In this document: positions 1 through 64,000 of the stretch, piece after piece | How positions within the stretch are numbered: the stretch's first letter is position 1 | Layout of the letters: every line of letters begins with the position of its first letter | NCBI GenBank assembly: GCA_012728115.1 | Contig: JAAYFS010000014.1 | Location: forward strand, 2,279 to 66,278 | DNA from: Bacillota bacterium | GTDB lineage: Bacteria; Bacillota; Limnochordia; Darwinibacteriales; JAAYFS01 | DNA length: 64,000 nucleotides | Direction of reading: 5' to 3' | The notes under the pieces: model-generated | Databases searched by the model: none | What the model was told of the DNA's origin: nothing | What the model saw: the letters and a program-made list of their open reading frames with translations, nothing else | Position numbers and translations under genes: made by a program

Positions 1-140
1 TCCTTCACATTCCTGGGTGGTACTTTATGGGTATTTTGTCGCATTTTCTTAATAATCTATTCTAATCCTGCTTGCTATTGTAACATGGATAATAAGACTT
101 TTTATGGGTTAGGAATAGTTTAACTCTGGTGCTTCTTATG

Positions 141-180
141 AAGGCTGGGCATATTTCAAGAAAATCCCAGCCTTTTTGTT
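141..180 (+). terminator. Probable intrinsic terminator
   Basis: AAGGCTGGG (141-149) pairs with CCCAGCCTT (166-174), followed by a T-rich tract. Confidence 0.6.
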
Positions 181-384
181 TTCAAAACTGACGAATGATG
201 CAAGCTCTAAGTTATGGTTTAAAGCCAGAAGATCTTACGTTTGTAAATGAATCACTAGTAATTTTCAGCGGAAGTTGAAGGATTTCTGATGAGGTTTGAT
301 GGAATGTAATATAATGTATAATACGCGTTGGGTTGGTTCAAAATCAATGGAGAATTCTCCTCTTTGAGAGTAAGGAGTATTGTG

Positions 385-816
385 ATGGAGAAAAGAGTAA
401 TTAAGAGTCGGATTGAGCAGGTTCTAGCTTCACAAGAAAATGTTAAGTTCGCTTATCTCTTTGGTTCACAGGCTAAATGTACCGCTGGAGTATTAAGCGA
501 TATTGATATAGCCGTCGTTTATAACGAAACAAATTGCGTTAAAGATAACAGTTACGGGTTCGAATCTGATTTAGTGGTTGAGCTTGAGAAAGCCCTTGAA
601 GCGAACCGAGTTGATCTAGTGGTTTTGAACAATGCTCCAATTTTTTTACGTTACTAGGTTTTAAATGGTGGGGAATTAGTGTATTGTCGTTCAGAAAAAG
701 AAAGAATCAAGTTTCACGAAGAAACGATGAGGTTATATTTAGATTCTCTACCTTTTCTTAAAGTACAGAACCAATATGTAAAAAAACGGATAGACGAATG
801 TACTTTTGGGAGGTGA
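385..816 (+). pseudogene. MNT-type minimal nucleotidyltransferase (antitoxin of MNT-HEPN pair), interrupted by in-frame TAG
   Basis: AAGGAG RBS before GTG/ATG 382/385; AYLFGS...SDIDIAV motif; frame continues after TAG 655-657 as VLNGGELVYCRSEKERIKFHEETMRLYLD...TFGR to TGA 814-816, the typical MNT C-terminus. Confidence 0.85.
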
Positions 817-823
817 ACCATTG

Positions 824-1239
824 ATGGATATTATGCTTATTATGGAAAAGTTAAAGTAACTTGACAGATATTTAAAACAATTAGAACGATACAAGGAGAT
901 TTCTGTAACAGAACTTGAGGTGAATCTTGAAAAAACTGGGTGGTGGAGAGAGGACTTCATTTATTTATCCAAATCTCATTAAATATAGGAAATCATATTT
1001 TGGCTTCAGAAGGCATATCTGTACAAACATACTTGGATATATTTATCAGATTAGCCGAAATAGGAGTTCTTCCCACTGATTTTGCTGAAAGGATACGAAG
1101 GATAGCGGGATTTCGTAACATTCTTGTTTATGAATATGCGAGAACTGACTTGACTCAATTAGTGGATGTTCTTAACACTAGTTTATCTGATTTCAGAGAA
1201 TATGCTAGATACGTTGTGGACTATATTGATGGGAAATGA
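824..1239 (+). pseudogene. HEPN/DUF86 toxin (HepT-like), inactivated
   Basis: GGAGGTG RBS then ATG 824; in-frame TAA 857-859; 1-nt frameshift near 936-940 joining ...NLEKT to VVERGLH; RNase motif reads GFRNILVY instead of RNxLVH. Confidence 0.85.
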
Positions 1240-1304
1240 TCTACTTGATTGCTAGATACGTTGTGGACTATATTGATGGGAAATGATCTACTTGATTGCT
1301 AGAT
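1203..1304. repeat. 47-bp tandem duplication with 8-bp microhomology
   Basis: Units 1203-1249 and 1250-1296 are identical; TGCTAGAT recurs at 1203, 1250 and 1297. Confidence 0.95.
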
Positions 1305-1352
1305 TCGATGCTTTTAACTGAATCGGTGATTCTTATAGAAAGAAGGATGGTT

Positions 1353-1514
1353 ATGAGGAAGAAAATATCGCCTCTGTTGAGTATAGGACTAATTATATAG
1401 CTAGTTCTTCAGGTAATTGAAAGATTTGTTACGCCCTTGCCCAACTGGGTTGCAATATCTTTACTAATTGTTGCCAGTGGTTTGATTATCGCAGGGGGGT
1501 TGAGATCTGAGTAG
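1353..1514 (+). pseudogene. Small two-helix membrane protein with in-frame TAG
   Basis: MRKKISPLLSIGLII*LVLQVIERFVTPLPNWVAISLLIVASGLIIAGGLRSE*; TAG at 1398-1400 inside the first hydrophobic helix; AGAAGGA upstream. Confidence 0.55.
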
Positions 1515-1779
1515 ACCTCTTTCTTAATATATAGATCTTCATGTTGCTTTTTGATCCATAATCAATTCAGTAGGATAAATTTAGTAATAGAGATTTTTAG
1601 ACTAGCCAGTTAAGGAAAGAATGATTCAAAGTGAATATAAATAACTGTGGTTCACTTAACCTGATCAGTTATCTGAACTGCAGTTTTTTTGTGCTCAACA
1701 TTGTTTGTGCATATATTGTTTTTTTACAGCCATAGTGCTAGAATTATGCTTTGTAATGATTTTTGTGGAGTGATCTAAT

Positions 1780-2961
1780 GTGCATAATGACACAACTGAA
1801 CATCTAAGCGAACCAATTGTTATCTATCAGAAAAGACCTGGTTGGTTAGAGACTGGACTGAGTTGGCTATTTTACACTGCCAAAAAACAATTAGTCCTAA
1901 CAATTGCGATCATCGCCATGCTAATTACCTGCATCTTTGTACCTGTGGATAGAAGCTATTTAGGTTATTTTAATTGGCCTACTTTAGCAACACTCTATTG
2001 TACTTTAGCGGTAGTGGAAGCTCTATCCCACATCCATGTCTTTGAGATTATCAGTAAAAGTATTGTTTTAAAGCTCCGCAACTTGCGCAATGCGACTTTG
2101 GGATTGGTGTTTATAACCTTTATTGGCTCTATGTTCCTCGCTAATGATATGGCGTTACTCACTTTTTTACCTCTTGGTTACTTTGTATTGGCTATCACAG
2201 ATAATAAAGAAGCCATGGCATTTACTTTTATTATGCAAAATATAGCTGCTAATTTGGGAGGAATGGTAACACCGTTTGGGAATCCCCAAAATCTTTATCT
2301 CTATGCTTATTACAGTATTGATACTGTGGAATTCATGAAAATAATGTTTCCAAGTTTTCTGGTGTCAATCCTTTTAATTATTGGTATCTGCTGTTTTGTA
2401 AAGCCAATACCTCTCGTACTAAAAGTAGATAACCATTACACCTTAGATCTAAAACTTACATCAATATACAGCATCCTTTTTGTTGCTAGCATTCTCATCG
2501 TATTTCGCATTATCCCTTATCTCCTTGGAACAGTCGTGATTACTTTGGTCTTATTTATCCTAGATAGGAAAGCATTAAAGGAAGTAAACTACCCACTGCT
2601 AGCTACCTTCGCGGCAATTTTTGTATTTAGTGGTAATATGTCAAGGATACCTGCGGTAAATGCGTTCTTTTCTAAGGCTTTACCCATGAACACTTTGCTA
2701 ATGGGAATCTTATCGTGTCAGTTTATTAGTAATGTACCAAGCGCTGTTTTGTTATCTCACTTCACAGATAATTATCATGCGCTTCTACCAGCTGTAAATA
2801 TCGGTGGGTGTGGTACTTTGATTGCATCTTTAGCTAGTCTGATTACCTTTAGTGAATACAAGAAACATAATCCAAACAAGGTTAAATCATACCTAATTAA
2901 GTTTACGATCATAAACTTTTTGTTTGTAATTGTACTTTATCTGCTTGAAACTTTGATTTAG
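1780..2961 (+). CDS. SLC13/CitMHS/ArsB-NhaD family ion or carboxylate transporter
   Basis: Polytopic hydrophobic ORF with LANDMALLTF, ANLGGMVTPFGNPQNLYL and ISNVPSAVLL motifs. Confidence 0.85.
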   Translation: MHNDTTEHLSEPIVIYQKRPGWLETGLSWLFYTAKKQLVLTIAIIAMLITCIFVPVDRSYLGYFNWPTLATLYCTLAVVEALSHIHVFEIISKSIVLKLRNLRNATLGLVFITFIGSMFLANDMALLTFLPLGYFVLAITDNKEAMAFTFIMQNIAANLGGMVTPFGNPQNLYLYAYYSIDTVEFMKIMFPSFLVSILLIIGICCFVKPIPLVLKVDNHYTLDLKLTSIYSILFVASILIVFRIIPYLLGTVVITLVLFILDRKALKEVNYPLLATFAAIFVFSGNMSRIPAVNAFFSKALPMNTLLMGILSCQFISNVPSAVLLSHFTDNYHALLPAVNIGGCGTLIASLASLITFSEYKKHNPNKVKSYLIKFTIINFLFVIVLYLLETLI

Positions 2962-3025
2962 ACTGTAAAATAAGGGCTTATTTGTGAGAAAAAAAGATAA
3001 AAACGAGAAAGCACTCCGCTTAAGG

Positions 3026-3083
3026 TGCTCCCATGTGATAGACAGTTAAATTACAAAAACTGTTTATCATTGGGAGCATTTTT
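3026..3083 (+). terminator. Long imperfect hairpin with T-tract, probable terminator of the transporter gene
   Basis: TGCTCCCA-TGTGATAGACAGTT pairs with AACTGTTTATCATTGGGAGCA, then TTTTT. Confidence 0.6.
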
Positions 3084-3246
3084 AATTGTTATAACACATC
3101 GCCTTTCAAATGTTGTCAATTGCGATAGGATTGTGTATCTAGATTCTGGACGGATATGTGAGCAAGGAACTCATAAAGAGCTATTAAGGATCGGAGGGAA
3201 ATATGCTAAGTTATTCTCAATACAAGCTGAAAAATATGTTTCGTAA
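3082..3246 (+). pseudogene. 3' remnant of an ABC exporter ATPase domain
   Basis: LIVITHRLSNVVNCDRIVYLDSGRICEQGTHKELL...GGKYAKLF: H-loop and C-terminus only; Walker A/B and signature absent. Confidence 0.8.
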
Positions 3247-3315
3247 GTAAGCGGTAAATGTGGAGGCGGAACATCATCTGCCTGTTCCAATATGGTTAAT
3301 TTCCTAGCTAACGGA

Positions 3316-3443
3316 GACCTGTTTTTCCAGTTATAGTACACACTCTGGGACACTTCTAATATAGCGTACATTGTCGCCGCAGAATGCCTGAAGGCGTGAG
3401 CTCTGAACTTTTGTTTGTTTTGCTCAACGTTAACACTTCGCAT
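3316..3443 (-). pseudogene. Tyrosine recombinase fragment fused to an IS3-OrfB-like fragment
   Basis: FRAHAFRHSAATMY resembles the H-x-x-R-H box; followed directly by LEVSQSVYYNWKNR, resembling the IS3 OrfB N-terminal VSRSGYYxW motif. Confidence 0.5.
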
Positions 3444-3683
3444 GATTAGATCATACGATTACGGTCTGGTATCCGCCAAAGTGAGCATGACTCAAGTTTT
3501 CATATTTTAAGTCAAAATATTTGAGTTTTGAATTAAAAATTGCAACTCAAACATAGAGGAATGGACTTCTCTAGCGAAAACAAGAAGCCTTATTAAAGTG
3601 GAATGTAGCTATTAACGAGATACGAAGACCTTGGTTGAACAACGTGTTGAAGCTGATGATGGATGAAAATCAGAGGTGAACAT

Positions 3684-4331
3684 ATGGCCAGAATAGCTGG
3701 TAGTTTGATTAAAGTTGTCTCCAGAACACTTGTACTTATCTGGGCAATCTTTCCATCTATACTTTTAGGCCTTGCAATCCTGGCCATTTTTCTTGGGATT
3801 TGCTCGCCTTTGGAGCTGAATCTGTTTAGATAGCTGATCGATTCTTTAAGCACGAATCACAATGCATCGCTGCCGCTGTTGCTGTTGATCCTGGTGATGT
3901 TCGGTAACCGTATTCTAAGCTATTTCGAGTTGAACCTAAGATTGACATTCGAAGTCAAGCTAAAGCATGCGTTGAGCAACTGAAGTTAAGCGTGTTAGCA
4001 GACATTCATGAAAAATCACAGGAAATACCGCTTGAGTATTATGAAGATTCCTCCTTATACGATCGCATCCACCGTTCAGGTCAAGTTATCGCTAGCAACG
4101 CCTTTACGCGCTTTTTTATGGATGGTGTGGTGGCGTTACTTGGCATAGCCAATGTAGTCAGTGTATCGATCGTTTTGGCGACCTTTAGTCCGTGGTTAAT
4201 CCTATTGTGTTTATTCAGCGTTCTACCCCCATTCGTTGCGAGATTGGTGAGAGGCTCTGACTATTATTATCTGAAAGTATATCAGACTCCGAAAATCAGG
4301 ATCTTGGATTATCTGTGGTCACTACTAGTAT
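3684..4331 (+). pseudogene. 5' part of an ABC exporter permease/ATPase gene, truncated by IS3
   Basis: GAGGTG RBS + ATG 3684; hydrophobic helices; in-frame TAG 3831-3833; frameshift near 3965-3975; LEYYEDSSLYDRIHRS motif; ends at IS left end 4332. Confidence 0.75.
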
Positions 4332-4403
4332 TGACCTGATATACTAAAATTGTAACACCTTGGTATAAAGATTTGCTATACTTATATCAAGGAGCGATGA
4401 ATT

Positions 4404-4691
4404 ATGTCAGCAAAGCCATATGAATCAGAACTAAAGGAAAAGATTTTGCGCCTTCATCTTGAAGAAGGTCGTACACAAAAAAGTTTGACTGAAGAATATG
4501 GTCTCGGTCAAGGAACGATCTCATATTGGTTAAAACAACGCCGCAAAGAATGCCAAACTAATCCCCAATTAAAAGAACAACTAGATATGTATGAGGAAAA
4601 TAAGAGATTACGCAGTGAATTAGCAGAAAAAGAAAAGGAGATTGCATTCCTAAAAAAAGCAGCGGCATTCTTTGCGAAGGAAATCGAGTAG
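4404..4691 (+). CDS. IS3 transposase OrfA (HTH)
   Basis: YESELKEKILRL...EYGLGQGTISYW HTH; ends FLKKAAAFFAKEIE. Confidence 0.92.
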   Translation: MSAKPYESELKEKILRLHLEEGRTQKSLTEEYGLGQGTISYWLKQRRKECQTNPQLKEQLDMYEENKRLRSELAEKEKEIAFLKKAAAFFAKEIE

Positions 4692-5542
4692 TTGTTTACC
4701 AGTTCATTGAAAAAAATAGACATGAATTCGGCCGTCGTTGGCTTTTTGAAAAATTTAATGTCTATCCCAACGGATACTACAATTACCTAAAAAAACGTAA
4801 AAGTTTATACTTTCAAAAGAAAGCGGAAGTACAGCGCAAAATAGTCTCTATTTATCATGGAAGAAATGGGATACCAGGATATAGGATGATGCAAAAGCTT
4901 TTAAGCGCCCATGGATTTGATTATAGTGCAGGTACGATTCATAAATATATGAAAGAATTAAGACTTAGGTCGATTGTTAGAAGGAGAAAGCCACGCTACG
5001 AAAAAGGCAATGCGCATAAAGTTTTTCCAGATCTACTTAATCAAAACTTCCGAACTGACAAGCCAAATCAGATCTGGTGTGTTGATTTTACCTATCTATA
5101 TCTAAAAAGTGGCCGAGTGCGCTATAATTGTACCATCATTGATCTATACGATCGTTCGGTGGTTTCAACCCTAAATGGTGAACATATTACCACAGAGCTG
5201 GCTATACGCACATTACAGACAGCTATTAAAAGACATAAACCAGCGAAGGGATTGATTCTTCATAGCGACCAGGGTAGCCAATTTACTTCCAAAGAATTTG
5301 TACGTTTCTGCCAGACCCATTTTATTCAACAAAGCATGAGCCGAGCAGGCTGTCCATACGATAATGCGCCAATTGAACGTTATTTTAACACATTAAAACA
5401 CGAACTTATCCGTCTATTTGAGTTTAGCAATGCATCTGAGTTAGACAGAGCCATAGCAAACTTTGCTTACGGTTGGTATAATCGAATCCGACCTCATACT
5501 TTTAACGATGGTCTTAGCCCGGCAGCTGCCAGGGTGGCCTGA
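4658..5542 (+). CDS. IS3 transposase OrfB (DDE core), expressed by -1 frameshift at AAAAAAAG 4652-4659
   Basis: -1 frame is open from 4658 through the listed ORF 4886; IWCVDFTYL, HSDQGSQF and DNAPIERYFNTLKHE DDE motifs. Confidence 0.92.
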   Translation, partial: SSGILCEGNRVVVYQFIEKNRHEFGRRWLFEKFNVYPNGYYNYLKKRKSLYFQKKAEVQRKIVSIYHGRNGIPGYRMMQKLLSAHGFDYSAGTIHKYMKELRLRSIVRRRKPRYEKGNAHKVFPDLLNQNFRTDKPNQIWCVDFTYLYLKSGRVRYNCTIIDLYDRSVVSTLNGEHITTELAIRTLQTAIKRHKPAKGLILHSDQGSQFTSKEFVRFCQTHFIQQSMSRAGCPYDNAPIERYFNTLKHELIRLFEFSNASELDRAIANFAYGWYNRIRPHTFNDGLSPAAARVA

Positions 5543-5586
5543 TACTATCAACAGGTGTTACAATTTTGCTTGACCACGTCATGTCT

Positions 5587-6888
5587 CTAACTAATTACTG
5601 TTTCGATCTGACTCTTGTTTTCAACAATAAACTTCAGCATTTGACGATTCTTTTCGGCAAGTTCCCTATAGTTATCATGGCTTCCGAAATATGCAATGCA
5701 GATCATCTGAATGGAACAGATTACATAAAATACTGCCTGCTTTTCTTCTTGCGTTAACCTTCCCTCAGAGTCATAGCCAGTGAGAATACCTTCGAGTATC
5801 TCCAACCATTTTTCGTATGCTTCATCATTGCTTTCGGACAAAATTCCAGTTGCGCAGTAACAGACGTCCCACAACCTAACATTGACTTCGCTTAAGTCGA
5901 AATCAATGAAACCGCTAACTTTGCCGTCAACAAAAAGGATATTGCTTGGATTGGGATCGCGATGAATCAGCTGTTTGGGCAATTTATCGTAGAGTTTTCC
6001 AAACACCTCGATATAGTTGGTAAAGAAACTCTCATCAAGCCCTATGTTCCACTGAATATTTTGGCGCTTAACATTAGGCAGTGCCCAGTCCGTAACATTT
6101 TGGTAAAGATCTACTTCATCGGGAAGAATATCAGCTTGGATAGTCTTAAGAGCTTTGTGGAGTTTTGCTATGCTTTGACCGTACTGCTTGGCAAATTCAA
6201 TCCGAGTAGTGCCGAAAATGTCCGATTTGGCAAGAGGTTCACCCTCAATGCCTTGAGTAAGGATGAAAATATCGTTTCCTTCCAAAGACTTTTCTCCATT
6301 CTTGGTGGGAACTGGTAGTGAAGCATTAAAGCCCTGTGCGTGCAATGCGCTGGATATTTTGATATCTTTAAGCAGTCTTTCTCGACTACCTGTCTTCAGG
6401 AAGAAGTCGTCACCGACTTTCCAAACATTTCCCGATACCTTTGCGCCATTCGTGAGATAGATGTCGCTGATGGGAAGATTCTGCTCTATATCCCAGTTTG
6501 CTAAGATCGTACGTAACTTTCGTTCCGTATACATATTTACCACCTCTGGTTTTGTTGGTTTGTGTTCTCGATAGAGTTTTAAATATTTACGCGGGGAGCA
6601 GCCGTACATTTTGACAAATGCCTTGTAGAACCCAGAGTAAGTAGCAAAGCCATATTCAAGTACTACGTCGATCGCTTTTCGTCCGCTGGCGATTTCTGCA
6701 AGCGCATGATCAAGGCGTCGTTTGAGAATGTAGTTTGCGATTGAAGAACCCATAACAGCTGAGAATAAGCGGTAAAAGTGGTAGGTTGAGTAGTTGCCCA
6801 TCCGAGCCAACTCTTCGGCTGTTATATTTGTTTTCAGGTTCTGCTCGATATATTCCAGTGACGATTTGATCACTTTCGAGTACTGCAT
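5587..6888 (-). CDS. AraC-family HTH fused to an APH/type II homoserine kinase-like phosphotransferase
   Basis: GGAGG RBS + ATG 6888; AraC double HTH (EYIEQNL...YHFYRLF...YGCSPRKY); kinase motifs LIHRDPNPSNIL and FIDFD. Confidence 0.85.
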   Translation of the reverse strand: MQYSKVIKSSLEYIEQNLKTNITAEELARMGNYSTYHFYRLFSAVMGSSIANYILKRRLDHALAEIASGRKAIDVVLEYGFATYSGFYKAFVKMYGCSPRKYLKLYREHKPTKPEVVNMYTERKLRTILANWDIEQNLPISDIYLTNGAKVSGNVWKVGDDFFLKTGSRERLLKDIKISSALHAQGFNASLPVPTKNGEKSLEGNDIFILTQGIEGEPLAKSDIFGTTRIEFAKQYGQSIAKLHKALKTIQADILPDEVDLYQNVTDWALPNVKRQNIQWNIGLDESFFTNYIEVFGKLYDKLPKQLIHRDPNPSNILFVDGKVSGFIDFDLSEVNVRLWDVCYCATGILSESNDEAYEKWLEILEGILTGYDSEGRLTQEEKQAVFYVICSIQMICIAYFGSHDNYRELAEKNRQMLKFIVENKSQIETVIS

Positions 6889-7213
6889 GGCGTCCCTCCT
6901 CCCATATGGTGGTTTCAGTATACACCGAATCCGATATGAAAACATTTCCTTTATTGCTATCATACTAAAGCTGGTGGGGCAAATAAAGCTACAAGTGCTT
7001 ATACTTATGGCTATTCTAAATTCAAAGTTGATTGTGATTACGATATGAGTTCAAGTGATATAGAAAAAAGTCGTGGAAACGGAGCGTGGTAGTATAGAAG
7101 GAATAGGCTTAGAACATTAATGTTCAAAATGCGGTAAGAAGAGTGTTAGGGTAAGGCCTATCCGTTTAAGAATTAGGCAAAAGTAGGATTTAAAATTAAT
7201 CAAAAAATTCCTA

Positions 7214-7242
7214 TTGACAATTCTGAGGAACGTGGGTAGAAT
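7214..7242 (+). promoter_or_regulatory. sigmaA promoter of the trp operon
   Basis: TTGACA-17 bp-TAGAAT. Confidence 0.85.
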
Positions 7243-7269
7243 ATTAGCAATAACATAGAACAAATACTA

Positions 7270-7530
7270 AATTCGATGACAGGAGAGAGTAGGTAAGCTA
7301 CGAAGGTAAAGCGAATCAGGGGTGGTGTGAGCCTGGTCTGGAGTACTTATTGAATGGTTCCTGGAGAAGCACTGCGAAATCATTATTGAGAGTAGCTTTA
7401 AGCCGGATTTCCCACGTTATAGGGATAGGGTATGATGGTACCCGAAAAAGGGAGATAGTGTATCACTATCTAAGATTAGGTGGCAACGCGGAAGATAACT
7501 TTCGTCCTAAGAAGGACGAAAGTTTTTTGT
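7270..7530 (+). ncRNA. Trp T-box riboswitch (complete)
   Basis: AGGAGAGAGTA 5' strand; GAA-TGG Trp specifier at 7355-7357; T-box AGGTGGCAACGCG 7478-7490; terminator AACTTTCGTCC/GGACGAAAGTT + T run. Confidence 0.9.
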
Positions 7531-7544
7531 TTTCTTAGCCATTT

Positions 7545-7632
7545 CTTAGTAGTGATTCAGTACTATCTCATTAGAGTGGCACCGCGGAATGTAAGCATTT
7601 CGTCTCTAGTTTGGAGACGAAATGCTTTTTTT
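7545..7632 (+). ncRNA. Second, partial T-box (antiterminator/terminator without Stem I)
   Basis: AGAGTGGCACCGCG 7573-7586; terminator AAGCATTTCGTCTC/GAGACGAAATGCTT + T run; only about 45 nt from terminator 1. Confidence 0.8.
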
Positions 7633-7660
7633 ATTATCAAAAACGAAAGGAGTTGGCGAG

Positions 7661-9145
7661 TTGATTTATCCGAGTATCGATCAGTTTATTGAATTAAGTC
7701 GAAATGCGAAGTTAGTACCTGTTGCTTTAGAAATGGATGGCGATTTGGAAACCCCGATCAGCTTGTTCATCAAGCTTGGGCAAAACAAAAACAGCTATAT
7801 CTTAGAAAGCGTGGAGGGTGGCCAGCATTGGGCTCGCTACTCCTACATCGGTCGCAATCCATTTCTAATTATTAAAGCAAGTGATAATGTAGTAAGCGTT
7901 TTAAATACCGAAACCAACACGATTACAAACAGACATGGAGATGTTCTAGAGATCATTAAAGAGATTATGCAGGAGTATAGGATTGCTAAACTAGCAAATC
8001 TACCAGATTTTTTTGGTGGGGCGGTCGGGTACTTTGCTTATGATGTAGTTCGAAACTATGAAAAACTAAAAAACTCAAAAGTCGATAATCTCAACATGCC
8101 TGATATCCATTTGCTTCTTACAAATGAAGTTATCGTATATGACCATGTTAAACAAAAAATCATTTTAATTGTTAATGTTCCACCTTCATGTACTCCGAAA
8201 GCCAGTTACCAAAAAGCGATCGAGAGGCTGCAAGAAATCAAAGCTGAGATCTTAACTGCTAAAGACGATGTTCAACGATCAAAAATTGCACCCAGGGACG
8301 GTGAGGTCGCTTGGAGTGCTAGTACAGAGAGTAAGGATAGCTTTATGCAAAAGGTAAGGCAGATTAAATCGCACATTGAAAATGGGGAAGCTTTGCAAGT
8401 TGTTTTATCACAACGACTTTCCTTGCAAACAGAAATAGACCCATTCAATGCTTACCGTGTTCTTCGCTCACTCAATCCTTCACCATACCTTTTTTTCATC
8501 AACTATGGTGAATATCAACTAGTTGGGGCATCTCCTGAATTATTGGTAAAAGTGACAGATGGATTAGTTGAAACATGTCCGATTGCAGGTACTCGTCCTC
8601 GTGGTAAGGATCCTAGTGAGGATCAAGCCTATGTTGAAGATTTGTTGAGTGACGAGAAAGAGTTGGCGGAACATTTGATGCTAGTAGATTTGGGACGAAA
8701 TGATATCGGTAAAGTTTCTGAATTTGGAACGGTTGAAACTAAGAACTTGATGCATGTAGAAAAGTATTCGCATGTGATGCACATCGTCACTAATGTAGTT
8801 GGCAAGCTAAAGAATGGAGCTACAATGTATGATGCTCTGAAGGCGTGCTTGCCTGCCGGTACAGTTTCTGGAGCGCCCAAGGTTCGGGCGATGGAAATTA
8901 TTAACGAATTAGAGACCGAAAAGCGTGGCGTCTATGCGGGTGCAGTGGGTTATCTTGGTTTCAACGGAAACATGGATCTTTGTATCACCATTCGCACCAT
9001 AGTGTTTAAAGAAAAAACAGCGTTTGTTCAAACTGGCGCTGGGATAGTCGCCGATTCCGATCCTGAAACCGAGTATGAAGAAACCTTACGGAAAGCAAGA
9101 GCCCTATTAGAAGCCGTTAGGCAAGCGGAGGAGGAACTGTCATGA
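7661..9145 (+). CDS. trpE: Anthranilate synthase component I
   Basis: AAGGAG RBS + TTG 7661; LESVEGG, LNPSPY, GASPE, PIAGTRPRG, EHLMLVDLGRND, PAGTVSGAPK. Confidence 0.95.
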   Translation: MIYPSIDQFIELSRNAKLVPVALEMDGDLETPISLFIKLGQNKNSYILESVEGGQHWARYSYIGRNPFLIIKASDNVVSVLNTETNTITNRHGDVLEIIKEIMQEYRIAKLANLPDFFGGAVGYFAYDVVRNYEKLKNSKVDNLNMPDIHLLLTNEVIVYDHVKQKIILIVNVPPSCTPKASYQKAIERLQEIKAEILTAKDDVQRSKIAPRDGEVAWSASTESKDSFMQKVRQIKSHIENGEALQVVLSQRLSLQTEIDPFNAYRVLRSLNPSPYLFFINYGEYQLVGASPELLVKVTDGLVETCPIAGTRPRGKDPSEDQAYVEDLLSDEKELAEHLMLVDLGRNDIGKVSEFGTVETKNLMHVEKYSHVMHIVTNVVGKLKNGATMYDALKACLPAGTVSGAPKVRAMEIINELETEKRGVYAGAVGYLGFNGNMDLCITIRTIVFKEKTAFVQTGAGIVADSDPETEYEETLRKARALLEAVRQAEEELS

Positions 9146-9735
9146 TCGTTATTATCGATAACTATGATTCATTTACGTACAATCTTTATCAATACTTTGG
9201 CGAGCTTGATCCGAATATTGCTGTTTTTCGTAACGATGAGATCACGATTCAGGAGTTAGAAAAATTGCCACTTAGCCATATCGTACTATCTTCTGGAGCG
9301 GGGTCGCCAGAAAACGCTGGTGTTTCTAGCCAGGTGGTAGCTACTTTTGCGGGTAAAGTTCCGATTCTAGGAATCGGTCTTGGCCACTTAGTAATTGCAA
9401 AACATTATGGAGCTCAAATAGTTCCCGCAAAAAGAATAGCGCATGGCAAAAGCATGAGCTTTAAGCACCAAGGAGAGCAGATCTTTCATGGGGTTAAGAA
9501 CCCACTAAAAGTTACCTGTTATCATTCGTTGATTGTTGAACCAGAATCGATTCCAGACGAGTTGAAGGTTCTGGCAATAAATAATGAAGCGGAAATAATG
9601 GCGATTCGTCATCAACAAGACTTGGTTTTTGGTCTTCAGTTTCATCCCGAAGCAATCGCGACGGAATGTGGTAAACAAGTATTACACAATTTCCTAAACC
9701 AAGAATTATTGGGAGGTGGAAGCTGTGTTGCCTGA
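9142..9735 (+). CDS. trpG: Anthranilate synthase component II (class I GATase fold), catalytic Cys absent
   Basis: IDNYDSFTYNL, YHSL and QFHPE motifs; nucleophile elbow reads GIGLGHL rather than GxCLGHQ. Confidence 0.92.
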   Translation: MIVIIDNYDSFTYNLYQYFGELDPNIAVFRNDEITIQELEKLPLSHIVLSSGAGSPENAGVSSQVVATFAGKVPILGIGLGHLVIAKHYGAQIVPAKRIAHGKSMSFKHQGEQIFHGVKNPLKVTCYHSLIVEPESIPDELKVLAINNEAEIMAIRHQQDLVFGLQFHPEAIATECGKQVLHNFLNQELLGGGSCVA

Positions 9736-10747
9736 GATCTTAAACAAATTAGTCAACAGAGAAGATCTAACTGAACTAGAAATGTTCAAGTTGATGAACC
9801 AGATTATGGACGGGGAATTAACACCAGCTCAGATTGGTGCGATCCTCATGGGTTTACGGATGAAGGGTGAAACAAGCGCTGAAATAACGGGAGGGGCTAG
9901 GGTGATGCGAGATAAAGCTGTGGCGATAAATACAGATGATCTCTATGCGATCGACACTTGTGGAACTGGTGGAGATGGCGCCCATACCTTTAATATTTCT
10001 ACGGCGGTAGCCTTGATCGCTGCCGCGGCTGGAGTGCCAGTATTTAAACATGGCAATCGGTCTGTGTCCAGTAAGTGCGGAAGTGCAGATGTCCTAGAAG
10101 AGCTAGGAATCAGAATCGATCTTTGCCCAGACAATGTGAAGGAATGTGTTCGCAATGTAAATATCGGGTTTTTGTTTGCCCCCAGGTTTCATAAAACAAT
10201 GGGAAATGTGGTCCAACCTCGGAGAGAGCTTGGAGTTAGAACAATTTTCAACGTTTTAGGACCTTTAACTAACCCTGCAAGGGTTAAGGGGCAAGTGCTC
10301 GGTGTATTCTCAGCTGATTTAACTGAAACCTTAGCTTCTGCTCTCAATGCGCTTGGTTGTGAAAGAGCGTTGGTTGTGCATGGATTAGACGGATTAGATG
10401 AAATTACGATCACCACCCAAACAAAAATTACTGAACTAAAGGATGGTAAGGTGGAAACGTATCTATTAGATCCGCTTCAGTTTGGAATAGAGTATGGACA
10501 CAAAGGCGAGCTAGTCGGCGGTGATGCAGTAGAAAACTCACGTATTATCACTAATATCTTGAATGGGGAAAAAGGAGCAAAGCGAGATATTGTGCTGTTA
10601 AATGCTGCCGCAGCTTTGTATGTTGGCAAGAAAGCATCAGATTTCAAAGAAGGTATTGAACTGGCTGCTGAGATCATCGACAGTGGTGCGGCTTTTCAGA
10701 CATTAAATAGATGGATCGAAGTATCACGGGAGCTGAGAGCGTCATGA
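9725..10747 (+). CDS. trpD: Anthranilate phosphoribosyltransferase
   Basis: DTCGTGGDG, FNIST, KHGNRSVSSKCGSADVLE, RTIFNVLGPL. Confidence 0.96.
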   Translation: MLPEILNKLVNREDLTELEMFKLMNQIMDGELTPAQIGAILMGLRMKGETSAEITGGARVMRDKAVAINTDDLYAIDTCGTGGDGAHTFNISTAVALIAAAAGVPVFKHGNRSVSSKCGSADVLEELGIRIDLCPDNVKECVRNVNIGFLFAPRFHKTMGNVVQPRRELGVRTIFNVLGPLTNPARVKGQVLGVFSADLTETLASALNALGCERALVVHGLDGLDEITITTQTKITELKDGKVETYLLDPLQFGIEYGHKGELVGGDAVENSRIITNILNGEKGAKRDIVLLNAAAALYVGKKASDFKEGIELAAEIIDSGAAFQTLNRWIEVSRELRAS

Positions 10748-11517
10748 TTCTAGAAAGAATAGTAAGAGACAGGAAAGAAGAAATTGGGGTATTGAAACAG
10801 AGTCAACCACTTGAGCAAATTATTGAATTTAAAGCTGGTCGGGATCTTAAGCAAGTCGTTAAACAAGCCAAAGGTTTGGGTATTATTGCCGAAGTTAAGA
10901 AGGCATCACCGTCCAAAGGATTAATCTGCGAAGCTTTTGATCCGTTGGCGATAGCTAAAGAGTACGAAGAACAGGGTGTAGCAGGTATTTCTGTTTTAAC
11001 CGAGCCTAAACACTTTCTTGGTAAAGATGAATATTTAACAGAGATTGCCAGTAACACCTCGATTCCAGTCTTACGCAAAGACTTTATTATCGATCCTTAT
11101 CAGGTTTTACAATCAAAGTTACTTGGGGCAGATTGTATTCTATTGATTGCGGCTGTGTTAGAGGATTCTGAACTGGTAAGTTTTCAGAAACTAGCAAAAG
11201 AACTTGAACTTCAGTGCTTGGTTGAAGTGCATAACAGAAAAGAGCTTGAAAGGGTACTAAAAACTGAAGCAAGCTTGATTGGAATTAATAATCGCGATCT
11301 TAATACCTTTAAGGTTGATTTGCAAACTACTTTGGAACTAGCACCCTTAATTCCAGAAGAGATTGTGGTAATCAGTGAAAGCGGTGTTCATACGAGAGAA
11401 GATATGCTGGTTCTTGAAGAAGCTGGGGTGGATGGAGTCTTAATTGGTGAGAGTTTGATGAAGGCTTCATCGATTCCGCTGAAGCTAAAAGAACTTCGGG
11501 GTGAGCTTGGTGGATAG
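10744..11517 (+). CDS. trpC: Indole-3-glycerol phosphate synthase
   Basis: IAEVKKASPSKG, ISVLTE, LRKDFIID, GINNRDL, SESG. Confidence 0.96.
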   Translation: MILERIVRDRKEEIGVLKQSQPLEQIIEFKAGRDLKQVVKQAKGLGIIAEVKKASPSKGLICEAFDPLAIAKEYEEQGVAGISVLTEPKHFLGKDEYLTEIASNTSIPVLRKDFIIDPYQVLQSKLLGADCILLIAAVLEDSELVSFQKLAKELELQCLVEVHNRKELERVLKTEASLIGINNRDLNTFKVDLQTTLELAPLIPEEIVVISESGVHTREDMLVLEEAGVDGVLIGESLMKASSIPLKLKELRGELGG

Positions 11518-12130
11518 AACCGTAAGGGTAAAGGTTTGCGGATTGACTCGAAAAACCGACATTGATTTTGTGAATGAACTTAAACCAGATTATGTTGGGT
11601 TTGTGTTTGCTCCAAGCAAGCGCCAGGTAAAACCAAAACAAGCGCGGCAAATGATCCTTGATTTAGAGCCATCGATTAAAAAGGTTGGAATCTTTGTTGA
11701 TGCACCGAAAGAGTTTGTTAAGGACGTTTCCGAGGAGTGTAGTCTTGATATTCTGCAATTTCATGGCAATGAAACAAACGAGTATTGGCAAGGATTGGCA
11801 AAGCCTGTTTGGAAGGCTTTGCGGATAAGAAGTAAAGAGGATCTTGCGCTCGTTAACTCGTTAAAAAATATTGATGCGATACTACTTGATTCACCGACGG
11901 CTGGCTCGGGGAAGACATTTGACTGGAGCGTAGGTTCGGGTCTGAAAAGCTTTCATCCACTAGTCTTGGCAGGCGGATTAAACGCAGAAAATGTTACTGA
12001 AGCAATCGCGATTTTTAAACCCTTCGCGGTGGATGTGAGTAGTGGTGTTGAAACGGATGGACTGAAGGATTATATCAAGATCAAACAATTTATCGAGAAT
12101 GTGAGGAGATTTTGTGAGTACGATGATTAG
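11501..12130 (+). CDS. trpF: Phosphoribosylanthranilate isomerase
   Basis: [30 protein letters not shown]. Confidence 0.96.
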
Positions 12131-13310
12131 AGAAAGCAGATTTGGAATGTTCGGCGGCCAATATGTCCCCGAAACCTTAATGAGTGCACTGACTGAATTA
12201 GAGATTGAGTATAAAAAGTGTTTAGAGGATCCAGAGTTTTGGGCTGAGTATCAGTACTATGTTCGCGAATATTCAGGTAGACCAACTCCTCTTTATTACG
12301 CTGAAAACCTAACCAAAGAACTTGGTGGCGGTAAGATCTATCTCAAACGTGAGGATCTTAATCATACAGGCGCTCATAAGATCAATAACGTAATCGGGCA
12401 AGTGCTTTTAGCTCAAAGGATGGGTAAAAAGCGAATCATAGCCGAAACGGGAGCTGGACAGCATGGAGTAGCTACAGCTACCATTTGTGCGATGATGAAT
12501 TTAGAATGCGAAATCTTTATGGGTGAAGAAGATGTAAAAAGGCAAGAATTAAACGTATTTCGAATGAAGTTATTAGGAGCGAAAGTGACTGCTGTTAGTT
12601 CTGGCACTAAGACTTTGAAAGATGCGACTAATGAAGCGATTAGGGATTGGGTTACTAATGTCGATGATACCTTTTACGTAATTGGTTCGGTGGTCGGACC
12701 GCATCCATATCCATCGATGGTCAGGGATTTTCAACGCATCATCGGAGATGAGGTAAAGGAACAGATTTTAGCTATTGAAGGGCGTTTACCTGATTATTTA
12801 GTAGCTTGCGTTGGTGGCGGAAGCAACGCAATGGGATTATTCTATCCTTTTATCAACGATACCGAAGTAAAACTTTGTGGTGTTGAAGCTGGTGGGCTAG
12901 GCTTAGATACTTCCAAACATGCTGCTACCATCAGTAAGGGTTCACCTGGTGTGATTCATGGAATGATGACTTATCTATTACAAGATACTGAAGGACAGAT
13001 CATACCTGTTCATTCAATTTCTGCTGGACTTGATTATCCAGGAGTTGGACCAGAACATGCTTACCTTTATCAAAAAGGAAGAGCTCAATACAACGCTATT
13101 ACCGACAGTGAAGCTTTGGAAGCTTTTCAATTCCTCTCAAGAATCGAGGGAATTATTCCTGCTTTAGAAAGTGCACATGCCATAGCCTATGCTAAGAAAC
13201 TTGCACCAACAACCAGTAAGGATGATTTGATCGTTGTGAATCTCTCTGGTCGGGGGGATAAAGATGTTTATACTGTGGCAGAAGCATTGAAAGAAGGTGG
13301 ACTAAGATGA
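12114..13310 (+). CDS. trpB: Tryptophan synthase beta chain
   Basis: [47 protein letters not shown]. Confidence 0.98.
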
Positions 13311-14101
13311 GAATCCAATCCGTATTTGAAAATCTACTTCATCAAGGAAAGAAAGCGTTAATACCATATATTACTGCGGGCGATCCGAGTATTGCTGCCA
13401 CCGAGGAACTTGTTATAGCAATGGATCAAGCTGGCGCGAATATTATCGAGCTTGGGGTACCGTACTCCGATCCATTAGCTGATGGGGTTGTTATTCAACG
13501 AGCGACTCAGCGCGCCCTCGAAGCGGGAACCAACTTGGAAAAGGTTTTTGAGTTAGTTAGATCCTTGAATGGGAAGATAAAAGCACCATTAGTGCTACTC
13601 GTGTACTTTAACCCAATCTATCAATACGGAATCAAAAACTTTATTGAAAAATGTGTGGCTGTTGGTGTCGCAGGTTTAGTAATCCCCGATCTTCCAATAG
13701 AAGAAAGGGAGGAAATTAGGAAGATTGTCGATAGCGGTAATTACCCACTTGATCTGATTCCACTAGTTGCCCCAACCTCCCGTGAACGGATCAAGAGGGT
13801 AGTAGACGAAGCGTCGGGGTTTGTTTATGCAGTCTCTTCCAAAGGGGTAACAGGTGTGAGAAAGAAGTTTTCTGAAGACCTGGAGGGTTTTATCGGACAA
13901 ATAAAAGCCGTAACCGATATCCCAGTCGCACTTGGATTTGGAATCGGAGATGTAGAAACGGTTAGTAAAATAAAAGATTATGTTGATGGAGTTATCATTG
14001 GTAGTGTGTTAGTAGAGATGATTGAAAAGGCTAGTACTCAGAACGAAGCAGTTGGGAGAATAGGAAATTTTATAAAAACTCTTCGGGAGGTACTCGATTA
14101 G
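13307..14101 (+). CDS. trpA: Tryptophan synthase alpha chain
   Basis: [32 protein letters not shown]. Confidence 0.97.
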
Positions 14102-14122
14102 TAGCTTAATGAAACGTAAAAC

Positions 14123-14181
14123 GGAAAAGAGGGAGAGAAGTGACCACAACGCGCCACTACTCTCCCTCTTTCCTGTTTTTT
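14123..14181. terminator. Bidirectional terminator between trpA and thrB
   Basis: GGAAAAGAGGGAGAG...CTCTCCCTCTTTCC stem with flanking A/T tracts between convergent genes. Confidence 0.75.
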
Positions 14182-14259
14182 CTCTTCTCGCTATTTTGTA
14201 ATCTCACATAAGGAATGCAAAAGTTTATCTGCAAAACTTAAAAAGGGCTATTATTTTCT

Positions 14260-15177
14260 TTATGAAAAAGAGTCAATAGTTTTCGCTCCGTTATTACAGA
14301 TCTTAGTACACACAATCTTTGCCTCTACTCCGAAACGTTTAAATGCCAGCCTCATTGCTTCACCAACGTTTTCGGGATCTTTCTCGCTCAAGGCCAGCAT
14401 GGTTGGACCAGCACCGCTTAGAACTGAAGCTATAGCTCCTGCTCGCTTAGCCGCTTGAATCACTTCTTGCAGACCAGGGATCAATGAAGAGCGATATTGC
14501 TGATGAAGCCTATCTTCGGTTGCCCAGGATAAGTGATGAAATTCTGATTTCATTAAAGCACCGACCAAACAAGCAACTCGGCTAATGTTGAAGACAACGT
14601 CTTTTAACGGTACTTCTTTTGGTAAACAAGAGCGAGAGGCCTTGGTTTTTAACTGAAAATCGGGAATAGCCAAGACAATTTGAAGTTCATTATCTGGATG
14701 AGCAGTAATGTACTTAACTGAGTTTTCTGCTAAACAGGATGCAACAAAACCCCCAAAAAAGGCGGGGGCGACATTATCAGGATGTCCCTCGAGTTTGGTT
14801 GCAATTTCCAATAACTCAACGATCGATAGAGGATTGCCAATAAGGTGATTAGCAGCTAACACGCCACCGACAATAGCAGCCGAGCTACTTCCTAAACCAC
14901 GCGATAAAGGAATCTCGTTATGTTGGATGATCCTTAGACCGCTCGGATACTTATTAGCTTTTTTAAATACAGCCATAGCTGCTCTAAAGACTAAATTACT
15001 CTTGTTAGTAGGTAATTCCCCTGCTCCTTCACCAGTGATCGTGATCCTTAGTCCTTGTTCAATTTCTTCCATTTCAAGATAATTAAATAGTTCGATAGCT
15101 AGACCGAGAGAATCAAATCCAGGACCAAGATTGGCGGATGTAGCTGGGACTCGATATTTAACTTTCAAAATTGTCAC
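14260..15177 (-). CDS. thrB: Homoserine kinase
   Basis: [38 protein letters not shown]. Confidence 0.97.
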
Positions 15178-16229
15178 CTCATCAGTTCTTCGACGATCGT
15201 TTCGTAGTGAGCGGGTACTTCCTTGATTCGATCACTGATGGCGATTGCTTGATCAGGATCTTTTAGACCATTACCCGTAAGCACACAAACGATGGAACTA
15301 CCTTCGGGGAAGTAGTTTTGATTAACTAACTTTATTACCCCTGCTATTGAAGCTGCAGAGGCAGGTTCAGCAAATATTCCTTCCGTACTAGCGAGTAACT
15401 TATAGGCTGCGAGGATTTCCTCATCCGTAACTGAATCAATCAAACCGCCTGATTGGTCTCTTGCTTCAACTGCTTTCTGCCAACTAGCTGGATTTCCGAT
15501 ACGAATAGCAGTAGCAATGGTTTCAGGGTTTTTAACAACTTTATTCCTCACTATTGGTGCAGATCCAGCTGCTTGGAAACCGAGCATTTTGGGCAGGTTC
15601 TTTGATAGATTCTTATTTTTGTATTCCAGAAAGCCTTTCCAATAAGCCGTGATATTACCTGCATTGCCGACAGGAATAGCAAGATAATCTGGCGCATCAC
15701 CTAATTGGTCGCAGACTTCAAAGGCTGCAGTTTTTTGCCCTTCGATTCGATACGGATTAATCGAATTGACAAGGGTGATCGGATGGTTTGTATTTATAAC
15801 TTTAACCATCTCCAAAGCATCATCAAAATTGCCATCGATTGCTAATACCCTAGCCCCATACGCTAGTGCTTGGGCTAGTTTCCCTAAAGCAACAGCATTT
15901 TGGGGCAAGAGCACGAAACATTTCATTCCAGCGCGGGCTGCATAGGCAGCAGCGGCTGCCGATGTGTTTCCCGTACTAGCGCAAACAATAGCTGAGGAGC
16001 CTTCTTCTAATGCCTTAGATACAGCCATTGTCATCCCGCGATCCTTAAAAGAACCTGTTGGGTTTTGCCCTTCAAATTTAAGATAGATGTTTAGTTTAGC
16101 ACCGATTTTTTCGGTTAAGCGGTTTGCTTTAAGTAGAAGAGTGTTACCTTCATTGAGAGTAACGATCGGTGTTTTTTCGCTGATAGGGAGAAATTCTTTG
16201 TATCTATTTATCAAACCAGCCCAACGCAT
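15174..16229 (-). CDS. thrC: Threonine synthase
   Basis: [38 protein letters not shown]. Confidence 0.97.
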
Positions 16230-16235
16230 TGGAAA

Positions 16236-17531
16236 TTAGCTCCTTTCTAGTACGCGAATAACATTACTGATTTCTTGGATACTAGGTAGTGCATTGATTC
16301 GATTAAGTGCTCGATAGAAGTTAGCTTCTTTAACATGATGAGTAATAAGTACAATTTCAGGTACATTATCATCGCCGAATTTTTGCAAGATCCGATCAAG
16401 GCTGATTTCTTCATCAGCAAAAGCAGTCGCAAGGGCGGCGAAAACACCTGGTTGCTCGATAGCTTGGATCCTCACATAGAAGCGTGATTTTAGTTCTGTC
16501 ATCGGTAGAACATCAAGGTCTCTAGACCATGCTTCGATCACATTATTTTCAACTCCATTGATGATTCTCCGAGCAATGCCGATGATATCGCTAACGATTG
16601 CACTGCCAGTTGGGAGTGAACCAGCACCTCGACCATAGAACATTACTTCACCAACGGCATCGCCATTAACCCAAATAGCGTTGAACTCGTTACTGACTGA
16701 AGCTAATGGGTGATATTTATGCACCAATGTTGGATGAACACGTAAGGCTAGACTACCATTATTCTTCTCAGCGATAGCTAGTAATTTGATTACATAGCCA
16801 AGGTCCTCCGCATATTGAATGTCTCGTAAAGTTATATTTTCAATGCTTTCAGTATAGATTTGATCCACAGAAACATTGCCATGGAAAGCTAGTCGTGATA
16901 ATATCGCCAGCTTGTACGCAGCATCGCGCCCTTGAAGATCAGAAGAAGGATCTTGTTCGGCAAAACCTTTCTCTTGGGCTTCCTTAAGGGCATCGGCAAA
17001 TTCCTTTTTACCAACACTCATTTGAGTCAATATGTAATTAGTCGTTCCGTTGATAATACCCATTACGCTCTGGATTTCATTAGCTGATAAGCTATGTTTT
17101 AATGGCCTAATAATTGGAATACCGCCTCCGACACTAGCTTCGTAGTAAAGACCTGATTTAGTTTCTTCAGCAAGTTGGAGAAGTTCAGTTCCGTGTTGAG
17201 CCATTAAATCTTTATTAGCAGTTACCACATGTTTTTTGTTTTTTAGTGCTTGGGTGATATATTGTCGAGCCATTTCTACTCCGCCCATTACCTCGACAAC
17301 GATATCGATTTCGGGATCTTCAAGAATGTCATTTGGATCTTGAGTTAGCTGTAACCCTTCTACCGAAACAGAACGAGCTTTCGCAACGTCTCTAACCAAA
17401 ACCTTGCTTACTTCTAGGCTCGCCCCTAATTGATTAGTGATTTGCTCTCGATTGTTCCGAAGTATTTCGATTGTGCCTGAACCGACGACTCCCAAGCCCA
17501 ATAATCCTAGTTTGATAACCTTCTCACTCAT
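16236..17531 (-). CDS. hom: Homoserine dehydrogenase with C-terminal ACT domain
   Basis: LGLGVVGSG, VVTANKD, YEASVGGGIP, GIINGTTNYIL, YGRGAGSLPT; start set at the ATG of MSEKVIK. Confidence 0.96.
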   Translation of the reverse strand: MSEKVIKLGLLGLGVVGSGTIEILRNNREQITNQLGASLEVSKVLVRDVAKARSVSVEGLQLTQDPNDILEDPEIDIVVEVMGGVEMARQYITQALKNKKHVVTANKDLMAQHGTELLQLAEETKSGLYYEASVGGGIPIIRPLKHSLSANEIQSVMGIINGTTNYILTQMSVGKKEFADALKEAQEKGFAEQDPSSDLQGRDAAYKLAILSRLAFHGNVSVDQIYTESIENITLRDIQYAEDLGYVIKLLAIAEKNNGSLALRVHPTLVHKYHPLASVSNEFNAIWVNGDAVGEVMFYGRGAGSLPTGSAIVSDIIGIARRIINGVENNVIEAWSRDLDVLPMTELKSRFYVRIQAIEQPGVFAALATAFADEEISLDRILQKFGDDNVPEIVLITHHVKEANFYRALNRINALPSIQEISNVIRVLERS

Positions 17532-18059
17532 TGCAAACACCTTTCTCTCCATATTTTCTCGATGATATTTCAGCTATTATACCATAAAAAGTATTGTGTT
17601 ACTATCAAAGGTTTATATTCGATTATAGCATGCTATTAATTCATACTCCCACTTGAATTTATGGATAGCTAGTAATGAAGACAACCTGGGATTGCATATC
17701 GATGAGGTATTGATCACCGATCATTACATTATCCTAGTACAAGGCTTTTACTTCATGTTCTATCCAATCAATTCTGTCAGTGTTTTATCATTCAGGGGTC
17801 TGTTTTAGAGGATAGAAAAATCAATATCTGATTATTTCTATACCAAAAGGCGTCTTTGTTTGGTTTTCCAAAAGAGACGCCTTTTGTTCGTCATAAAGGA
17901 ATAATCCTGAAGAAACAAAGGAAATTGAAACGATGAGGGATAACTATTCACTTAAGAGACAAATTACGAAGATCTATAATTATCGATCGGTTAGAAAAAT
18001 AACCAAGTTTTAGTGGTTGAGAATTTTTCGGATTGAACTTGAGTTTAGGAGGAACGCCA

Positions 18060-19007
18060 ATGTTAAAGCCAAGAAGTTTAGTCATCGTTGTTTGTTTGTG
18101 GCTACTTATAGCTGTAACTGCTAGTGCCTGGGAAGGTCATGAAATTATTACTGCCATTTCGTTACAGGAAATTGAAGGACTAGATGTTATTCTGGAAAAA
18201 ACCGAATATACTTATGATGATATTGATCAGAGTGAGTATAATCCAGAATTCAAAATAAAGTATATATATCAAGATAAGGAATATATCACTGCATTGGATG
18301 TTTTAATTGGATACTCATCCGAGCCAGATTGGGGGCTGGATACTAATTTGGAGTTATCCAAATGGCAGTCGCTAACAGGCGGAAGTCAAGGATACCGCCA
18401 TCAAAGATATGCTACTCTTTGGGGGCTTGTTACAATTGGCGTTGCTCCTGAACGAGCGCAACATTTTTATGATTTAGCTTTGCTTGCTTATGAACAAGGT
18501 GACTATTATTGGGCATATCGATTTTTAGCGAGATCTCTTCATTATCTGCAGGATATGGGTCAACCATTGCACGCGCTACCTTTACCATTACCTCAAATTG
18601 CGTTTCGTCACAAGTTTAATATAGAAGAGACGACAGTTGTAGCGTCTAACGTTCATTTCAATCTCGAAGCTTTTGTTGCTCATCAAATGCGAGAAGAATA
18701 TGATTATTACACCCTTGTACTTGGTGGTGATTATTATGATGAAATAGAAGATGTAAATAAGGCAGCGATTGAACTGAATAATCAGGTGCGAGAAAAAGCA
18801 GGGCATCAGTATGTATTGGTAACTATGATTTGGCCTGATGTCTTAAAGGATGAACCTGTAACTATTGATCACTCTATAAAATTGGAGCATTATGACCGAA
18901 AAAGTATGTTTAGGTTATTTGATATAATCGACGAAACCCTAGAGGAAACAGCACGATATTCCCGCGGACTTATTATTAAATTCTTGGAGGATACAGGGCA
19001 ACTGTAG
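18060..19007 (+). CDS. Secreted Zn-dependent phospholipase C / S1-P1 nuclease superfamily protein
   Basis: AGGAGG RBS; signal peptide ending ASA|W; mature N-terminal WEGH, EPDW, HYLQDMGQPLH and HFNLE Zn-ligand pattern. Confidence 0.7.
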   Translation: MLKPRSLVIVVCLWLLIAVTASAWEGHEIITAISLQEIEGLDVILEKTEYTYDDIDQSEYNPEFKIKYIYQDKEYITALDVLIGYSSEPDWGLDTNLELSKWQSLTGGSQGYRHQRYATLWGLVTIGVAPERAQHFYDLALLAYEQGDYYWAYRFLARSLHYLQDMGQPLHALPLPLPQIAFRHKFNIEETTVVASNVHFNLEAFVAHQMREEYDYYTLVLGGDYYDEIEDVNKAAIELNNQVREKAGHQYVLVTMIWPDVLKDEPVTIDHSIKLEHYDRKSMFRLFDIIDETLEETARYSRGLIIKFLEDTGQL

Positions 19008-19032
19008 AGAAGTAAAGTAAAAGTACTTGCTG

Positions 19033-19064
19033 CATCTTCGGCTATTGACTGGAGATGTTTTTTT
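19033..19064 (+). terminator. Probable intrinsic terminator
   Basis: CATCTTCGG/CTGGAGATG stem + T7. Confidence 0.55.
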
Positions 19065-19089
19065 ATCGTAGATCAGGAGGTTTTTTGTA

Positions 19090-19971
19090 ATGAAAAATTC
19101 AAGGATTATTCTAATAACTCTTCTTACTCTTATATTCCTTTTTGGAGTAAATAGTCTTTCAGTGATTGCTAGTAACATTATTCTCGATCAGTATGACCGA
19201 GAAGTAAGAATAGTAGAAAATCCAACCAGGATAGTATCGATTGCCCCAAGTAATACTGCTCTTTTGATCGAGTTAGGTTTAGGAGAAAGAATCGTTGGTG
19301 TAACAAATTGGTGTTTTTTTGAGGAAGTAGAGGATGTAACACGAGTTGGCGATATTGATCCACTTAATCTGGAGTTAATCGTTTCTTTGAATCCAGACTT
19401 AATCGTCGCCCATCGTTTAAATGGCAAAGAAGTTGTTGATCGTTTGACCGAATTTGGATTCAATGTGTTAGCTTTTAACCCTAACAATCTGGAAGCGTTA
19501 ATCGAAAGTGTAGAAATACTTGGTAAGGTTGCAGGTGTTGAAGAAAAAGCAGCTGAATTGGTTAGCGAGATGCGAGCTAAATTAAAGCGAGCTAAAGAAG
19601 ATGGCGGAAAGAATAAAGAAAAAGGTTTAAAAGTTTTCTATTTAATGTTCGATGGAGAACCACTTTGGACTGCTGGACCAGGTTCATTCATTCATGAAAC
19701 GATCGAATTAGCTGGCGGAATCAATATTGCTGGGGATCAACCATTTGAATGGGTGCAAATTGACTTGGAAGCTATTTATGAAGCTAATCCAGACATCATT
19801 ATTTATGGTGGAGATCCAGAAGAAATATATAACTCCAAGCGCTGGTCGCCACTGGCTGCAGCAAAAAAGAGCCAAGTTTACCAATTAGATATGAGCGTTT
19901 TTGAAGTGGCAACCCCTGCAATGTTCGATGAAATTCTTAAACTTGTTGAGCTGCTGGCTGGTAGTAAGTGA
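19090..19971 (+). CDS. BtuF-like cobalamin/siderophore ABC substrate-binding protein
   Basis: DQYDREV...PTRIVSIAPSNT, IVGVT, NLELIVSLNPDL, WTAGPGSFI; next to cobU-like gene. Confidence 0.85.
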   Translation: MKNSRIILITLLTLIFLFGVNSLSVIASNIILDQYDREVRIVENPTRIVSIAPSNTALLIELGLGERIVGVTNWCFFEEVEDVTRVGDIDPLNLELIVSLNPDLIVAHRLNGKEVVDRLTEFGFNVLAFNPNNLEALIESVEILGKVAGVEEKAAELVSEMRAKLKRAKEDGGKNKEKGLKVFYLMFDGEPLWTAGPGSFIHETIELAGGINIAGDQPFEWVQIDLEAIYEANPDIIIYGGDPEEIYNSKRWSPLAAAKKSQVYQLDMSVFEVATPAMFDEILKLVELLAGSK

Positions 19972-21026
19972 AAAAGGTGAGTGTGGTGCTAAAATTAAGC
20001 AACCAAAAAAAGACTTTAATTATCATTTCTTTAATTATCGTTTTAGTTTTATCGATTGCGATCTGTCTAACGCTTGGTTCAGCACAATTGAGTTTAGGAC
20101 AGGTTGTTAAAGCTGTTCTCAAAAGAATTCCTTTGGTCGGAGAGCGTTTAGGTTATTCCGTTTCACCGATGGATGATTTAATTATACATTCCATTCGATT
20201 ACCACGCATATTACTAGCTATCTTAGTAGGTTGTGCTTTAGGAGCAGCGGGAGTGGTGTTTCAAGGAGTATTTCATAACCCGATGGCTGAACCTTTCGTG
20301 ATTGGAGTTTCTTCTGGTGCAGCTTTGGGTGCTACGATCGCTTTTGTATTGGGACTGAATTTTTCCTTCTTTGGACTAAGTTCCGTCCCAATAATGGCTT
20401 TCTTAGGAAGTATGCTGACAACCTTTGTGGTTTACAACATCGCCAGAGTAGGAAGAAAAGTACCGCTAACCGTGCTTTTACTCGCAGGAGTTGCGGTGGG
20501 ATCGTTTATGTCCGCCTTAAATTCCTTATTGATGGTGTTTAATAGAGAGGAGAGCACCAAGATTGTGTTTTGGTTAATGGGTGGTTTCTCCGCAAGAGGT
20601 TGGGAGCATGTTCAAGCCGCGTTTCCGTATATTCTAATAGGATATCTGGTTATCGTTTTTTACCTTGAAGAGTTAAATTTACTATCCCTAGGCGAAGAAA
20701 AGGCGCAATTGATGGGGGTTGATGTAGAAAAGGTTCAACTGATTCTCATTGGTGCAGCTTCATTGATCGCCGCTGCCGCCGTTTCTGTGAGTGGAATCAT
20801 CGGATTTGTTGGATTGATTGTGCCCCATATCATTAGAATCCTAATCGGACCAGATCATAAATTCTTACTACCTACCGCGACCATTTTTGGTGGCATCTTT
20901 CTTCTTTGGACTGATACTTTAGCGCGAACAGTTTTTTCGCCGATCGAAGTTCCTGTGGGGATCTTAACGAGTATGGCTGGAGCACCATTTTTTGTGTATC
21001 TATTACGCAAGAATCGGTACAAGTAG
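19968..21026 (+). CDS. FecCD/BtuC-family ABC permease
   Basis: IRLPRILLA, NPMAEPFVIGVSSGA, LGEEKAQLMGV, GIIGFVGLIVPH. Confidence 0.93.
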   Translation: MKKVSVVLKLSNQKKTLIIISLIIVLVLSIAICLTLGSAQLSLGQVVKAVLKRIPLVGERLGYSVSPMDDLIIHSIRLPRILLAILVGCALGAAGVVFQGVFHNPMAEPFVIGVSSGAALGATIAFVLGLNFSFFGLSSVPIMAFLGSMLTTFVVYNIARVGRKVPLTVLLLAGVAVGSFMSALNSLLMVFNREESTKIVFWLMGGFSARGWEHVQAAFPYILIGYLVIVFYLEELNLLSLGEEKAQLMGVDVEKVQLILIGAASLIAAAAVSVSGIIGFVGLIVPHIIRILIGPDHKFLLPTATIFGGIFLLWTDTLARTVFSPIEVPVGILTSMAGAPFFVYLLRKNRYK

Positions 21027-21028
21027 GG

Positions 21029-21826
21029 GTGATGGAAATGGCGATAAAGGTTAGTAGTCTTAGTTTTCAATATCCTGCTAGTCCAGCAAAAGTATTAGAT
21101 TCCCTCTCTTTTAAGATCGAAAAGAATCAATTTGTGGGAATCATCGGTCCTAATGGATGTGGGAAAACCACCTTACTTAAATGCTTAACCAATATGGTTA
21201 GGATCCAAGAGGGCAATATATTTTTGTTCGATAAAGAACTCAATTCCCTAACCACAAAACAAGTAGCGCAGTTAGTCGGTGTGGTACCACAGCGATGGGA
21301 GTCTTCTTTCAGCTTTACTGCCAAAGAATTAGTCGCAATGGGAAGGTATGCTCATAAGCAACGCTTCATTCGGGACAAAGAAACAGATGAGCAAGTGATA
21401 AACAAGGCGATGAAAGCAACGCGGATAGAGCATTTAGCCGAGCGTCCGATCTTTCAGATGAGTGGGGGAGAGCTGCAGCGAGTGGTAATTGCTCAGGCTC
21501 TTGCCCAAACTCCGCAAATTCTAATCTTGGATGAAGCTACCTCACATTTGGATATTAGCCATCAGTTAGAAATCTTTGATCTATTGAAAGAACTTAATGA
21601 ACAGCAGGAGCTTACCATTATTTCCATCATGCATGATTTGAATTTTGCGTCCCAGTATTGCGATCAGATTATTATGATGCGTGAGGGTAAGATTTTTTCC
21701 CAGGGAAGTCCAAAAGAAACACTGACGGCAGCAAATATCAAAGAAGTTTATGGTGTGGATGTAAATGTAGTATTCACAAACGACTCTGAAAGACCCTTGA
21801 TTTCAGTATTTCCCCGAATCAATTGA
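21029..21826 (+). CDS. FecE/BtuD-family ABC ATPase
   Basis: GPNGCGKTT, MSGGELQRV, ILDEATSHLD, MHDLN. Confidence 0.93.
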   Translation: MMEMAIKVSSLSFQYPASPAKVLDSLSFKIEKNQFVGIIGPNGCGKTTLLKCLTNMVRIQEGNIFLFDKELNSLTTKQVAQLVGVVPQRWESSFSFTAKELVAMGRYAHKQRFIRDKETDEQVINKAMKATRIEHLAERPIFQMSGGELQRVVIAQALAQTPQILILDEATSHLDISHQLEIFDLLKELNEQQELTIISIMHDLNFASQYCDQIIMMREGKIFSQGSPKETLTAANIKEVYGVDVNVVFTNDSERPLISVFPRIN

Positions 21827-21899
21827 CTAAAAGAGAAGGACTTTTTGTCCGAAGTCAGAATATATATTCTTTAAAAACCTTTTATTGGGGGACAGAACA

Positions 21900-22523
21900 A
21901 TGAAGAATGGGATTTTCTTTGTTCTAGGTGGGTCAAAAAGTGGAAAAACAGCCTTTGCCGATGGATTGGCAAAAAAGATCGGAAAACGCACAGTTTTTAT
22001 TGCCACTGCGAAAGAGAAGGATGATGAAATGAAGGAGCGGATCGCTAAGTATCAAGCAAAATCTCCTGATTCTTGGCATTTGATCGACGCTCCCGAAAAG
22101 GTAGCCGAAGCAATTCGGTCTTGCAAAGGGCAAACCGATGTGATCATTGTTGATTGTATGACGCTTTTAGTTCGGAATTTGATGATGCAGAACCTGGGTT
22201 GGTTCCAAGAGGATGAAAAACCAGATATTATTGGATATGAGACCTTTATCGAAAATGAAATAAAGAAGGTACTAGAGGCTGCTTCGGAGATCAATGGTTT
22301 AGTGATCTTTGTTTCCGATGAGATCGGTGAAGGGTTAAAACCAGAGACTAAATTGAGTAAGTTCTATGGCGATTTAGTGGGTAGAATGAATCAACAAGTA
22401 GCTGCTTTTGCCGATAAAGTATTTCTTTTAACATGTGGATTAGCGCTCGAATTAAAATCACAATCCGTTTCGATCGATCAAGTGGTAATGGATTTAGTCA
22501 GTGACAATATCCAGGATTTTTAG
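21900..22523 (+). CDS. cobU: CobU/CobP-like adenosylcobinamide kinase/guanylyltransferase, degenerate motifs
   Basis: GGSKSGKT P-loop, FIATA, VDCMTL, VSDEIG, GRMNQQVA; His of the ERIxxH motif replaced by Tyr. Confidence 0.75.
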   Translation: MKNGIFFVLGGSKSGKTAFADGLAKKIGKRTVFIATAKEKDDEMKERIAKYQAKSPDSWHLIDAPEKVAEAIRSCKGQTDVIIVDCMTLLVRNLMMQNLGWFQEDEKPDIIGYETFIENEIKKVLEAASEINGLVIFVSDEIGEGLKPETKLSKFYGDLVGRMNQQVAAFADKVFLLTCGLALELKSQSVSIDQVVMDLVSDNIQDF

Positions 22524-22530
22524 CATGTCT

Positions 22531-23220
22531 CTAGGATAAAAGATCTTCTAGCGCGGTCTTATCTTTAATAATGATCTCTTTGCCAGAAAATGAAATCCAC
22601 CCTTGATCGCGCAAAAAGATGAGTTCTCGCGAAAGTGATGGGCGGGGAATGCTAAGATGGTCGGCCCATACTTGGCGCGAAAAGGGTAGTTTGATGGTTA
22701 AAGAACGCTGTTTCTTTTCTTCATCGAGTAAGTAATGAGCAATTTTTTGACGAATCGTTCCTAATGAGAGCGATTCTATTCTTTTATTTAGGAATAAAAT
22801 GCGATTAGAGAGTGATTCAATAAAGGAAATAGTGGTCGGGTTATCTAGGATAAACAGACGTACCAGCTCTTCCTTCGGAATAAACAGGACGCGGCAAAAT
22901 TCCGCTGCGTAAATGGTGGAAGGATAAGTTTTTTCATCGGAAAAAAGCACAGCCTCTCCGATTAGCTGAGCAACACCTAGTTGGGCGAGAGTGGTGCTTT
23001 TTCCATTTGCTTGGATTTTTTGAACATCCAGTTTTCCTTCCAGAATAATGCCCAGATAATGTGCTTGATCGTAGTTAGAAACAACTAGATCGCCTTTATT
23101 ATATTGCTTAACAAAGGAAGTGATTGCTTGTAGTAATTCTTTCACTTGTTCAGGAGTTTTCTTGCGAAACAAATGCGATTTGGTTAAAGTAACGTAGTCT
23201 TGTTGCTGAAAATTGCTCAT
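22531..23220 (-). CDS. Crp/Fnr-family regulator (HcpR-like)
   Basis: cNMP-binding fold (IGEAVLF...YPSTI) + C-terminal HTH (SRQVWADHLSIPRPSLSREL); divergent from hcp. Confidence 0.9.
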   Translation of the reverse strand: MSNFQQQDYVTLTKSHLFRKKTPEQVKELLQAITSFVKQYNKGDLVVSNYDQAHYLGIILEGKLDVQKIQANGKSTTLAQLGVAQLIGEAVLFSDEKTYPSTIYAAEFCRVLFIPKEELVRLFILDNPTTISFIESLSNRILFLNKRIESLSLGTIRQKIAHYLLDEEKKQRSLTIKLPFSRQVWADHLSIPRPSLSRELIFLRDQGWISFSGKEIIIKDKTALEDLLS

Positions 23221-23317
23221 AACTTAACTCTCCTTAGACATAATTAGGTTGGCTTTTTGGACTCCCTAATATAAGTTCCGAAAAAATTGTCTGGTTTCCT
23301 GCGAAAAAATGAATTTG

Positions 23318-23331
23318 GTAACAAACGTTAC
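23318..23331. promoter_or_regulatory. Candidate HcpR operator
   Basis: Palindrome GTAAC-AAAC-GTTAC between divergent hcpR-like and hcp operon starts. Confidence 0.65.
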
Positions 23332-23432
23332 TGAATTAAGTGGAAAAAAGCATTAGGATAAGGATTAGATAAGTAAGTTAATAAGTAAACTACTTTTATT
23401 TCATATTCTAGCAGTAAATGGGAGGTATTTCA

Positions 23433-24146
23433 GTGAAGCGAAAAATTGTAGAGATCGATCAAGAGCTGTGTAATGGTTGTGGACTTTGTGTTGATGCCTG
23501 TCATGAGATGGCGATCGAATTAGTGAATGGTAAAGCACAACTAGTGAGTGACAAGTACTGTGATGGCCTTGGTGATTGCTTGCCAGCTTGTCCAGTAGAT
23601 GCGATTCGGATTATTGAACGCGAAGCAGATCCCTATGACGATGATGCGGTTCAACAAAGAATAGCTAATGCTAAGAAGGAACCAGAAGAGCTAGCTTGTG
23701 GCTGTCCAGGACAATTAGCAAGACTATTAAATCAAGGAGATGTACCCAAGGAGCAAAGTAAACCTAACCTACCAAAAGAAGATTCCGAACCAAGAAAATC
23801 AGAATTAAGACAATGGCCGATTCAAATTCAACTTATTAATCCACGCGCTGACTATCTACAAGGTGCAGATTTACTTATAGCTGCTGATTGTACCGCTTAT
23901 GCGCATGCAGATTTTCATACTGAATTAATTAAGGGACGGATCACCATGATCGGTTGTCCGAAACTCGATGATAATAGATACAATGTCGATAAAATCGCTG
24001 AAATCTTAAAATATAACGATATTAAGAGTATTACGGTAGCGAGAATGTCGGTACCTTGCTGTGGGGGAATAGTACAAGCGGTTAAACAAGCGATGCTACA
24101 AACCGAAACCATAGTGCCATACAACGAAGTAATTATTAATGTTTAA
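23433..24146 (+). CDS. 4Fe-4S dicluster protein associated with hcp
   Basis: CNGCGLCVDAC, CDGLGDCLPACP, ACGCPG, QWPIQ, GCPKLD, PCCGG. Confidence 0.88.
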   Translation: MKRKIVEIDQELCNGCGLCVDACHEMAIELVNGKAQLVSDKYCDGLGDCLPACPVDAIRIIEREADPYDDDAVQQRIANAKKEPEELACGCPGQLARLLNQGDVPKEQSKPNLPKEDSEPRKSELRQWPIQIQLINPRADYLQGADLLIAADCTAYAHADFHTELIKGRITMIGCPKLDDNRYNVDKIAEILKYNDIKSITVARMSVPCCGGIVQAVKQAMLQTETIVPYNEVIINV

Positions 24147-24162
24147 TGGAGGGATACAATAA

Positions 24163-25818
24163 ATGTCAATCGATTATTCAATGTTTTGTTTTCAGTGCCA
24201 AGAGGCTGCCAAAGGAACAGGATGTACAGTTAGAGGTATATGCGGCAAAACAAGTGATGTCGCCAACTTGCAAGACCTATTAATCTATGTATTAAAAGGA
24301 ATCTCGATCGTTAATGTACACGCTCGGAAGCTAGGTTTGAACGAAGAAAGTACTGATAAATTTGTGATGGAAGGCTTATTCAGTACAATTACCAATGCCA
24401 ACTTTAAGCGCGAAGACTTTGTTAACCTAATTACCGAAGGGCTCCAAATTCGTGATAAGATTAAAGCTTCTCTTGAGGGTAAAATTGAAGATAGAGCCTT
24501 TGGTCTGGATGCAGTAACCTGGAATGGTTCAGAGGAAGAGTATGAAGTGAAAGCTACTTCGATCGGAATTTTATCGATTGAAGATGAAGATATTCGTTCA
24601 CTGCGGGAACTATTGGTCTATGGTCTAAAAGGTATGGCTGCTTACGCTAAACATGCTTATCAATTAGGCTATAAGAATGAAGATATCTTTGATTTTATGG
24701 AAAAAACTCTAGCAGCAACCCTCGATAATCAATTAAATACGCTAGAATTAATGGGATTGGTTGTGGAGACTGGAAGATATGGTGTTGAGGTAATGGCATT
24801 ACTGGATACCGCTAATACTTCTACCTATGGTAATCCAGAAATTACTCAAGTTAATATTGGTGTGAGGAATAATCCCGCTATTTTAATCAGCGGTCATGAC
24901 TTAAAGGATATGGAAGAACTGTTGCAACAGACGGAGGGTACTGGAGTAGATGTTTATACCCATGGAGAAATGCTTCCAGCAAACTACTATCCAGCATTTA
25001 AAAAATATGAGCATTTCGTTGGTAACTATGGTAATGCTTGGTGGCAACAAGATAAAGAGTTTGAAGCTTTTAATGGTCCTATCTTAATGACTACAAACTG
25101 TATCACTCCGCCAAAGGATTCGTATAAAGACCGAATCTATACAACTGGAGTAACAGGTTTTGATGGTGTGAAGCATATTGCTGAGCCTGAAGTAGGCGAA
25201 GCGAAAGATTTTTCGGCAATCATTGAGCATGCAAAAAGATGTGCTCCGCCAACCGAACTAGAAAACGGTACCATCGTCGGTGGATTTGCCCATAATACAG
25301 TTATTGGACTTGCTGACCAAATCGTTGAAGCAGTTAAAAGTGGTGCGATCAAACGCTTCTTTGTTATGGCAGGTTGCGATGGTAGAATGAAGAGTAGGGA
25401 TTACTACACTGAATTTGCCAAAGCTTTGCCACAAGATACCGTCATTCTGACAGCAGGCTGCGCAAAGTATAGATACAATAAACTTGAACTTGGAGATATC
25501 AATGGTATTCCTAGAGTACTAGATGCAGGACAATGTAATGACTCATACTCATTAGCGGTAATCGCTCTAAAATTAAAGGAGATTTTTGAACTAAATGATA
25601 TTAATGAACTTCCAATTTCGTACAACATCGCTTGGTATGAACAAAAGGCTGTGATTGTGTTACTCGCACTTCTCTATCTAGGTGTGAAGAACATTCACTT
25701 AGGACCTACATTACCAGCATTCCTTTCGCCAAACGTAGTGAAAGTCTTGGTTGAGACTTTCCGCATCGGCGGAATAACTAATGTTGAAGACGATCTTAAG
25801 ATGTTCATGGGCAATTAA
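24163..25818 (+). CDS. hcp: Hybrid cluster protein (hydroxylamine/NO reductase)
   Basis: [50 protein letters not shown]-like AWYEQKA. Confidence 0.97.
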
Positions 25819-25840
25819 GAAATAAAGCTAGGCTAAACGA

Positions 25841-25875
25841 TCAAAGGGAGTGTTGCTAGGCAGCACTCCCTTTGA
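25841..25875. terminator. Bidirectional terminator between hcp and xylB
   Basis: TCAAAGGGAGTG...CACTCCCTTTGA stem. Confidence 0.7.
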
Positions 25876-25897
25876 AATTAATCAAATTAAACATCAA

Positions 25898-27382
25898 CTA
25901 AAGTAATTCGTAAAGCGGTTTTAAGGCAGGATAGAGACTAGTGTAGATTTGGTAAGTTTGATTGTATCTACCGATCCATTCGGGATTCGGTTGGATCACA
26001 TCGATCGTTGTTACGATGCTATCTGATACTTGCGCTAGATCTTTAAAAGTCCCGACACCAACACCCGCTAGAATCGCAGCTCCTAAAGCTGGGCCCTCGT
26101 TACTTGCTAACACTTCAACATTTAGACCTGTTACACTAGCGATGATTTCACACCATAACCTACTTTTAGCACCGCCACCGATAGCACGAACATTGTTGCC
26201 ACTCCAACCAGCTTTTCTAAGAAGTTGGACACTATCTCTAAAGCTAAAAGCTACACCCTCTAAGACAGCACGAAGTAGATCTTTCTTTGTATGACTTTGG
26301 CTTAAACCAAAGAAGACACCGCGGGCAGCTCCATCTCCATGAGGAGTTCGTTCGCCACACAGATAAGGTAAGTATATTAAAGAATTACTGCCTGCAGGGC
26401 TTTGGGTTGCTAACTCCTCCATCTCTTGATAGCTAAGATCCTCGGCGAGGATCTCTTTGATCCAACTATAAGATAGACCTGAAGCTAGCATCACACCCAT
26501 CATATAGTACCGATCGGTTACCGCACTATTAAATATATGGACAGTACCTTCATTAAGTAAAATAGGTTGATCTAGATGGGCAAGCATTACTCCGCTAGTA
26601 CCAAGGCTGATCATGCAGCGACCTTCCTTTACGATTCCAGCACCAATTGCTCCACAGGCATTATCAGCACCGCCACCGACTACAGGAGTGCCTACTGGGA
26701 TATTTGTTAGCTGTTCAAATTCCAGGGTAGTGTATCCAGCTACTTCGGACGAGTTTACTAGCGGTGGAAGTAAGTTCGGGTCAATATCAAGGCGTTCTAA
26801 GATTAAGTCTGACCATTTTTGCTTAACTATGTTTAAGAATAACGTACCTGCGGCATCCGAGATTTCCATTTGGATTTGGCCTGTGATTCGATAACGAATA
26901 TAATCCTTCGGAAGAATGATCCAGCGTGTTTTGGCATAGATATTAGGTTCATTTTCTCTAACCCAAAAAACCTTAGGTGCTGTAAATCCTTCTAATGCGG
27001 GATTACATGCTTCCTGATGCAGATCTTCTTTTCCAACTAATTCTTCGATTTGACGACATTGTTTGGTTGTGCGCGTATCATTCCAAAGAATCGCTTTGCG
27101 AAGAACCCTGTGGTTTTCATCCAGGAAGATTGCGCTATGCATTTGCCCAGAGAGACCGATCCCTTTAATTTCTTTGGGAGCAAGCGAATATTTGTCGATA
27201 ACAGTATTAACCGCTTTAAGTGTTCCTTGCCAAATTTCTTCTGGGTCTTGTTCAAACCATCCCGAATATGGCGAATACAGGGGATAATCTTGATTAACAG
27301 AGCCTATCACTCGCGCCGACTCATCCAAAATCAAAACCTTTACTCCTGATGTTCCAATATCGATCCCAAGAAAATAGCCCAT
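25898..27382 (-). CDS. xylB: Xylulokinase
   Basis: LGIDIGTSGVK, GLSGQMHS, ILWNDTR, GGGADNA, PYLCGERTP, GGGAKS; divergent from xylA. Confidence 0.93.
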   Translation of the reverse strand: MGYFLGIDIGTSGVKVLILDESARVIGSVNQDYPLYSPYSGWFEQDPEEIWQGTLKAVNTVIDKYSLAPKEIKGIGLSGQMHSAIFLDENHRVLRKAILWNDTRTTKQCRQIEELVGKEDLHQEACNPALEGFTAPKVFWVRENEPNIYAKTRWIILPKDYIRYRITGQIQMEISDAAGTLFLNIVKQKWSDLILERLDIDPNLLPPLVNSSEVAGYTTLEFEQLTNIPVGTPVVGGGADNACGAIGAGIVKEGRCMISLGTSGVMLAHLDQPILLNEGTVHIFNSAVTDRYYMMGVMLASGLSYSWIKEILAEDLSYQEMEELATQSPAGSNSLIYLPYLCGERTPHGDGAARGVFFGLSQSHTKKDLLRAVLEGVAFSFRDSVQLLRKAGWSGNNVRAIGGGAKSRLWCEIIASVTGLNVEVLASNEGPALGAAILAGVGVGTFKDLAQVSDSIVTTIDVIQPNPEWIGRYNQTYQIYTSLYPALKPLYELL

Positions 27383-27525
27383 ATCTATCACTCCTTGGAG
27401 AAATGATTAGCCAAATTCCAAATAAATCCTCTATAATAGAAAGCAAGAAGTGGTGGTAAGGAGGAACTTTGCCCCTTAATGGAGTAGGTTTAGGTTTAAG
27501 ATAATTTGGAAAAGGAGCGAACCGC

Positions 27526-28845
27526 ATGTCCGAGTTTTTCCCTGAAGTGACCAAGATCAAATATGAAGGTAAAGATTCTAAAAATCCTTTAAGTTTTAAG
27601 TACTATAATCCAGATGAAGTGGTAGGAAATAAAACAATGAAGGAGCATCTGCGATTTGCAGTTTGCTATTGGCATACGCTGACGGGAGGGGGAACAGATC
27701 CTTTTGGTGCTGCCACCATGATTAGACCATGGAAAGCTGATCTTGCACCGATGGATTTGGCTAAAGTAAGGGCAGAAGCATGTTTTGAGTTCTTAACAAA
27801 ACTTGGAGTGCAATATTTTTGTTTCCATGACCGTGATATAGCCCCTGAGGGAGATAATTTATTTGAAACCAATAAAAACCTCGATATAATGGTGGATTTT
27901 ATTAAGTCATTAATGAAGAAAACAGGCATCGAGCTGTTGTGGGGAACCGCAAATCTCTTTAATCATCCTCGCTTTGTGCATGGGGCTGCAACTTCGTGTA
28001 ATGCTGAGGTCTTCGCTTATGCTGGTGCTCAGGTGAAAAAAGCATTGGAAGTAACCAAAGAACTAGGCGGACAAAACTACGTATTCTGGGGCGGTCGTGA
28101 GGGTTATGAAACTTTACTAAATACCGATATTGGTTTGGAGTTAGATAATTTAGCTCGTTTCTTACAACTTGCGGTAGACTATGCCAAAGAAATCGGTTTT
28201 AGAGGACAATTTTTAATCGAACCAAAACCAATGGAGCCAACTAAACATCAATATGATTTCGATGTAGCAACAGTTCTAGGCTTTTTAGCAAAGTATAATC
28301 TAACTCCGTACTTTAAGATGAATATTGAAGCGAACCATGCTACTTTAGCTGGTCATACTTTCCAACATGAGTTGCATGTGGCTAGGGTCAACGGAGTTTT
28401 AGGTAGTGTGGATGCCAACCAAGGAGATGAATTACTTGGCTGGGACACAGACCAATTCCCAACGAATATCTATTCCACAACCTTAGCGATGTATGAGATC
28501 TTGAAAAATGGTGGAATCGCTCCAGGTGGGCTAAACTTTGATGCTAAAGTAAGGAGAGCTTCCTTTGAACCGAGTGATTTATTTATCGCTCATATCGCAG
28601 GGATGGATGCCTTTGCTAAGGGTTTAAAAGTGGCTTATAAATTGTTAGAAGACCGAGTATTGGAAAACTTTATTGAGGAACGGTATAGCAGTTTCCGTGA
28701 AGGATTAGGAAAGCAAATAGTGGAAGGCAAGGTAACTTTACAGGATTTAGAGGAATATGCCTTGAAACAAGGACCGATTCGCAATAAATCTGGTAGACAA
28801 GAGCTGCTTGAAATGATCGTTAATCAGTATATCTTAGAGGTGTAG
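27526..28845 (+). CDS. xylA: Xylose isomerase (class II)
   Basis: [49 protein letters not shown]. Confidence 0.98.
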
Positions 28846-28848
28846 CAG

Positions 28849-30392
28849 GTGAATAAATGCTGCATTAGCATTAGGATTCAAGGTGAACAAAAAAAGATTT
28901 GGGTAAAGAAGGGCGCTAATTTATACCAGTCTTTGGTTGAAACAGGTTTCGTTTTTAATTCTTACTGTGGTGGGAAAGGAACCTGTGGTAAGTGTAAAGT
29001 TAAGATCTTAAGTGACCAACCGAGTATTGTTTTAGCCTGTAGAGTCCAGGTCGATCGAGATGTATCAATCGAAATCCCCACACCAACTAATATCCAAGAT
29101 ATTTTAGTGGAAGGGTTCGCGATTCAGTTAGATACAAGTGATTCGAATGATGGTTACGGTGTAGCGATCGATATAGGGACAACTACAATAGCAATGTACC
29201 TTTTGGATTTAAATTCGGGTGATGAAATAGGTGCGGTGGCTTATGCAAACCCTCAACTGCAATTCGGTGCGGATGTGATCAGTCGCATTAACTACACTCT
29301 TGAGCATCCAAACGGGATAGTGGTATTACAAAAAGTCCTGATTAAAGTTTTAAATGATGGAGTTACTAAGTTGGTTAAAGCTGCTGGTTTAACTACCGAG
29401 GATCTTAATTCGGTCGCAATCGTTGGCAATACAGTAATGCTTCATACTTTGATGGGAGTTAGTGCCGAATCCATTGCTAATGCACCGTTTACTCCAATCT
29501 TTGTAGACGAATTAGTACTTTCACCGAGTGATCTAGATTTAAACATAAATCAGCAAAGTAGGGTGTTTGTTCTACCTTCTGTTTCTGGCTACATTGGCGC
29601 TGATATCTTGGCTGATCTTTTGGCGACAGAGTTTATTAATAGTGAGAAACCGAATCTTTTAATCGATATCGGTACTAATGGTGAGATAGTCTTGGGTAGT
29701 AAGGATGAGTTACTAGCGTGTTCCGCTGCCGCTGGTCCTGCGTTTGAAGGAGCGAAGATAACTTGTGGAACAGCGAGTATCAATGGAGCTATTTCCCATA
29801 TTAAGTTGACCCTAGATGGTAAAATAAGGTACACTACCATCGGAAATCGATCTCCTGTAGGAATTTGCGGTTCGGGATTAATTGATCTAATCGCCGAATT
29901 AGTGCAACAGGGAATTGTTCTTGAATCAGGTGCTTTTGCCCTAGAACAAGAAATTCCTTCCCTGTACCGTGAACGATTGGTAATGCATCAAGGAATGCGT
30001 GCCTTTGTGATCGAAGAAGGAATTTTGCTTACTCAAAAAGATATTCGCGAGTTTCAACTGGCAAAGGGAGCGATTGCTGCTGGAATTCAGGTGTTATTAA
30101 AAGAAAGTAAGATAGATTTAACGGAGATTAAGCATCTATATCTTGCTGGTGGTTTTGGAACCTATCTTGATCCGATCCAAGCTAGTAAAGTAGGCTTGTT
30201 TCCAGCACCACTAACCGCGAAGGCGGTTAAGCTAGGTAACGCCGCTGGTTCTGGTGCCAAACTATATTTATTATCGAAAAAGCATCAGAAATATTTGCAG
30301 AAATTTAGGAGCAAGATAAAGTATATAGAGTTATCAGGGCACCCTGATTTCCAAGAAGAATTTATCAACGGAATGACTATCGGAGGTTGGAA

Positions 30393-30396
<4 letters not shown>
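28849..30396 (+). CDS. RACo-type reductive activator of corrinoid proteins (ASKHA/DUF4445 with N-terminal 2Fe-2S)
   Basis: CGGKGTCGKC...LAC, AIDIGTTT, GADVISR, GYIGAD, IDIGTNGE, AAGPAFEG, ICGSGLID, LAGGFG, GNAA. Confidence 0.93.
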
Positions 30397-32137
<1,741 letters not shown>

Positions 32138-32151
32138 AGGGAGAAGAGGAG

Positions 32152-33939
32152 ATGGAGAAGCTAAACCAAACGTGGGATCTTGATGTGTTTTACCCTGGGG
32201 GAAGCGAATCCCCGCAATTATGGCAGGAACTAGATTCCCTGGAGGAAGAAATTAGAGAATTCGAGCAGTATCTTGCAGAGGCAAGTAAAGAAGATCCAAA
32301 GAAGATCCTGCCTGAAATCATTGAGAAAACGCAAGAGATCCAAAAGAGGCTGCGCAAACCAGGGACGGTAATCCACTGCCTCCTTGCTCAGAATGTTAAG
32401 GACGAGAACGCGAAAGTACTAAGAGGGAAAATGAGCCAGTTAAATGCTACTTTTGGTGCGATAACGGCGAAATTAGATGACTTAATGCTAGAGCTTTCGG
32501 ATAACGATTGGAATGAATTGATGGCGACCGAACCATTAAAATCGATCTCGTTCGCACTTAGTGAGGCTCGCGAAAATCTGAAAGAAAAATTAGCTCCAAA
32601 CATTGAAGCGATTATTACTCAACTATCTGTAGATGGATACCATGCATGGTCGAGTTTGTATAGTACAATAGCTGGTAGAATGAGTATTGATGCGGAAATC
32701 GATGGTACAAAGAGAACTCTTTCGATCGGGCAAGCAAATAACCTGCTTGATCATCAAAATCGGGAAGTTAGAAAAGAAGTTTTCTATAAACTTGAAGAAG
32801 CCTGGGAGAAGAATAGCGATTTGGTAGCTTCGGCACTTAATCATATCGGAGGCTATCGACTCAATCTGTATAACAATCGAGGATGGGAGTCGGTTTTAAA
32901 AGAACCGATCAAACGTAATAGAATTGAACCAGAGACTCTGCAAGCGATGTGGGATGCGATCGAAGAAGGCAAACCAAAAGTAGTAAAATACTTGGAGAAA
33001 AAAGCCGAGCTACTTGGTTTAGAGAAATTAAGTTGGTTTGATTTAGAAGCATCGGTGGGAAAAACAAGCAAGAACATCAGTTATGAAGAAGCAGCAGATT
33101 TTGTGGTGAAAAATTATGCTGTCTTTAGTTCAGAAATGGCAGAGATGGCAGAAAAAGCATTCAAAGAGCGTTGGATCGAAGCAGAAGATCGTCCTAATAA
33201 AGATCAAGGTGCCTTTTGTGCTGGTTTCCCAGAAGTTAACCAAAGTAGGATCTTTATGACCTTTGGCGGAACCACTGCTGGAATAGGTACGTTAGCACAT
33301 GAGTTAGGGCATGCGTACCATAGCTATGTTACAAGTGATCTGCATCCGATGCAACGACGATATCCATCAAATCTTGCTGAAACCGCTTCTATTTTTGGCG
33401 AGTTATTAGTAAATGACGCAGCAATTAAGCAAGCGACTGATAAGCTCGAAAAGTTGGCTTTGCTTGAGAATAAGGTGAGAAGTACGATGTGGTTCTTTAT
33501 GAACCTTCACTGCCGTTTTATATTCGAAGTAGATTTCTATGAAACTAGGAGAAAAGGCTTGGTGCGAGCTAGTGAACTGAACGACTTGATGCTTAATGCT
33601 CAACGAAAAGCGTTTTGTGATTCGTTAGAAGTTTATCATCAATATTTCTGGGCTTCCAAGGGTCATTTTTATAGCACAGGAACCCCATTCTATAACTTCC
33701 CATACACTTTTGGATATCTTTTCAGTACAGGAATTTACGCTAGAGCATTGGAAGAAGGCCCATCCTTTGCTGGAACCTATCGCCAGTTACTGCGGGAGAC
33801 AGGAATGATGTCGGTGGAGGATCTAGCCAGAAAATATCTTGATGTGGATTTACGTACCCTTGATTTTTGGCGGAGTGCGGTGCGTTTAGCTACATCAGAT
33901 ATCGACGAATTCATTCGCCTAGCCGATGATGTGAAATGA
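32152..33939 (+). CDS. M3B oligoendopeptidase F family
   Basis: QTWDLD N-terminus, TLAHELGHAYH, AETASIFGE, FYNFPYTFG. Confidence 0.92.
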   Translation: MEKLNQTWDLDVFYPGGSESPQLWQELDSLEEEIREFEQYLAEASKEDPKKILPEIIEKTQEIQKRLRKPGTVIHCLLAQNVKDENAKVLRGKMSQLNATFGAITAKLDDLMLELSDNDWNELMATEPLKSISFALSEARENLKEKLAPNIEAIITQLSVDGYHAWSSLYSTIAGRMSIDAEIDGTKRTLSIGQANNLLDHQNREVRKEVFYKLEEAWEKNSDLVASALNHIGGYRLNLYNNRGWESVLKEPIKRNRIEPETLQAMWDAIEEGKPKVVKYLEKKAELLGLEKLSWFDLEASVGKTSKNISYEEAADFVVKNYAVFSSEMAEMAEKAFKERWIEAEDRPNKDQGAFCAGFPEVNQSRIFMTFGGTTAGIGTLAHELGHAYHSYVTSDLHPMQRRYPSNLAETASIFGELLVNDAAIKQATDKLEKLALLENKVRSTMWFFMNLHCRFIFEVDFYETRRKGLVRASELNDLMLNAQRKAFCDSLEVYHQYFWASKGHFYSTGTPFYNFPYTFGYLFSTGIYARALEEGPSFAGTYRQLLRETGMMSVEDLARKYLDVDLRTLDFWRSAVRLATSDIDEFIRLADDVK

Positions 33940-34217
33940 CTGTTGGAACAGGCTTACTCACTCTCTATTTTCACGGAGTTCAATCTTTGAAGGAGAAAAG
34001 AAGTATCCTAAAAAGTGTACTAATGAGAGCGAGAAATAAATTTAATGCGGCGATAGCCGAGATCGATGATCATGATCTTTGGCAAAAAGCTACGGTTGGA
34101 ATAGCGGTTATCGCAAACTCATCCGTCCAAGCGGAGAAGGAGTTAAGAAATATAATAAGATTTATTGAAAGTGATCCTCGCTTGGAAGTTACTTTTATAG
34201 ATATTGAAATGCGTTAA
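33936..34217 (+). CDS. DUF503 (YlxP-like) protein
   Basis: SLKEKRSILKS...KFNAAIAEID.HDLWQKA pattern. Confidence 0.85.
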   Translation: MTVGTGLLTLYFHGVQSLKEKRSILKSVLMRARNKFNAAIAEIDDHDLWQKATVGIAVIANSSVQAEKELRNIIRFIESDPRLEVTFIDIEMR

Positions 34218-34256
34218 AGGGGTTGATGCACAGTTTATTCTGTGCTCAACCCCTTT
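34216..34256. terminator. Bidirectional terminator
   Basis: AAAGGGGTTGA-TGCACAG / CTGTGC-TCAACCCCTTT between convergent genes. Confidence 0.75.
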
Positions 34257-34260
34257 GTTC

Positions 34261-35505
34261 TTAGATCCAACCTCTTAAACTTAAAGCGGTTGAGATTCTT
34301 TCTAATGCAAGCATGTAAGCTCCGATCCGGAGATTCGTTTGATGTTTTTCACTAATTTCCCAAATATGTTTAAAGGCGTCAATGATCTGGATCTTTAGTT
34401 TTTCATTCACTTCTTCTAAACTCCAGTAATAGTTCATCAGGTTTTGGACCCATTCATAATAAGACACTATTACCCCACCAGAGTTTGCGAGAATATCAGG
34501 AATTACTGGGATACCCTTTTTTGCTAGGATTGAATCTGCATCGGGGGTAGTCGGTCCATTTGCTGCTTCAGCAACAATCTTCGCTTTGATAAATTCTGCA
34601 TTTTCCTTGGTTATTTGGTTTTCAAGAGCCGCTGGAATTAGGATGTCGCACTTGATAGCTAGTAAGTCTCCATTAGAAATCGGAATAGTACCTGGGAAAT
34701 TTCCTACCGAAGATGTTAATTCTTTGTGCTTTAATAAACTATGGATATTTAGTCCACTAGGATTGTAGACTCCACCAGTTGAGTCATTAACCGCTATAAT
34801 TTTTACTCCGAGCGATGAAAGAAGGGAGGCAGTATTGGCTCCTACATTTCCAAAACCTTGGATTACGGCAGTAGCTTCTTGTAAGTTAATATTTTTTCTT
34901 TTCGCAGCTTCGATAATTGTATAAACGCAACCTTGAGCGGTAGCGGTTTCGCGTCCAAGTGAACCCCCGATCGCAAGGGGCTTTCCAGTAATAACTCCTG
35001 GTGAGTTCACCTCACCTTGGATTTTATAATATTCATCCATCATCCAGGCCATTACCTGGCTATTTGTATACACATCAGGAGCAGGGATATCTTTTTTCTC
35101 CCCGATAAACTGAGAAATAGCGCGGATATAACCCCTGCTTAAACGTTCAATTTCACTAGGAGACATCTGCTTTGGATTACAGATTACCGCTCCCTTAGCA
35201 CCCCCATACGGCAATCCCACTACAGCACATTTTAGAGTCATCCAAATCGAGAGAGCCATTGTCTCATCCAATGTTACCTGCGGATGGAAGCGGATTCCTC
35301 CCTTTGTAGGACCGAGAACATCGGTGTGTTGTGCTCGAAAGCCTATAAATGTCTTGGTCTGTCCATTATCCATTATAACTGGAATAGATACAGTCAATAC
35401 TCGTTTAGGATAATGGAGGATTTCATACACATCGGGTGGCAGTCCTAGTTTGTCACAGGCTTCTTTCAAATTCTGCTGAGCGATAGCGAGGGGGTTAGTT
35501 TGCAT
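34261..35505 (-). CDS. gdhA: Glu/Leu/Phe/Val dehydrogenase, glutamate dehydrogenase
   Basis: GPTKGGIRFH, LPYGGAKG, DIPAPDV, ITGKP, GSLGR, QGFGNVG, AEAANGP, PDILAN. Confidence 0.9.
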   Translation of the reverse strand: MQTNPLAIAQQNLKEACDKLGLPPDVYEILHYPKRVLTVSIPVIMDNGQTKTFIGFRAQHTDVLGPTKGGIRFHPQVTLDETMALSIWMTLKCAVVGLPYGGAKGAVICNPKQMSPSEIERLSRGYIRAISQFIGEKKDIPAPDVYTNSQVMAWMMDEYYKIQGEVNSPGVITGKPLAIGGSLGRETATAQGCVYTIIEAAKRKNINLQEATAVIQGFGNVGANTASLLSSLGVKIIAVNDSTGGVYNPSGLNIHSLLKHKELTSSVGNFPGTIPISNGDLLAIKCDILIPAALENQITKENAEFIKAKIVAEAANGPTTPDADSILAKKGIPVIPDILANSGGVIVSYYEWVQNLMNYYWSLEEVNEKLKIQIIDAFKHIWEISEKHQTNLRIGAYMLALERISTALSLRGWI

Positions 35506-35687
35506 TATTTCACCTCTTCAGAAAGTGGTCTAAGTACTCAAACTTTATTATATATTAAATAAGTTTGTTCTTTCAACGATTTTGTTTTGTGCACTTGGGC
35601 ACATACGCAAAATCCCTAAAAAACAAGGAAATTAAATACTTCTCGCCGAAAATGAATATTATTCCTGTTAGTGGATAGAGGTGCGAT

Positions 35688-36617
35688 ATGCTTGTTATAG
35701 ATAAGGTAAGTTCAGCAAACAATGAACTCAACAGATTATCCTTTAAGACTTGTCAAGGTGATCGGGTTGGTGTATTATGTTCTTCAACAAGTGAACGCCT
35801 AACGCTATTAAAGGTGTTAGCTGGATTGATGAAACCGAGGGAAGGACAGGTTTTAATTGATGGACATTCCTCTGCGAGGAAAAGAAAAAAGGTTTTAGCT
35901 TCAGTCTATTCGTACATAAGTCTTTATCCTTGGCTTTCGTTAGAACAGAACATCAAGTTTTGGTTAGCAATCAATGGTGGAAATATTGAATTGTATCGTC
36001 ATTTCGCCAGGCGATTCATCATGCTAAAAGATTGTTCAAGTAAGATTACCGAGCTTACCCAGGAACAAAAATACTTAATCAACTTATGCCTTGGATTAGC
36101 AAGCGAAAAGAAACTTCTTCTCTTGGATGAACCGATGGGTTCATTAAGTATTGAAAGCTATTTCCAATTTTGTGAGTTGATAAAAAATCTTGATGAAAAA
36201 GAGTATACTATTGTGCTTTTAACACAAGATCTTGGTTTAGTAAGGGATCTTTGTCAAAAGGTTGTTATCATTAATAATGGGGAAGTACTTACCGAACGCG
36301 ATGTCAATAATCTTTATCCATTCTTTGATGCCTACTTTTATCGAGTAGTATTAAATGCTCTTCCTGAAAAAGAGGTTATTGTTAGTATCACCAAGGCATT
36401 AGCTGGATTGGATATTATCATAACGGAGGATTTTTCTGATGGGCTCGAGGTATTGATTAAGCTTAAGAACAGTTATGATCTGTACACAGTTACTAAGATC
36501 CTCGAAGAACAGCACGTGAGCATAAAGATGCTCGAGCAATACTGGAACATGGATAAAATAATGAGGTTTTTAAGTAGGAGAGGACAAGACAGTGAGGATA
36601 ATTCTAGCGGTTATTAA
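35688..36617 (+). CDS. ABC ATPase-like protein with degenerate catalytic motifs
   Basis: ABC-2 ATPase layout (TLLKVLAG, LLLLDEP) but Walker A CSSTSERL, signature LTQEQ, H-loop LTQD. Confidence 0.75.
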   Translation: MLVIDKVSSANNELNRLSFKTCQGDRVGVLCSSTSERLTLLKVLAGLMKPREGQVLIDGHSSARKRKKVLASVYSYISLYPWLSLEQNIKFWLAINGGNIELYRHFARRFIMLKDCSSKITELTQEQKYLINLCLGLASEKKLLLLDEPMGSLSIESYFQFCELIKNLDEKEYTIVLLTQDLGLVRDLCQKVVIINNGEVLTERDVNNLYPFFDAYFYRVVLNALPEKEVIVSITKALAGLDIIITEDFSDGLEVLIKLKNSYDLYTVTKILEEQHVSIKMLEQYWNMDKIMRFLSRRGQDSEDNSSGY

Positions 36618-37332
36618 CAAAGAGCTAAGAAGGTATCGTTGGTCGTTAGCGGAGTTAATACGAGATTTGTTGCTTTTGTACCTTGTTTTTCTCGTCTTAA
36701 TATCCATGGTTGAACACGTTTTTAAAAGCTATATTGATCGCGAGACTCTAGTTATAGCTTTTTCGGTTTGGGCATTCCTAATTCTTAACTATTTCGATGC
36801 TTTTGCTATCTTGATGCATGAAATTAAAACGGGAGCTTTTTTACGACTTAGTTCGTCAAGGCGTGGTTTTAGCATGATCATTGGCTTGCAGATTCTTTTG
36901 GCAATCCTAAAAAACCTTTTGATTGCTGGAATTATGTTTATTGCTTTGGCATTCGCGTCGGGATGGTTTATTCCGAGCAAATTGGGTGCGTGTTTGTTGA
37001 TAGCGGTCAGCTTGGTTCCAGCGGTAATTGGATTGAGCTTTTTAACAGCGGGATTAGATCTATTGATCGGTAGTGCCCGCTATGTTATGCAGATTATCAC
37101 TTTTTTCTTAGTATCCTTAGTGGTGGTACCGCTAGAACATTCCTTGTTCGTAAGTACTTTTCCAGTGGTTCAGGGAATGTGGCTTATTCGTAAATTGGTC
37201 TTTGATGGCTATTCCTTGTATAATTTAATAGATTCTAATCTACTCCAATACCTTGGGATCAGTATTGGGTATTTAATAATTGGTGTGCTAGTACATAGAT
37301 TTTGTTGTAGAAAATATTATGCTCTTAACTAG
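36592..37332 (+). CDS. ABC-2-type permease
   Basis: About 6 TM helices, HEIKTG motif, overlaps the ATPase-like gene. Confidence 0.7.
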   Translation: MRIILAVINKELRRYRWSLAELIRDLLLLYLVFLVLISMVEHVFKSYIDRETLVIAFSVWAFLILNYFDAFAILMHEIKTGAFLRLSSSRRGFSMIIGLQILLAILKNLLIAGIMFIALAFASGWFIPSKLGACLLIAVSLVPAVIGLSFLTAGLDLLIGSARYVMQIITFFLVSLVVVPLEHSLFVSTFPVVQGMWLIRKLVFDGYSLYNLIDSNLLQYLGISIGYLIIGVLVHRFCCRKYYALN

Positions 37333-37365
37333 CAATAAATGTGGAATCATAGTGGAGGTGGCAAC

Positions 37366-38838
37366 ATGGATCCTTGTATTTTAGTAATCTTCGGCGGAAC
37401 AGGCGATTTGACTCGCCGTAAGTTATATCCAGCTTTATGTAATCTTTATCGCGAAGGATTGCTTCCTGAAGGTTTTGCAGTGGTTTCTGTCGGAAGAAGG
37501 GATCTAAGTTCTGAGCAGGTAAGGGAAACTGTAATGGATTCCATTAACGAGTTTTCACGTCAACCATGTTCATGTAACTTAGAGGAGCTAGAACAGAGTT
37601 TTCTGAATAGATTCCATTATTACAAATTAGATTTTGCTGATTCTACTGGTTACGGTCACTTAAAAGATTTTTTGGAAGAACTCGATCAAGAATACAATAC
37701 TGCAGGAAATCGAGTCTTCTTCCTAGCAGTAGCACCAGAGTATTTCTCCGAAATCTCAAACGATCTGCATAATCATAACATGGTGATCAATAACGGTTCG
37801 TGGCAACGGGTAGTGATAGAAAAACCATTCGGTCAAGATCTTGACTCAGCGCTAGTGTTGAACGCCGAGTTACGGAAAACATTTGGCGAACAGAATATCT
37901 ACCGAATCGATCACTACTTGGGTAAGGAGATGGCCCAAAGTATTATGGTAATGCGTTTCGCTAATGCGTTTTTCGAACCAATTTGGAATAATAAATATAT
38001 TGATCATGTGCAAATCAGCATCTGCGAAACAGATGGAATCGGAACTCGTGGTGGGTATTATGAACAATCAGGAGCTTTAAGAGATATGGTGCAGAACCAT
38101 ATGATGCAATTATTAACCTTGGTCGCGATGGAACCACCAGTTGATCTAAGCACTGAGGCGATCAGGGATGAAAAGGTTAAGGTCCTACGTTCGCTGTCAG
38201 TGAAAAGAGAGGATGTTGTCCGCGGTCAATACGGTGAGGGAATCGTTGACGGACAACGTCTGAAAGCATATCGTGATGAAGACAAGGTTGCACCTGATTC
38301 AAATATGGAAACCTTTGCTGCATTAAAGGTGTTTATTGAAAACTTCCGCTGGGCGCAAGTTCCGTTCTATTTGCGCACTGGAAAGAGATTACCCCATAAA
38401 TATGCGGAAATATTGATCAAATTTAAGAAAATCCCTGGTGTCCTCTATTTCAAAGATAGTTCGCTGAATCCAAATATCTTAACTATTAGAGTACAGCCAG
38501 ATGAGGGAATCTTTCTTAAATTTAACACCAAGAATCCTGGTCCAGGCCAAACAATTATTCCTGTTAGTATGGACTTTTATCAGCATGAAATTGATGGATT
38601 TAACTCGCCTGAGGCTTATGAACGCTTGTTGCACGATGTGATGCGTGGCGATTCCACTTTATTTACGCGTTGGGACGAAGTAGAGTATTCTTGGCGTTTT
38701 GTGGATCAGATCGAAAGATGGTGGCATACATCTAACGAACCAATCCCCATTTACGCTAGTGGTACCTGGGGTCCAAAAGAGGCGGATCTTTTGATGAAAA
38801 ACGATGGAAGGGAATGGTTTGGACCAACCAAGAGCTGA
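37366..38838 (+). CDS. zwf: Glucose-6-phosphate dehydrogenase
   Basis: FGGTGDL, EKPFG, RIDHYLGKE, RDMVQNH, FYLRTGK. Confidence 0.97.
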   Translation: MDPCILVIFGGTGDLTRRKLYPALCNLYREGLLPEGFAVVSVGRRDLSSEQVRETVMDSINEFSRQPCSCNLEELEQSFLNRFHYYKLDFADSTGYGHLKDFLEELDQEYNTAGNRVFFLAVAPEYFSEISNDLHNHNMVINNGSWQRVVIEKPFGQDLDSALVLNAELRKTFGEQNIYRIDHYLGKEMAQSIMVMRFANAFFEPIWNNKYIDHVQISICETDGIGTRGGYYEQSGALRDMVQNHMMQLLTLVAMEPPVDLSTEAIRDEKVKVLRSLSVKREDVVRGQYGEGIVDGQRLKAYRDEDKVAPDSNMETFAALKVFIENFRWAQVPFYLRTGKRLPHKYAEILIKFKKIPGVLYFKDSSLNPNILTIRVQPDEGIFLKFNTKNPGPGQTIIPVSMDFYQHEIDGFNSPEAYERLLHDVMRGDSTLFTRWDEVEYSWRFVDQIERWWHTSNEPIPIYASGTWGPKEADLLMKNDGREWFGPTKS

Positions 38839-38850
38839 AAGGGTGAGGAA

Positions 38851-39492
38851 ATGAAAATCGAGGATCTAAAAATCTATGATGTTTCAATGGAGATTCATCC
38901 AGGTATGAGTGTTTGGAAGAATTATCCACATAAGCAGCCTAAGTTCTCAGTTGTGCGGGACTTCTCTAAAGGTGATGTTGCCTACGAAACTGATATAACC
39001 TTCAACCTTCATACTGGTACCCATATCGATGCACCACTGCATTTTGTTGAAGGTGGCGACACTTTTGAGTGTATTCCACTGGAAAACCTGGTTACGCGAG
39101 TGCGTGTTCTAGAATTAATAGAAGGAATTGAAGATCGGATCACCAAGCAGGATTTGGAAAAGTTTGAGATCCAAGCGGGAGAGTTTGTGCTTTTGAAGAC
39201 TCGGAATTCTTTTGGAGAACCTTGGAGCGAGGATTTTGTCTTTATTGAAAAAACTGCGGCTAGTTATCTTAAAGATATCGGGATCAGAGGAGTTGGAATC
39301 GATGCTTTAGGCGTAGAAAGAGATCAGCCAGAACACGAAACACATAAAGAGTTACTAGGTAGCAAGATTATAGTTATCGAAGGTCTAAGGCTACAGGATG
39401 TACCAGAAGGGGAATATTTGATGGTTGCTGCTCCTTTAAAAGTTATCGGTACTGAAGCTGCCCCAGCACGGGTGTTTTTATTAGCTGGTTAA
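38851..39492 (+). CDS. Cyclase family protein (kynurenine formamidase-like)
   Basis: HTGTHIDAPLH, GIDALG, IEGL, APARV. Confidence 0.9.
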   Translation: MKIEDLKIYDVSMEIHPGMSVWKNYPHKQPKFSVVRDFSKGDVAYETDITFNLHTGTHIDAPLHFVEGGDTFECIPLENLVTRVRVLELIEGIEDRITKQDLEKFEIQAGEFVLLKTRNSFGEPWSEDFVFIEKTAASYLKDIGIRGVGIDALGVERDQPEHETHKELLGSKIIVIEGLRLQDVPEGEYLMVAAPLKVIGTEAAPARVFLLAG

Positions 39493-39569
39493 AAGATGAT
39501 AATAATAATCTTTACTATTCCCTGGAAGTGGTATATACTGTGAGTATCTGCAACTCTAGGAGGGATAAG

Positions 39570-40007
39570 ATGCTTGAGGTAGGAATGAAAGCACCAGAGT
39601 TGGATTTTAATGTGACAGGAAAAGGTGTTGTTAAGTTGCCCGATTTTAAGGGAAAAAAGGTGGTTTTGTATTTCTATCCGAAGGATAATACTTCAGGATG
39701 TACTCAGGAAGCCTGTAGTTTTCGAGATTACCATGATGAGATTCTGGCACGCGGCGCGGTGATTATCGGTGTAAGCCCAGATAGTGACGAATCGCATCAA
39801 CGTTTTCGAGAAAAACATAATCTTCCTTTCTACTTAGTTAGCGACACAGACCATGAGTTAGCTACCGCATTTGGAGCATGGAGTTCAGGAAAGATGCACC
39901 GGTCCACTTTTATCATTGATGAAGCTGGGGAGATAATAAAGGTTTTTACCAAAGTTAATACAGCTCAACACGGCAAAGAGGTACTTGAATTTCTTGAAGG
40001 ATTATAA
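39570..40007 (+). CDS. bcp: BCP/PrxQ peroxiredoxin
   Basis: LYFYPKDNTSGCTQEACSFRD, RSTFIID. Confidence 0.92.
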   Translation: MLEVGMKAPELDFNVTGKGVVKLPDFKGKKVVLYFYPKDNTSGCTQEACSFRDYHDEILARGAVIIGVSPDSDESHQRFREKHNLPFYLVSDTDHELATAFGAWSSGKMHRSTFIIDEAGEIIKVFTKVNTAQHGKEVLEFLEGL

Positions 40008-40027
40008 AAGTAAGCATTAGAAACGTA

Positions 40028-40055
40028 AAAGACGGGGTGAATATGCCCCGTCTTT
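40028..40055. terminator. Bidirectional terminator
   Basis: AAAGACGGGG/CCCCGTCTTT between convergent genes. Confidence 0.75.
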
Positions 40056-40066
40056 CTTGCTAGCAA

Positions 40067-40930
40067 CTACTTCTTTCGAACAGGAATCCAGACTTCGCTA
40101 TAAGCATAACCTTCTTTTTCTTGATCCATTTTTGTAAAGGAAAATGAAAATGCATCGACAATTTCATAATCCGCTGAAGGAAGCCACTCGGAGTAGATAC
40201 TAGCCATTGTATTTTGTAGCGTTTGGGGGAAAGGCCCTTCGTTTGGGAAAACTGCCCAAGTATAGGCAGGGATAGGCACCTTTTCTAACTGGTCGCTAAC
40301 CTCTTCCGTGGTAGTTAACACCCCTATCAAATGAGTTAGATAGCCTTCATCTTTTAAGAAATTTGCTTCATGATCATAAGAAGCATTTACTATTTCATAC
40401 GGTTCAATGTTTTGCAAAGAACGCATTTCTTTTCTTTGTTTGTCAGTGATGCTTTGGGCTAGTTTTACAATCTCTTGGTTTACCCCTTCAAATTGCATCG
40501 GAACCCGTCTACTTACACCCACCAGATTAAATGCTGGTTTGTCCACGATCCTAAATTCCATATTAATTCCTCCTTTTATAGTGATAGCAAAATATAGCTT
40601 AGGAAATGACTTACTAATACCAGTTTTCAATACTTCCGAAGGTAAGTACCCACTCCATTTTCGAAATGCTCGTGAAAAACCATCTACTGTTTGGTATCCA
40701 TACTTAAGAGCCACATCGGTTACTCTTTCGCCATTTAAAAGCTCCTCACTTGCTCTAGAGAGCCTCCTATTCTTGATATATTCACCGAGCGTAATCCCCG
40801 ACAGATAAAAGAAGATTTGCTTGAAATGATAATCGGAAACCCCAGCAATATTTGAAATATCTTCAAAGGATAATTCTCCCGTCAAATGTTCTTCAATATA
40901 CTCGATAACGTGATTAAGATCTCGTAACAT
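40067..40930 (-). CDS. AraC HTH + GyrI-like effector-binding domain regulator
   Basis: IEYIEEHL...SDYHFKQIF...YGYQTVDGFSRAF; C-terminal IPAYTWAVF, IYSEWLP, SEVWIPV. Confidence 0.92.
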   Translation of the reverse strand: MLRDLNHVIEYIEEHLTGELSFEDISNIAGVSDYHFKQIFFYLSGITLGEYIKNRRLSRASEELLNGERVTDVALKYGYQTVDGFSRAFRKWSGYLPSEVLKTGISKSFPKLYFAITIKGGINMEFRIVDKPAFNLVGVSRRVPMQFEGVNQEIVKLAQSITDKQRKEMRSLQNIEPYEIVNASYDHEANFLKDEGYLTHLIGVLTTTEEVSDQLEKVPIPAYTWAVFPNEGPFPQTLQNTMASIYSEWLPSADYEIVDAFSFSFTKMDQEKEGYAYSEVWIPVRKK

Positions 40931-41086
40931 TTTGATCCCCTTTCGCTCTTGTATCCATCATACCATTTATGTTCTAAAGATACTCGACTTTTTAGTTAGA
41001 TGTTTAGTCGAGTATTTGGACGCTGAGGCAATGAATTTTTATTCATAAATGTTGTTTATTTATTAAAACATATCATGAAATTTAAC

Positions 41087-41115
41087 TTGACAATCACTGA
41101 TGTTCACTATAGAAT
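41087..41115 (+). promoter_or_regulatory. sigmaA promoter of the pyr operon
   Basis: TTGACA-17 bp-TAGAAT. Confidence 0.85.
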
Positions 41116-41123
41116 TTAAGATA

Positions 41124-41287
41124 AGAAAAGTCCAGAGAGGCTTTCTGTAAAAACGTTTTAGAGATTGTCAAAAAAATGAACGGGCCTTTAATTCAATCCT
41201 GTGAGATTGGGAAGGACGTCTACACAAGGGCATGCCTTTTCGTGTGCAATTAGTAGGCTTCTACCAATCGAGGTAGAAGCCTTTTAT
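41124..41287 (+). promoter_or_regulatory. PyrR-type attenuator leader
   Basis: AGTCCAGAGAGGCT (41129-41142), second box CTTTAATTCAATCCTGTGAGATTGGGAAGG (about 41186-41215), terminator AGGCTTCTACC/GGTAGAAGCCT + T (41255-41287). Confidence 0.85.
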
Positions 41288-41342
41288 AAAATGATTGCCC
41301 TTGGAGACAGTTTCTTGGAAGGTCCCTATCGGAGGGATTCTG

Positions 41343-42251
41343 ATGTATTCATTAACAACAACAAAGATGTGTTCAAAGAGTTTTATTGAAACGTTGCTAC
41401 AACGGGCACAGCTTTTTGCCGATGGTAAAGAGCCATGGAAGTGTAACGGAACGGTAGTCAACGTTTTTTTTGAACCTAGTACTAGAACAAACCTTTCCTT
41501 TCAAATGGCTGCTCATCGTCTTGGTCTGCATGTTTTAAACTTTGATTGCACCAATTCAAGTCTCAAAAAAGGGGAGTCTATGCTCGATACTTTGCAAACA
41601 ATTGAAGCATTGGGAGCAAATATTGCTGTAATCCGAAGTTCTGAAGATTGGCCAGCTATGGAACTTGATAAAAAAGTGAACATCTCGTTAGTTAACGCTG
41701 GTTCAGGTGTTAAGGATCATCCAACTCAGGCACTATTGGATGCTTTAACAATCAAACAACACTTTGGTTACTTCCAAGGATTAACGGTGACGATTGTGGG
41801 AGACATTCTCCATAGCAGAGTGGCTCGCTCCAATATAGATGTTTTGACAAAATTGGGTGCAAAAATTCAGTTAGCGGGTCCAGAACATTACAAAGCTGAC
41901 GATTTGGCTACTTTTGTACCTTGGGTTGATTTTGATGAGGCAATTGAAGAATCCGATGTGGTGATGATGCTACGTGTTCAACATGAGCGTCATTCAGAAA
42001 AATTCCCGTATGAAATTGGCGAGTATCATCAAAAATTTGGTTTAACCCAAGAGCGAGTAAGAAGAATGAAACCAAATGCGATTATGATGCATCCTGGTCC
42101 AGTTAATCGGGGTGTGGAAATCGCTGACGAAGTTCTAGAAGACGGTCGTTGTAAAATATTACAACAGGTTCGAAATGGAGTTGCTGTGCGGATGGCAGTA
42201 TTAGAAGTATGTTTATTGGGGGAGCGCTATGGGCACCTTGTTTCTGCGTAA
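41343..42251 (+). CDS. pyrB: Aspartate carbamoyltransferase catalytic subunit
   Basis: FFEPSTRT, KGESMLDT, HPTQALLD, GDILHSRVARS, HPGP; GGAGGG RBS + ATG 41343. Confidence 0.96.
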   Translation: MYSLTTTKMCSKSFIETLLQRAQLFADGKEPWKCNGTVVNVFFEPSTRTNLSFQMAAHRLGLHVLNFDCTNSSLKKGESMLDTLQTIEALGANIAVIRSSEDWPAMELDKKVNISLVNAGSGVKDHPTQALLDALTIKQHFGYFQGLTVTIVGDILHSRVARSNIDVLTKLGAKIQLAGPEHYKADDLATFVPWVDFDEAIEESDVVMMLRVQHERHSEKFPYEIGEYHQKFGLTQERVRRMKPNAIMMHPGPVNRGVEIADEVLEDGRCKILQQVRNGVAVRMAVLEVCLLGERYGHLVSA

Positions 42252-43506
42252 TGGATCTGTTTTTCGAAATGGACGGATCAGAAAAGAAGATATATTGATC
42301 AACGACGGAATTATTGTTGCTTTTAATGATGACGCTAGGCACAGACTAAGCAATGAGAAAGAAGTGAAAATTCTAGATTTAGATGGCCTATTAGTTTCGC
42401 ATGGTTTTATCGATCTCCATGTTCATCTGCGGGAGCCTGGTGGCGAGAGCAAGGAGACTATTTTAACGGGTACTAAAGCGGCAGCAAGAGGCGGTTTTAC
42501 TTCGGTTTTTGCCATGCCAAATACCACACCTAGCTTTGATTCGGTTGAGGTAATCCAAGATTTCTTTAGTAGATGTGCTAAGGACGCAGCCGTTAAGGTT
42601 CACCCGATTGCAAGCCTCAGCATGGGTCGCAAAGGTAAGCAAGTGGTTGATTATCAAGCATTAAAAGAACTTGGGATAAATCATTTTTCTGATGATGGGG
42701 ATCCGTTATCGGATGAGATTATCAAAGAAGCAATGGATTTACTAAAAAGTACGGGTGGCGTGTTAATTAACCATCTTGAAGATAAGAGCATAACACAAGG
42801 TGGAATGTTTGCAGATCGGATTCCCGCTGAAAGCGAATATTTAATGCTCGAGCGAGATTTGAAGATGGTTTCGGAAACAGGGTGTGCGTATCATGCAGCA
42901 CACCTTAGTTGTATCGAATCTGTTGAGCTGATTAAAAAAGCTAAGCAAAAGGGTTTGCCAGTAACTGCGGAAGTTACCCCGCATCATTTAGTATTAACTA
43001 TCGATGATATTGGTTTCCCCAAAGGAAACTTCCAGATGAAACCGCCATTAAGAACCAAGAATGATCAAGTAGCTTTAATAAATGGCCTTAAAACGGGAGT
43101 AATCGATGCGATCGCGACCGACCATGCTCCTCATGGCGAAGAGAAGAAAAAGGAGTTTTCTAGTAACTCCCCCTTTGGGATAACGGGATTGGAAACTGCT
43201 TTTCCAATTCTTTATACGAAATTGGTACTATCAGGAAAACTGACCTTAGTTCAGTTGCTGGAGAGTTTAACTGACAAACCAGCTCAAATAGGCCGAATAA
43301 ATGGGGAATTGAAGGTAGGAGAACCTGCGGATCTTGTAGTGATAGACTTGAAATCTGAAAGAACGGTTAAAGAAGAAGATTTCCTTAGTAAGGGTAAGAA
43401 CTCACCCTTCATTGGTTTAACATTGACGGGTTGGCCCTTGCTAACTTTGGTAAATGGCGAGGTGAAGTATGATGAAGGTGTTGATACTCGGATCTGGTCC
43501 AATTGA
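42229..43506 (+). CDS. pyrC: Dihydroorotase (class I)
   Basis: DLHVHLREPG, AMPNT, FSDDG, AEVTPHH, KPPLR, ATDHAPH. Confidence 0.95.
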   Translation: MGTLFLRNGSVFRNGRIRKEDILINDGIIVAFNDDARHRLSNEKEVKILDLDGLLVSHGFIDLHVHLREPGGESKETILTGTKAAARGGFTSVFAMPNTTPSFDSVEVIQDFFSRCAKDAAVKVHPIASLSMGRKGKQVVDYQALKELGINHFSDDGDPLSDEIIKEAMDLLKSTGGVLINHLEDKSITQGGMFADRIPAESEYLMLERDLKMVSETGCAYHAAHLSCIESVELIKKAKQKGLPVTAEVTPHHLVLTIDDIGFPKGNFQMKPPLRTKNDQVALINGLKTGVIDAIATDHAPHGEEKKKEFSSNSPFGITGLETAFPILYTKLVLSGKLTLVQLLESLTDKPAQIGRINGELKVGEPADLVVIDLKSERTVKEEDFLSKGKNSPFIGLTLTGWPLLTLVNGEVKYDEGVDTRIWSN

Positions 43507-46500
43507 AATAGGGCAAGCGGCAGAATTTGATTATGCGGGAACACAAGCTTGTCAAGCCTTGCTGGAAGAGGGTGTGGAAGTAGTTTTATTAAACAGTAAT
43601 CCAGCGACGATTATGACGGACCCGAAAATGGCTGGAAGGGTATATATTGAACCGCTGACCATCGATGTGGTGAGAAAGATCATTCGCCTAGAAAAACCCG
43701 ATGGCATCTTAGCTACAACAGGTGGGCAAACAGGCTTGAACCTTGCCCGTGAGTTAGCTGAGGCTGGTGTGTTAGAACAAGAAGGTGTAAAGATTCTAGG
43801 TACTGATATAACAGCGATTCAGCGTGGAGAAGACCGCAGTGAGTTTCGTAAGTTAATGCAGGAACTAGGCCAACCGATTCCCGAAAGCACGATCGTTACC
43901 AAAGTAGAAGAGGCGATTGCTTTTGCTGAAAACATTGGCTTTCCTGTGGTAGTTCGCCCAGCTTTTACTCTTGGCGGCTCAGGTGGAGGTGTAGTTGAGA
44001 ATATCGATGAGTTAAAGGAACGGGTAAGGATCGGTTTGCAATTAAGCCCGATCAAACAAGTCCTTCTTGAACAGAGTATCGCTGGAATGCGCGAGGTTGA
44101 ATACGAAGTATTACGTGATAGTGAAGGTAATACCTTGATAGTTTGTGAGATGGAGAATATCGATCCTGTAGGAGTTCATACAGGGGATAGCATAGTGGTT
44201 GCACCAGCATTAACTTTAAGCAACCAAGAAAAGCAGCTTTTGGAACTAGCAGCACTGAAAATTGTTGAATCCTTGAATGTTGTTGGAAGTTGTAATGTGC
44301 AATTTGCCCTCGGCCGCAATTTAGATTACTACGTGATTGAAGTTAACCCGCGCGTCAGCCGTTCTTCAGCTTTAGCGTCAAAAGCAACGGGATATCCGAT
44401 CGCCAGAGTCGCAGCTAAGATTGCGATCGGGAAAACTTTGATTGAGCAAGATGCATTTAAGAGACCAAATTTAGATTATGTGGTCACTAAGATTCCGCGC
44501 TGGCCATTTGACAAATTCCCAACCGCTAATCGTTTACTAGGTACTCAAATGAAGGCAACGGGTGAAGTAATGGCGATTGGGCGAACCTTTACCGAATCAT
44601 TACAAAAAGCGATCCGTTCCTTGGAACTGGATAATATTTCTTTACTTCATCCCGAAGCACGCTTTTTAAGTGAAGAAGAACTTATTAAACGTCTCATTAG
44701 ACCTGATGATATGCGGATTCATTTGCTTGCTGAATTCTTGCGGCGGGGTGGAAGTGTAGAAGAACTCGTAAACCTTACCAACATTCATCCATTTTTTCTC
44801 CATGAGATCGATCGCTTAGTAAAGTTTTTTTTAGAGCTTTGTTCCCAAGAAGAACTAAATCGTGATCTACTAAGAGAAGCGAAAAGATTGGGCTTTAGTG
44901 ATGAGATCATCGGTGAAGCCGTGGGGTTAGAAGTGAAAACAATAAGAGATTTCCGAGTCAAATGGGGAATTAGACCAAGTTTTTGTAAGGTTGATGCGGG
45001 TATATTGCCTTATTACTACTCAACTTACAATAAAGAGAATGAAGTTGTATTAGATCGAAGCAAACAAACGGTGATAGTGTTAGGAAGTGGTCCTATTAGG
45101 ATCGGACAAGGAATTGAATTCGATTTTTCCACTGTTCATGCTGCTTGGACTATTAGGGACAAAGGTTATGCCGCGGTGATAATTAACAACAACCCTGAAA
45201 CAGTGTCTACTGATTACTTCACATCCGATCGTTTATATTTCGAACCTTTAGTTGAGGAAGACGTTTGGGAAGTTATCCAATTTGAAAACCCAGAGGGTGT
45301 ACTTGTTCAATTTGGTGGACAAACAGCAATTAACCTGGTACGTTTTCTAGAAAATGAACAAATTGCAATCAAGGGAACTACCGCTGAGAATACTTTCGGT
45401 ATGGAAGATCGGAAACGTTTTGATAAAGCGATGGAAACGCTTGAAATTCCGCGCCCAGCAGGATATACAGCAGATACTATCGATGAAGCTTTTAAAATTG
45501 CCGAAAAGATCAACTATCCAGTTGTTGTGCGACCTTCCTTTGTACTTGGGGGAAGGGGAATGGAAGTTGTCGGAAATCAAGCGAGTTTAAGAGAATACTT
45601 AACTGGGCTGAGGATTACACAAGAGGCACCACTTTTAATCGATAGTTATATTGCTGGGCTTGAGGTGGAGCTTGATGCAATTAGTGATGGAGAAGATGTG
45701 TTTATCCCTGGCGTGATGGAACATTTAGAGCGTGCAGGGGTTCATTCAGGTGACTCCATTGCGGTATTTCCTAGCCAGAACCTATCAGCGGATACTTTAG
45801 CTTTGATTGCGGACTATACCAAGCGCATCGCAAACTATTTTCAAGTGAAAGGATTCTTAAATATCCAATTCGTTATCGCTAACAATACTGTATATGTGCT
45901 GGAAGTTAATCCACGGTCATCACGTACTATTCCATTTTTGAGCAAAGTTACAGGAATTTCATTAGCCGAACTAGCAACTAGAGTGGTTTTAGGCGAAAAA
46001 TTGTCAGAACTAGGTTATGTTGGACTTAGACAATTTACTGACGAGATTATTTCAGTGAAGGTACCTGTCTTTTCTTTTGCCAAACTACTGGATACGGAGA
46101 TCAACCTTGGACCAGAAATGAAGTCTACTGGTGAAGTAATGGGACGAGCTAAGAATCTTGCTCAAGCTTTGTATAAAGGTTTTATCGCAGCCAAAGTTCC
46201 AGTCAATTACCATGGGAAAGCATTAGTTACTGTAGCTGATAAAGACAAAGCAGAGATCGTTGAGTTGGCAAGAGCTCTTGATCGCCAAGGTTTTGATATT
46301 TATGCTACCGAAGGAACGTGTAAAACGCTTCAAGCAGCTGGAATTACCTGTAAGCAGGTTGTTAAATTGCAGGAAGGGTCAACTATCTTAGATTTAATCC
46401 AACAAGGGGAAGTGAATTTGGTGATCAACACCATCACGCATGGTAAGCAACCGCAACGTGATGGATTTAAAATTCGAAGAGCAGCTGTTGAAAGTGGGGT

Positions 46501-46597
46501 TTTATGTTTTACATCCTTGGATACAGCCAGAGCGTACTTAGATGTTGTTGCTGACCGAGATTTATGGTTAGAACCGATTGTTTCTGAGAGGAGATAA
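43469..46597 (+). CDS. carB: Carbamoyl-phosphate synthase large subunit
   Basis: GSGPIEIGQAAEFDY, two ATP-grasp units (RPAFTLGG, GVHTGDS, EVNPRVSRSS; RPSFVLGG, GVHSGDS, EVNPRSSRT), C-terminal MGS-like domain. Confidence 0.96.
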   Translation: MMKVLILGSGPIEIGQAAEFDYAGTQACQALLEEGVEVVLLNSNPATIMTDPKMAGRVYIEPLTIDVVRKIIRLEKPDGILATTGGQTGLNLARELAEAGVLEQEGVKILGTDITAIQRGEDRSEFRKLMQELGQPIPESTIVTKVEEAIAFAENIGFPVVVRPAFTLGGSGGGVVENIDELKERVRIGLQLSPIKQVLLEQSIAGMREVEYEVLRDSEGNTLIVCEMENIDPVGVHTGDSIVVAPALTLSNQEKQLLELAALKIVESLNVVGSCNVQFALGRNLDYYVIEVNPRVSRSSALASKATGYPIARVAAKIAIGKTLIEQDAFKRPNLDYVVTKIPRWPFDKFPTANRLLGTQMKATGEVMAIGRTFTESLQKAIRSLELDNISLLHPEARFLSEEELIKRLIRPDDMRIHLLAEFLRRGGSVEELVNLTNIHPFFLHEIDRLVKFFLELCSQEELNRDLLREAKRLGFSDEIIGEAVGLEVKTIRDFRVKWGIRPSFCKVDAGILPYYYSTYNKENEVVLDRSKQTVIVLGSGPIRIGQGIEFDFSTVHAAWTIRDKGYAAVIINNNPETVSTDYFTSDRLYFEPLVEEDVWEVIQFENPEGVLVQFGGQTAINLVRFLENEQIAIKGTTAENTFGMEDRKRFDKAMETLEIPRPAGYTADTIDEAFKIAEKINYPVVVRPSFVLGGRGMEVVGNQASLREYLTGLRITQEAPLLIDSYIAGLEVELDAISDGEDVFIPGVMEHLERAGVHSGDSIAVFPSQNLSADTLALIADYTKRIANYFQVKGFLNIQFVIANNTVYVLEVNPRSSRTIPFLSKVTGISLAELATRVVLGEKLSELGYVGLRQFTDEIISVKVPVFSFAKLLDTEINLGPEMKSTGEVMGRAKNLAQALYKGFIAAKVPVNYHGKALVTVADKDKAEIVELARALDRQGFDIYATEGTCKTLQAAGITCKQVVKLQEGSTILDLIQQGEVNLVINTITHGKQPQRDGFKIRRAAVESGVLCFTSLDTARAYLDVVADRDLWLEPIVSERR

Positions 46598-46600
46598 GCT

Positions 46601-47344
46601 ATGCTTTTGCATGTGTCAGAGAATAAAGAAGTAGCTAAGGGAATCTGGGAAATGCACTTAAGCGGTGATTTTCCTTTTGAAAATGTGCAGCCAGGGCAAT
46701 TTATCCATATCCTTATTGGTTCGGGACGGGAACATGTGCTTCGAAGGCCGATCAGTATCGCTGCGATCGAGGCTGAGAAAGAGACGTTAGTAATCGTTTT
46801 TAGGGTAGTTGGAGAAGGAACGGATTGGCTAGCTAAGAGAGTAGAAGGAGATGTACTAGACGTTTTAGGACCATTAGGAACTGGGTTTCCGCTTACTACC
46901 AAGCAAAAGATTCTAATTGTGGGTGGTGGAATAGGAGTTCCACCTCTTTATGAGTTAATTAAAAGGCTATGGCAACAGGGAAATGAAATTTATTGCTTAC
47001 TTGGATTTAGAAATAGTGACGATGTTTTTTGGGTAGAAAAATTTAAGGAGTATGGCACTGTAACTACTTACACCGATGATGGTTCGTTTGGTGAAAAAGG
47101 TCTGGTTACACAAAGAATTGCGGAAGACTTTTTAGAAAAAAACTGGAGCAATGTTTATGCCTGTGGACCAGTTCCGATGTTAAAAGAACTGAAAGGCATC
47201 GTAGCTAATTTTAGTGTCGAGGGTTATTTCTCTTTAGAAGAAAGAATGGCCTGTGGTGTCGGAGCTTGTTATGGATGTGTATGTAATAATCAGCGGGTTT
47301 GTGTCGAAGGTCCTGTGTTTCCAATGCGGGAGGTGGTTTTATAA
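46601..47344 (+). CDS. pyrK: Dihydroorotate dehydrogenase electron transfer subunit
   Basis: PGQF, LRRPISI, GPLG, GGGIG, ACGP, EERMACGVGACYGC. Confidence 0.95.
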   Translation: MLLHVSENKEVAKGIWEMHLSGDFPFENVQPGQFIHILIGSGREHVLRRPISIAAIEAEKETLVIVFRVVGEGTDWLAKRVEGDVLDVLGPLGTGFPLTTKQKILIVGGGIGVPPLYELIKRLWQQGNEIYCLLGFRNSDDVFWVEKFKEYGTVTTYTDDGSFGEKGLVTQRIAEDFLEKNWSNVYACGPVPMLKELKGIVANFSVEGYFSLEERMACGVGACYGCVCNNQRVCVEGPVFPMREVVL

Positions 47345-48252
47345 TGCAAGTAGATTTTGCAGGCATAAAGTTAAAAAATCCTGTGATGCCCGCTTCAGGT
47401 TGTTTTGGTTATGGAAAAGAGTATGCAAAATACTATGATTTAAGTGAGTTAGGTGCCATAATCGTCAAAGCAACTACCGTTAGCCCACGCCTTGGCAATC
47501 CCACCCCAAGAGTAGCAGAAGTTTGTGCTGGAATGCTTAACTCGATCGGTTTGGCCAATCCTGGAGTTGATCAGGTGGTAAAAAAGGAACTACCTTGGCT
47601 TAGACAATTCGAACTACCAATCATAGTTAATGTGGCTGGAGATACAGTTGAGGATTATTGCTTTGTCACCGAAAAGCTTTGTCAATCTGGCTTGGTGGAT
47701 GCCATCGAGCTTAATGTTTCTTGTCCAAATGTAGAACAGGGTGGCATGGCATTTGGCGTAGATGCAGGTGTTCTTGCTGAGTTAACGACCGCGGTAAAAA
47801 AGGTTTGTAGTGTTCCTTTAATCGTTAAGCTATCGCCGAATGTATCTGATATCGTTCAGATTGCTCAAGCTGCCGAGGCTGCTGGGGCAGATGCTCTGAG
47901 TTTAATAAACACCTTGGTGGGGATGAAGATAGATCTTATGTCTCGGAAGCCCATTTTAGCTCGTGGTGTAGGTGGGTTATCTGGACCTGCGATTAAGTCG
48001 GTGGCTGTAAGAATGGTGTACCAGGTATACAAGGCAGTAAAGATCCCGATCTTGGGTGTTGGTGGGATCACCACTGGTTTAGATGCGATTGAATTTATTA
48101 TGGCAGGCGCTACTGCTGTTTCAGTGGGAACAGCAAACTTTACGGATCCATATGCCTGTCCTCGAATTATTAAAGAAATTAAAGCCTACATGGAAAAGGA
48201 AGGAATTAAAGACCTTAGTGAGATCAGGGGGTGTGCACATGTACTCAGCTAA
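47344..48252 (+). CDS. pyrD: Dihydroorotate dehydrogenase class 1B
   Basis: ASGCFG, GNPTPR, MLNSIGLANPG, NVSCPN, KLSPN, INT, GGLSGPA. Confidence 0.96.
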   Translation: MQVDFAGIKLKNPVMPASGCFGYGKEYAKYYDLSELGAIIVKATTVSPRLGNPTPRVAEVCAGMLNSIGLANPGVDQVVKKELPWLRQFELPIIVNVAGDTVEDYCFVTEKLCQSGLVDAIELNVSCPNVEQGGMAFGVDAGVLAELTTAVKKVCSVPLIVKLSPNVSDIVQIAQAAEAAGADALSLINTLVGMKIDLMSRKPILARGVGGLSGPAIKSVAVRMVYQVYKAVKIPILGVGGITTGLDAIEFIMAGATAVSVGTANFTDPYACPRIIKEIKAYMEKEGIKDLSEIRGCAHVLS

Positions 48253-48949
48253 TGAACGAGTAATTCTTGCACTTGATGTTTCATCGAAGCAGGAAGCGTT
48301 GAAGGTAGTGAAAGGGTTATTACCAGAGTTAAGATTTGTGAAGGTCGGGATGGAGTTATTTTTTTCCGTGGGACCTGATCTTATTCATCACTTGAAAGAC
48401 CTTGGCTTAAAGATTTTTATCGACTTAAAGGTTCATGATATTCCTAATACCGCCTATAATGCGGTTCGAAGTCTAAATGGATTGGGGTGCGATATCATCA
48501 ATGTCCATTGTGCTGGTGGATTAACGATGATGAAAAGAGCAAGAGAAGCTATTTCAGAAGATACCAAGTTGATTGGGGTAACTCAATTAACTAGTACTGA
48601 CCAATCGATGTTGAATACGGAGCTTGGAATTGCGGGTTCTGTTACCGATAGTGTGCTTAACCTTGCTCGATTAGCAAAGGAAGCAGGGTTACATGGAGTA
48701 GTCTGTTCGCCACAGGAGGTTGAGCTTTTAAAGGCTGAACTTGGAAAAGAGTTCTTAGCAGTCACTCCTGGAGTAAGACCATTAGGTGAGGATACTCAAG
48801 ATCAGAAACGAGTGATGACGCCAAAGAAAGCGATTCAAGCAGGAAGTGATTATTTAGTTATCGGAAGACCTATCTTAAAGAGCGATAATCCGCTAAGAGC
48901 ATTTAGGGACATTGTTGCACAGATTCAGGAGGTTGATAGCGGTGAATAA
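48239..48949 (+). CDS. pyrF: Orotidine 5'-phosphate decarboxylase
   Basis: VILALD, VKVG, DLKVHDIPNT, VTQLTS, TPGVR, QKR, VIGR. Confidence 0.96.
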   Translation: MYSANERVILALDVSSKQEALKVVKGLLPELRFVKVGMELFFSVGPDLIHHLKDLGLKIFIDLKVHDIPNTAYNAVRSLNGLGCDIINVHCAGGLTMMKRAREAISEDTKLIGVTQLTSTDQSMLNTELGIAGSVTDSVLNLARLAKEAGLHGVVCSPQEVELLKAELGKEFLAVTPGVRPLGEDTQDQKRVMTPKKAIQAGSDYLVIGRPILKSDNPLRAFRDIVAQIQEVDSGE

Positions 48950-49505
48950 GAATGAGTTATTAGACCTATTTAAAGAGATCGGGGTGTTAAAAACAGGTCA
49001 TTTTCGCTTAACGAGTGGACTACATAGTGAATATTACTTGCAATGTGCGACGATTTTTGAAAATCCGAGAATCGCTGAAAAGATCATTGCTCAATTACAG
49101 CCGATTTTACCCCCAGATGTGACAACAGTTGTAGCACCAGCGATCGGTGGAATAACGATGGGTTATGAAGTTGCTAGATTATTGGGAGCACGCTCGATTT
49201 TTGCTGAGAGACAAGATGGTGTAATGACTCTCCGACGAGGTTTTTCGTTATCTCCTGATGAAAAAGTGTTAGTAGCCGAAGATGTGGTAACTACAGGTGG
49301 TTCGGTGAAGGAAGTATTAGAAATCGTTCGTTTCCATGGTTGCGAGATTGTTGGGGTAACTTCGGTAGTGGATCGTAGTAATGGGAAAGTGGATTTTGGG
49401 GTGCCTTTCTATCCATTAATTAAAATGGAGGTTCAAACCTTTACCCAGGAAGAATGTCCATTATGTGCACAAAATATACCGATTACTAAGCCTGGAAGCA
49501 GGTAA
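48942..49505 (+). CDS. pyrE: Orotate phosphoribosyltransferase
   Basis: GHFRLTSGLHS, AEDVVTTGGS. Confidence 0.95.
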   Translation: MNKNELLDLFKEIGVLKTGHFRLTSGLHSEYYLQCATIFENPRIAEKIIAQLQPILPPDVTTVVAPAIGGITMGYEVARLLGARSIFAERQDGVMTLRRGFSLSPDEKVLVAEDVVTTGGSVKEVLEIVRFHGCEIVGVTSVVDRSNGKVDFGVPFYPLIKMEVQTFTQEECPLCAQNIPITKPGSR

Positions 49506-49610
49506 TGGATAGCCATTAGCAGATGTGAGGTACTGGGTTGCAGGTTTTCGTTTGTTCGATGCCGAAAGAGGATTACTTAGGAATTTGATTAAAGGTGAGG
49601 ATAATAGACT

Positions 49611-50516
49611 GTGGATGGAAAAGCGGTATTCGAACAAGTTTTGATCCTGTTTTTAGTAATGTTAGTAGGACTTTATGCTCGCAAAAGAGATATTATCGGA
49701 GAGGGTTTAAGTAAGAGTCTTTCGGCTTTAATCTTAAAAATTACCATGCCCTTTACGATAATAGTCTCTTTTCACTTTGATTTTTCCAAGGAAATGGCTG
49801 TAAATTCCGCTGTTTTATTTGGAGTGGCATTGGGAATTCATTTTCTTTCGGTGTTACTTGGTACTGTCCTGTACCACAAATATCCTACACAGAAAAGAAA
49901 TGTGTTAAAATTTATCACCATTTTTTCCAACTGTGCTTTTATGGGCTTCCCAGTACTGGATAGCATTTATGGTAGGATTGGGATTTTTTATGCTTCGATT
50001 TATGTAATGACTTTTAATATTTTTGTTTGGACATATGGAATAATGCTTTTTAGTGAGGATGGACAGAAAGATTTAAAAAAGGCGTTTCTTAATCCAGGGA
50101 TTCTTTCAGTGGGCATCGGCTTAGTGATATTTCTTTTCTCTATCCAATTACCACGTCCAATTTTACAAATATTAGAGATGGTCGGGTCGTTGACTTCACC
50201 GTTAGCAATGATGATCGTCGGAGCGTTATTAGCTGAGGTTAGTTTGAAGGAATTATTTGCTGATTTTCTGATCTATTATGGAACCTTTATTCGGCTTATC
50301 GTTATCCCCGTTATTTCCTTACTCATTCTCAATTTATTTAAACTACCAGAGATAATAGTAAACGTGAGCGTGATTCTCTCTGCGATGCCAGCTGCTGCTA
50401 ACACCGCTATTTTTGCGGAAACTTATCAGGCAGATTCGCTATTTGCTTCACGGATCATTGCGATTTCAACGTTGTTTTCGTTACTTACGATTCCACTGAT
50501 TATACTTTTTATCTAA
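49611..50516 (+). CDS. AEC (auxin efflux carrier)-family transporter
   Basis: 10 TM; FSNCAFMGFP, MPAAANTAIFAE. Confidence 0.9.
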   Translation: MDGKAVFEQVLILFLVMLVGLYARKRDIIGEGLSKSLSALILKITMPFTIIVSFHFDFSKEMAVNSAVLFGVALGIHFLSVLLGTVLYHKYPTQKRNVLKFITIFSNCAFMGFPVLDSIYGRIGIFYASIYVMTFNIFVWTYGIMLFSEDGQKDLKKAFLNPGILSVGIGLVIFLFSIQLPRPILQILEMVGSLTSPLAMMIVGALLAEVSLKELFADFLIYYGTFIRLIVIPVISLLILNLFKLPEIIVNVSVILSAMPAAANTAIFAETYQADSLFASRIIAISTLFSLLTIPLIILFI

Positions 50517-50530
50517 AGGAAGGGGATATT

Positions 50531-50857
50531 ATGGAGCTATCATTTATAGAATATCAGAAAGAGGCTCGAAGAACGGCAAATACCAATTTAAGTGAGAGAA
50601 TGGTCTATGCGAACTTCGGGATGGGTTTGGCGGGAGAGTCAGGTGAGGTATGTGATTATCTAAAAAAAGTAGCTTTTCATGATCATGACCTTGACAAAGA
50701 AAAACTAGCGGATGAACTCGGAGATGTGCTTTGGTATATCGCAAATTTGGCTGAGGCAGCAGGTTTGTCTTTAGCAGATATTGCGGTTGGCAATATTGAA
50801 AAGTTAAGGAAACGTTATCCCGATGGCTTTGATCCAGCGCGTTCCAAAAATAGATAG
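50531..50857 (+). CDS. MazG-like NTP pyrophosphohydrolase
   Basis: GLAGESGEV, DELGDVLWY, NIEKLRKRY. Confidence 0.9.
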   Translation: MELSFIEYQKEARRTANTNLSERMVYANFGMGLAGESGEVCDYLKKVAFHDHDLDKEKLADELGDVLWYIANLAEAAGLSLADIAVGNIEKLRKRYPDGFDPARSKNR

Positions 50858-50868
50858 GAGGAATTGAT

Positions 50869-51396
50869 TTGGCAAATCCAATTGTGACAATTGAGATGGA
50901 GAATGGTAAGAGTATCAAGGTGGAACTTTATCCAGAAATCGCCCCGAATACAGTGAGAAATTTCGTTTCGTTAGTGAAAAAAGGATTCTACGACGGATTA
51001 ATCTTTCATCGTGTTATCCCAGGTTTTATGATTCAGGGAGGATGCCCTTCCAAGACTGGTACTGGTGGCCCAGGTTATTCAATCAAGGGTGAGTTCACCA
51101 GTAATGGTTTTAAAAACGATTTAAAACATACCAGGGGAGTAATTTCGATGGCTAGAACTTCCGATCCAGATTCAGCAGGTTCGCAGTTCTTTATTATGGT
51201 GGCGGATGCACCTCATCTTGATGATCATTATGCTGCCTTTGGGAAAGTTATCCAAGGTATAGAGGTAGCTGATGACATTGTATCGGTTGAGAGAAATCAC
51301 TATGATCGGCCATTTGAGGAACAAAGGATGGTTAAGGTGACAGTAGATTTATTCGAAGAGGACATTCCACAACCAGAGATTAATGAACACGAGTAA
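50869..51396 (+). CDS. Cyclophilin-type peptidyl-prolyl isomerase
   Basis: APNTVRNF, FHRVIPGFMIQGG, SMAR, AGSQFFI, AAFGKV. Confidence 0.95.
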   Translation: MANPIVTIEMENGKSIKVELYPEIAPNTVRNFVSLVKKGFYDGLIFHRVIPGFMIQGGCPSKTGTGGPGYSIKGEFTSNGFKNDLKHTRGVISMARTSDPDSAGSQFFIMVADAPHLDDHYAAFGKVIQGIEVADDIVSVERNHYDRPFEEQRMVKVTVDLFEEDIPQPEINEHE

Positions 51397-51461
51397 TGAT
51401 GATAACTGTAGGTAGATAGTTCAAGAGGCCCAAATCCAGGCCTCTTTATTTTATCTCTATC

Positions 51462-51980
51462 CTATTTGTTATTATTAATTCGTCTTTGGGCTGCTTGGTG
51501 CGTAGCTTCATATTTTGCTTCAAGTCTTTTCTTATTCAATCTAAGTGATAAGAGGATCCAACCTATTCCAAGCGGCCATAGCGATAGATAAATAATCCCA
51601 ACGATTTTTGACGCAGTTGTCAGTTCCTCGGGATTAATAAATTGGGCAACAAGAATTACGTACGTCATTACTAAGAAAAACCCAATGGAAAACGCACCTG
51701 CGGCAAAGTTATAGTTATCCGATGGCCAGAGAGCTTTGATGCCCAGATAAGCAAAGAATAAAGGCCAAAATCGAAAAACCATTTGAAATCCATCTATAGG
51801 AAGGATATTATATTGCTTTAATAGGTGTGTACCACCAAAAAAAGCGATCAGCGCACAGATCTTCAGAAAAATACCTTTCCAATCGATTCTTTTAAATCCT
51901 TCACGATCGGTTATTAGTTGCACGATTAGACCAGTGCCGATGATAAATGCTGCGAACATGATAATTCCGACAACTAGCAT
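51462..51980 (-). CDS. Hypothetical membrane protein
   Basis: GAGGAGG RBS + ATG 51980; about 5 hydrophobic helices; no recognised motif. Confidence 0.7.
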   Translation of the reverse strand: MLVVGIIMFAAFIIGTGLIVQLITDREGFKRIDWKGIFLKICALIAFFGGTHLLKQYNILPIDGFQMVFRFWPLFFAYLGIKALWPSDNYNFAAGAFSIGFFLVMTYVILVAQFINPEELTTASKIVGIIYLSLWPLGIGWILLSLRLNKKRLEAKYEATHQAAQRRINNNK

Positions 51981-52158
51981 TTTGTTGCCTCCTCTCGGAG
52001 TTGCGTGGAGTTTTGTTCTACTAGAATATAGCTTACTACAGTTTTTATGAAAGAACAATCACAAATCCCCTAAAAAACATTTCGGAATAATTAATAAAGT
52101 GTAAACATTTCAAAGGGAAATTGCGTTTTTTGTCTAATTTATCAGTGGAGGTGATAGT

Positions 52159-53784
52159 ATGGAAAAAAAGCTTTCCTTAGAAGAAAGGGAATTGTTGAGA
52201 CTGCTACAAAGTATTGACCCCGAAAGAAAAGACGTGGAATTTGACTTTAGTAAAGATCTTGATTTCAAAAGATTTCTCGAAGTTGTTGCAGAACAAGGAA
52301 TTTTTCCATTCATCGGTGTTTTGTTGGAAAACAAAAACGAAGTACCTGATCGAGTAAGAATGACATTTTTTACTCAAAACATGATTGTTCAGGACAGGCA
52401 ACGAAAACTAAGGGATGAGTTACAAATTGTGGCAACTCAACTTAACAAACGGGGAATTACACCCATCGTTTTAAAAGGCTTTTCGTTTTTAGAAAAGTAT
52501 CCCGATCCATTGATGCGCATTTCTGGTGATTTCGACCTGATGGTAAAAAGAGAAGATGTTTATGTGGTTGATGAGGTTCTCTGCAGTTTAGGTTATGGAA
52601 TGGAGGAGTATGGAACCCCTTTTGAATCCGAGCATGGTATTGCTGTTAGTCAAAACCTCCACCATCTCTTGCCATACTGTCATTCAAGTGAAAGGGGAAG
52701 TTACATGATTGAGGTTCATCAACCTCAAACAGAAGAATATAGTTATTTTGGTATTGATGAAGAAGAAATGAACAGAAAAAGCGTTCCTTTAGAGGGCTTT
52801 AGTGATGTTCAAATTGCGCGCTACAATGATCTTGATCTATTGATTTATGCTTGCATCCACTTTTTTAGACATGCACAAACTTGGTTCTGGGCGATTAGGT
52901 TTGATATTAATTTAAGGCTTTTTTTAGATGTTTTTATGATTGCTCACCATATTTCTAAAATGAAAGACGGTTGGCGCAGATTTGTGGAACGAGCTGAACA
53001 GGTAAATGCGGTTAGGATTTGCCTGTTTACGTTAATTCGGGTGCGTTTAATATGGCCTAATGTGTGTCCAGATTGGGTGATTGAGGAATTATCGAGCAAG
53101 ACGTTTCCTTTTGAACCTCCATTTGCGCTCGACTGGAACCTGAAACATTTTCAAGTTACCTATTTTGAACGTTTGTTCAGGGCTCCCGAATCATTTCAGA
53201 GGATGGAGGAAACAATTAGCTCGTTACGAGAACAGGGTTTAGTTTGTGGCGTTGTTGAAAAAAACGTACCGATTAAGATCGATGAAGACGATGTTCCAGA
53301 ATGGCAATTCTTTGGAAGTCATCAACTAGAGATTAGAAGGCCACCAGAATCAAAACTAGAAGCTACCTTTGATTGGGATGAAGATTATTTTTACGGTAGC
53401 TTTTTGTTAGAAAAACCAGAACTTATTTGTGGAACAGACGGCTTAATCTGGGACAAAATTCGAGTTCTCTTGTATGAACCTCCTTCGCATCGTATCTCCA
53501 TCTATCCAAAAGCTAGAAACAAAGTTGGAGTAGAAATCATTAAAATGGATGGATGGATCATCAGTCATTATGAAATAGGTGATTGGAGTCAGATAGAAGA
53601 TAATAAGTGGCAGCTTAAGGTGCGAATTCCATGGGAGGTGTTAGATTATACTCCTCAGTCAGGTGATAAACGAGGGTTTAATATGGAGATTTGGGAGTAT
53701 AAAGAACCGAAGGCTCCGACTTTAAATGTCTTAAGTTGGAGTGGTGGTCGTAGCGGCTGTTATTATGGAACAATCAAATTTTAA
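52159..53784 (+). CDS. Nucleotidyltransferase (NTP_transf_5-like) with C-terminal beta-sandwich (CBM9/DOMON-like) domain
   Basis: GGAGGTG RBS; VLKG...YPDPLMRISGDFDLMV, IEVH, DLLIYACIH; C-terminal FDWDEDYFY...WQLKVRIPW...RGFNMEI. Confidence 0.75.
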   Translation: MEKKLSLEERELLRLLQSIDPERKDVEFDFSKDLDFKRFLEVVAEQGIFPFIGVLLENKNEVPDRVRMTFFTQNMIVQDRQRKLRDELQIVATQLNKRGITPIVLKGFSFLEKYPDPLMRISGDFDLMVKREDVYVVDEVLCSLGYGMEEYGTPFESEHGIAVSQNLHHLLPYCHSSERGSYMIEVHQPQTEEYSYFGIDEEEMNRKSVPLEGFSDVQIARYNDLDLLIYACIHFFRHAQTWFWAIRFDINLRLFLDVFMIAHHISKMKDGWRRFVERAEQVNAVRICLFTLIRVRLIWPNVCPDWVIEELSSKTFPFEPPFALDWNLKHFQVTYFERLFRAPESFQRMEETISSLREQGLVCGVVEKNVPIKIDEDDVPEWQFFGSHQLEIRRPPESKLEATFDWDEDYFYGSFLLEKPELICGTDGLIWDKIRVLLYEPPSHRISIYPKARNKVGVEIIKMDGWIISHYEIGDWSQIEDNKWQLKVRIPWEVLDYTPQSGDKRGFNMEIWEYKEPKAPTLNVLSWSGGRSGCYYGTIKF

Positions 53785-53799
53785 TAGAAAAACCAAAAA

Positions 53800-53837
53800 C
53801 CTAAATGACTCAAAGCGGGCGCTTTGAGTCATTTAGG
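53800..53837 (-). terminator. Perfect 18-bp inverted repeat, terminator for the PqqD gene
   Basis: CCTAAATGACTCAAAGCG-GG-CGCTTTGAGTCATTTAGG with an A-tract on its left (U-tract on the minus strand). Confidence 0.75.
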
Positions 53838-53875
53838 ATCTGTGAGTTAAATAGTGGGAGAAGGGGATGAAGGCC

Positions 53876-54154
53876 TTATGAAACCTCTGAATCGCAGATA
53901 ATTAACTTGCGCTCAATAAAATCTTGAATAATCTCTTGGATATCCTTGATTAATTCCTCAAGCTCTACATCATCGTTATACATTTCCCACATTTTGGCGA
54001 TCACATCATCGAGAGTTTCGCAGGTGTCCAAAAGGTTCCAAATATCCGATCCAGTAGGATTTAGCACATGAAGAAATCCGTCTTCGGGGTTAAGTAAAAC
54101 AGTATCTTCGTTAAAACTGCGACAAATAACCTTTGGTGCTTTTTCTAGTTTCAT
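53876..54154 (-). CDS. PqqD-family RiPP recognition element (RRE)
   Basis: 92 aa; TVLLN...LHVLNPTGSDIWNLLD...LDDVIAKM..MY, the typical PqqD/lasso B1 pattern; GGAGGAG RBS. Confidence 0.88.
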   Translation of the reverse strand: MKLEKAPKVICRSFNEDTVLLNPEDGFLHVLNPTGSDIWNLLDTCETLDDVIAKMWEMYNDDVELEELIKDIQEIIQDFIERKLIICDSEVS

Positions 54155-54334
54155 TACGAAAAACTCCTCCCTCTTTTTGATTCAGTACGTAACCATAAGT
54201 AACTATAAGTCCGATAAATGTAACAGTTTGAAAAATTTATAAATCAATAAAATCTAGCAGGAAAAATTTGCAAATTAATAGAATTAATTCAAAAAGCATG
54301 GGCTAAATCCTTGCTGGTGTAGGAGGTTTTGTGA

Positions 54335-55738
54335 ATGAAAAAGCATGATAAACCTGGAAACAACGATGAAATCAAGGATCTAGAGCAACCTAAGACAGAA
54401 ATTGATAAATTTGTTGCAGAATTGATAGAAGAATACTATCCATTGGTTTATCGCTACTGCTTGTCCAAAACATCCCACCCTCATGAAGCTGATGATATAA
54501 CTCAAGAAGTTTTTACTGTATGTTATCAGAACGCCGAGCGTTTGCGCGATCGTTCTAAAGCGAAGAATTGGATTATGGCTATTACCAACAACTTGATTAA
54601 TTTATATTTCCGTAGGTTTTACAATAGATTGACTTTTGAACCGATAAGCGAAGAGCTTTTAAGTGATCTTCGAATGGCGGCAGCTCCTGCTGATGATTTT
54701 ATAGAAGTCGATTTTGAATTAAGTGATGCCTATGCGGTTTTTGAGCGGACTGCCGAAGATATTCGCCAGGTTGTGGCAATGCAGTGCTTTGAGGGTATGA
54801 GTTATGAAGAAATGGCAAGTAAACTCGATATCCCTAAAAGCACTGTGAGAGGAAGGATAGCCACAACCAAAAAGCAGTTTATTGCAAATGCACTTGAACC
54901 AGATGTGCCAAGTACATTGCGGAATAGGGCTGCAAAAGCGGTTGCCAAAGTGATAGATGATTTAGAATCAGTCCGTCAAAACTTAATAGATAATTTTGCT
55001 GAGAACGCTGGGATAGTATTGATGCTTGACGCATTTCGGCATCAAGATGGTTCAAGGACCTTATTTACCCATGGTTCTTTAGATAATATTATTTTTATCT
55101 GTGAAGTAAATGGTAGGACTAGAGGAGTGATGAAGACTAAGAATACTAAAGCAACCAAAGTGCTTGCAAACCTAATTCCTAAGGGAAAATCAGTGTTATT
55201 AAGTGTTGCTTCACCCAAGGACGAAATTGAAATTCTTAGGCGTTACGGTAGGGTTGAACTTCGCTATCCCAAACCATTTCGACACTACTTCCTTTACCCA
55301 GATTGGTTCGTGAAGCCAGATCAAACCGTAGAAGTTGAAGAACTATGCTATACGGAAATTCAAGAATTTTGCGAGGAGCATTCCATTTACGGTCGTTGGT
55401 ATTCTTCTTTGCAAAATCAATACCCTAACGCAGATTTTAACGTCAAGATTTTTGTTCAACGGAATAGTCAGAAGGAACCTATCGCTAGTGCACTCTTGTT
55501 TAAGTATGATTTCGCGGAGATATGGGAAATTCTTTTGCTGGATAGCCTTGTTCATGGAGAAATGACTGCTGAACATTTTAAGTTGTTCGTAGCTTCGGTC
55601 ATTTCCAAACTAGTTGAGCAAGGATACATTTTCAGCAATATTGCTCCACAACCTAATTCTGCAGAAGAAAGAGTTCTAAAGGTCTTAGGGTTTCGCCCAA
55701 GGGGTGAAACAAGGCGTGTTGTAGTTGAACTCAACTAG
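54335..55738 (+). CDS. ECF sigma factor with about 270-aa C-terminal extension (GNAT-like end)
   Basis: Region 2 (YPLVYRYC...ADDITQEVF...KNWIMAITNN) and region 4 (EGMSYEEMASKLDIPKSTVRGRI); C-terminal ends PNSAEERVLKVLGF. Confidence 0.85.
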   Translation: MKKHDKPGNNDEIKDLEQPKTEIDKFVAELIEEYYPLVYRYCLSKTSHPHEADDITQEVFTVCYQNAERLRDRSKAKNWIMAITNNLINLYFRRFYNRLTFEPISEELLSDLRMAAAPADDFIEVDFELSDAYAVFERTAEDIRQVVAMQCFEGMSYEEMASKLDIPKSTVRGRIATTKKQFIANALEPDVPSTLRNRAAKAVAKVIDDLESVRQNLIDNFAENAGIVLMLDAFRHQDGSRTLFTHGSLDNIIFICEVNGRTRGVMKTKNTKATKVLANLIPKGKSVLLSVASPKDEIEILRRYGRVELRYPKPFRHYFLYPDWFVKPDQTVEVEELCYTEIQEFCEEHSIYGRWYSSLQNQYPNADFNVKIFVQRNSQKEPIASALLFKYDFAEIWEILLLDSLVHGEMTAEHFKLFVASVISKLVEQGYIFSNIAPQPNSAEERVLKVLGFRPRGETRRVVVELN

Positions 55739-55746
55739 AATTTGGT

Positions 55747-55887
55747 CTAGCTACAGCAGTAGGCATTATGGAAAATAAAGTCCATATTGTGTCTACATCC
55801 AGCTAAAGGAATTATCTCGTATCCTACCTTGAAAATCTTTTGTGAAACAACAGTGGGTTTGCAGTATTTCTTAGTTTGCTTTTTCAT
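55747..55887 (-). CDS. Putative RiPP precursor peptide, 46 aa (not in supplied ORF track)
   Basis: AAAGGAGGG RBS 7 nt before ATG; MKKQTKKYCKPTVVSQKIFKVGYEIIPLAGCRHNMDFIFHNAYCCS; YxxP leader motif; flanked by RRE, S26 peptidase and NTase genes. Confidence 0.8.
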   Translation of the reverse strand: MKKQTKKYCKPTVVSQKIFKVGYEIIPLAGCRHNMDFIFHNAYCCS

Positions 55888-56040
55888 GCTTATACCCTCC
55901 TTTTTATAAGTAATTTTAACGATTCATTAATATAGTTGCTTTAGGATGGCGAAAAATCAACGGACAGGCTCGGATTTTTGTTAAAGTTTTGTAAAATACA
56001 AAGTGGAAACTATCCAAATCGTTATCGGGAGTGATAGATA

Positions 56041-56388
56041 GTGCTGGATGAGAAACTTTCTCCTCTTACAGTGGCATTGCAAATGGTTAGGGAGCAATTA
56101 GCGACTGGGGCAATTGTTCCAATGCAGGGATTTGGAATTAGTATGGAACCAACTATTAGTTCTGGAGATGTGGTTGAAATAGTTGCGCCAAACGATCTGA
56201 AAATAGGAGATATTGTTGTAGTAGATTATGGGCGTGGTTTATTGGTCGTACATAGAATTATTGCATTTCATCAGTATGGTGAGCGAACCATTGTTGAAAC
56301 CAAAGGCGATAATAAACCCGAATCTGAGCAAGCCCCTATAGAATATGTACTTGGGCGAGTTGTCTCGATCAACGGGAAAAAAATATAG
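56041..56388 (+). CDS. S24/S26-family peptidase without membrane anchor
   Basis: GISMEPTI (Ser), GDIVVV, VVHRII (His), TKGDN. Confidence 0.85.
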   Translation: MLDEKLSPLTVALQMVREQLATGAIVPMQGFGISMEPTISSGDVVEIVAPNDLKIGDIVVVDYGRGLLVVHRIIAFHQYGERTIVETKGDNKPESEQAPIEYVLGRVVSINGKKI

Positions 56389-56694
56389 CACATGTCATTT
56401 TGTTGGACGAACTTCTAGAAATTTCCAAATATATATAAAAAAACGATAGGTGTTTTACCAGGATAAACACCAAATATGCAAAAATCAGCCTAGCCGATAG
56501 CTTTGCAAGAGCTAGGCAATCATTATTTTTATTATAATTGTTAACTTAATCAAACAATATGACAAAGGAAAAGTAAAAAGTTAATCAAATATATGTAAAA
56601 TAGCCGAATCGTTAACATGAAAGGGGGGTAGTAGGCCTCGGATATCTCTATCTTTTAGATATATATTTTTCACATATAGCGAAAGGAGCTGTTT

Positions 56695-58026
56695 TTGTTG
56701 TCAAAAAGAATTCTTTTGGTTGTAGCATTATTGATCCTTGCGTCGGTTCCGCTTCAAGCTGTTCCATATGACTTTGGCGGAGAGACATTCTATATCGGAC
56801 AAAGTATTTGGTTTGATAAACATTTCAACTGGCTTACCAGAGACCACTTCGATGATCCACGTTACGCGGCTCATATGGAAGAAGTGGAAGAGCTGTTTAA
56901 TGTTAACATTGAATGGGAGTTAGTTGGAACGGGTTATCCTGCAAGTGCAGCAATCGATTATATGTTACCACGTATTATTGCTGGTGAAGGCAACTTTATC
57001 GTTACAACAGGAGAGAGTGCTATCCCAATCTTGGTGGCAAACAATCTGATCATGCCTGTTACCGAATGGATCAATGAGGAGTATTTTGAACGTTTACCTG
57101 ATCCATTTAAATCCTTAAGTTCGTTTGTAAACTTTAAAGGTGAGAATTGGGCGTTCCAATTTGGTCCTCGGATGATGACAGAGGCTGACGTTGTTTATTG
57201 GAACAAAGACTTGTTCGAAGAGTTAGGTCTCCCAAATCTCTATGAACTTTATGAAGCTGGCGAATGGACATGGGAAGCAATGAGAGAGATCGCTATCGCG
57301 GTTACTGCTGATACCGATGGTGATGGAGAGATCGACCGTTTCGGAGTTTCAGCACGCTATGGTCCTGACGAATGGTCATTGATGACCAGATGGATTTGGA
57401 CCAACGGTGCAACATTAGCGAAAGAAATTGATGGTAAAATCGTATTTGACGCTGACTCAGATGCAGCTGTTGAATCTTTTGAGTTCTGGCGTGAGCTTAT
57501 CGAATTAGGTGTTTGGAACCCTGATTGGTACGCATACCGCTTTGATGATGGTTTTGTAGCAATGCATATCGACTTAGCAGATGATATTACTTATAAGAGA
57601 CATGTCGAGTGTAACTTTGGTGTAGTTCCACTACCAAAAGGACCACGAGCTGATGAGCACGTTGCTATCGAGTGGCGTAAATGGGTAGCAGTTCTACCAA
57701 TTACTGCTCCAAATCCAGAGGCTCAAATTGAGTTATGGCACGCTATCTTTGAATTAGCAGTCCCATACATCTATGATCTAGAAGAATGGGAAGATCAATA
57801 TTGGGAACATATCTCGTTATTAGTTCGAGATGAAGAGAGTTTTGAAAACTTTAAGTGGGTTACCCAAAATACTCAACCAGCGGTATTAATGGACGTATTC
57901 GCTTCAGTTCCGGGATGGGATGAAGCATTGAGACAAATCCGCCATGGAGAAAAAGATGCTCGTACCGCAATGGCTGAAATGAAACCAGCAGTTCAAGCAT
58001 ATCTAGATGAGATGTTTGACCAATAA
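56695..58026 (+). CDS. Carbohydrate ABC extracellular solute-binding protein (orphan)
   Basis: Signal peptide; YWNKDLFEELG, WTWE, DTDGDGEIDRFG Ca-binding-like loop, VVPLPKGP. Confidence 0.88.
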   Translation: MLSKRILLVVALLILASVPLQAVPYDFGGETFYIGQSIWFDKHFNWLTRDHFDDPRYAAHMEEVEELFNVNIEWELVGTGYPASAAIDYMLPRIIAGEGNFIVTTGESAIPILVANNLIMPVTEWINEEYFERLPDPFKSLSSFVNFKGENWAFQFGPRMMTEADVVYWNKDLFEELGLPNLYELYEAGEWTWEAMREIAIAVTADTDGDGEIDRFGVSARYGPDEWSLMTRWIWTNGATLAKEIDGKIVFDADSDAAVESFEFWRELIELGVWNPDWYAYRFDDGFVAMHIDLADDITYKRHVECNFGVVPLPKGPRADEHVAIEWRKWVAVLPITAPNPEAQIELWHAIFELAVPYIYDLEEWEDQYWEHISLLVRDEESFENFKWVTQNTQPAVLMDVFASVPGWDEALRQIRHGEKDARTAMAEMKPAVQAYLDEMFDQ

Positions 58027-58091
58027 ATTTTGATAAAACAGATCTTGGCAGTTATTGAGGACTATGTTATTATGAAAGAAAAATGAAAAGA

Positions 58092-58187
58092 GGCAGAGTA
58101 GGTGCCACGCGTTAAGTGCTCAAGGATGGGACGTTGCCTTGAGACGAAAAGCTATTTAGCTGCGGTGTGGTCATCGCGTCCGCTGTC
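58092..58187 (+). ncRNA. THF riboswitch
   Basis: GGCAGAGTAGG...GCGTTAAGTG...GGATGGGACGTTGCC...ACGAA...GCGG...CCGCTGTC consensus elements, upstream of folT. Confidence 0.88.
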
Positions 58188-58251
58188 ATCAAAGAGCCCT
58201 AATCTCTTTGGTGCCAATCTGCCTTGGTTTCCAAAGAGAGGGGGTGAAAGC

Positions 58252-58773
58252 TTGTCCAATAGGATAGTTAAGATAACCGCTCGTTTAGCGCTATTGATTG
58301 CTCTAAATGTAGTTTTAACCAGACTTTTGAGTTTTAGGATTTCGATCGGTGGAGTCGAAGGTGTGAGATTAGGCTTCGGGGCTTTGCCGACTATTTTAGC
58401 AGGAATCGTGTACGGACCAGCTGCTGGTTTTGTGGTCGGTGCTTTAGCTGATCTGGTGGGTTACTGGATTAACCCGATAGGGGGCTATAATCCAGTTTTT
58501 ACATTAACTTCGGCACTCACAGGTTTTATCCCTGGAGCGGTGATCTTTTATATGTTTCAAAGGGGCAGAAAGTTATGGCAATTGATTATTGCTATCGCTT
58601 TGGGACAGATAACTACGAGTATAATCCTGGTTCCTTTCTTTTTGAAACTGTTCTTTGGAATACCGATCATGGCGTCGATGATTCCTAAGATAGTTTCCGA
58701 AGCAATCACGGTTCCTGTCTATGCTTCCTTTATTGGGACATTGCTTCGATACGATATCTTCGATATGAATTAA
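58252..58773 (+). CDS. folT: Folate ECF transporter S component
   Basis: LIALNVVLTRLL, GFGALPTILAGIVYGP..GF.VG.LADL, FTLTSALTG; preceded by a THF riboswitch. Confidence 0.88.
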   Translation: MSNRIVKITARLALLIALNVVLTRLLSFRISIGGVEGVRLGFGALPTILAGIVYGPAAGFVVGALADLVGYWINPIGGYNPVFTLTSALTGFIPGAVIFYMFQRGRKLWQLIIAIALGQITTSIILVPFFLKLFFGIPIMASMIPKIVSEAITVPVYASFIGTLLRYDIFDMN

Positions 58774-58789
58774 TGTGCCAAGAGCATTT

Positions 58790-58818
58790 AAGTACCCTTG
58801 ATTTAAGGGTACTTTTTT
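58790..58818 (+). terminator. Intrinsic terminator after folT
   Basis: AAGTACCCTT/AAGGGTACTT + T run. Confidence 0.85.
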
Positions 58819-58915
58819 ATTTGGGTAAATAGCCAAGTTTGGCAAGGAATACCTAGATCTATAACGAACTATAATAGGCGGAAGTCAGAAAAGTCTTCAG
58901 GAAGGAGCGAGTGGC

Positions 58916-63966
<5,051 letters not shown>

Positions 63967-64000
63967 AATGGCTAGGAATAATAGTAGGAAAAAGAGAGCC

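What the first reader, a model, noticed from the sequence alone, without database searches (positions are those of the whole stretch)
9142..9735. TrpG without its catalytic cysteine
Seen: the nucleophile elbow is PILGIGLGHL (GGT at 9376-9378) instead of GxCLGHQ, and the oxyanion strand is SSGAG instead of SPGPG, while HPE and an uninterrupted ORF remain. Established: class I GATases need Cys-His-Glu, and TrpE alone can use NH3. Several coordinated changes argue against a single sequencing error. Inference: a pseudo-enzyme subunit kept for structure or stability of an ammonia-dependent anthranilate synthase.
Basis: partly seen in the sequence, partly recalled or inferred. Interest (0 to 1): 0.66.

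Follow-up and report, generated by a model that had tools for sequence, protein, structure and literature searches.

The report
Dead-glutaminase TrpG kept in trp operon
The small subunit of the first tryptophan-pathway enzyme has lost the cysteine it needs to split glutamine yet stays conserved, and this loss recurs at least three, probably four, times in Limnochordia bacteria that also lack an ammonium transporter, which suggests they make tryptophan from free ammonia.

Summary
ORF 9142-9735 is a TrpG/PabA-type class I amidotransferase inside a T-box-controlled trpEGDCFBA operon. It has Gly79 (GGT 9376-9378) where the nucleophile Cys should be. It also has Leu83 for Gln, SSGAG for SPGPG and Cys126 for an invariant Arg.

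This is not an assembly error. All 32 clade sequences read carry Gly79, as do three related species genomes, with GGT/GGC synonymous drift.

The gene is under purifying selection (pN 0.17-0.26, pS 0.68-0.87). It models as a PabA fold (pLDDT 93.7, TM 0.93-0.98). Its only losses at conserved positions are in the glutaminase pocket.

No second TrpG/PabA exists in these genomes. TrpE looks fully functional and is their only chorismate-binding enzyme.

The changes P51S, Q83L and R126C recur.

None of the 7 genomes with only a nucleophile-less TrpG has an Amt ammonium transporter, against 22 of 26 with canonical TrpG.

Best reading: a pseudo-glutaminase partner of an ammonia-dependent anthranilate synthase in ammonia-rich habitats. 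This is not biochemically tested. I class it as a new variant of a known kind.

The parts
7267..7512 (+). T-box leader upstream of trpE; UGG follows the conserved GAA of the specifier loop (Trp specifier, inferred by position)
   Evidence: Rfam RF00230, 97.9 bits against gathering score 93, full model 1-219
7622..9145 (+). trpE, anthranilate synthase component I, apparently fully functional; stop overlaps the trpG start (ATGA)
   Evidence: TIGR00564 585.5 bits (cut-off 517.7). PIAGTRPRG, LMLVDLGRND, GTVSGAPK and GAGIVADS motifs align to solved TrpE structures. D356/R359, which equal PabB D308/R311 of the generic interface, are invariant
9142..9735 (+). trpG-like pseudo-glutaminase, 197 aa
   Evidence: PF00117 166 bits, TIGR00566 216 bits; below every NCBIfam equivalog cut-off, e.g. 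NF005799 228 against 327. AF2 pLDDT 93.7; TM 0.93-0.98 and rmsd 0.8-0.9 A to E. coli PabA 8rp0
9289..9303 (+). Oxyanion strand SSGAG (residues 50-54) in place of SPGPG; Gly52 is kept, Pro51 and Pro53 are lost
   Evidence: P51 and P53 are 100% conserved in 80 canonical sequences and are S and A/S in the clade
9376..9378 (+). GGT = Gly79 at the nucleophile-elbow position of the catalytic Cys (PabA C79)
   Evidence: residue numbering matches E. coli PabA C79/H168/E170 (PMC7617670)
9388..9390 (+). TTA = Leu83 replacing the conserved Gln of G-x-C-x-G-H-Q
   Evidence: Q in 79 of 80 canonical sequences, L in all clade species
9517..9519 (+). TGT = Cys126 replacing the invariant Arg of the T-R-Y-H-S strand; Tyr127 and His128 are kept
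   Evidence: R in 80 of 80 canonical sequences, C in all clade members. The same R->C change occurs in G052 and G048b, which lie in a separate part of the tree
9643..9651 (+). His168-Pro-Glu170, the remaining two triad residues; retained here but replaced by Cys and Gly in the G008/P0002 species
9716..10747 (+). trpD; GTG start overlaps the last 20 nt of trpG; the trpG tail LLGGGSCVA encodes the GGAGG ribosome-binding site
   Evidence: the tail is disordered in the model (pLDDT <50 for 193-197)
10711..14101 (+). trpC (10711-11517), trpF (11501-12130), trpB (12114-13310), trpA (13307-14101), all overlapping or abutting
   Evidence: the same gene order, at 60-86% identity, is found in G008, G013 and G011 and

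Best explanation
The gene encodes a catalytically dead glutaminase subunit (pseudo-TrpG) that is still made and still selected for as the partner of TrpE.

Shown:
- The nucleophile Cys, the Gln-binding Gln83, both prolines of the oxyanion strand, Ser105 and Arg126 are replaced.
- The rest of the protein, including Tyr127 (a generic-interface residue in E. coli PabA) and His128, is conserved under purifying selection.
- The predicted fold is that of PabA.
- TrpE and the five downstream trp genes are intact, and the operon sits behind a T-box leader that probably reads tRNA-Trp.
- The genome has no other TrpG/PabA.

Inferred:
- Anthranilate synthase here uses free NH3 instead of glutamine. TrpE aminates chorismate directly. 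TrpG contributes only what a folded partner gives, such as complex formation, stability or shaping the interface where the ammonia tunnel begins.
- This works because the organisms live at high ammonia. Members of the clade come from manure-fed biogas reactors.
- The genomes have also dispensed with the Amt ammonium transporter, which I take (from general knowledge) to matter mainly when ammonium is scarce.
- The same outcome arose in at least three, probably four, lineages of the class. This argues that it is a tolerated or favoured state and not an accident.
For: Active-site losses fixed in a clade:
- The alignment of the window protein with P0001-P0004 and canonical relatives shows the replacements.
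- Orthologues in G008, G011 and G013 share them.
- All 32 cluster members read have Gly79.
- The only clade-specific changes at positions conserved in at least 85% of sequences are P51S, P53A/S, C79G, Q83L, S105x and R126C.
- The clade is monophyletic (100/99) on a 0.54 stem.

Still selected:
- pN is 0.17-0.26 against pS 0.68-0.87; dN/dS is 0.06-0.18 where it can be calculated, similar to TrpE.
- Constraint is only mildly relaxed: TrpG identity is 57-69% against 71-77% predicted from TrpE divergence.
- AF2 pLDDT is 93.7, with TM 0.93-0.98 to PabA.

No alternative glutaminase:
- PF00117 census of the window's genome and of relatives.
- A single PF00425 protein per genome in G000, G008, G011 and G013.

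Pathway otherwise live:
- T-box leader.
- TrpE above its equivalog cut-off.
- Chorismate synthase present.
- The whole operon is conserved.

Glutamine is available: GS is present in all genomes tested and PyrG keeps its Cys. The loss is therefore specific to TrpG.

Recurrence:
- G047 has Ser79 (AGT), G052 has Ser79 (TCT), G048b has Gly79 and G086 has Gly79.
- These sit in separate parts of the tree. The best trees need 3 changes without G086 and 4 with it.
- Ten further database clusters lack the Cys.

Ecology:
- Amt is present in 0 of 7 genomes with only a nucleophile-less TrpG and in 22 of 26 with canonical TrpG only. Fisher p = 7.7e-5, not corrected for phylogeny.
- One clade variant is deposited under LFRM01, the thermophilic manure biogas-reactor project.

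Literature:
- The ammonia-dependent AS reaction needs only the alpha subunit, at high ammonium (PMC10464499).
- C79/H168/E170 form the triad, G52/L80 the oxyanion hole, and Y127/S171 the generic interface in PabA (PMC7617670).
- From my own memory, not checked here: a site-directed Cys84->Gly TrpG of Serratia marcescens lost the glutamine-dependent activity but kept the NH3-dependent activity (Paluh et al., J Biol Chem 1985).
Against:
- If TrpE alone can use NH3, the reason for keeping TrpG is not explained by sequence. 'Structural partner' is an inference from conservation of the fold and of Tyr127, and of TrpE D356/R359.
- A TrpE change I first took as co-evolution (GD[IV]FQ -> G[EA]A[LFY]Q) also occurs with canonical TrpG partners (G084, G045, M. 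tuberculosis), so it carries no weight.
- The Amt association is not phylogenetically corrected. It is not absolute: 4 canonical-TrpG genomes lack Amt.
- All genomes are MAGs, 74-100% complete.
- The recurrent identical replacements (R126C, P51S, Q83L) could mean that the pocket gained a new role and did not simply die.
Confidence: 0.74

Rival explanations
1. The former glutaminase pocket was rebuilt for a new job. It might be an entry gate for NH3/NH4+ into the tunnel. It might be a metal or redox site formed by Cys126, His128 and His/Cys168. It might be a ligand-sensing regulatory site on anthranilate synthase.
For: - The same replacements recur in lineages placed apart on the tree: R126C in the Gly79 clade, G052 and G048b; P51S in the Gly79 clade, G047, G048b and G086; Q83L in the Gly79 clade, G047 and G048b.
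- Cys126 is invariant in all 32 clade members read.
- E. coli PabA binds Zn2+ through C79, H128 and H168 (PMC7617670). Position 168 is His or Cys in the clade.
- Most replacements are to smaller residues.
Against: - R->C (CGY->TGY) and P->S (CCN->TCN) are single C->T transitions, so recurrence under relaxed constraint is not very surprising.
- G047 keeps Arg126, and some of its relatives have Val there.
- G086 has a different set of changes (GMH, RYDS).
Confidence: 0.12
2. The protein still hydrolyses glutamine using a substitute nucleophile. Candidates are Cys126 or Ser51 in the Gly79 clade, and Ser79 in a Ser-His-Glu triad in G047 and G052.
For: His168 and Glu170 are retained in the window protein and in most lineages. 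A new invariant Cys sits two residues from His128. Ser79 lineages exist.
Against: - Gln83 and the oxyanion-strand prolines are lost together with the Cys.
- The G008/P0002 species has also lost His168 and Glu170, so no His-dependent chemistry is conserved across the clade.
- The nucleophile elbow is the geometrically required position in this fold.
- From memory, not checked here: Cys->Ser variants of class I amidotransferases bind glutamine but do not turn it over. PDB 1c30 is the C269S mutant of the carbamoyl phosphate synthetase small subunit (title listed).
Confidence: 0.06
3. The protein has no function. TrpE works alone, and the ORF persists only because it carries the trpD ribosome-binding site and start, or because too little time has passed for decay.
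For: The trpG 3' end overlaps trpD by 20 nt and encodes its GGAGG site. TrpG evolves somewhat faster than expected from TrpE. G086's copy has a very long branch, 1.7 against a median of 0.29.
Against: - Synonymous sites are saturated between species while 57-69% of residues are kept and no frame is broken in any of the sequences examined.
- dN/dS is well below 1 and similar to TrpE.
- Losses are confined to the active site.
- A coupling role would constrain only the last ~30 nt.
Confidence: 0.05
4. Another glutaminase in the cell delivers ammonia to this TrpE.
For: The genome encodes a peptidase-C26-like class I GATase-fold protein with an intact Cys (AICRGMQ). MAGs are incomplete.
Against: - No TrpG/PabA-type protein is found in G000, G008, G011 or G013, which are 96-99% complete.
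- The TrpE docking surface would be occupied by the conserved pseudo-TrpG.
- No precedent is known to me.
Confidence: 0.02
5. Assembly or sequencing artefact.
For: None found.
Against: The same residues occur in independent assemblies, species and hundreds of contigs, with synonymous codon drift.
Confidence: 0.01

Closest known systems
Canonical TrpG/PabA (anthranilate / aminodeoxychorismate synthase component II; E. coli PabA 8rp0, S. solfataricus TrpG 1qdl, S. marcescens TrpG 1i7q)
   Same: Same fold (TM 0.87-0.98), same length and same operon position after trpE. About 50% identity. Same residue numbering as PabA. Keeps Gly52, Leu80, Tyr127, His128, His168 and Glu170.
   Different: Lacks the nucleophile Cys79, Gln83, Pro51, Pro53, Ser105 and Arg126. 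Scores below every NCBIfam equivalog cut-off. Predicted to have no glutaminase activity.
Carbamoyl phosphate synthetase I of ureotelic vertebrates (glutaminase-like domain without the catalytic Cys; uses free ammonia)
   Same: A class I amidotransferase module that lost its nucleophile but is kept as part of an ammonia-using synthetase. Loss of the Cys is mentioned in PMC7657897 (listed; not read in detail). The rest is from my general knowledge.
   Different: Different synthase and different kingdom. There it is a fused domain with an acquired allosteric role (N-acetylglutamate dependence). Here it is a separate subunit in bacteria, with the loss repeated in several lineages.
Laboratory Cys84->Gly mutant of Serratia marcescens TrpG (Paluh et al. 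1985, recalled from memory, not held in the library)
   Same: The same residue change at the same position. The mutant was reported to lose the glutamine-dependent activity and keep the NH3-dependent activity.
   Different: That was an engineered single change. Here the change is natural and fixed, and it is accompanied by dismantling of the rest of the glutamine pocket.
Stand-alone NH3-dependent relatives in other amidotransferase families (e.g. NH3-dependent NAD synthetase NadE; PMC3376133, listed)
   Same: The switch from glutamine to ammonia as nitrogen donor is a lineage-specific trait.
   Different: Those enzymes simply lack the glutaminase module. Here the module is retained as a dead subunit.

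Membership tests
TrpG/PabA subfamily of class I glutamine amidotransferases (TIGR00566, PF00117) | Sequence and fold of the family | tested here: met
   TIGR00566 215.7 bits (cut-off 121); PF00117 166.4 bits. AF2 model has TM 0.93-0.98 to PabA 8rp0.
TrpG/PabA subfamily of class I glutamine amidotransferases (TIGR00566, PF00117) | Catalytic Cys in the nucleophile elbow G-x-C-x-G | tested here: not met
   Gly79 (GGT 9376-9378). 196 of 200 homologues have Cys.
TrpG/PabA subfamily of class I glutamine amidotransferases (TIGR00566, PF00117) | His and Glu of the triad (H-P-E) | tested here: met
   H168 and E170 are present in the window protein. They are lost (C168, G170) in the related species G008/P0002.
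TrpG/PabA subfamily of class I glutamine amidotransferases (TIGR00566, PF00117) | Oxyanion strand S-P-G-P-G and the Gln-binding Gln of G-H-Q | tested here: not met
   SSGAG and G-H-L. P51 and P53 are 100% and Q83 is 99% conserved in canonical sequences.
TrpG/PabA subfamily of class I glutamine amidotransferases (TIGR00566, PF00117) | Equivalog-level score (aminodeoxychorismate/anthranilate synthase component II models) | tested here: not met
   Best stand-alone component II model NF005799 scores 227.7 bits against a 327 cut-off. All equivalog models are below their cut-offs.
TrpG/PabA subfamily of class I glutamine amidotransferases (TIGR00566, PF00117) | Glutaminase activity stimulated by the synthase subunit | not testable with these tools
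   Needs an enzyme assay.
Pseudo-enzyme subunit of an ammonia-dependent amidotransferase (CPS I-like situation) | Catalytic residue loss fixed across a clade, not a private mutation | tested here: met
   Four species genomes and all 32 sequences read. The clade has 100/99 support.
Pseudo-enzyme subunit of an ammonia-dependent amidotransferase (CPS I-like situation) | Remainder of the protein under purifying selection with the fold retained | tested here: met
   pN 0.17-0.26 against pS 0.68-0.87; pLDDT 93.7; losses confined to the pocket.
Pseudo-enzyme subunit of an ammonia-dependent amidotransferase (CPS I-like situation) | Synthase partner intact and no active paralogue to replace the dead subunit | tested here: met
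   TrpE 585 bits, above its cut-off. No other TrpG/PabA. A single PF00425 protein. Limited by MAG completeness of 96-99%.
Pseudo-enzyme subunit of an ammonia-dependent amidotransferase (CPS I-like situation) | Physical complex with the synthase | tested here: inconclusive
   The generic-interface residues Tyr127 (TrpG) and D356/R359 (TrpE) are conserved. No complex model or binding data.
Pseudo-enzyme subunit of an ammonia-dependent amidotransferase (CPS I-like situation) | Synthase reaction runs on free ammonia in vivo | not testable with these tools
   Only indirect evidence: Amt is absent in 7 of 7 such genomes against 4 of 26 canonical ones, and one clade variant has a biogas-reactor origin.

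The most novel reading that the evidence does not exclude
Loss of the TrpG nucleophile is a repeated, selected adaptation of Limnochordia to ammonia-rich anaerobic habitats, not a tolerated decay. The recurring replacements (Cys79->Ser/Gly, Gln83->Leu, Pro51->Ser, Arg126->Cys) rebuild the old glutamine pocket into something new. It could be an open entry port feeding external NH3 into the TrpE tunnel, or a Cys/His metal or redox site that regulates anthranilate synthase. Under this reading the 'dead' subunit is a neofunctionalised ammonia-handling or regulatory subunit.
Probability: 0.15. Interest if true: 0.85.

Novelty: new variant of a known kind. Interest (0 to 1): 0.7.

Why it matters
Glutamine amidotransferases are a textbook case of channelled ammonia. 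Natural, fixed loss of the glutaminase half is well known for vertebrate CPS I. In the held library I found no report of it for anthranilate synthase.

Here evolution repeated a classic site-directed experiment (Cys->Gly in TrpG) at least three, probably four, times in one bacterial class. It kept the dead subunit under selection. It did so only in genomes that also lack the Amt transporter.

This has three consequences:
1. It gives a testable link between habitat ammonia and the nitrogen donor used in amino-acid biosynthesis.
2. It offers a natural series (Cys, Ser, Gly, then loss of His/Glu) for asking what the glutaminase subunit contributes to TrpE apart from catalysis.
3. It flags an annotation problem. 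These proteins are all named 'aminodeoxychorismate/anthranilate synthase component II' in public records. Metabolic reconstructions of biogas-reactor Limnochordia therefore assume glutamine-dependent Trp synthesis.

Tried and rejected
1. Co-evolution of TrpE. The clade's TrpE has G[EA]A[LFY]Q where most have GD[IV]FQ. This segment corresponds to PabB G207-Y210, which completes the glutaminase site. I first read it as a compensating change. Rejected as evidence: GEAFQ and GEVLQ also occur with canonical TrpG (G084, G045, G091, M. tuberculosis).

2. 'No glutamine in the cell'. Rejected: glutamine synthetase is present in all 9 genomes tested, and PyrG keeps its Cys.

3. Single ancient origin of all nucleophile-less TrpGs. 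Rejected: the careful tree needs at least 3 changes, and 0 of 200 bootstrap trees have one origin. The Ser79 codons differ (AGT in G047, TCT in G052).

4. The conserved C-terminal tail LLGGGSCVA as a clade-specific functional motif. Rejected: it overlaps the trpD start and ribosome-binding site, canonical relatives also end in G-rich tails, and it is disordered in the model.

5. dN/dS between near-identical variants (window against P0001). There are only 5 differences in trpG, which is uninformative.

6. The genome-contig scan with the single protein returned only canonical relatives at 58% identity or less, and none of the clade.

7. Literature role of Arg126. It is not mentioned in PMC7617670, and the S. 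marcescens structure paper is not held.

9. Earlier scan notes held nothing relevant.
Full report
**1. What is at the coordinates**

ORF 9142..9735 (+) encodes 197 aa. It matches PF00117 (166.4 bits) and the TrpG/PabA subfamily model TIGR00566 (215.7 bits, cut-off 121). It falls below every equivalog-level cut-off; for example NF005799 scores 227.7 against 327.

The ORF lies in a tightly overlapping trpE (7622-9145), trpG, trpD (9716-10747), trpC, trpF, trpB, trpA (to 14101) operon. The operon sits behind a T-box leader at 7267-7512 (97.9 bits, gathering score 93). In that leader, UGG follows the conserved GAA of the specifier loop.

Numbering coincides with E. coli PabA. In PabA, C79/H168/E170 are the triad, G52/L80 form the oxyanion hole, H128 is needed for glutamine binding, and Y127/S171 belong to the substrate-independent interface with the synthase (PMC7617670).

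**2. It is real and fixed**

A search of 5.8 billion protein clusters gave one near-identical cluster and three clusters at 62-69% identity. All are 197 aa, and all have Gly79, Leu83, Cys126 and S-S/C-G-A/S. The next hits (59% or less) are canonical.

A profile of the clade pulled out only these four clusters, at 377-399 bits against 260 for the next hit. Of 200 homologues, 196 have C..HQ and only these four have G..HL. All 32 member sequences read have Gly79.

One variant (P0219) is on more than 100 contigs; the look-up found it in 149 blocks of the collection, and one of its contigs is 1.98 Mb. An independent SRA assembly carries the window's version with 5 nucleotide differences.

In the window's GTDB order (41 genomes), three other species genomes (G008, G011, G013) have the same protein in the same operon. 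The Gly codon is GGT in the window lineage and GGC in the others. An assembly error is excluded.

**3. What exactly changed**

I compared the four species against 80 canonical TrpGs. The only positions conserved in at least 85% of sequences and replaced in every clade member are:
- P51S
- P53A/S
- C79G
- Q83L
- S105 (to M, T or I)
- R126C

Part of this set lies in the mapped glutaminase site: the oxyanion strand, the nucleophile elbow and the G-H-Q motif. The roles of Ser105 and Arg126 I could not trace. The G008 species has gone further, with H168C and E170G. TrpD shows no such clade-specific losses, and TrpE shows only five mild ones.

**4. It is maintained, not decaying**

Between species, synonymous sites are saturated (pS 0.68-0.87) while pN is 0.17-0.26. 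Where dS can be calculated, dN/dS is 0.06-0.18. For TrpE the values are dN 0.19-0.21 and dN/dS 0.12.

Relative to canonical genome pairs, TrpG identity is 57-69% where TrpE divergence predicts 71-77% (residual SD 3.3). Constraint is therefore relaxed, but only mildly.

AlphaFold2 with an 80-sequence alignment gives pLDDT 93.7 and pTM 0.91. The model superposes on E. coli PabA at TM 0.93-0.98 and rmsd 0.8-0.9 A. Tyr127 and His128 are invariant. TrpE D356 and R359, the equivalents of PabB D308 and R311 in the generic interface, are also invariant.

**5. No substitute glutaminase; the pathway is otherwise live**

The window's genome (1.95 Mb, 95.8% complete) has three PF00117 proteins:
- this one;
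- PyrG, with an intact GICLGMQ;
- a 233-aa peptidase-C26-like protein.

G008, G011 and G013 likewise have no second TrpG/PabA. Each of the four genomes has a single chorismate-binding enzyme, TrpE.

TrpE scores 585 bits against TIGR00564 (cut-off 517.7). It aligns across all catalytic motifs with solved TrpE structures. Chorismate synthase is present in all four genomes. Glutamine synthetase is present in all nine genomes tested. Glutamine is therefore available, and the loss is specific to TrpG.

**6. The loss is recurrent**

A survey of all 95 genomes of the class found further nucleophile-less TrpGs:

| Genome | Family | Residue 79 (codon) | Other changes | Context |
|---|---|---|---|---|
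| G047 | f7 | Ser (AGT) | SSGPS, Q83L | full trp operon |
| G052 | f8 | Ser (TCT) | Q83H, R126C, S129A | full trp operon |
| G048b | f7 | Gly | SSGSG, H82L, Q83L, R126C | trpE-trpG pair; the same genome also has a canonical TrpG |
| G086 | f16 | Gly | ASGTG, GMH, RYDS | trpE-G-D |

A careful IQ-TREE places the window's clade (100/99) as sister (89/90) to canonical TrpGs of its own order. G047, G048b and G052 sit in a separate, well-supported clade (99/95) together with canonical G048, G049 and G050. The label needs at least 3 changes, and none of 200 bootstrap trees has a single origin. A quick tree (SH-aLRT support only, no bootstrap) places G086 inside its own family's canonical clade, on a branch of 1.7 against a median of 0.29; rows that long are not placed reliably, and the well-supported branches of that tree force only 2 changes.

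The two Ser79 codons are reached from TGY by different single changes. A database search with these three sequences found ten more clusters without the Cys, nine with Ser and one with Gly, at 76-99% identity within types. They too are fixed forms.

P51S, Q83L and R126C recur across the lineages. R->C and P->S are single C->T transitions, so this may be mutation bias under relaxed constraint. I cannot exclude selection for a rebuilt pocket.

**7. Association with loss of the ammonium transporter**

Results for PF00909 (Amt) across the class:

| Group | Genomes with Amt |
|---|---|
| Only a nucleophile-less TrpG | 0 of 7 |
| Canonical TrpG only | 22 of 26 |
| All genomes of the class | 25 of 95 |
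| Control genomes | 14 of 14 |

Fisher p = 7.7e-5. If the four loss lineages are independent and the base rate of lacking Amt is 4/26, all four lacking Amt has probability about 6e-4.

This is not phylogenetically corrected and may be confounded by habitat or genome size. Four canonical genomes also lack Amt, so Amt loss is at most permissive.

Members of the clade are named 'Limnochordia bacterium' or 'Firmicutes bacterium' MAGs. One variant is deposited under LFRM01, the thermophilic manure-fed biogas-reactor project of Campanaro et al. 2016.

The pattern of a large Trp-auxotrophic family beside a Trp-prototrophic one matches the description of the DTU010/MBA03 order (PMC12663870). I could not confirm that the window's order is that one.

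**8. Mechanism**

Shown: the glutaminase pocket is dismantled, while the fold, the interface residues, the TrpE partner and the operon are kept under selection, with no replacement glutaminase.

Established: the ammonia-dependent anthranilate synthase reaction needs only the TrpE subunit and works at high ammonium (PMC10464499). From memory, a Cys84->Gly TrpG of S. marcescens keeps the NH3-dependent activity.

Inferred: these bacteria run anthranilate synthase on free NH3, and TrpG serves as a non-catalytic partner. What TrpG contributes is not shown. It could be stability, assembly, or the tunnel mouth, which in ADCS is formed by both subunits next to the glutaminase site (PMC7617670).

**9. 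Comparison and novelty**

In working principle the closest parallel is vertebrate CPS I: a dead class I glutaminase module in an ammonia-using synthetase. In sequence the closest is canonical TrpG/PabA, whose defining catalytic features were tested here and are not met.

Four literature searches found no report of a natural nucleophile-less TrpG. I class it as a new variant of a known kind. The recurrence and the Amt link are what raise its interest above a single odd gene.

**10. Limits**

There is no biochemistry, no expression data, no reads and no complex model. All genomes are MAGs. The statistics are not corrected for phylogeny. The role of Arg126 could not be traced in the literature.

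Noticed in passing
whole genomes G000, G008, G011, G013, G047, G052, G086 versus 26 canonical-TrpG genomes of the class: The Amt ammonium transporter (PF00909) is absent from all 7 genomes whose only TrpG lacks the nucleophile. It is present in 22 of 26 genomes with canonical TrpG only. Only 25 of 95 genomes of the class have Amt, although all 14 control genomes do.
   Followed up: yes
L134 (G047), L135 (G052), L136 (G048b), L138 (G086): Further nucleophile-less TrpGs (Ser79 or Gly79) occur in other families of the class. Three sit in trp operons. G048 carries both a canonical TrpG and a trpE-trpG pair with Gly79/Cys126. G086's copy has a terminal branch of 1.7 substitutions per site.
   Followed up: partly
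L104 (G008) trpG; proteins P0002 and P0203: One species of the clade has also replaced His168 by Cys and Glu170 by Gly (FCPGS), so the whole triad is gone. Position 168 is thus His or Cys. Together with the invariant Cys126 and His128, this recalls the Zn2+ site (C79/H128/H168) seen in E. coli PabA.
   Followed up: no
window 7267-7512 (+): A T-box leader lies upstream of trpE, with UGG directly after the conserved GAA of the specifier loop. The operon therefore probably responds to uncharged tRNA-Trp.
   Followed up: partly
window's genome G000 (all contigs): Only three PF00117 proteins are found in the genome: pseudo-TrpG, PyrG and a peptidase-C26-like protein. No CarA, GuaA or HisH glutaminase was detected, which suggests a reduced set of amidotransferase pathways in this 1.95 Mb genome.
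   Followed up: no
order-level survey, genomes G001-G040: 31 of the 41 genomes of the order have no trpG at all, including all 28 genomes of family f4. This fits the Trp auxotrophy reported for one family of the DTU010/MBA03 order (PMC12663870). The identity of the window's order with DTU010 was not confirmed.
   Followed up: partly
window 9716-9735: trpD starts (GTG 9716) inside the last 20 nt of trpG. The conserved TrpG tail LLGGGSCVA is the translation of the trpD ribosome-binding site GGAGGTGG, read in another frame. This explains its conservation despite being disordered in the model.
   Followed up: partly
window 5587-6963 (-): A 458-aa ORF is divergent from the trp operon. By eye it combines an AraC-type helix-turn-helix N-terminus with a C-terminal region carrying an HRDxxxxN kinase/phosphotransferase-like motif. 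It was not run against any library.
   Followed up: no

Follow-up and report, generated by a model that had tools for sequence, protein, structure and literature searches.

Apparent loss of glutamine hydrolysis from most amidotransferases of a biogas-digester bacterium, with free ammonia as the likely nitrogen donor

The window analysed here is a 64,000-nucleotide stretch of DNA that carries a complete trp operon and a pyr operon, both on the plus strand. The trp operon begins with trpE (7622-9145), which encodes an intact anthranilate synthase component I (TIGR00564, 585.5 bits; cut-off 517.7), and continues with trpG (9142-9735) and with trpD, trpC, trpF, trpB and trpA (9716-14101). TrpD, TrpC, TrpB and TrpA each score above an NCBIfam cut-off, and TrpF falls slightly under all of its equivalog cut-offs (best 193.8 bits versus 215). 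The 197-residue TrpG belongs by score to the class I glutamine amidotransferases (TIGR00566, trpG_papA, 215.7 bits; cut-off 121.05), and its alignment reveals a dead active site. A glycine codon, GGT, occupies the position of the catalytic cysteine (9376-9378, plus strand), such that the nucleophile elbow reads PILGIGLGHL instead of the canonical PILGICLGHQ, with neither the cysteine of the G-x-C-x-G elbow nor the glutamine that follows Gly-His. The PGPG oxyanion strand is likewise altered to SGAG (SSGAG versus canonical SPGPG). The His-Pro-Glu of the triad is retained (QFHPEA), whereas one relative with the same dead elbow (G008) reads QFCPGS at this point.

Among 121 TrpG homologues examined, 113 have the Cys...Gln pattern, three could not be matched to a pattern, and the five with Gly...Leu form a single clade. 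Members of this dead clade are 62-69% identical, with dN of 0.20-0.32; because synonymous sites are saturated, the comparison goes no further than a dN that lies far below dS, and on this reading the dead TrpG is evidently under purifying selection. Two ways in which activity might have survived were considered and rejected. The cysteine of the conserved C-terminal tail (LLGGGSCVA) is not a substitute nucleophile, being glycine in the relative G013, and the codons at the cysteine positions are ordinary Gly or Ser codons, which rules out selenocysteine or recoding. A second TrpG or PabA was not found in an audit of the whole genome, a 95.8% complete draft.

The pyr operon has the order pyrB-pyrC-carB-pyrK-pyrD-pyrF-pyrE and contains no carA. 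It comprises pyrB (aspartate carbamoyltransferase, 41295-42251; NF002032, 346.9 bits; cut-off 263), pyrC (dihydroorotase, 42229-43506; TIGR00857, 367 bits), carB (carbamoyl-phosphate synthetase large subunit, 43469-46597; NF003671, 1372 bits) and the remaining genes at 46601-49505, including pyrK at 46601-47344 and pyrD at 47299-48252. The junction sequence shows that the end of pyrC overlaps the start of carB, leaving no room for a carA remnant. Neither the CarA N-domain (PF00988) nor a CarA-type PF00117 match was detected anywhere in the 95.8% complete genome; the same searches were positive for CarA in 14 of 14 control genomes. The carA-less pyr arrangement recurs in five other genomes, and in the relative G011 a canonical carAB pair lies within an arginine cluster, together with ArgD.

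As a large subunit, CarB appears sound: it has both ATP-grasp sites, and all 25 residues checked are conserved, including catalytic residues and those of the internal tunnel gate (C232/A251/A314). Aligning five carA-less pyr-operon CarBs with E. coli CarB and six CarA-linked ones from the same order gave 38 columns that discriminate the two groups; 30 of them fall between positions 1 and 553 in E. coli numbering (binomial P = 5e-4). In the window, the differences include D258N, Y261K and R265E in the helix APALTLSNQEKQLLE (E. coli 251-265; 44201-44245, with GAA at 44243-44245), a 9-residue deletion relative to E. coli 336-344 (44438-44467), and loss of the TCAAEF motif (E. coli 531-536) at the end of the oligomerisation domain (44984-45022), all on the plus strand. 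These positions are conserved in CarA-partnered CarBs and, by the E. coli structure and the mutants reported by Kim and Raushel (2004), would presumably contact CarA or form part of the tunnel wall. R265 is Glu in all five carA-less pyr-operon CarBs. The background for this residue consisted of 80 CarB loci among the matches listed, from generic Bacillota and others (49-59% identity), 12 of which were set aside (in 11 the pattern had picked up the equivalent helix in the other half of CarB, the second, and in one it matched nothing); in the 68 with the helix captured, R265 is Arg without exception. We conclude that the orphan CarB has lost putative CarA-docking features. The initial annotation had described the TrpG as inactive and the CarB as lacking carA and eroded at its interface, and all of these observations stand.

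The initial annotation had further drawn attention to a glutamate dehydrogenase gene between the two loci, and had proposed a bypass of glutamine as nitrogen donor that possibly extends across the genome. The gdhA gene is indeed present at 34261-35505 on the minus strand (NF040817, 524 bits; NF041398, 465 bits), the 524 bits to the GdhA_Arch model being under that model's cut-off of 750, and would provide low-affinity ammonia assimilation; its position is incidental, however, with no operonic link to trp or pyr. The wider bypass was examined by a genome-wide audit of amidotransferases using profiles (Pfam, NCBIfam/TIGR) and E. coli reference proteins, applied to the 1.95 Mb draft genome in 66 contigs. 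The outcome is the opposite of an otherwise intact set of enzymes. In all, seven glutaminase modules have been inactivated or are missing, by three genetic routes: nucleophile substitution (TrpG, PurL, GlmS), in-frame truncation (GuaA) and clean deletion (carA, hisH, pdxT). All seven synthase partners (TrpE, CarB, the GuaA ATP-PPase, the PurL synthetase, HisF, PdxS and the GlmS isomerase) are intact, full length and in intact operons.

Among the enzymes that retain part of their glutaminase domain, GuaA keeps only profile positions 1-77 of 188 of the GATase domain and reads LGIGVDC at the position of the cysteine; it therefore lacks the complete N-terminal GATase with Cys-His-Glu that defines NF000848. 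Its ATP-PPase and dimerisation domains are complete (TIGR00884, 491 bits versus a cut-off of 339). The PurL gene is divided between the ends of two contigs (C7 and C26). Its GATase domain has LGIGEGFH and GGSSMGG where the relatives G017 and G019 have LGICNGFQ and GGFSAGD, and the catalytic cysteine (E. coli C1135) of this large fused FGAM synthetase is replaced by glycine. GlmS is full length, with both SIS isomerase domains (TIGR01135, 529 bits versus 418), and carries C1S, R73T, D123V and two deletions, all in the glutaminase domain, so that the Cys1 nucleophile and the glutamine-binding Arg73 and Asp123 are all gone. Its identity to relatives is 29-36% in the N-terminal domain and 42-46% in the isomerase domain.

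The his operon has the order hisG-D-B-A-F-IE and retains HisF (E = 9e-62 to E. coli HisF); HisH gave no match in a genome-wide search, and the hisB-hisA junction has no room for it. The relatives G017 and G019 have an intact hisH after hisB, with HisF about 70% identical. PdxS is present (362 bits) without its PdxT partner: the genome has no PF01174 match, and the gene downstream of pdxS is unrelated. In a 66-contig draft that is 95.8% complete, one might suppose that the missing genes reside on unbinned contigs and that the substitutions are sequencing errors. We find this hardly credible, given that carA, hisH and pdxT have disappeared from the middle of contiguous operons, that the TrpG protein is 100% identical in four independent assemblies, and that relatives of 97-99% completeness have the same states. 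One of those four assemblies, ERZ18327520, is the one whose habitat was traced, and it comes from a full-scale biogas plant with total ammonia nitrogen of 2.8-4.3 g/L ammonium-N (about 0.2-0.3 M). The host is an uncultured bacterium of the class Limnochordia which, on the basis of this identical TrpG, probably lives in biogas digesters, in agreement with the ammonia-rich, digester-like habitat that had been predicted from the window.

The proposed bypass would be extensive rather than total. The glutaminase sites of PurF (a propeptide followed by CGVFGV) and PyrG (GICLGMQ, QFHPE) are intact, as is GatA (636 bits), and two copies of glnA are retained. NadE is the 250-residue NH3 type, and the GOGAT glutaminase domain, AsnA, AsnB, Amt and PII were not found in the whole-genome audit. 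PF00117 matches in the genome number only three, namely the dead TrpG, PyrG and a PuuD-like hydrolase of the peptidase-C26 type. The last of these raises the question of whether the synthases might still receive nitrogen from glutamine, or from some other amide donor, by way of an overlooked glutaminase that works in trans. The PuuD-like protein (233 residues, contig C10) has an intact Cys-His-Glu triad (AICRGMQ...QWHPE) and occurs in most relatives. In B. subtilis, a single TrpG/PabA serves two synthases. Ser-nucleophile Ntn hydrolases exist, and Ser1 of GlmS could in principle still serve as an Ntn nucleophile. We nevertheless think such rescue quite unlikely: CarB lacks residues conserved in every CarA-partnered CarB compared, the dead domains of GuaA and PurL themselves occupy the docking position, GlmS is also without its glutamine-binding residues, and we know of no C26 hydrolase that docks onto these synthases.

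Glutaminase erosion is not confined to this genome. It recurs in the small-genome families of the order, which may plausibly be GTDB DTU010 / 'Ca. Darwinibacteriales' (PMC12663870), and the larger-genome relatives are canonical. Of 41 species of the order, seven have CarA; in 12 of 14 genomes PdxS lacks a PdxT partner; and among 29 relatives at least 22 have a GuaA that is truncated or dead, the canonical form being confined to five larger genomes. A large database returned almost only full-length GuaAs for the N-terminal stub and says little about how far the truncation has spread. In GlmS, G005 acquired C1S, R73A and D123A independently, and G021 has the isomerase only. We found no published description of genome-wide glutaminase loss of this kind in the literature.

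Small genomes bring to mind reductive decay, in which tryptophan, histidine, nucleobases, vitamin B6 and amino sugars would be imported and the synthase genes would simply not yet have decayed. The genome is small enough for this scenario, many relatives of one family (f4) have lost the trp operon in its entirety, together with CarB and PurL, and many amino-acid auxotrophies have been described in related digester Limnochordia (PMC12663870). Decay, however, does not readily explain why in all seven affected pathways it is the glutaminase module that is damaged, and in none the synthase partner. The remaining trp, pyr and his operon genes score at or near curated cut-offs. Moreover, both the dead TrpG and the truncated form of GuaA persist as conserved open frames across lineages only 55-69% identical, with dN well below saturated dS, and GuaA is kept, in truncated form, in about 20 species. 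We therefore judge progress toward auxotrophy to be an unlikely explanation.

Instead, we consider it likely that in this lineage most amidotransferases have given up glutamine hydrolysis and that the synthase modules run on free NH3 from an ammonium-rich digester. As read from these genes, tryptophan, histidine, nucleotides, vitamin B6 and cell-wall sugar are most likely built directly from free ammonia. NH3 would diffuse into the cell from the digester, and each synthase would draw it from solvent. The synthase subunits of E. coli, Salmonella and Bacillus use NH3 in vitro at high ammonium. In the orphan CarB, the remodelling of the putative former CarA-docking surface (R265E and the two loop deletions) probably opens the ammonia tunnel to solvent, and the dead TrpG may be retained as a structural partner of TrpE. 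Glutamate would be made by glutamate dehydrogenase, and glutamine synthetase would be kept only for protein synthesis and for PurF, PyrG and GatCAB. The predicted gain is one ATP per amide nitrogen, plus a smaller genome; the saving can be only partial, since the glutamine-dependent PurF, PyrG and GatA and the two glnA copies mean that glutamine is still made.

The weakest step of this proposal is GlmS, because the E. coli enzyme is reportedly unable to use free ammonia; GlmS in general is held to be strictly glutamine-dependent. A stronger version of the proposal includes it. The organism would then be an obligate 'ammoniaphile', a free-living lineage that does not grow without tens to hundreds of mM ammonium and in which seven essential nitrogen-transfer steps, GlmS among them, depend on bulk NH3. 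We regard this as possible, while leaning slightly against it. Were it true, it would help to explain why the dominant digester Limnochordia resist cultivation, and it would supply natural synthases optimised for free ammonia, such as a stand-alone CarB with an opened tunnel, an NH3-GlmS and an NH3-PurL.

Ammonia channelling has its textbook case in the glutamine amidotransferases, and a free-living cell is usually assumed to need their glutaminase halves. With seven such modules stripped along three genetic routes in one organism, and graded intermediates in its relatives, nature has in effect run an experiment on the point at which channelling is no longer worthwhile. The findings predict that an abundant, uncultured group of biogas-reactor bacteria needs high ammonium for growth, and they offer a genomic marker set for ammonia adaptation. 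They also point to candidate enzymes, in particular the orphan CarB with R265E for the study of tunnel opening to solvent and GlmS for the question of whether it can use free ammonia. Because automated annotation labels all of these proteins 'glutamine-hydrolysing', metabolic models built on such annotation would be in error for these genomes.

There are partial parallels in known systems. Laboratory mutants in trpG and carA of E. coli and Salmonella, hisH of Klebsiella and pdxT of B. subtilis retain growth or activity at high ammonium; they involve the same enzymes and the same principle of a synthase that uses NH3 by itself. Those are single lesions, engineered or selected, whereas the seven described here are natural, coexisting, fixed and conserved in the lineage. 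In vertebrate mitochondrial CPS1 the catalytic cysteine is replaced, and ammonia probably takes an alternative way in that bypasses the old glutaminase site (PMC4655335). The CarB of the window would similarly be a carbamoyl-phosphate synthetase that takes free ammonia in place of glutamine, as proposed from its genes. CPS1, however, keeps its dead glutaminase domain fused and requires N-acetylglutamate, while the window CarB is a bacterial pyr-operon enzyme with a remodelled putative CarA-docking surface, whose small subunit has been deleted outright. With no small-subunit sequence at all, it does not have the retained dead glutaminase domain that marks the CPS I type.

Single-domain NadE, AsnA and the ATP-PPase subunit of the two-subunit archaeal GMP synthetase are naturally NH3-dependent (reviewed in PMC9312489). 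They resemble the present enzymes in that NH3 is, or here would be, the direct donor of the amide nitrogen without a glutaminase. They are old, separate classes, whereas the present case looks like a recent conversion of canonical glutamine-dependent enzymes, with remnants in the dead TrpG, the GuaA GATase stub and the dead PurL and GlmS domains. Finally, the ammonia-tolerant syntrophic acetate oxidiser Tepidanaerobacter acetatoxydans has no ammonium transporters and a low-affinity glutamate dehydrogenase, which were read as adaptation to high ammonia (PMC4374699). Our genome likewise belongs to a digester bacterium with a low-affinity glutamate dehydrogenase and no Amt found. The T. acetatoxydans study concerned uptake and primary assimilation (no Amt and no glutamine synthetase) and does not mention amidotransferases (PMC4374699). 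Where T. acetatoxydans lacks glutamine synthetase, the present genome keeps it and strips the glutaminase modules.

Seven glutaminase modules (TrpG, CarA, HisH, PdxT and those of GuaA, PurL and GlmS) are dead or absent in this genome, and their synthase partners are intact. The draft measures 1.95 Mb in 66 contigs, is 95.8% complete and includes the window as contig C66; by name, the closest relatives of the window's proteins belong to Limnochordia or Firmicutes MAGs. All open frames were called genome-wide and were screened by motifs, NCBIfam models and E. coli K-12 reference proteins.

The first of the seven lies in a complete trp operon, trpE-G-D-C-F-B-A (7622-14101), in which each gene passes a curated NCBIfam cut-off apart from trpF, whose score is slightly below those of its equivalog models. 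TrpG (197 aa) is a clear member of the TrpG/PabA family; its nucleophile elbow reads PILGIGLGHL in place of the usual PILGICLGHQ (Gly codon GGT at 9376-9378), with Leu for the Gln after Gly-His, and its oxyanion strand reads SSGAG in place of SPGPG. His-Pro-Glu is retained. In an alignment of 121 homologues, Cys and Gln are present in 113, and five exceptional proteins form one clade (62-99% identity) that has all three active-site changes in common, which upholds the inactivity proposed in the initial annotation. Within this clade dN is 0.20-0.32 and synonymous sites are saturated, a pattern arguing that the dead TrpG is retained through selection, most likely as a structural partner of TrpE. 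Because four independent assemblies encode identical copies of TrpG, sequencing error is ruled out as the cause of the changes.

The C-terminal tail, LLGGGSCVA, is also conserved in the clade; in the fuller form (E/N)L(L/I)GGGSCVA it overlaps the trpD start (9700-9735). The fused TrpG-TrpD model NF011201 is the best NCBIfam match for both proteins, and the tail may be what remains of the linker in an earlier fusion. In L090, a locus of the same organism at 2x coverage (ENA ERZ2647963, NODE_662), trpE is called short and trpD as three ORFs, probably through assembly errors.

The second case is the Bacillus-type pyr operon, pyrB-pyrC-carB-pyrK-pyrD-pyrF-pyrE (41295-49505), in which pyrC and carB overlap. 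Neither a CarA N-domain nor a CarA-type amidotransferase domain was found in the whole genome by a search that was positive in 14/14 control genomes. Five further genomes of this order likewise have pyrB-pyrC-carB-pyrK-pyrD without carA, with CarBs 61-66% identical; the canonical carA-carB pairs of the order, where present, lie within an arginine cluster and are just 49-56% identical to the window CarB. When five orphan CarBs were aligned with six CarA-linked CarBs and that of E. coli, 38 columns distinguished the two groups. The N-terminal half, which we take from the E. coli structure to be the CarA-contact half, contains 30 of them (binomial P = 5e-4), the columns themselves being placed by sequence alignment. 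They include D258, Y261 and R265 (E. coli numbering); Arg265, invariant among 68 unrelated CarBs, is Glu in 5/5 orphans. The orphans have also lost nine residues at 336-344 and the TCAAEF motif (531-536). Kim and Raushel (2004), a study in the reference list of PMC6245113, reportedly perforated the ammonia tunnel wall by mutating three residues, Arg265 among them. The 25 residues checked for catalysis, ATP-grasp function and the tunnel gate are all conserved. With these kept while CarA-linked columns are lost, CarB looks like an active enzyme no longer built for docking its small subunit, and the eroded interface described earlier is seen at the level of sequence. A third CarB type occurs without adjacent carA in larger relatives (L031, G001:C104; L036, G017:C93), with its own changes at the discriminating columns (R265Q, D258P/K, Y261Q, altered 337-349 and 527-536), and may be a second, independent carA-less subfamily.

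The remaining five modules lie elsewhere in the genome. In GuaA the amidotransferase domain is cut to its first ~75 residues, the Cys position reading LGIG, and the ATP-PPase domain is complete. PurL, of the fused large type and split over contigs C7 and C26, reads LGIGEGFH and GGSSMGG where relatives have LGICNGFQ and GGFSAGD. The his operon, hisG-D-B-A-F-IE, has no hisH, and an intact hisH follows hisB in relatives (HisF 70% identical). An unrelated gene follows pdxS, and no SNO-family match to PdxT was found in the genome. GlmS starts MSGIIGY (Cys1 to Ser) and carries R73T, D123V and two deletions, its isomerase half being better conserved than the glutaminase half. Plain decay toward auxotrophy is an improbable account of these states, as it would leave unexplained why damage is confined to glutaminases and why TrpG, though dead, and GuaA, though truncated, stay conserved.

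A bypass of glutamine across the whole genome, as had been envisaged, would hold for these seven modules and does not extend to all. The sites of PurF (propeptide, then CGVFGV) and PyrG (GICLGMQ, QFHPE) are intact, as is GatA (636 bits); the genome also has glnS and two glnA genes in tandem, and NadE is of the single-domain NH3 type. The audit of this 95.8% complete draft found no AmtB or PII, and neither AsnB, AsnA, a GOGAT glutaminase domain nor a CobQ/CobB-type domain. A PuuD-like peptidase-C26 hydrolase of class I amidotransferase fold, at a contig end (C10:84821-85583), has an intact triad (AICRGMQ, QWHPE). This protein would be the candidate for a glutaminase serving the synthases in trans, an unlikely arrangement given that the CarB surface is remodelled and docking positions are still filled by dead domains.

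Homologues of the PuuD-like hydrolase occur in most relatives. In the his operon, hisA lies between hisB and hisF (C35:291-3046), at the exact hisH position of relatives G017 and G019 (L100/L101), in whose operons no hisA was seen; the gene order thus points to rearrangement as well as reduction. On C12 (+ strand), an ORF from base 55195 encodes a glutamate-synthase-like protein of 536 aa that has an FMN domain and a hydrophobic N-terminus; it matches E. coli GltB weakly (E = 2e-11), lacks a glutaminase domain and has no GltD partner nearby.

We suggest that free ammonia replaces glutamine at the affected enzymes. With ammonium at 0.2-0.3 M and the pH of a digester, NH3 would diffuse into the cell without Amt and saturate the synthase sites; selection on the glutaminase halves would then lapse, or even reverse, since glutamine synthetase spends one ATP on every glutamine amide. 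Glutamate would be supplied by glutamate dehydrogenase, and glutamine synthetase would be retained to serve protein synthesis as well as PurF, PyrG and GatCAB. The least secure step is GlmS, because the E. coli enzyme is reportedly unable to use ammonia. Synthase halves known to accept free NH3 when its concentration is high are those of anthranilate synthase, CPS, GMP synthetase, IGP synthase, PLP synthase and FGAM synthetase (in part, PMC4655335, PMC9312489).

The glutamate dehydrogenase gene (34261-35505) does lie between the trp and pyr operons, as pointed out initially, on the opposite strand to both; its neighbours are unrelated (xylose genes, zwf, an M3 peptidase gene and mnmA). At 38851-39492, adjoining zwf and a peroxiredoxin gene, is an arylformamidase-like gene whose match to the kynurenine formamidase family is below cut-off.

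An ammonia-rich habitat, also predicted beforehand, is documented for one traced assembly of the four with the identical TrpG: ERZ18327520 comes from a full-scale agricultural biogas plant with 2.8-4.3 g/L total ammonium nitrogen (~0.2-0.3 M) and 65-158 mg/L free ammonia, where a Limnochordia MAG is the most abundant organism. The uncultured Limnochordia of digesters have repeatedly been called ammonia-tolerant, and a genome analysis of them assumed glutamine and glutamate as nitrogen donors and left amidotransferases unmentioned (PMC12663870). The closest single-enzyme case is vertebrate CPS1, an ammonia-specific enzyme with Cys to Ser (PMC4655335); for physiology it is laboratory mutants of glutaminase subunits that high ammonium rescues, and for ecology Tepidanaerobacter acetatoxydans, an Amt-less, GDH-dependent digester bacterium (PMC4374699). 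Literature searches found no account of glutaminase modules being lost in a coordinated way across a genome. The chemistry of each enzyme is known; the syndrome and several of the natural enzyme forms are not.

Across the order, CarA occurs in 7 of the 41 species in the genome library. The larger genomes (2.3-4.2 Mb; G001, G004, G007, G010, G017, G019) retain canonical TrpG and CarA; GuaA is canonical in five of the six, the G019 gene being interrupted by a contig end, and HisH, PdxT, PurL-Cys and GlmS-Cys are kept where the genes are present. Small-genome families display graded decay. In G013 GuaA is full length and carries Cys to Gly; in G002 it is deleted in part, in G021 it is degenerate in another way, and ~20 others have a truncated form; PdxS lacks PdxT in 12/14 genomes; GlmS carries C1S, R73A and D123A on an otherwise canonical background in G005 and is an isomerase half alone in G021. 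Compared across these genomes, the losses are repeated and independent, striking the glutaminase module every time, and the term convergent is therefore justified. Artefact is excluded by synteny, independent assemblies and relatives with like states. HisH-HisF-like pairs with intact Cys-His-Glu were also seen (L097-L099; G008:C74, G011:C41, G002:C49), their HisF-like members sharing just 38-42% identity with the HisF of the his operon, and with no other his genes adjacent. They may be WbuY/WbuZ-type sugar amidation pairs, and they keep their glutaminase in genomes with dead TrpG and GuaA.

Follow-up and report, generated by a model that had tools for sequence, protein, structure and literature searches.

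A carbamoyl phosphate synthetase large subunit in a carA-less pyr operon as a candidate stand-alone, ammonia-dependent enzyme

The window analysed here, a stretch of 64,000 nucleotides of DNA from an uncultured anaerobic Firmicute, contains a pyrimidine (pyr) operon which encodes a full-length large subunit of carbamoyl phosphate synthetase (CPS), CarB, and which lacks carA. We propose that this CarB is very probably a stand-alone CPS that needs no glutaminase subunit and draws its ammonia straight from the cytoplasm. Given that the genome has no carA and that the CarB segments associated with a CarA partner are lost, the use of free ammonia appears most likely, ammonia dependence being in this case predicted from sequence. 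The preliminary description of the locus had suggested such an enzyme with an eroded CarA-dependent surface, and both the absence of carA and the carA-associated changes described below argue in its favour.

The pyr operon and the carbamoyl phosphate supply of the genome

The operon consists of the following features (coordinates refer to the window; + denotes the forward strand):

41181..41289 (+), PyrR-binding attenuator-like leader directly 5' of pyrB (Rfam RF00515)
41295..42251 (+), pyrB, aspartate carbamoyltransferase catalytic subunit (NF002032, 347 bits, cut-off 263)
42229..43506 (+), pyrC, dihydroorotase (TIGR00857, 367 bits, cut-off 279)
43459..43464 (+), carB ribosome-binding site GAGGTG inside pyrC, read directly as gcGAGGTGaagtATGATG
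43469..46597 (+), carB, CPS large subunit, full-length, 1042 aa (P0001; TIGR01369, NF003671)
46601..47344 (+), pyrK, dihydroorotate dehydrogenase electron-transfer subunit (assigned from its family matches and its place in the operon)
47299..48252 (+), pyrD, dihydroorotate dehydrogenase B catalytic subunit (NF005574, 454 bits, cut-off 269)
48083..48949 (+), pyrF, OMP decarboxylase, longest open reading frame (NF001273, 291 bits, cut-off 193)
48912..49505 (+), pyrE, orotate phosphoribosyltransferase (Pfam Pribosyltran)

The order pyrB-pyrC-carB-pyrK-pyrD-pyrF-pyrE without carA, as originally read, is borne out by NCBIfam equivalog matches (Pfam for pyrE). The pyrK matches lie under their cut-offs (best NF000799, 268 bits vs. 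314; NF000798, 188 vs. 219), pyrE shares 61-65% identity with the gene that closes this operon in relatives, and the true start of pyrF is probably near 48248, since its family match begins at residue 56. The leader matches RF00515 over the whole model length with 47.9 bits (E=1.7e-5), short of the gathering score of 54, and would probably place operon expression under pyrimidine control. As had also been claimed, carB overlaps pyrC (its 5' end covers 38 nt of the pyrC 3' end) and has its own GAGGTG motif, located 4 nt ahead of the ATG. Because of this overlap, carA is certainly not at its usual place in the operon.

A carA elsewhere in the genome would speak against a stand-alone enzyme, as the preliminary description had recognised. 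In the whole assembly (a 66-contig draft with an estimated completeness of 95.8%), nothing exceeded the cut-off of the carA profile TIGR01368, the best match being TrpG with 62 bits; tblastn of six CarAs matched TrpG and PyrG alone, in each case just the GATase half, with no match to the N-domain, and neither a carA remnant nor a CarA-like open reading frame was found anywhere. A search for further carB copies, likewise proposed at the outset, found this one and no second, while the best match to carbamate kinase (TIGR00746) in the genome reached 36.7 bits vs. a cut-off of 358 and is a generic amino-acid-kinase cross-hit. The genome encodes both ATCase, the carbamoyl phosphate consumer specified by pyrB, and an argCJBDF cluster with OTCase; with that cluster present and no carA or carbamate kinase, the lone CarB must supply all carbamoyl phosphate, and is the only possible source of it in this genome.

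Among the other glutaminase modules, GuaA has just a stump of its GATase domain left (GuaA proteins of relatives, too, repeatedly have a truncated GATase domain), TrpG has Gly at the catalytic Cys position and the N-terminus of the GlmS homologue reads MSGIIGY. Intact class I GATases are otherwise limited to PyrG, which retains GICLGMQ, and a Peptidase_C26-type protein of 234 aa that keeps its Cys (AICRGMQ) and has WHPE. Considering PyrG and the two glnA genes in the genome, glutamine has therefore not been abandoned as a nitrogen donor.

CarB segments altered in the absence of carA

CarB matches TIGR01369 with 1348 bits (cut-off 1027) over residues 2-1025 and NF003671 with 1372 bits (cut-off 599), and it retains both ATP-grasp synthetase sites, the linker domain and the allosteric domain. 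What we take to be the E. coli catalytic residues of the first site (R129, R169, E215, H243, Q285, E299, N301, R303) and the second site (R715, E761, H788, Q829, E841, N843, R845, R848) are identical in the window CarB, in agreement with the earlier view that the ATP-grasp motifs are intact, and in all 20 members of its clade (see below). The inner ammonia-tunnel gate (C232/A251/A314) and other lining residues are also invariant across the clade (20/20). An AlphaFold model (pLDDT 83.9, pTM 0.87) aligned with E. coli CarB (1bxr_A) in Foldseek at TM 0.94/0.92 and rmsd 2.8 Å, and thus predicts that the four-domain fold is kept.

Three segments differ from E. coli CarB in a phmmer alignment to 1bxr_A (Ec denotes E. 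coli numbering):

44201..44245 (+), helix APALTLSNQEKQLLE, residues 245-259, E. coli 251-265
44429..44479 (+), shortened loop GKTLIEQDAFKRPNLDY, with Ec337-345 deleted, F348 replaced by K and E349 by R
44990..45019 (+), shortened VDAGILPYYY at the end of the oligomerization domain, with C-A-A-E-F (Ec532-536) and T540 deleted

The nucleotide positions first given for these changes (44201-44245, 44429 and 44990) correspond to residues 245-259, 321 and 508 of the 1042-aa product. The alignment reproduces APALTLSNQEKQLLE in place of APAQTLTDKEYQIMR (Q254L, D258N, Y261K, R265E) and both shortenings: GKTLIEQD..AFKRPNLDY lacks 7 residues pairwise and 9 E. coli columns in the multiple alignment, and VD..AGILPYYY lacks 6 residues pairwise. 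Of the four helix substitutions, Q254L is real but shared with just one further clade member, and 15/20 of the clade keep Q.

The clade comprises 20 sequences (monophyletic, support 1.0, stem length 0.60 substitutions per site), all from metagenomes and always in carA-less pyr operons. The same operon occurs in G011, G018, G021 and G019 as well as on metagenome contigs, with no conserved extra gene beside it in relatives. Searched genome-wide, G018 and G021 lack carA; two clade genomes other than that of the window that are without carA are 97% and 92% complete, while G011 and G019 carry an arginine-type CarAB alongside the lone CarB of the pyr operon. An ancestor with this last arrangement probably gave rise to the present state by losing CarAB altogether. 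Members are 60-66% identical over their full length, show no frame disruptions and reach family scores of about 1335-1350 bits vs. 1500-1560 for canonical CarBs; their nearest carA-linked relatives, at 58-59% identity, are the PyrAB proteins of Paenibacillus, Brevibacillus and Effusibacillus.

Among residues invariant in 86 carA-linked CarBs, the substitutions R265E, E349R and G281S and the deletions of Ec337-345 and Ec532-536 are fixed in the clade, meaning that 20/20 members have R265, G281 and E349 switched and C532-F536 and Ec337-345 deleted; V19E is found in 17/20. Specifically, 86/86 carA-linked CarBs have R at position 265 and E at position 349, where 20/20 clade members have E and R, respectively. 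Within the helix, which is still modelled as such (H252-269), D258, Y261 and Q262 are relaxed. Most changed positions (D258, Q262, F348, K527 and the linker 530-540) vary inside the clade, as expected where constraint has been lost. Switched columns were enriched in the oligomerization domain (11/29 vs. 25/394, Fisher p=4e-6), and the allosteric domain had none.

We then considered 401 genomes of the phylum, 307 of them carB-positive, and found carA to be absent from 36 of these 307; the carA-less CarBs represent at least 16 independent lineages. The motif D[TS]C[AGS][AGS]E[FYH] at Ec530-536 was present in 86/86 carA-linked and 0/52 carA-less CarBs, and was also missing from clade CarBs whose genomes have an arginine-type carAB. 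All 86 carA-linked CarBs combine R265, E349 and a D-T-C-A-A-E-F-type motif, a marker derived in this analysis and not an established criterion; the window CarB has E, R and a deletion at these places. The top 21 columns lost together with carA all fall within Ec258-265, 333-349 and 527-552, i.e., the three places flagged in the preliminary description are those most often lost across at least 16 lineages, 86/86 carA-linked CarBs retain them, and the changed residues track CarA. As a contig-edge control, the apparently carA-less genome G412, whose carB is cut by a contig end, keeps R265 and DTCAAEF. In another family (f15), carA-like open reading frames lack Cys269 and His353 and the CarBs keep D-T-C-A and E349. 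Judging by the association with carA and by earlier literature rather than by coordinates, we infer that the changed segments belong to the CarA-CarB interface. A tunnel-wall study by Kim and Raushel in 2004 reportedly included R265, and the small subunit presumably contacts just the first two CarB domains.

Proposed ammonia route and alternative explanations

In the mechanism that we propose, the lost segments would once have formed the CarA docking surface and the outer tunnel wall. Their removal would leave the tunnel mouth open to solvent, so that NH3 would enter there, pass the conserved gate and attack carboxyphosphate. The remainder would be canonical (carbamate passing through the tunnel to a second phosphorylation), with allosteric control from the C-terminal domain, and R265E, E349R, G281S and, in most members, V19E may help to stabilise the newly exposed mouth again or give it a new shape. 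Since E. coli CarB binds ammonia poorly without its partner, activity may need high ammonium.

Alternatively, ammonia may be delivered by a non-orthologous glutaminase, namely the Peptidase_C26-type GATase (C10:84822-85526) or an unrecognised docking protein. That the former has an intact Cys, and that R265E, E349R, G281S and V19E (17/20) are fixed rather than relaxed and could thus mark a new binding surface, lends this scenario some appeal, but we consider it unlikely: the C26 protein is also found in carB-less relatives (G003, G012, G005, G002) and so shows no specific co-occurrence with a lone CarB, its gene is unlinked to the pyr operon, the changed positions mostly vary among clade members, and the operons of relatives share no additional gene that could encode a partner. 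Still less probable is a CarB that has ceased to be a CPS, whether as a decaying relic or through an altered reaction. Such a change could account for the long stem branch and the lowered family scores; however, the checked catalytic and tunnel residues are invariant (20/20), no allosteric-domain column has switched, the model superposes on E. coli CarB, carB sits inside a complete pyr operon in a genome that encodes ATCase and OTCase with no alternative carbamoyl phosphate source, and full-length identity and reading frames are preserved across the clade. A carA hidden in an assembly gap, which would make the enzyme an ordinary CarAB, is scarcely credible even for an incomplete 66-contig draft and with the precedent of G412, as the pyrC/carB overlap bars carA from its usual place, the two other clade genomes (97% and 92% complete) also lack it, and the motif is missing in 20/20 clade CarBs and kept in 86/86 carA-linked ones.

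Relation to known synthetases and implications

Textbooks and reviews present bacterial CPS as glutamine-dependent. We found one published exception, a genetic inference for a single Bacteroides paralogue: Liu et al. 2021 (Cell Rep, PMC8121099) proposed that the lone CarB2 (BT3866) of Bacteroides thetaiotaomicron, which is needed only at high ammonium and in an organism that also keeps a canonical CarAB, is an ammonium-dependent CPS, while stating that all eubacterial CPSs characterised to date were found to be glutamine dependent. Trotta et al. 1971, as cited there, described purified bacterial CarB as an ammonium-dependent CPS in vitro, and the title of Rubino et al. 1987 (listed in PMC6245113) refers to in vivo synthesis by the E. 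coli large subunit with NH3 as substrate. A lone bacterial CarB that depends on ammonium has already been suggested in print (PMC8121099), so that the present case is less singular than had been assumed at the outset.

Like BT3866, the window CarB is full-length, lacks a glutaminase partner and is proposed to use ammonium directly, the evidence being indirect for both. It differs in being the sole CPS of its genome, serving both arginine and pyrimidine synthesis from a PyrR-type pyr operon, and its clade arose separately, from Bacilli-type pyrimidine CarBs according to the tree (BT3866 was compared by description only); it is thus independently derived. A search with a 'PVSG' orphan-type CarB returned matches from Firmicutes only. 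With Bacillus subtilis PyrAA/PyrAB (pyrB-pyrC-pyrAA-pyrAB-pyrK-pyrD-pyrF-pyrE), the window operon shares gene order, a PyrR-type leader and an unchanged allosteric domain, but it lacks pyrAA (carA) and its CarB carries R265E, E349R, G281S and the deletions of Ec337-345 and 532-536. E. coli CarB stripped of CarA can make carbamoyl phosphate from NH3 by itself and matches in fold (TM 0.94), yet it is an artificial half-enzyme with docking segments, whereas the window CarB represents a natural, conserved state without them. Finally, vertebrate CPS I (human CPS1, PDB 5DOU), in which the tunnel gate residues are conserved (PMC4655335), and bacterial dead-CarA CPSs such as f15 are ammonia-dependent through lost glutaminase chemistry; by contrast with the window genome, which has no CarA-like protein, they retain the inactive glutaminase module in a structural role.

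More tentatively, and with rather less than even confidence, these observations can be read jointly to mean that ammonia-only CPS is common in anaerobic Firmicutes, with convergent segment loss, a marker motif and a concerted shedding of glutaminases. If so, about one carB-bearing species in ten would be without CarA, and each independent loss would erase Ec258-265, 333-349 and 527-540, which would therefore define the determinant of CarA docking and coupling. D-T-C-A-A-E-F would then tell glutamine- from ammonia-dependent CPS in any genome, and CarA, the GuaA GATase domain, the TrpG cysteine and GlmS Cys1 would have been shed together in a high-ammonium niche.

The window CarB would thus be a natural CarB-only enzyme that, as the sole CPS, feeds both arginine and pyrimidine synthesis, in a state conserved in its clade. 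The convergent signature could serve to re-annotate many 'glutamine-hydrolysing' CarBs and guide work on how CarA docks on and couples to CarB, and the enzyme itself is a compact candidate for engineering strains in which ammonia drives the pyrimidine and arginine pathways.

The pyr operon and the carbamoyl-phosphate sources of the genome

The preliminary description had proposed a pyr operon in the order pyrB-pyrC-carB-pyrK-pyrD-pyrF-pyrE that lacks carA (encoding CarA, the glutamine-splitting small subunit of carbamoyl-phosphate synthase, CPS), and in which carB (large subunit) overlaps pyrC and has its own GAGGTG ribosome-binding site. ORF listing and NCBIfam scans, by which we identified the operon genes, bore out both points: the operon is tight and on the plus strand, carB starts within pyrC (38-nt overlap), and GAGGTG precedes it at 43459-43464. 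This start inside pyrC leaves no room for carA at the position that pyrAA takes in Bacillus. Upstream of the operon lie a glucose-6-phosphate dehydrogenase gene and then an AraC-type regulator (minus strand).

Features of the pyr operon in the window
41181-41289, just 5' of pyrB: PyrR-binding-site match (47.9 bits, E=1.7e-5; below the Rfam gathering score of 54)
41295-42251, plus: pyrB (ORF listing, NCBIfam)
42229-43506, plus: pyrC (ORF listing, NCBIfam)
43469-46597, plus: carB, 1042 aa (ORF listing, NCBIfam)
ending at 49505, plus: pyrK, pyrD, pyrF, pyrE

Between the trp and pyr operons, the window also carries genes for a hydroxylamine reductase (hybrid-cluster protein; 24163-25818, plus) and a glutamate dehydrogenase (34261-35505, minus).

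We then searched the whole assembly (1.95 Mb, 66 contigs, 95.8% complete) for carA and for further copies of carB. The CarA model TIGR01368 gave nothing over its cut-off, and its top match (62 bits, window positions 9142-9735) was rejected as carA, the gene being trpG of a trpE-trpG operon. Likewise, tblastn with six CarAs (some from the same order) picked up TrpG and PyrG alone, each in its GATase half, with no match to the CarA-specific N-terminal domain. The genome has a single carB, no carbamate kinase was found in it, and it encodes ornithine carbamoyltransferase (OTCase), which leaves the window's CarB as the only apparent supplier of carbamoyl phosphate to two pathways. The OTCase gene lies in the following cluster:

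Contig C48 of the window's own genome (G000), 231-8980, minus: argF-argD-argB-argJ-argC including OTCase, followed by two tandem glutamine synthetase (glnA) genes on the plus strand

Altered and retained residues in the window's CarB clade

Among 41 species genomes in the order, four from two other families carry the same carA-less operon, with CarBs 61-66% identical to that of the window. Two of them (97% and 92% complete) have no carA genome-wide, while the other two have an extra carAB, the copy in G011 adjoining an OTCase-like gene. In a collection of 5.8 billion proteins, the nearest sequences formed about 17 clusters at 60-66% identity (the only organism label found for a clade member being a 'Bacillota bacterium' MAG), and contigs bearing one of these sequences had the same carA-less operon; next came canonical PyrAB of Paenibacillus, Brevibacillus and Effusibacillus (58-59%). 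Phylogenetic analysis of 111 CarBs recovered the 20 clade members as monophyletic (support 1.0, stem of 0.60 substitutions per site), inside Bacilli-type pyrimidine CarBs and beside canonical CarBs from the same order that are carA-linked. These comparisons indicate that the CarB of the carA-less pyr operon is a conserved clade and no accident.

Two other arrangements were seen. In G019 (C294:5653-9929) the carB that comes after carA is spread over two ORFs (model positions 1-411 and 420-1050), reflecting a gene split or a frameshift. In family f4, all but one of 24 genomes sampled had neither carA nor carB and are presumably unable to make carbamoyl phosphate via CPS.

Alignment of the window's CarB with E. 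coli CarB (1bxr_A, whose numbering we use; phmmer E=1e-282) confirmed the substitutions previously read by eye in one helix, as well as two shortened segments (nucleotides 44201-44245, 44429 and 44990, i.e., CarB residues 245-259, 321 and 508). Specifically, the helix reads APALTLSNQEKQLLE against APAQTLTDKEYQIMR in E. coli; after GKTLIE, pairwise alignment shows a gap of 7 residues, which in the multiple alignment spans 9 E. coli columns (337-345); and its VD..AGILPYYY segment lacks 6 residues. A confident AlphaFold model (pLDDT 83.9, pTM 0.87) superposed on E. coli CarB with TM 0.94/0.92. Despite being shortened, the protein is therefore a complete CarB.

To contrast the 20 clade CarBs with carA-linked ones, we used 86 CarBs, each either encoded beside or close to a carA or bearing the name of a canonical PyrAB; among the matches listed, a locus search of genome contigs gave only canonical CarBs, which served as carA-linked controls. 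Both ATP-grasp sites had every catalytic residue invariant in the two sets, as the claim of intact motifs had held, and so were I18, I20, A23, E217, N283, Q285, N301, R306, S307, A311 and M378. The tunnel gate (residues cited in PMC8674909 and PMC4655335) was also kept, with C232 and A314 invariant and A251 nearly so. By contrast, three residues invariant in the carA-linked set were replaced in 20/20 clade members (R265 by E, G281 by S and E349 by R), and two segments whose residues are invariant in the 86 were deleted in all 20: the 337-345 loop, and C532-A-A-E-F536 with T540. D258, Y261, Q262, F348, K527 and D530 were variable in the clade, V19 was E in 17/20, and Q254L occurred only in the window's genome and one other member. 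R265E together with E349R might be a compensating exchange that preserves a salt bridge within the protein. Switched conserved columns were concentrated in the oligomerization domain (38%; 11/29 vs. 25/394 elsewhere, Fisher p=4e-6), compared with 5-8% in the two synthetase domains and 0/23 in the allosteric domain.

Loss of carA across the phylum

Our survey of the phylum covered 401 genomes with a completeness of 90% or more (carA threshold E<=1e-40). A carB was present in 307, and carA was absent from 36 of these 307; when all candidates were re-scored in the 35 other genomes, none had a CarA over the cut-off. Many of the carA-less CarBs sit directly 3' of pyrC. The tree places the carA-less CarBs in at least 16 distinct lineages, which branch from within carA-linked ones. 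At E. coli positions 530-536, the motif D-[TS]-C-[AGS]-[AGS]-E-[FYH] was found in 86/86 carA-linked and 0/52 carA-less CarBs, with R265 kept in 7 and E349 in 15 of the 52. For each of 371 well-conserved columns we counted how many carA-less lineages had independently lost it, and ranked the columns by that count: the top 21 all fell in E. coli 258-265, 333-349 and 527-552 (none in 554-1073), and nearly all were lost in the window's clade. In E. coli CPS, the small subunit is said to contact only the carboxyphosphate and oligomerization domains. Kim and Raushel (2004) reportedly perforated the wall of the E. coli tunnel, to which R265 is said to belong. PMC9140254 cites that study by title. The column pattern appears to fit this structure, both in the small-subunit contacts and in R265.

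A few cases serve as internal controls for this association. Three CarBs without carA within the fetched locus still carry the motif. G412 seemed to lack carA, yet R265 and DTCAAEF are both retained there; with its carB truncated at the edge of a contig, carA has probably just escaped assembly. Other loci retain carA-like remnants:

L175:2896-3912, L176:3010-3930 and L177:4541-5581: carA-like ORFs of family f15, 306-346 aa, between pyrC and carB
L169 (G383:C78), 2991-3491: CarA N-domain-only fragment, 166 aa, directly upstream of carB

The f15 ORFs are without Cys269 and His353, and their CarBs keep D-T-C-A and E349, with Gln replacing E535. Judged by these residues, the ORF is a dead glutaminase, CPS I-like, and f15 an intermediate state. 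In G383, where DTCAAEF has decayed to DSAAGLT and R265 is Ala, carA loss looks recent.

We also observed another set of lone CarBs that branches deeply as a clade of its own, in which PVSGVE replaces DTCAAEF and R265 is Q or E (L128 (G017:C93), L123/L031 (G001:C104), L156-L166, L168, L172). It shows 78-81% identity across Clostridium aceticum and C. formicaceticum, Pelotomaculum, Syntrophomonas, Pseudobacteroides and Desulfoscipio, and canonical carAB is present in some of these genomes and absent from others. This clade may be the Firmicute counterpart of the Bacteroides CarB2; a search with such a 'PVSG' orphan CarB for the B. thetaiotaomicron CarB2 returned Firmicutes only. Separately, CarB ORFs of about 1350 aa with a C-terminal extension of about 290 residues (L072, L074, L077, L078, L086, L094, L098, L106) come from Ruminococcus-, Clostridia- and Christensenellales-type genomes.

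Proposed ammonia dependence, and glutaminase modules

With carA absent genome-wide and the CarA-associated segments eroded, the window's CarB is best explained, with good confidence, as the stand-alone ammonia-dependent CPS that the preliminary description had proposed. A different glutaminase might instead serve CarB, which we consider unlikely. The genome has only four class I GATase-like loci, among which PyrG keeps GICLGMQ and HRHRYE and a Peptidase_C26 protein keeps its Cys; the latter's presence in relatives without any carB led us to reject it as a partner dedicated to CarB. That CPS function has been lost is more improbable still, the catalytic residues being kept, and a carA hidden in an assembly gap is scarcely credible.

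A stand-alone, ammonia-dependent CarB has a proposed precedent in B. thetaiotaomicron, which has CarAB and a lone CarB2 (BT3866). There, carAB insertions have an effect only without added ammonium, carB2 matters when ammonium is present, and carB2 has no co-fit glutaminase (Liu et al. 2021, PMC8121099). The authors put CarB2 forward as an ammonium-dependent CPS, to be confirmed biochemically, eubacterial CPSs until then all being glutamine dependent by their account; as cited in PMC8121099, Trotta et al. (1971) had CarB alone using ammonium (Rubino et al. 1987 is listed in PMC6245113). The window's CarB is thus a variant of a kind already proposed. Unlike CarB2, it is independently derived from a pyr-type CarB, is the cell's only CPS and has visibly eroded CarA-associated segments. 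Neither carA-less pyr operons nor the CarB motif rule turned up in the literature searched, whose incomplete coverage makes this weak evidence of absence.

Glutaminase modules are altered elsewhere in the genome:

Window 9142-9735, plus: TrpG in a trpE-trpG-trpD operon; ORF intact, PILGIGLGHL with Gly replacing the catalytic Cys
G000 C33:2938-4215, minus: GuaA homologue (GMP synthase), about 425 aa
G000 C46, plus, from about 25629: GlmS-like protein, 584 aa, starting MSGIIGY, with Ser at the Ntn nucleophile Cys1 position

The GuaA homologue has a GATase stump of about 100 residues (GIGVDCA where GICYGMQ is expected; no match to Pfam GATase) before intact ATP-pyrophosphatase and C-terminal domains. 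Comparably truncated GuaA homologues occur in three relatives, G002 (479 aa), G005 (433 aa) and G011 (423 aa), and the GuaA GATase is missing altogether from G018, while GuaA is full-length in G017, G004 and G001. Together, the altered GuaA, TrpG and GlmS point to loss of glutaminase modules as a trend of the lineage. Such a trend would fit life amid plentiful ammonia, with glutamine still made and still used by PyrG.

Follow-up and report, generated by a model that had tools for sequence, protein, structure and literature searches.

By sequence comparison, the closest characterised system to the precursor cassette described here is that of the linear polyphosphorylated peptides (LPPs) of Bacillota, encoded by the lppA-K-B-S-D-N genes of Paenibacillus alginolyticus (Popov et al. 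2026, Nat Commun, PMC13381572). LPP precursors contain the motif YxxPxVLxHQxIxFETxxS, and their leader is removed by LppS, an SpI-like, SipW-related peptidase with the catalytic residues S29, H68, and D93 (PMC13381572). LppS cuts after T-1, 16 residues past the Tyr of YxxP, and requires presentation of the precursor by the recognition protein LppB; this cleavage is influenced by F-3, E-2, and T-1, and in the crystal structure Y-16, P-13, and V-11 are accommodated in pockets of LppB (PMC13381572). Motifs of the form [Y/W]xxPx[L/V/I] are bound in crystal structures by LppB as well as by the B1 proteins of lasso peptide systems (PMC13381572). Besides LppB, the core genes encode the HprK-like kinase LppK, which polyphosphorylates the core residue Ser3, the NTP transferase LppN, and the MsbA-like exporter LppD (PMC13381572). 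In paeninodin-type clusters, the C-terminal Ser is phosphorylated by HprK-like kinases, and hexoses are added to the phosphate by PsmN (PMC9266682).

The stretch of DNA analysed here (the window) is 64,000 nucleotides long. A precursor peptide gene encoding 46 amino acids followed by a stop codon was delimited on the minus strand at 55747..55887 using an ORF scan, homologues, and alignment, and its translation is MKKQTKKYCKPTVVSQKIFKVGYEIIPLAGCRHNMDFIFHNAYCCS. The ATG is the first start codon past the upstream in-frame stop, and is preceded by the Shine-Dalgarno sequence AAAGGAGGG (55895..55903, minus strand; read from the sequence), from which it is separated by the 7-nt spacer TATAAGC (55888-55894). 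The frame and ribosome-binding site proposed in an earlier, sequence-only reading of this DNA were recovered as described. In the relatives, AGGAG or GGGAGG is kept 7-9 nt before the ATG of the peptide gene. The gene is already present in a public protein collection as a called gene (P0001), its 46-residue product is the shortest of its subfamily, and it is the one precursor-like ORF in the source genome. A sigma-70-type promoter was looked for and not found in the 153 bp separating the peptide gene from the peptidase gene, nor did a canonical terminator follow the peptide gene. A total of 115 ORFs of at least 30 amino acids were counted within 16 kb; since short ORFs are common in this region, conservation of the 55747-55887 ORF was the question to be settled.

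A word-indexed protein search with the peptide returned only the peptide itself, and the corresponding searches with the nucleotidyltransferase and the peptidase encoded nearby returned three and two matches, respectively, the lineage having diverged too far. To reach the homologues, it was necessary to search whole genomes with profiles and to search representative sequences exhaustively. Among 1.84 billion representative proteins, this exhaustive search with a profile of the peptide identified homologues in syntenic positions (E = 1e-16 to 5e-4) and added two members, P0007 and P0009, on whose contigs the peptide is again accompanied by the radical SAM gene and by genes for the PqqD protein, the sigma fusion, or the peptidase. 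P0010 and P0011 from the same search were dropped as repeat-derived noise (CAVGYDLSPFGL repeats). When applied to 401 genomes, the profile identified a member in another Bacillota family (G103; E = 2.6e-8), and when compared against the PDB it produced chance matches to myosin only. Full-length homologues of the nucleotidyltransferase, with 25-28% identity, were found in four genomes of one genus within the same order when the class was searched, and their loci contained the same gene set together with a 61-aa ORF ending in ...YVKPTVQSERLFTVGYAIKPFRICANEWRTHGGCICFS.

The peptide family comprises eight distinct members from Bacillota genomes and metagenomes, and every homologue with readable surroundings lies inside or adjoining the same cassette. 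Conservation near PqqD genes, which had been suggested as a check on the ORF, was borne out together with the synteny. In the alignment of the eight peptides, Y8, P11, S15, F19, P27, C31, and C45 are invariant, and the C-terminus is C-[F/C]-S in all members except that of the G103 lineage, which ends in CRG (7/8). Among four close relatives, 13-26 synonymous and 19-24 non-synonymous codon differences were counted; synonymous changes are about as frequent as non-synonymous ones, which indicates purifying selection on the reading frame. Judged by these comparisons, the 55747-55887 ORF is a real, selected coding sequence and not a chance one.

Five genes, for the nucleotidyltransferase, the PqqD protein, the sigma fusion, the peptide, and the peptidase, are packed at the window locus. 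The nucleotidyltransferase (52159..53784, plus strand; 541 aa) belongs to PF14907 (NTP_transf_5; 125 bits) and has full-length homologues in all loci of the subfamily. An added all-beta, C-terminal beta-sandwich domain is encoded at about 53353-53784; its best fold matches were CBM9 modules (E about 2e-3, from a low-confidence model with pLDDT 56), which hints at a CBM9-like assignment. A strong 17-bp hairpin terminator (53800..53837, assigned to no strand) lies between this gene and the convergent gene for a PqqD-family RiPP recognition element (53876..54154, minus strand; 92 aa; PF05402 at 54 bits). In the PDB, the PqqD protein matched LppB (9x8z_B) weakly at E = 0.006 and TbiB1 at E = 0.009; the top matches in that search, beta-propeller repeat designs, were rejected as spurious. 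The gene at 54335..55738 (plus strand; 467 aa) encodes an ECF-type sigma factor (Sigma70_r2, Sigma70_r4_2) fused to a C-terminal domain, with ECF regions 2 and 4 in about residues 1-190 and a tail of approximately 275 aa. The sigma-fusion and peptide genes are convergent and separated by an 8-bp gap.

On the other side of the peptide gene, a signal-peptidase-I-like protein of 115 aa is encoded at 56041..56388 (plus strand) and was recognised by the archaeal-type SPase I model TIGR02228 at 56.4 bits (cut-off 51.85). Its S34, H71, and D90 are invariant among its homologues, and on this basis the catalytic residues are judged to be intact. The nearest solved relatives are the catalytic subunits SEC11A and SEC11C (E about 1e-8). 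As read from the sequence, the N-terminal residues of the protein are charged and no membrane anchor is evident. These assignments support the earlier proposal of a RiPP-type precursor handled by two neighbours, the PqqD protein and the signal-peptidase-like protease encoded at 56041-56388.

The same sequence-only reading had interpreted the product as a lasso peptide, in which cleavage after P27-L28-A29 would release a core with a 7-residue macrolactam ring between Gly30 and Asp36, a threaded tail, and a C-terminal Ser that might be phosphorylated. The arithmetic of the 17-residue core is correct (G1, D7, F10, Y14, three Cys, and a C-terminal Ser), and the window sequence considered alone fits the G1/D7 geometry with the bulky residues F10 and Y14. 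In the homologues, however, the G30 column contains I/M/M/L/Y/L/I and D36 lies within an indel, so that Gly1 and Asp7 are not conserved. The residue preceding the proposed cut is A, R, R, R, R, A, N, and A in the eight sequences, which did not uphold cleavage after PLA, and the LPP register points to VGY23 instead.

Enzymes for lasso formation were searched for in the source genome (1.95 Mb in 66 contigs, 95.8% complete). An Asn-synthetase-like lasso cyclase was absent; the sole PF00733 match in the genome was a PP-loop fragment of 25 bits in a 261-aa frame, covering columns 22-83 of the model (62/354). There was no B2 protease of the Transglut_core3 type (PF13471), with no match at E <= 1 in the source genome. 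In five further genomes with a member of the peptide family, no cyclase was found, each having either no match or fragments of 19-22 bits. The leader does carry a YxxPxV motif, which is used by lasso B1 proteins, and the PqqD protein scored 31.6 bits on lasso_PqqD_Bac, although this is far below the cut-off of 80. A PqqD-type B1 protein with a YxxPxL-type leader is common to lasso and LPP systems, hence non-discriminating; LPP clusters also frequently adjoin lasso clusters. The lasso reading, whose defining features are lacking here, is regarded as largely refuted and its probability as very small. One sequence by itself can mimic a lasso core by chance, which in this case was exposed only by the comparison of homologues and the genome-wide search for a cyclase.

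The likely cleavage site was instead considered in the LPP register. Residues Y8-C-K-P11-T-V13 (55849..55866, minus strand) form a YxxPx[V/M/L/I] motif that is the presumed PqqD-binding site, with Y8 and P11 invariant in 8/8 members. A gapless alignment with LPP precursors places Y8 at -16, P11 at -13, V13 at -11, F19 at -5, V21 at -3, G22 at -2, and Y23 at -1. The V-G-Y block is conserved, with V in seven of the eight members and Y, F, or L at -1. LppB and LppS have homologues here in the recognition protein and the peptidase, a pair that probably works as a molecular ruler, so cleavage after V21-G22-Y23 is favoured over cleavage after P27-L28-A29, and the confidence placed in this site is about even. 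The predicted leader would then consist of M1-Y23 (55819..55887, minus strand) and the predicted core of E24-S46 (55750..55818, minus strand), which has the sequence EIIPLAGCRHNMDFIFHNAYCCS and includes the invariant P27, C31, and C45 and the C-[F/C]-S terminus found in 7/8 members. With Y, F, or L at -1, the predicted cut departs from the residues classical for signal peptidases. At position 19 counted from the Tyr, the members have I, K, R, S, G, or G, and a conserved Ser is thus lacking at the LPP phosphosite.

In the relatives, a gene for a radical SAM/SPASM enzyme directly precedes the peptide gene, often overlapping it, and is itself preceded by a gene for a P-loop protein of approximately 300 aa. 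In the source genome, these two genes are located on another contig (C21), unlinked to the precursor. The radical SAM/SPASM enzyme (C21:664-1707) is 44% identical to that of the relatives, and the P-loop (HprK/ScmC-like) protein is encoded at C21:1682-2584. The next gene after this pair encodes an MsbA-like ABC_membrane exporter and runs off the start of the contig; a scan of contig ends for the remainder of the exporter gene produced nothing usable. The subfamily cassette consists of seven parts (precursor, PqqD protein, SpI-like peptidase, PF14907 transferase with the beta domain, P-loop/HprK-like protein, radical SAM/SPASM enzyme, and ECF sigma fusion), and is split in two in the source genome. 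The best models for the P-loop protein were ScmC and HprK-related kinase B, both weak (16-32 bits); in the PDB, it gave only a Walker A motif and a weak match to PEPCK. The source annotation of one homologue (L132) lists PF27840 (ScmC). The best family models for the radical SAM enzyme were AhbD, MftC, StsB, WgkB, and ScmE/F, all of which scored far below their cut-offs.

The C21 radical SAM enzyme and the putative kinase probably act on the peptide, an assignment for which the evidence is the synteny in the relatives. In every other readable lineage, the radical SAM gene lies directly before the peptide gene and adjoins or overlaps it, and this weighs against the peptide being a plain member of the LPP class, that is, a linear peptide that is only cleaved and phospho-decorated while the C21 radical SAM enzyme acts on a different substrate or plays no part in this genome. 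Such an explanation could be drawn from the window locus, where the genes are of the LPP type only (SpI-like peptidase, recognition protein, PF14907 transferase, and precursor), and from the position of the radical SAM and P-loop genes on a different contig. Two Cys of the peptide are nevertheless invariant, and the genome's one precursor-like ORF is the only candidate substrate for that radical SAM enzyme. The LxHQxIxFETxxS consensus and the core Ser3 are absent as well, and the presumed gene for the kinase that an LPP would need lies in an operon with the radical SAM gene. A plain LPP is considered distinctly unlikely.

A cross-link, possibly a thioether, is suggested by the pairing of two invariant Cys with a radical SAM/SPASM enzyme, and the core is probably cross-linked by this enzyme. 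With respect to phosphorylation, Ser46 is the most likely phosphosite as judged from the alignment and the paeninodin-type precedent, but it would not be obligatory, given the CRG terminus of one lineage; the invariant S15 could be phosphorylated instead.

Related loci were also found beyond Bacillota. An alignment of the radical SAM protein, with one genome per species, identified loci with approximately 30% identity in Nitrospirota, Acidobacteriota, Omnitrophota, Methanosarcina, and others. According to cassette profiles, the Nitrospira-type loci encode a PqqD protein, a P-loop protein, a radical SAM enzyme, a PF14907 protein of approximately 335 aa, an S24/S26-like protein, and a plain ECF sigma factor of approximately 200 aa. 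Motif mining of these loci yielded precursors of the form KKxYxxPxhxRVxLNxEQAILSxC...C...C[K/R]...S, which have three Cys, always a C-terminal Ser, and often occur as tandem copies. A comparison of the Bacillota peptide profile with these precursors gave no detectable homology beyond KKxYxKP (hhalign probability 2%). The architecture is nevertheless the same in the Nitrospira-type loci as in the Bacillota subfamily. The significance attached to the C-terminal Ser in the sequence-only reading agrees with its occurrence in 7/8 subfamily members and in every Nitrospira-type precursor recovered.

The sigma fusion is conserved in every locus of the Bacillota subfamily. Its structure was compared using Foldseek with a model of pLDDT 53, in which the N-terminal half matched ECF sigma factors and the C-terminal half matched the tandem-GNAT proteins 3ec4, PamZ, FemX, and VipF. 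The FR47 (GNAT) Pfam match was faint (E = 0.13), and together these results hint at a GNAT-like fold for the C-terminal domain. A candidate shared ECF promoter, AGGAAW-N14-YRGAA, picked out by eye ahead of the sigma genes and the C21 operon, was rejected: it had four matches in the window against about one expected, and three of the four were at unrelated sites.

A dedicated ECF sigma factor is thus a conserved part of the cassette, GNAT-fused in the Bacillota subfamily and plain in the Nitrospira-type loci, and no anti-sigma gene adjoins it. The processed peptide could on these grounds be a ligand, a substrate, or an anti-sigma-like partner of the ECF sigma-GNAT fusion within a self-contained regulatory circuit, and both the convergence of the two genes across the 8-bp gap and the lack of a visible exporter in the retrieved flanks of 4/5 subfamily lineages would accord with this. 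In the source genome, however, an MsbA-like exporter gene follows the radical SAM gene; moreover, the GNAT assignment depends on the model with pLDDT 53, and the candidate promoter motif is not specific. A purely regulatory role for the peptide is therefore held to be unlikely.

The explanation preferred here, and thought to be quite probable, is that the ORF encodes the single precursor of a RiPP from an uncharacterised, radical-SAM-bearing relative of the LPP systems. In the proposed pathway, the PqqD protein would bind the leader at Y8-x-x-P11-x-V13 as an added beta-strand, and the radical SAM/SPASM enzyme (C21:664-1707) would cross-link the core via the invariant C31 and C45. The HprK/ScmC-like P-loop kinase (C21:1682-2584) would phosphorylate a Ser, most likely Ser46, and the PF14907 transferase with its CBM9-like domain would then decorate the phosphate. 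The soluble SpI-like peptidase is predicted to act on the precursor while PqqD presents it and to release the 23-residue core, with the cut most likely placed after Y23 of the V21-G22-Y23 block. The product may be exported by the ABC exporter adjoining the radical SAM gene, and expression may be under the control of the ECF sigma factor that the cassette itself encodes in fusion with a GNAT-like domain.

A more far-reaching version of this proposal is that the cassette represents an undescribed RiPP class, which would combine LPP-type leader handling, phospho- or nucleotidyl tailoring, a radical SAM link between the two invariant Cys, and an ECF sigma factor whose tandem-GNAT-like domain senses or modifies the mature peptide. 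This version is considered possible but doubtful; if true, it would describe a peptide circuit that regulates itself, as opposed to a simple antibiotic. No description of an LPP variant with a radical SAM enzyme and a sigma fusion was found in the searchable literature. LPPs were first described in 2026, and the same leader handling (YxxP leader, PqqD protein, and cytoplasmic signal-peptidase homologue) occurs here in combination with a radical SAM enzyme and a sigma factor belonging to the cassette. Related cassettes range from Bacillota to Nitrospirota, Acidobacteriota, and Omnitrophota. The short precursor and the small, fully identified set of enzymes make a practical construct for studying the chemistry in a laboratory host.

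The cassette was compared with four known systems. Sactipeptide and ranthipeptide systems (AlbA, StsB, PapB, CteB) resemble it in having a recognition element and a K-rich leader with a Y-x-K-P-type motif, and, as in the relatives examined here, a radical SAM/SPASM gene directly upstream of a short, Cys-containing precursor. They differ in that the recognition element here is a separate protein that is not fused to the enzyme, the scores are 66-120 bits against cut-offs of 340-850, and a putative kinase, a nucleotidyltransferase, and an SpI peptidase are present in addition. The SynChlorMet (SCM) cassette of NCBIfam/TIGRFAMs, which is defined by computation only, comprises ScmC (TIGR04249), ScmD (TIGR04248), and ScmE/ScmF (TIGR04250/04251). 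ScmD and ScmC are the best NCBIfam matches for the PqqD and P-loop proteins, respectively, and the radical SAM enzyme matches ScmE and ScmF, but all of these scores are far below the equivalog cut-offs (36.9/100 for PqqD, 18-32/125 for the P-loop protein, and 110-116/400 for the radical SAM enzyme), and one radical SAM enzyme is present here whereas SCM has two.

The phosphorylated lasso peptides of the paeninodin/pseudomycoidin type (PadeK, PsmK, PsmN) share PqqD B1-type recognition of a [Y/W]xxP leader, the conserved C-terminal Ser, and, if the P-loop protein is indeed a kinase, the pairing of an HprK-like kinase with a nucleotidyltransferase. Unlike those systems, the cassette has no macrolactam cyclase, no B2 cysteine protease, and no conserved ring-forming residues, and its leader peptidase is a serine signal-peptidase homologue. 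Compared with the LPP systems, the cassette is distinguished by the conserved radical SAM/SPASM enzyme and ECF sigma-GNAT fusion, neither of which is mentioned in the LPP paper, by a short, Cys-bearing core in place of a long variable tail, by the absence of the remaining LxHQxIxFETxxS consensus and of the phosphorylated core Ser3, by the extra CBM9-like domain of the transferase, and by the distribution of the locus over two contigs. Common to both are a soluble archaeal-type SpI peptidase with a Ser/His/Asp triad, a discrete PqqD recognition protein, a PF14907-type NTP transferase, and a Bacillota host, as well as an MsbA-like exporter, which in the source genome is encoded elsewhere together with the candidate HprK-like kinase, and a YxxPxV leader in which the hydrophobic positions -11, -5, and -3 match without gaps.

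The precursor gene (window 55747-55887, minus strand) and the gene for the ECF sigma fusion (window 54335-55738) are convergent and are separated by only 8 bp (window 55739-55746). The sole structure at the convergence and its flanks (window 55725-55760) was a 7-bp hairpin overlapping the peptide stop codon, and no T-run accompanied it in that interval. Given this spacing and a lone hairpin of this kind, the two transcripts may run antisense into one another.

The sigma fusion consists of an ECF sigma factor joined to a C-terminal domain of about 275 residues, which in a low-confidence structural model matched tandem-GNAT proteins (3ec4, PamZ 7b3a, FemX, and VipF). Each of the five lineages that make up the peptide subfamily (the precursor and its Bacillota homologues) has retained this fusion, and no anti-sigma gene adjoins it in the window. 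A candidate promoter motif, AGGAAW-N14-YRGAA, was spotted by eye upstream of sigma-fusion genes in the window (54259-54283) and at three related loci (L012 5229-5307, L014 3558-3629, and L132 5943-6120), as well as upstream of the operon on C21, another contig of the same genome (C21:2585-2720). It was rejected as a specific motif, as the window contains four matches against about one expected, and the other three lie at unrelated places.

Contig C21 carries the unlinked half of the cassette, comprising the radical SAM/SPASM gene (C21:664-1707), the P-loop protein gene (C21:1682-2584), and an ABC_membrane exporter gene that runs off the start of the contig. Within C21:1-8100, a DUF1638 gene (C21:2693-3400) was located upstream of this half, followed farther upstream by genes for two FtsX-type permeases, an ABC ATPase, and an HlyD-like protein, which together look like a MacB-type efflux set.

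Precursor genes occur in tandem, two or three per cassette, in the distant Nitrospira-type cassettes (L063 at 6636 and 6844; L114 at 6405, 6609, and 6815; also L064, L119, L124, and L130). Their leaders are near-identical (KKPYSQPQLFRVxLNxEQAILSACS) and their cores differ, every one having three Cys and a C-terminal Ser. Among the precursor homologues, P0008 (75 aa) is identical to P0007 (62 aa) up to VGYDISPF and unrelated thereafter; it looks like a copy of the precursor gene that has been frameshifted or misassembled. Downstream of the L132 cassette (GCA_040436515.1), positions 7098-9271 encode two further proteins, one of 391 aa whose N-terminus is PqqD-like and the other a second P-loop protein (298 aa); together they may constitute a second, related module.

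In the PF14907 nucleotidyltransferase, about 140 residues at the C-terminus (window 53353-53784) form an all-beta domain, for which CBM9 carbohydrate-binding modules were the best fold matches (E about 2e-3; model pLDDT 56). Directly upstream of the nucleotidyltransferase gene, on the opposite strand, lies a gene (window 51462-52058) whose 198-aa product is a membrane protein weakly similar to LiaF-TM; it was not seen beside the cassette in relatives.

The Nitrospira-type cassettes differ in both proteins: their PF14907 homologues (~335 aa) lack the all-beta C-terminal domain, and they encode a plain ECF sigma factor of ~200 aa, whereas the peptide subfamily has the fused form.
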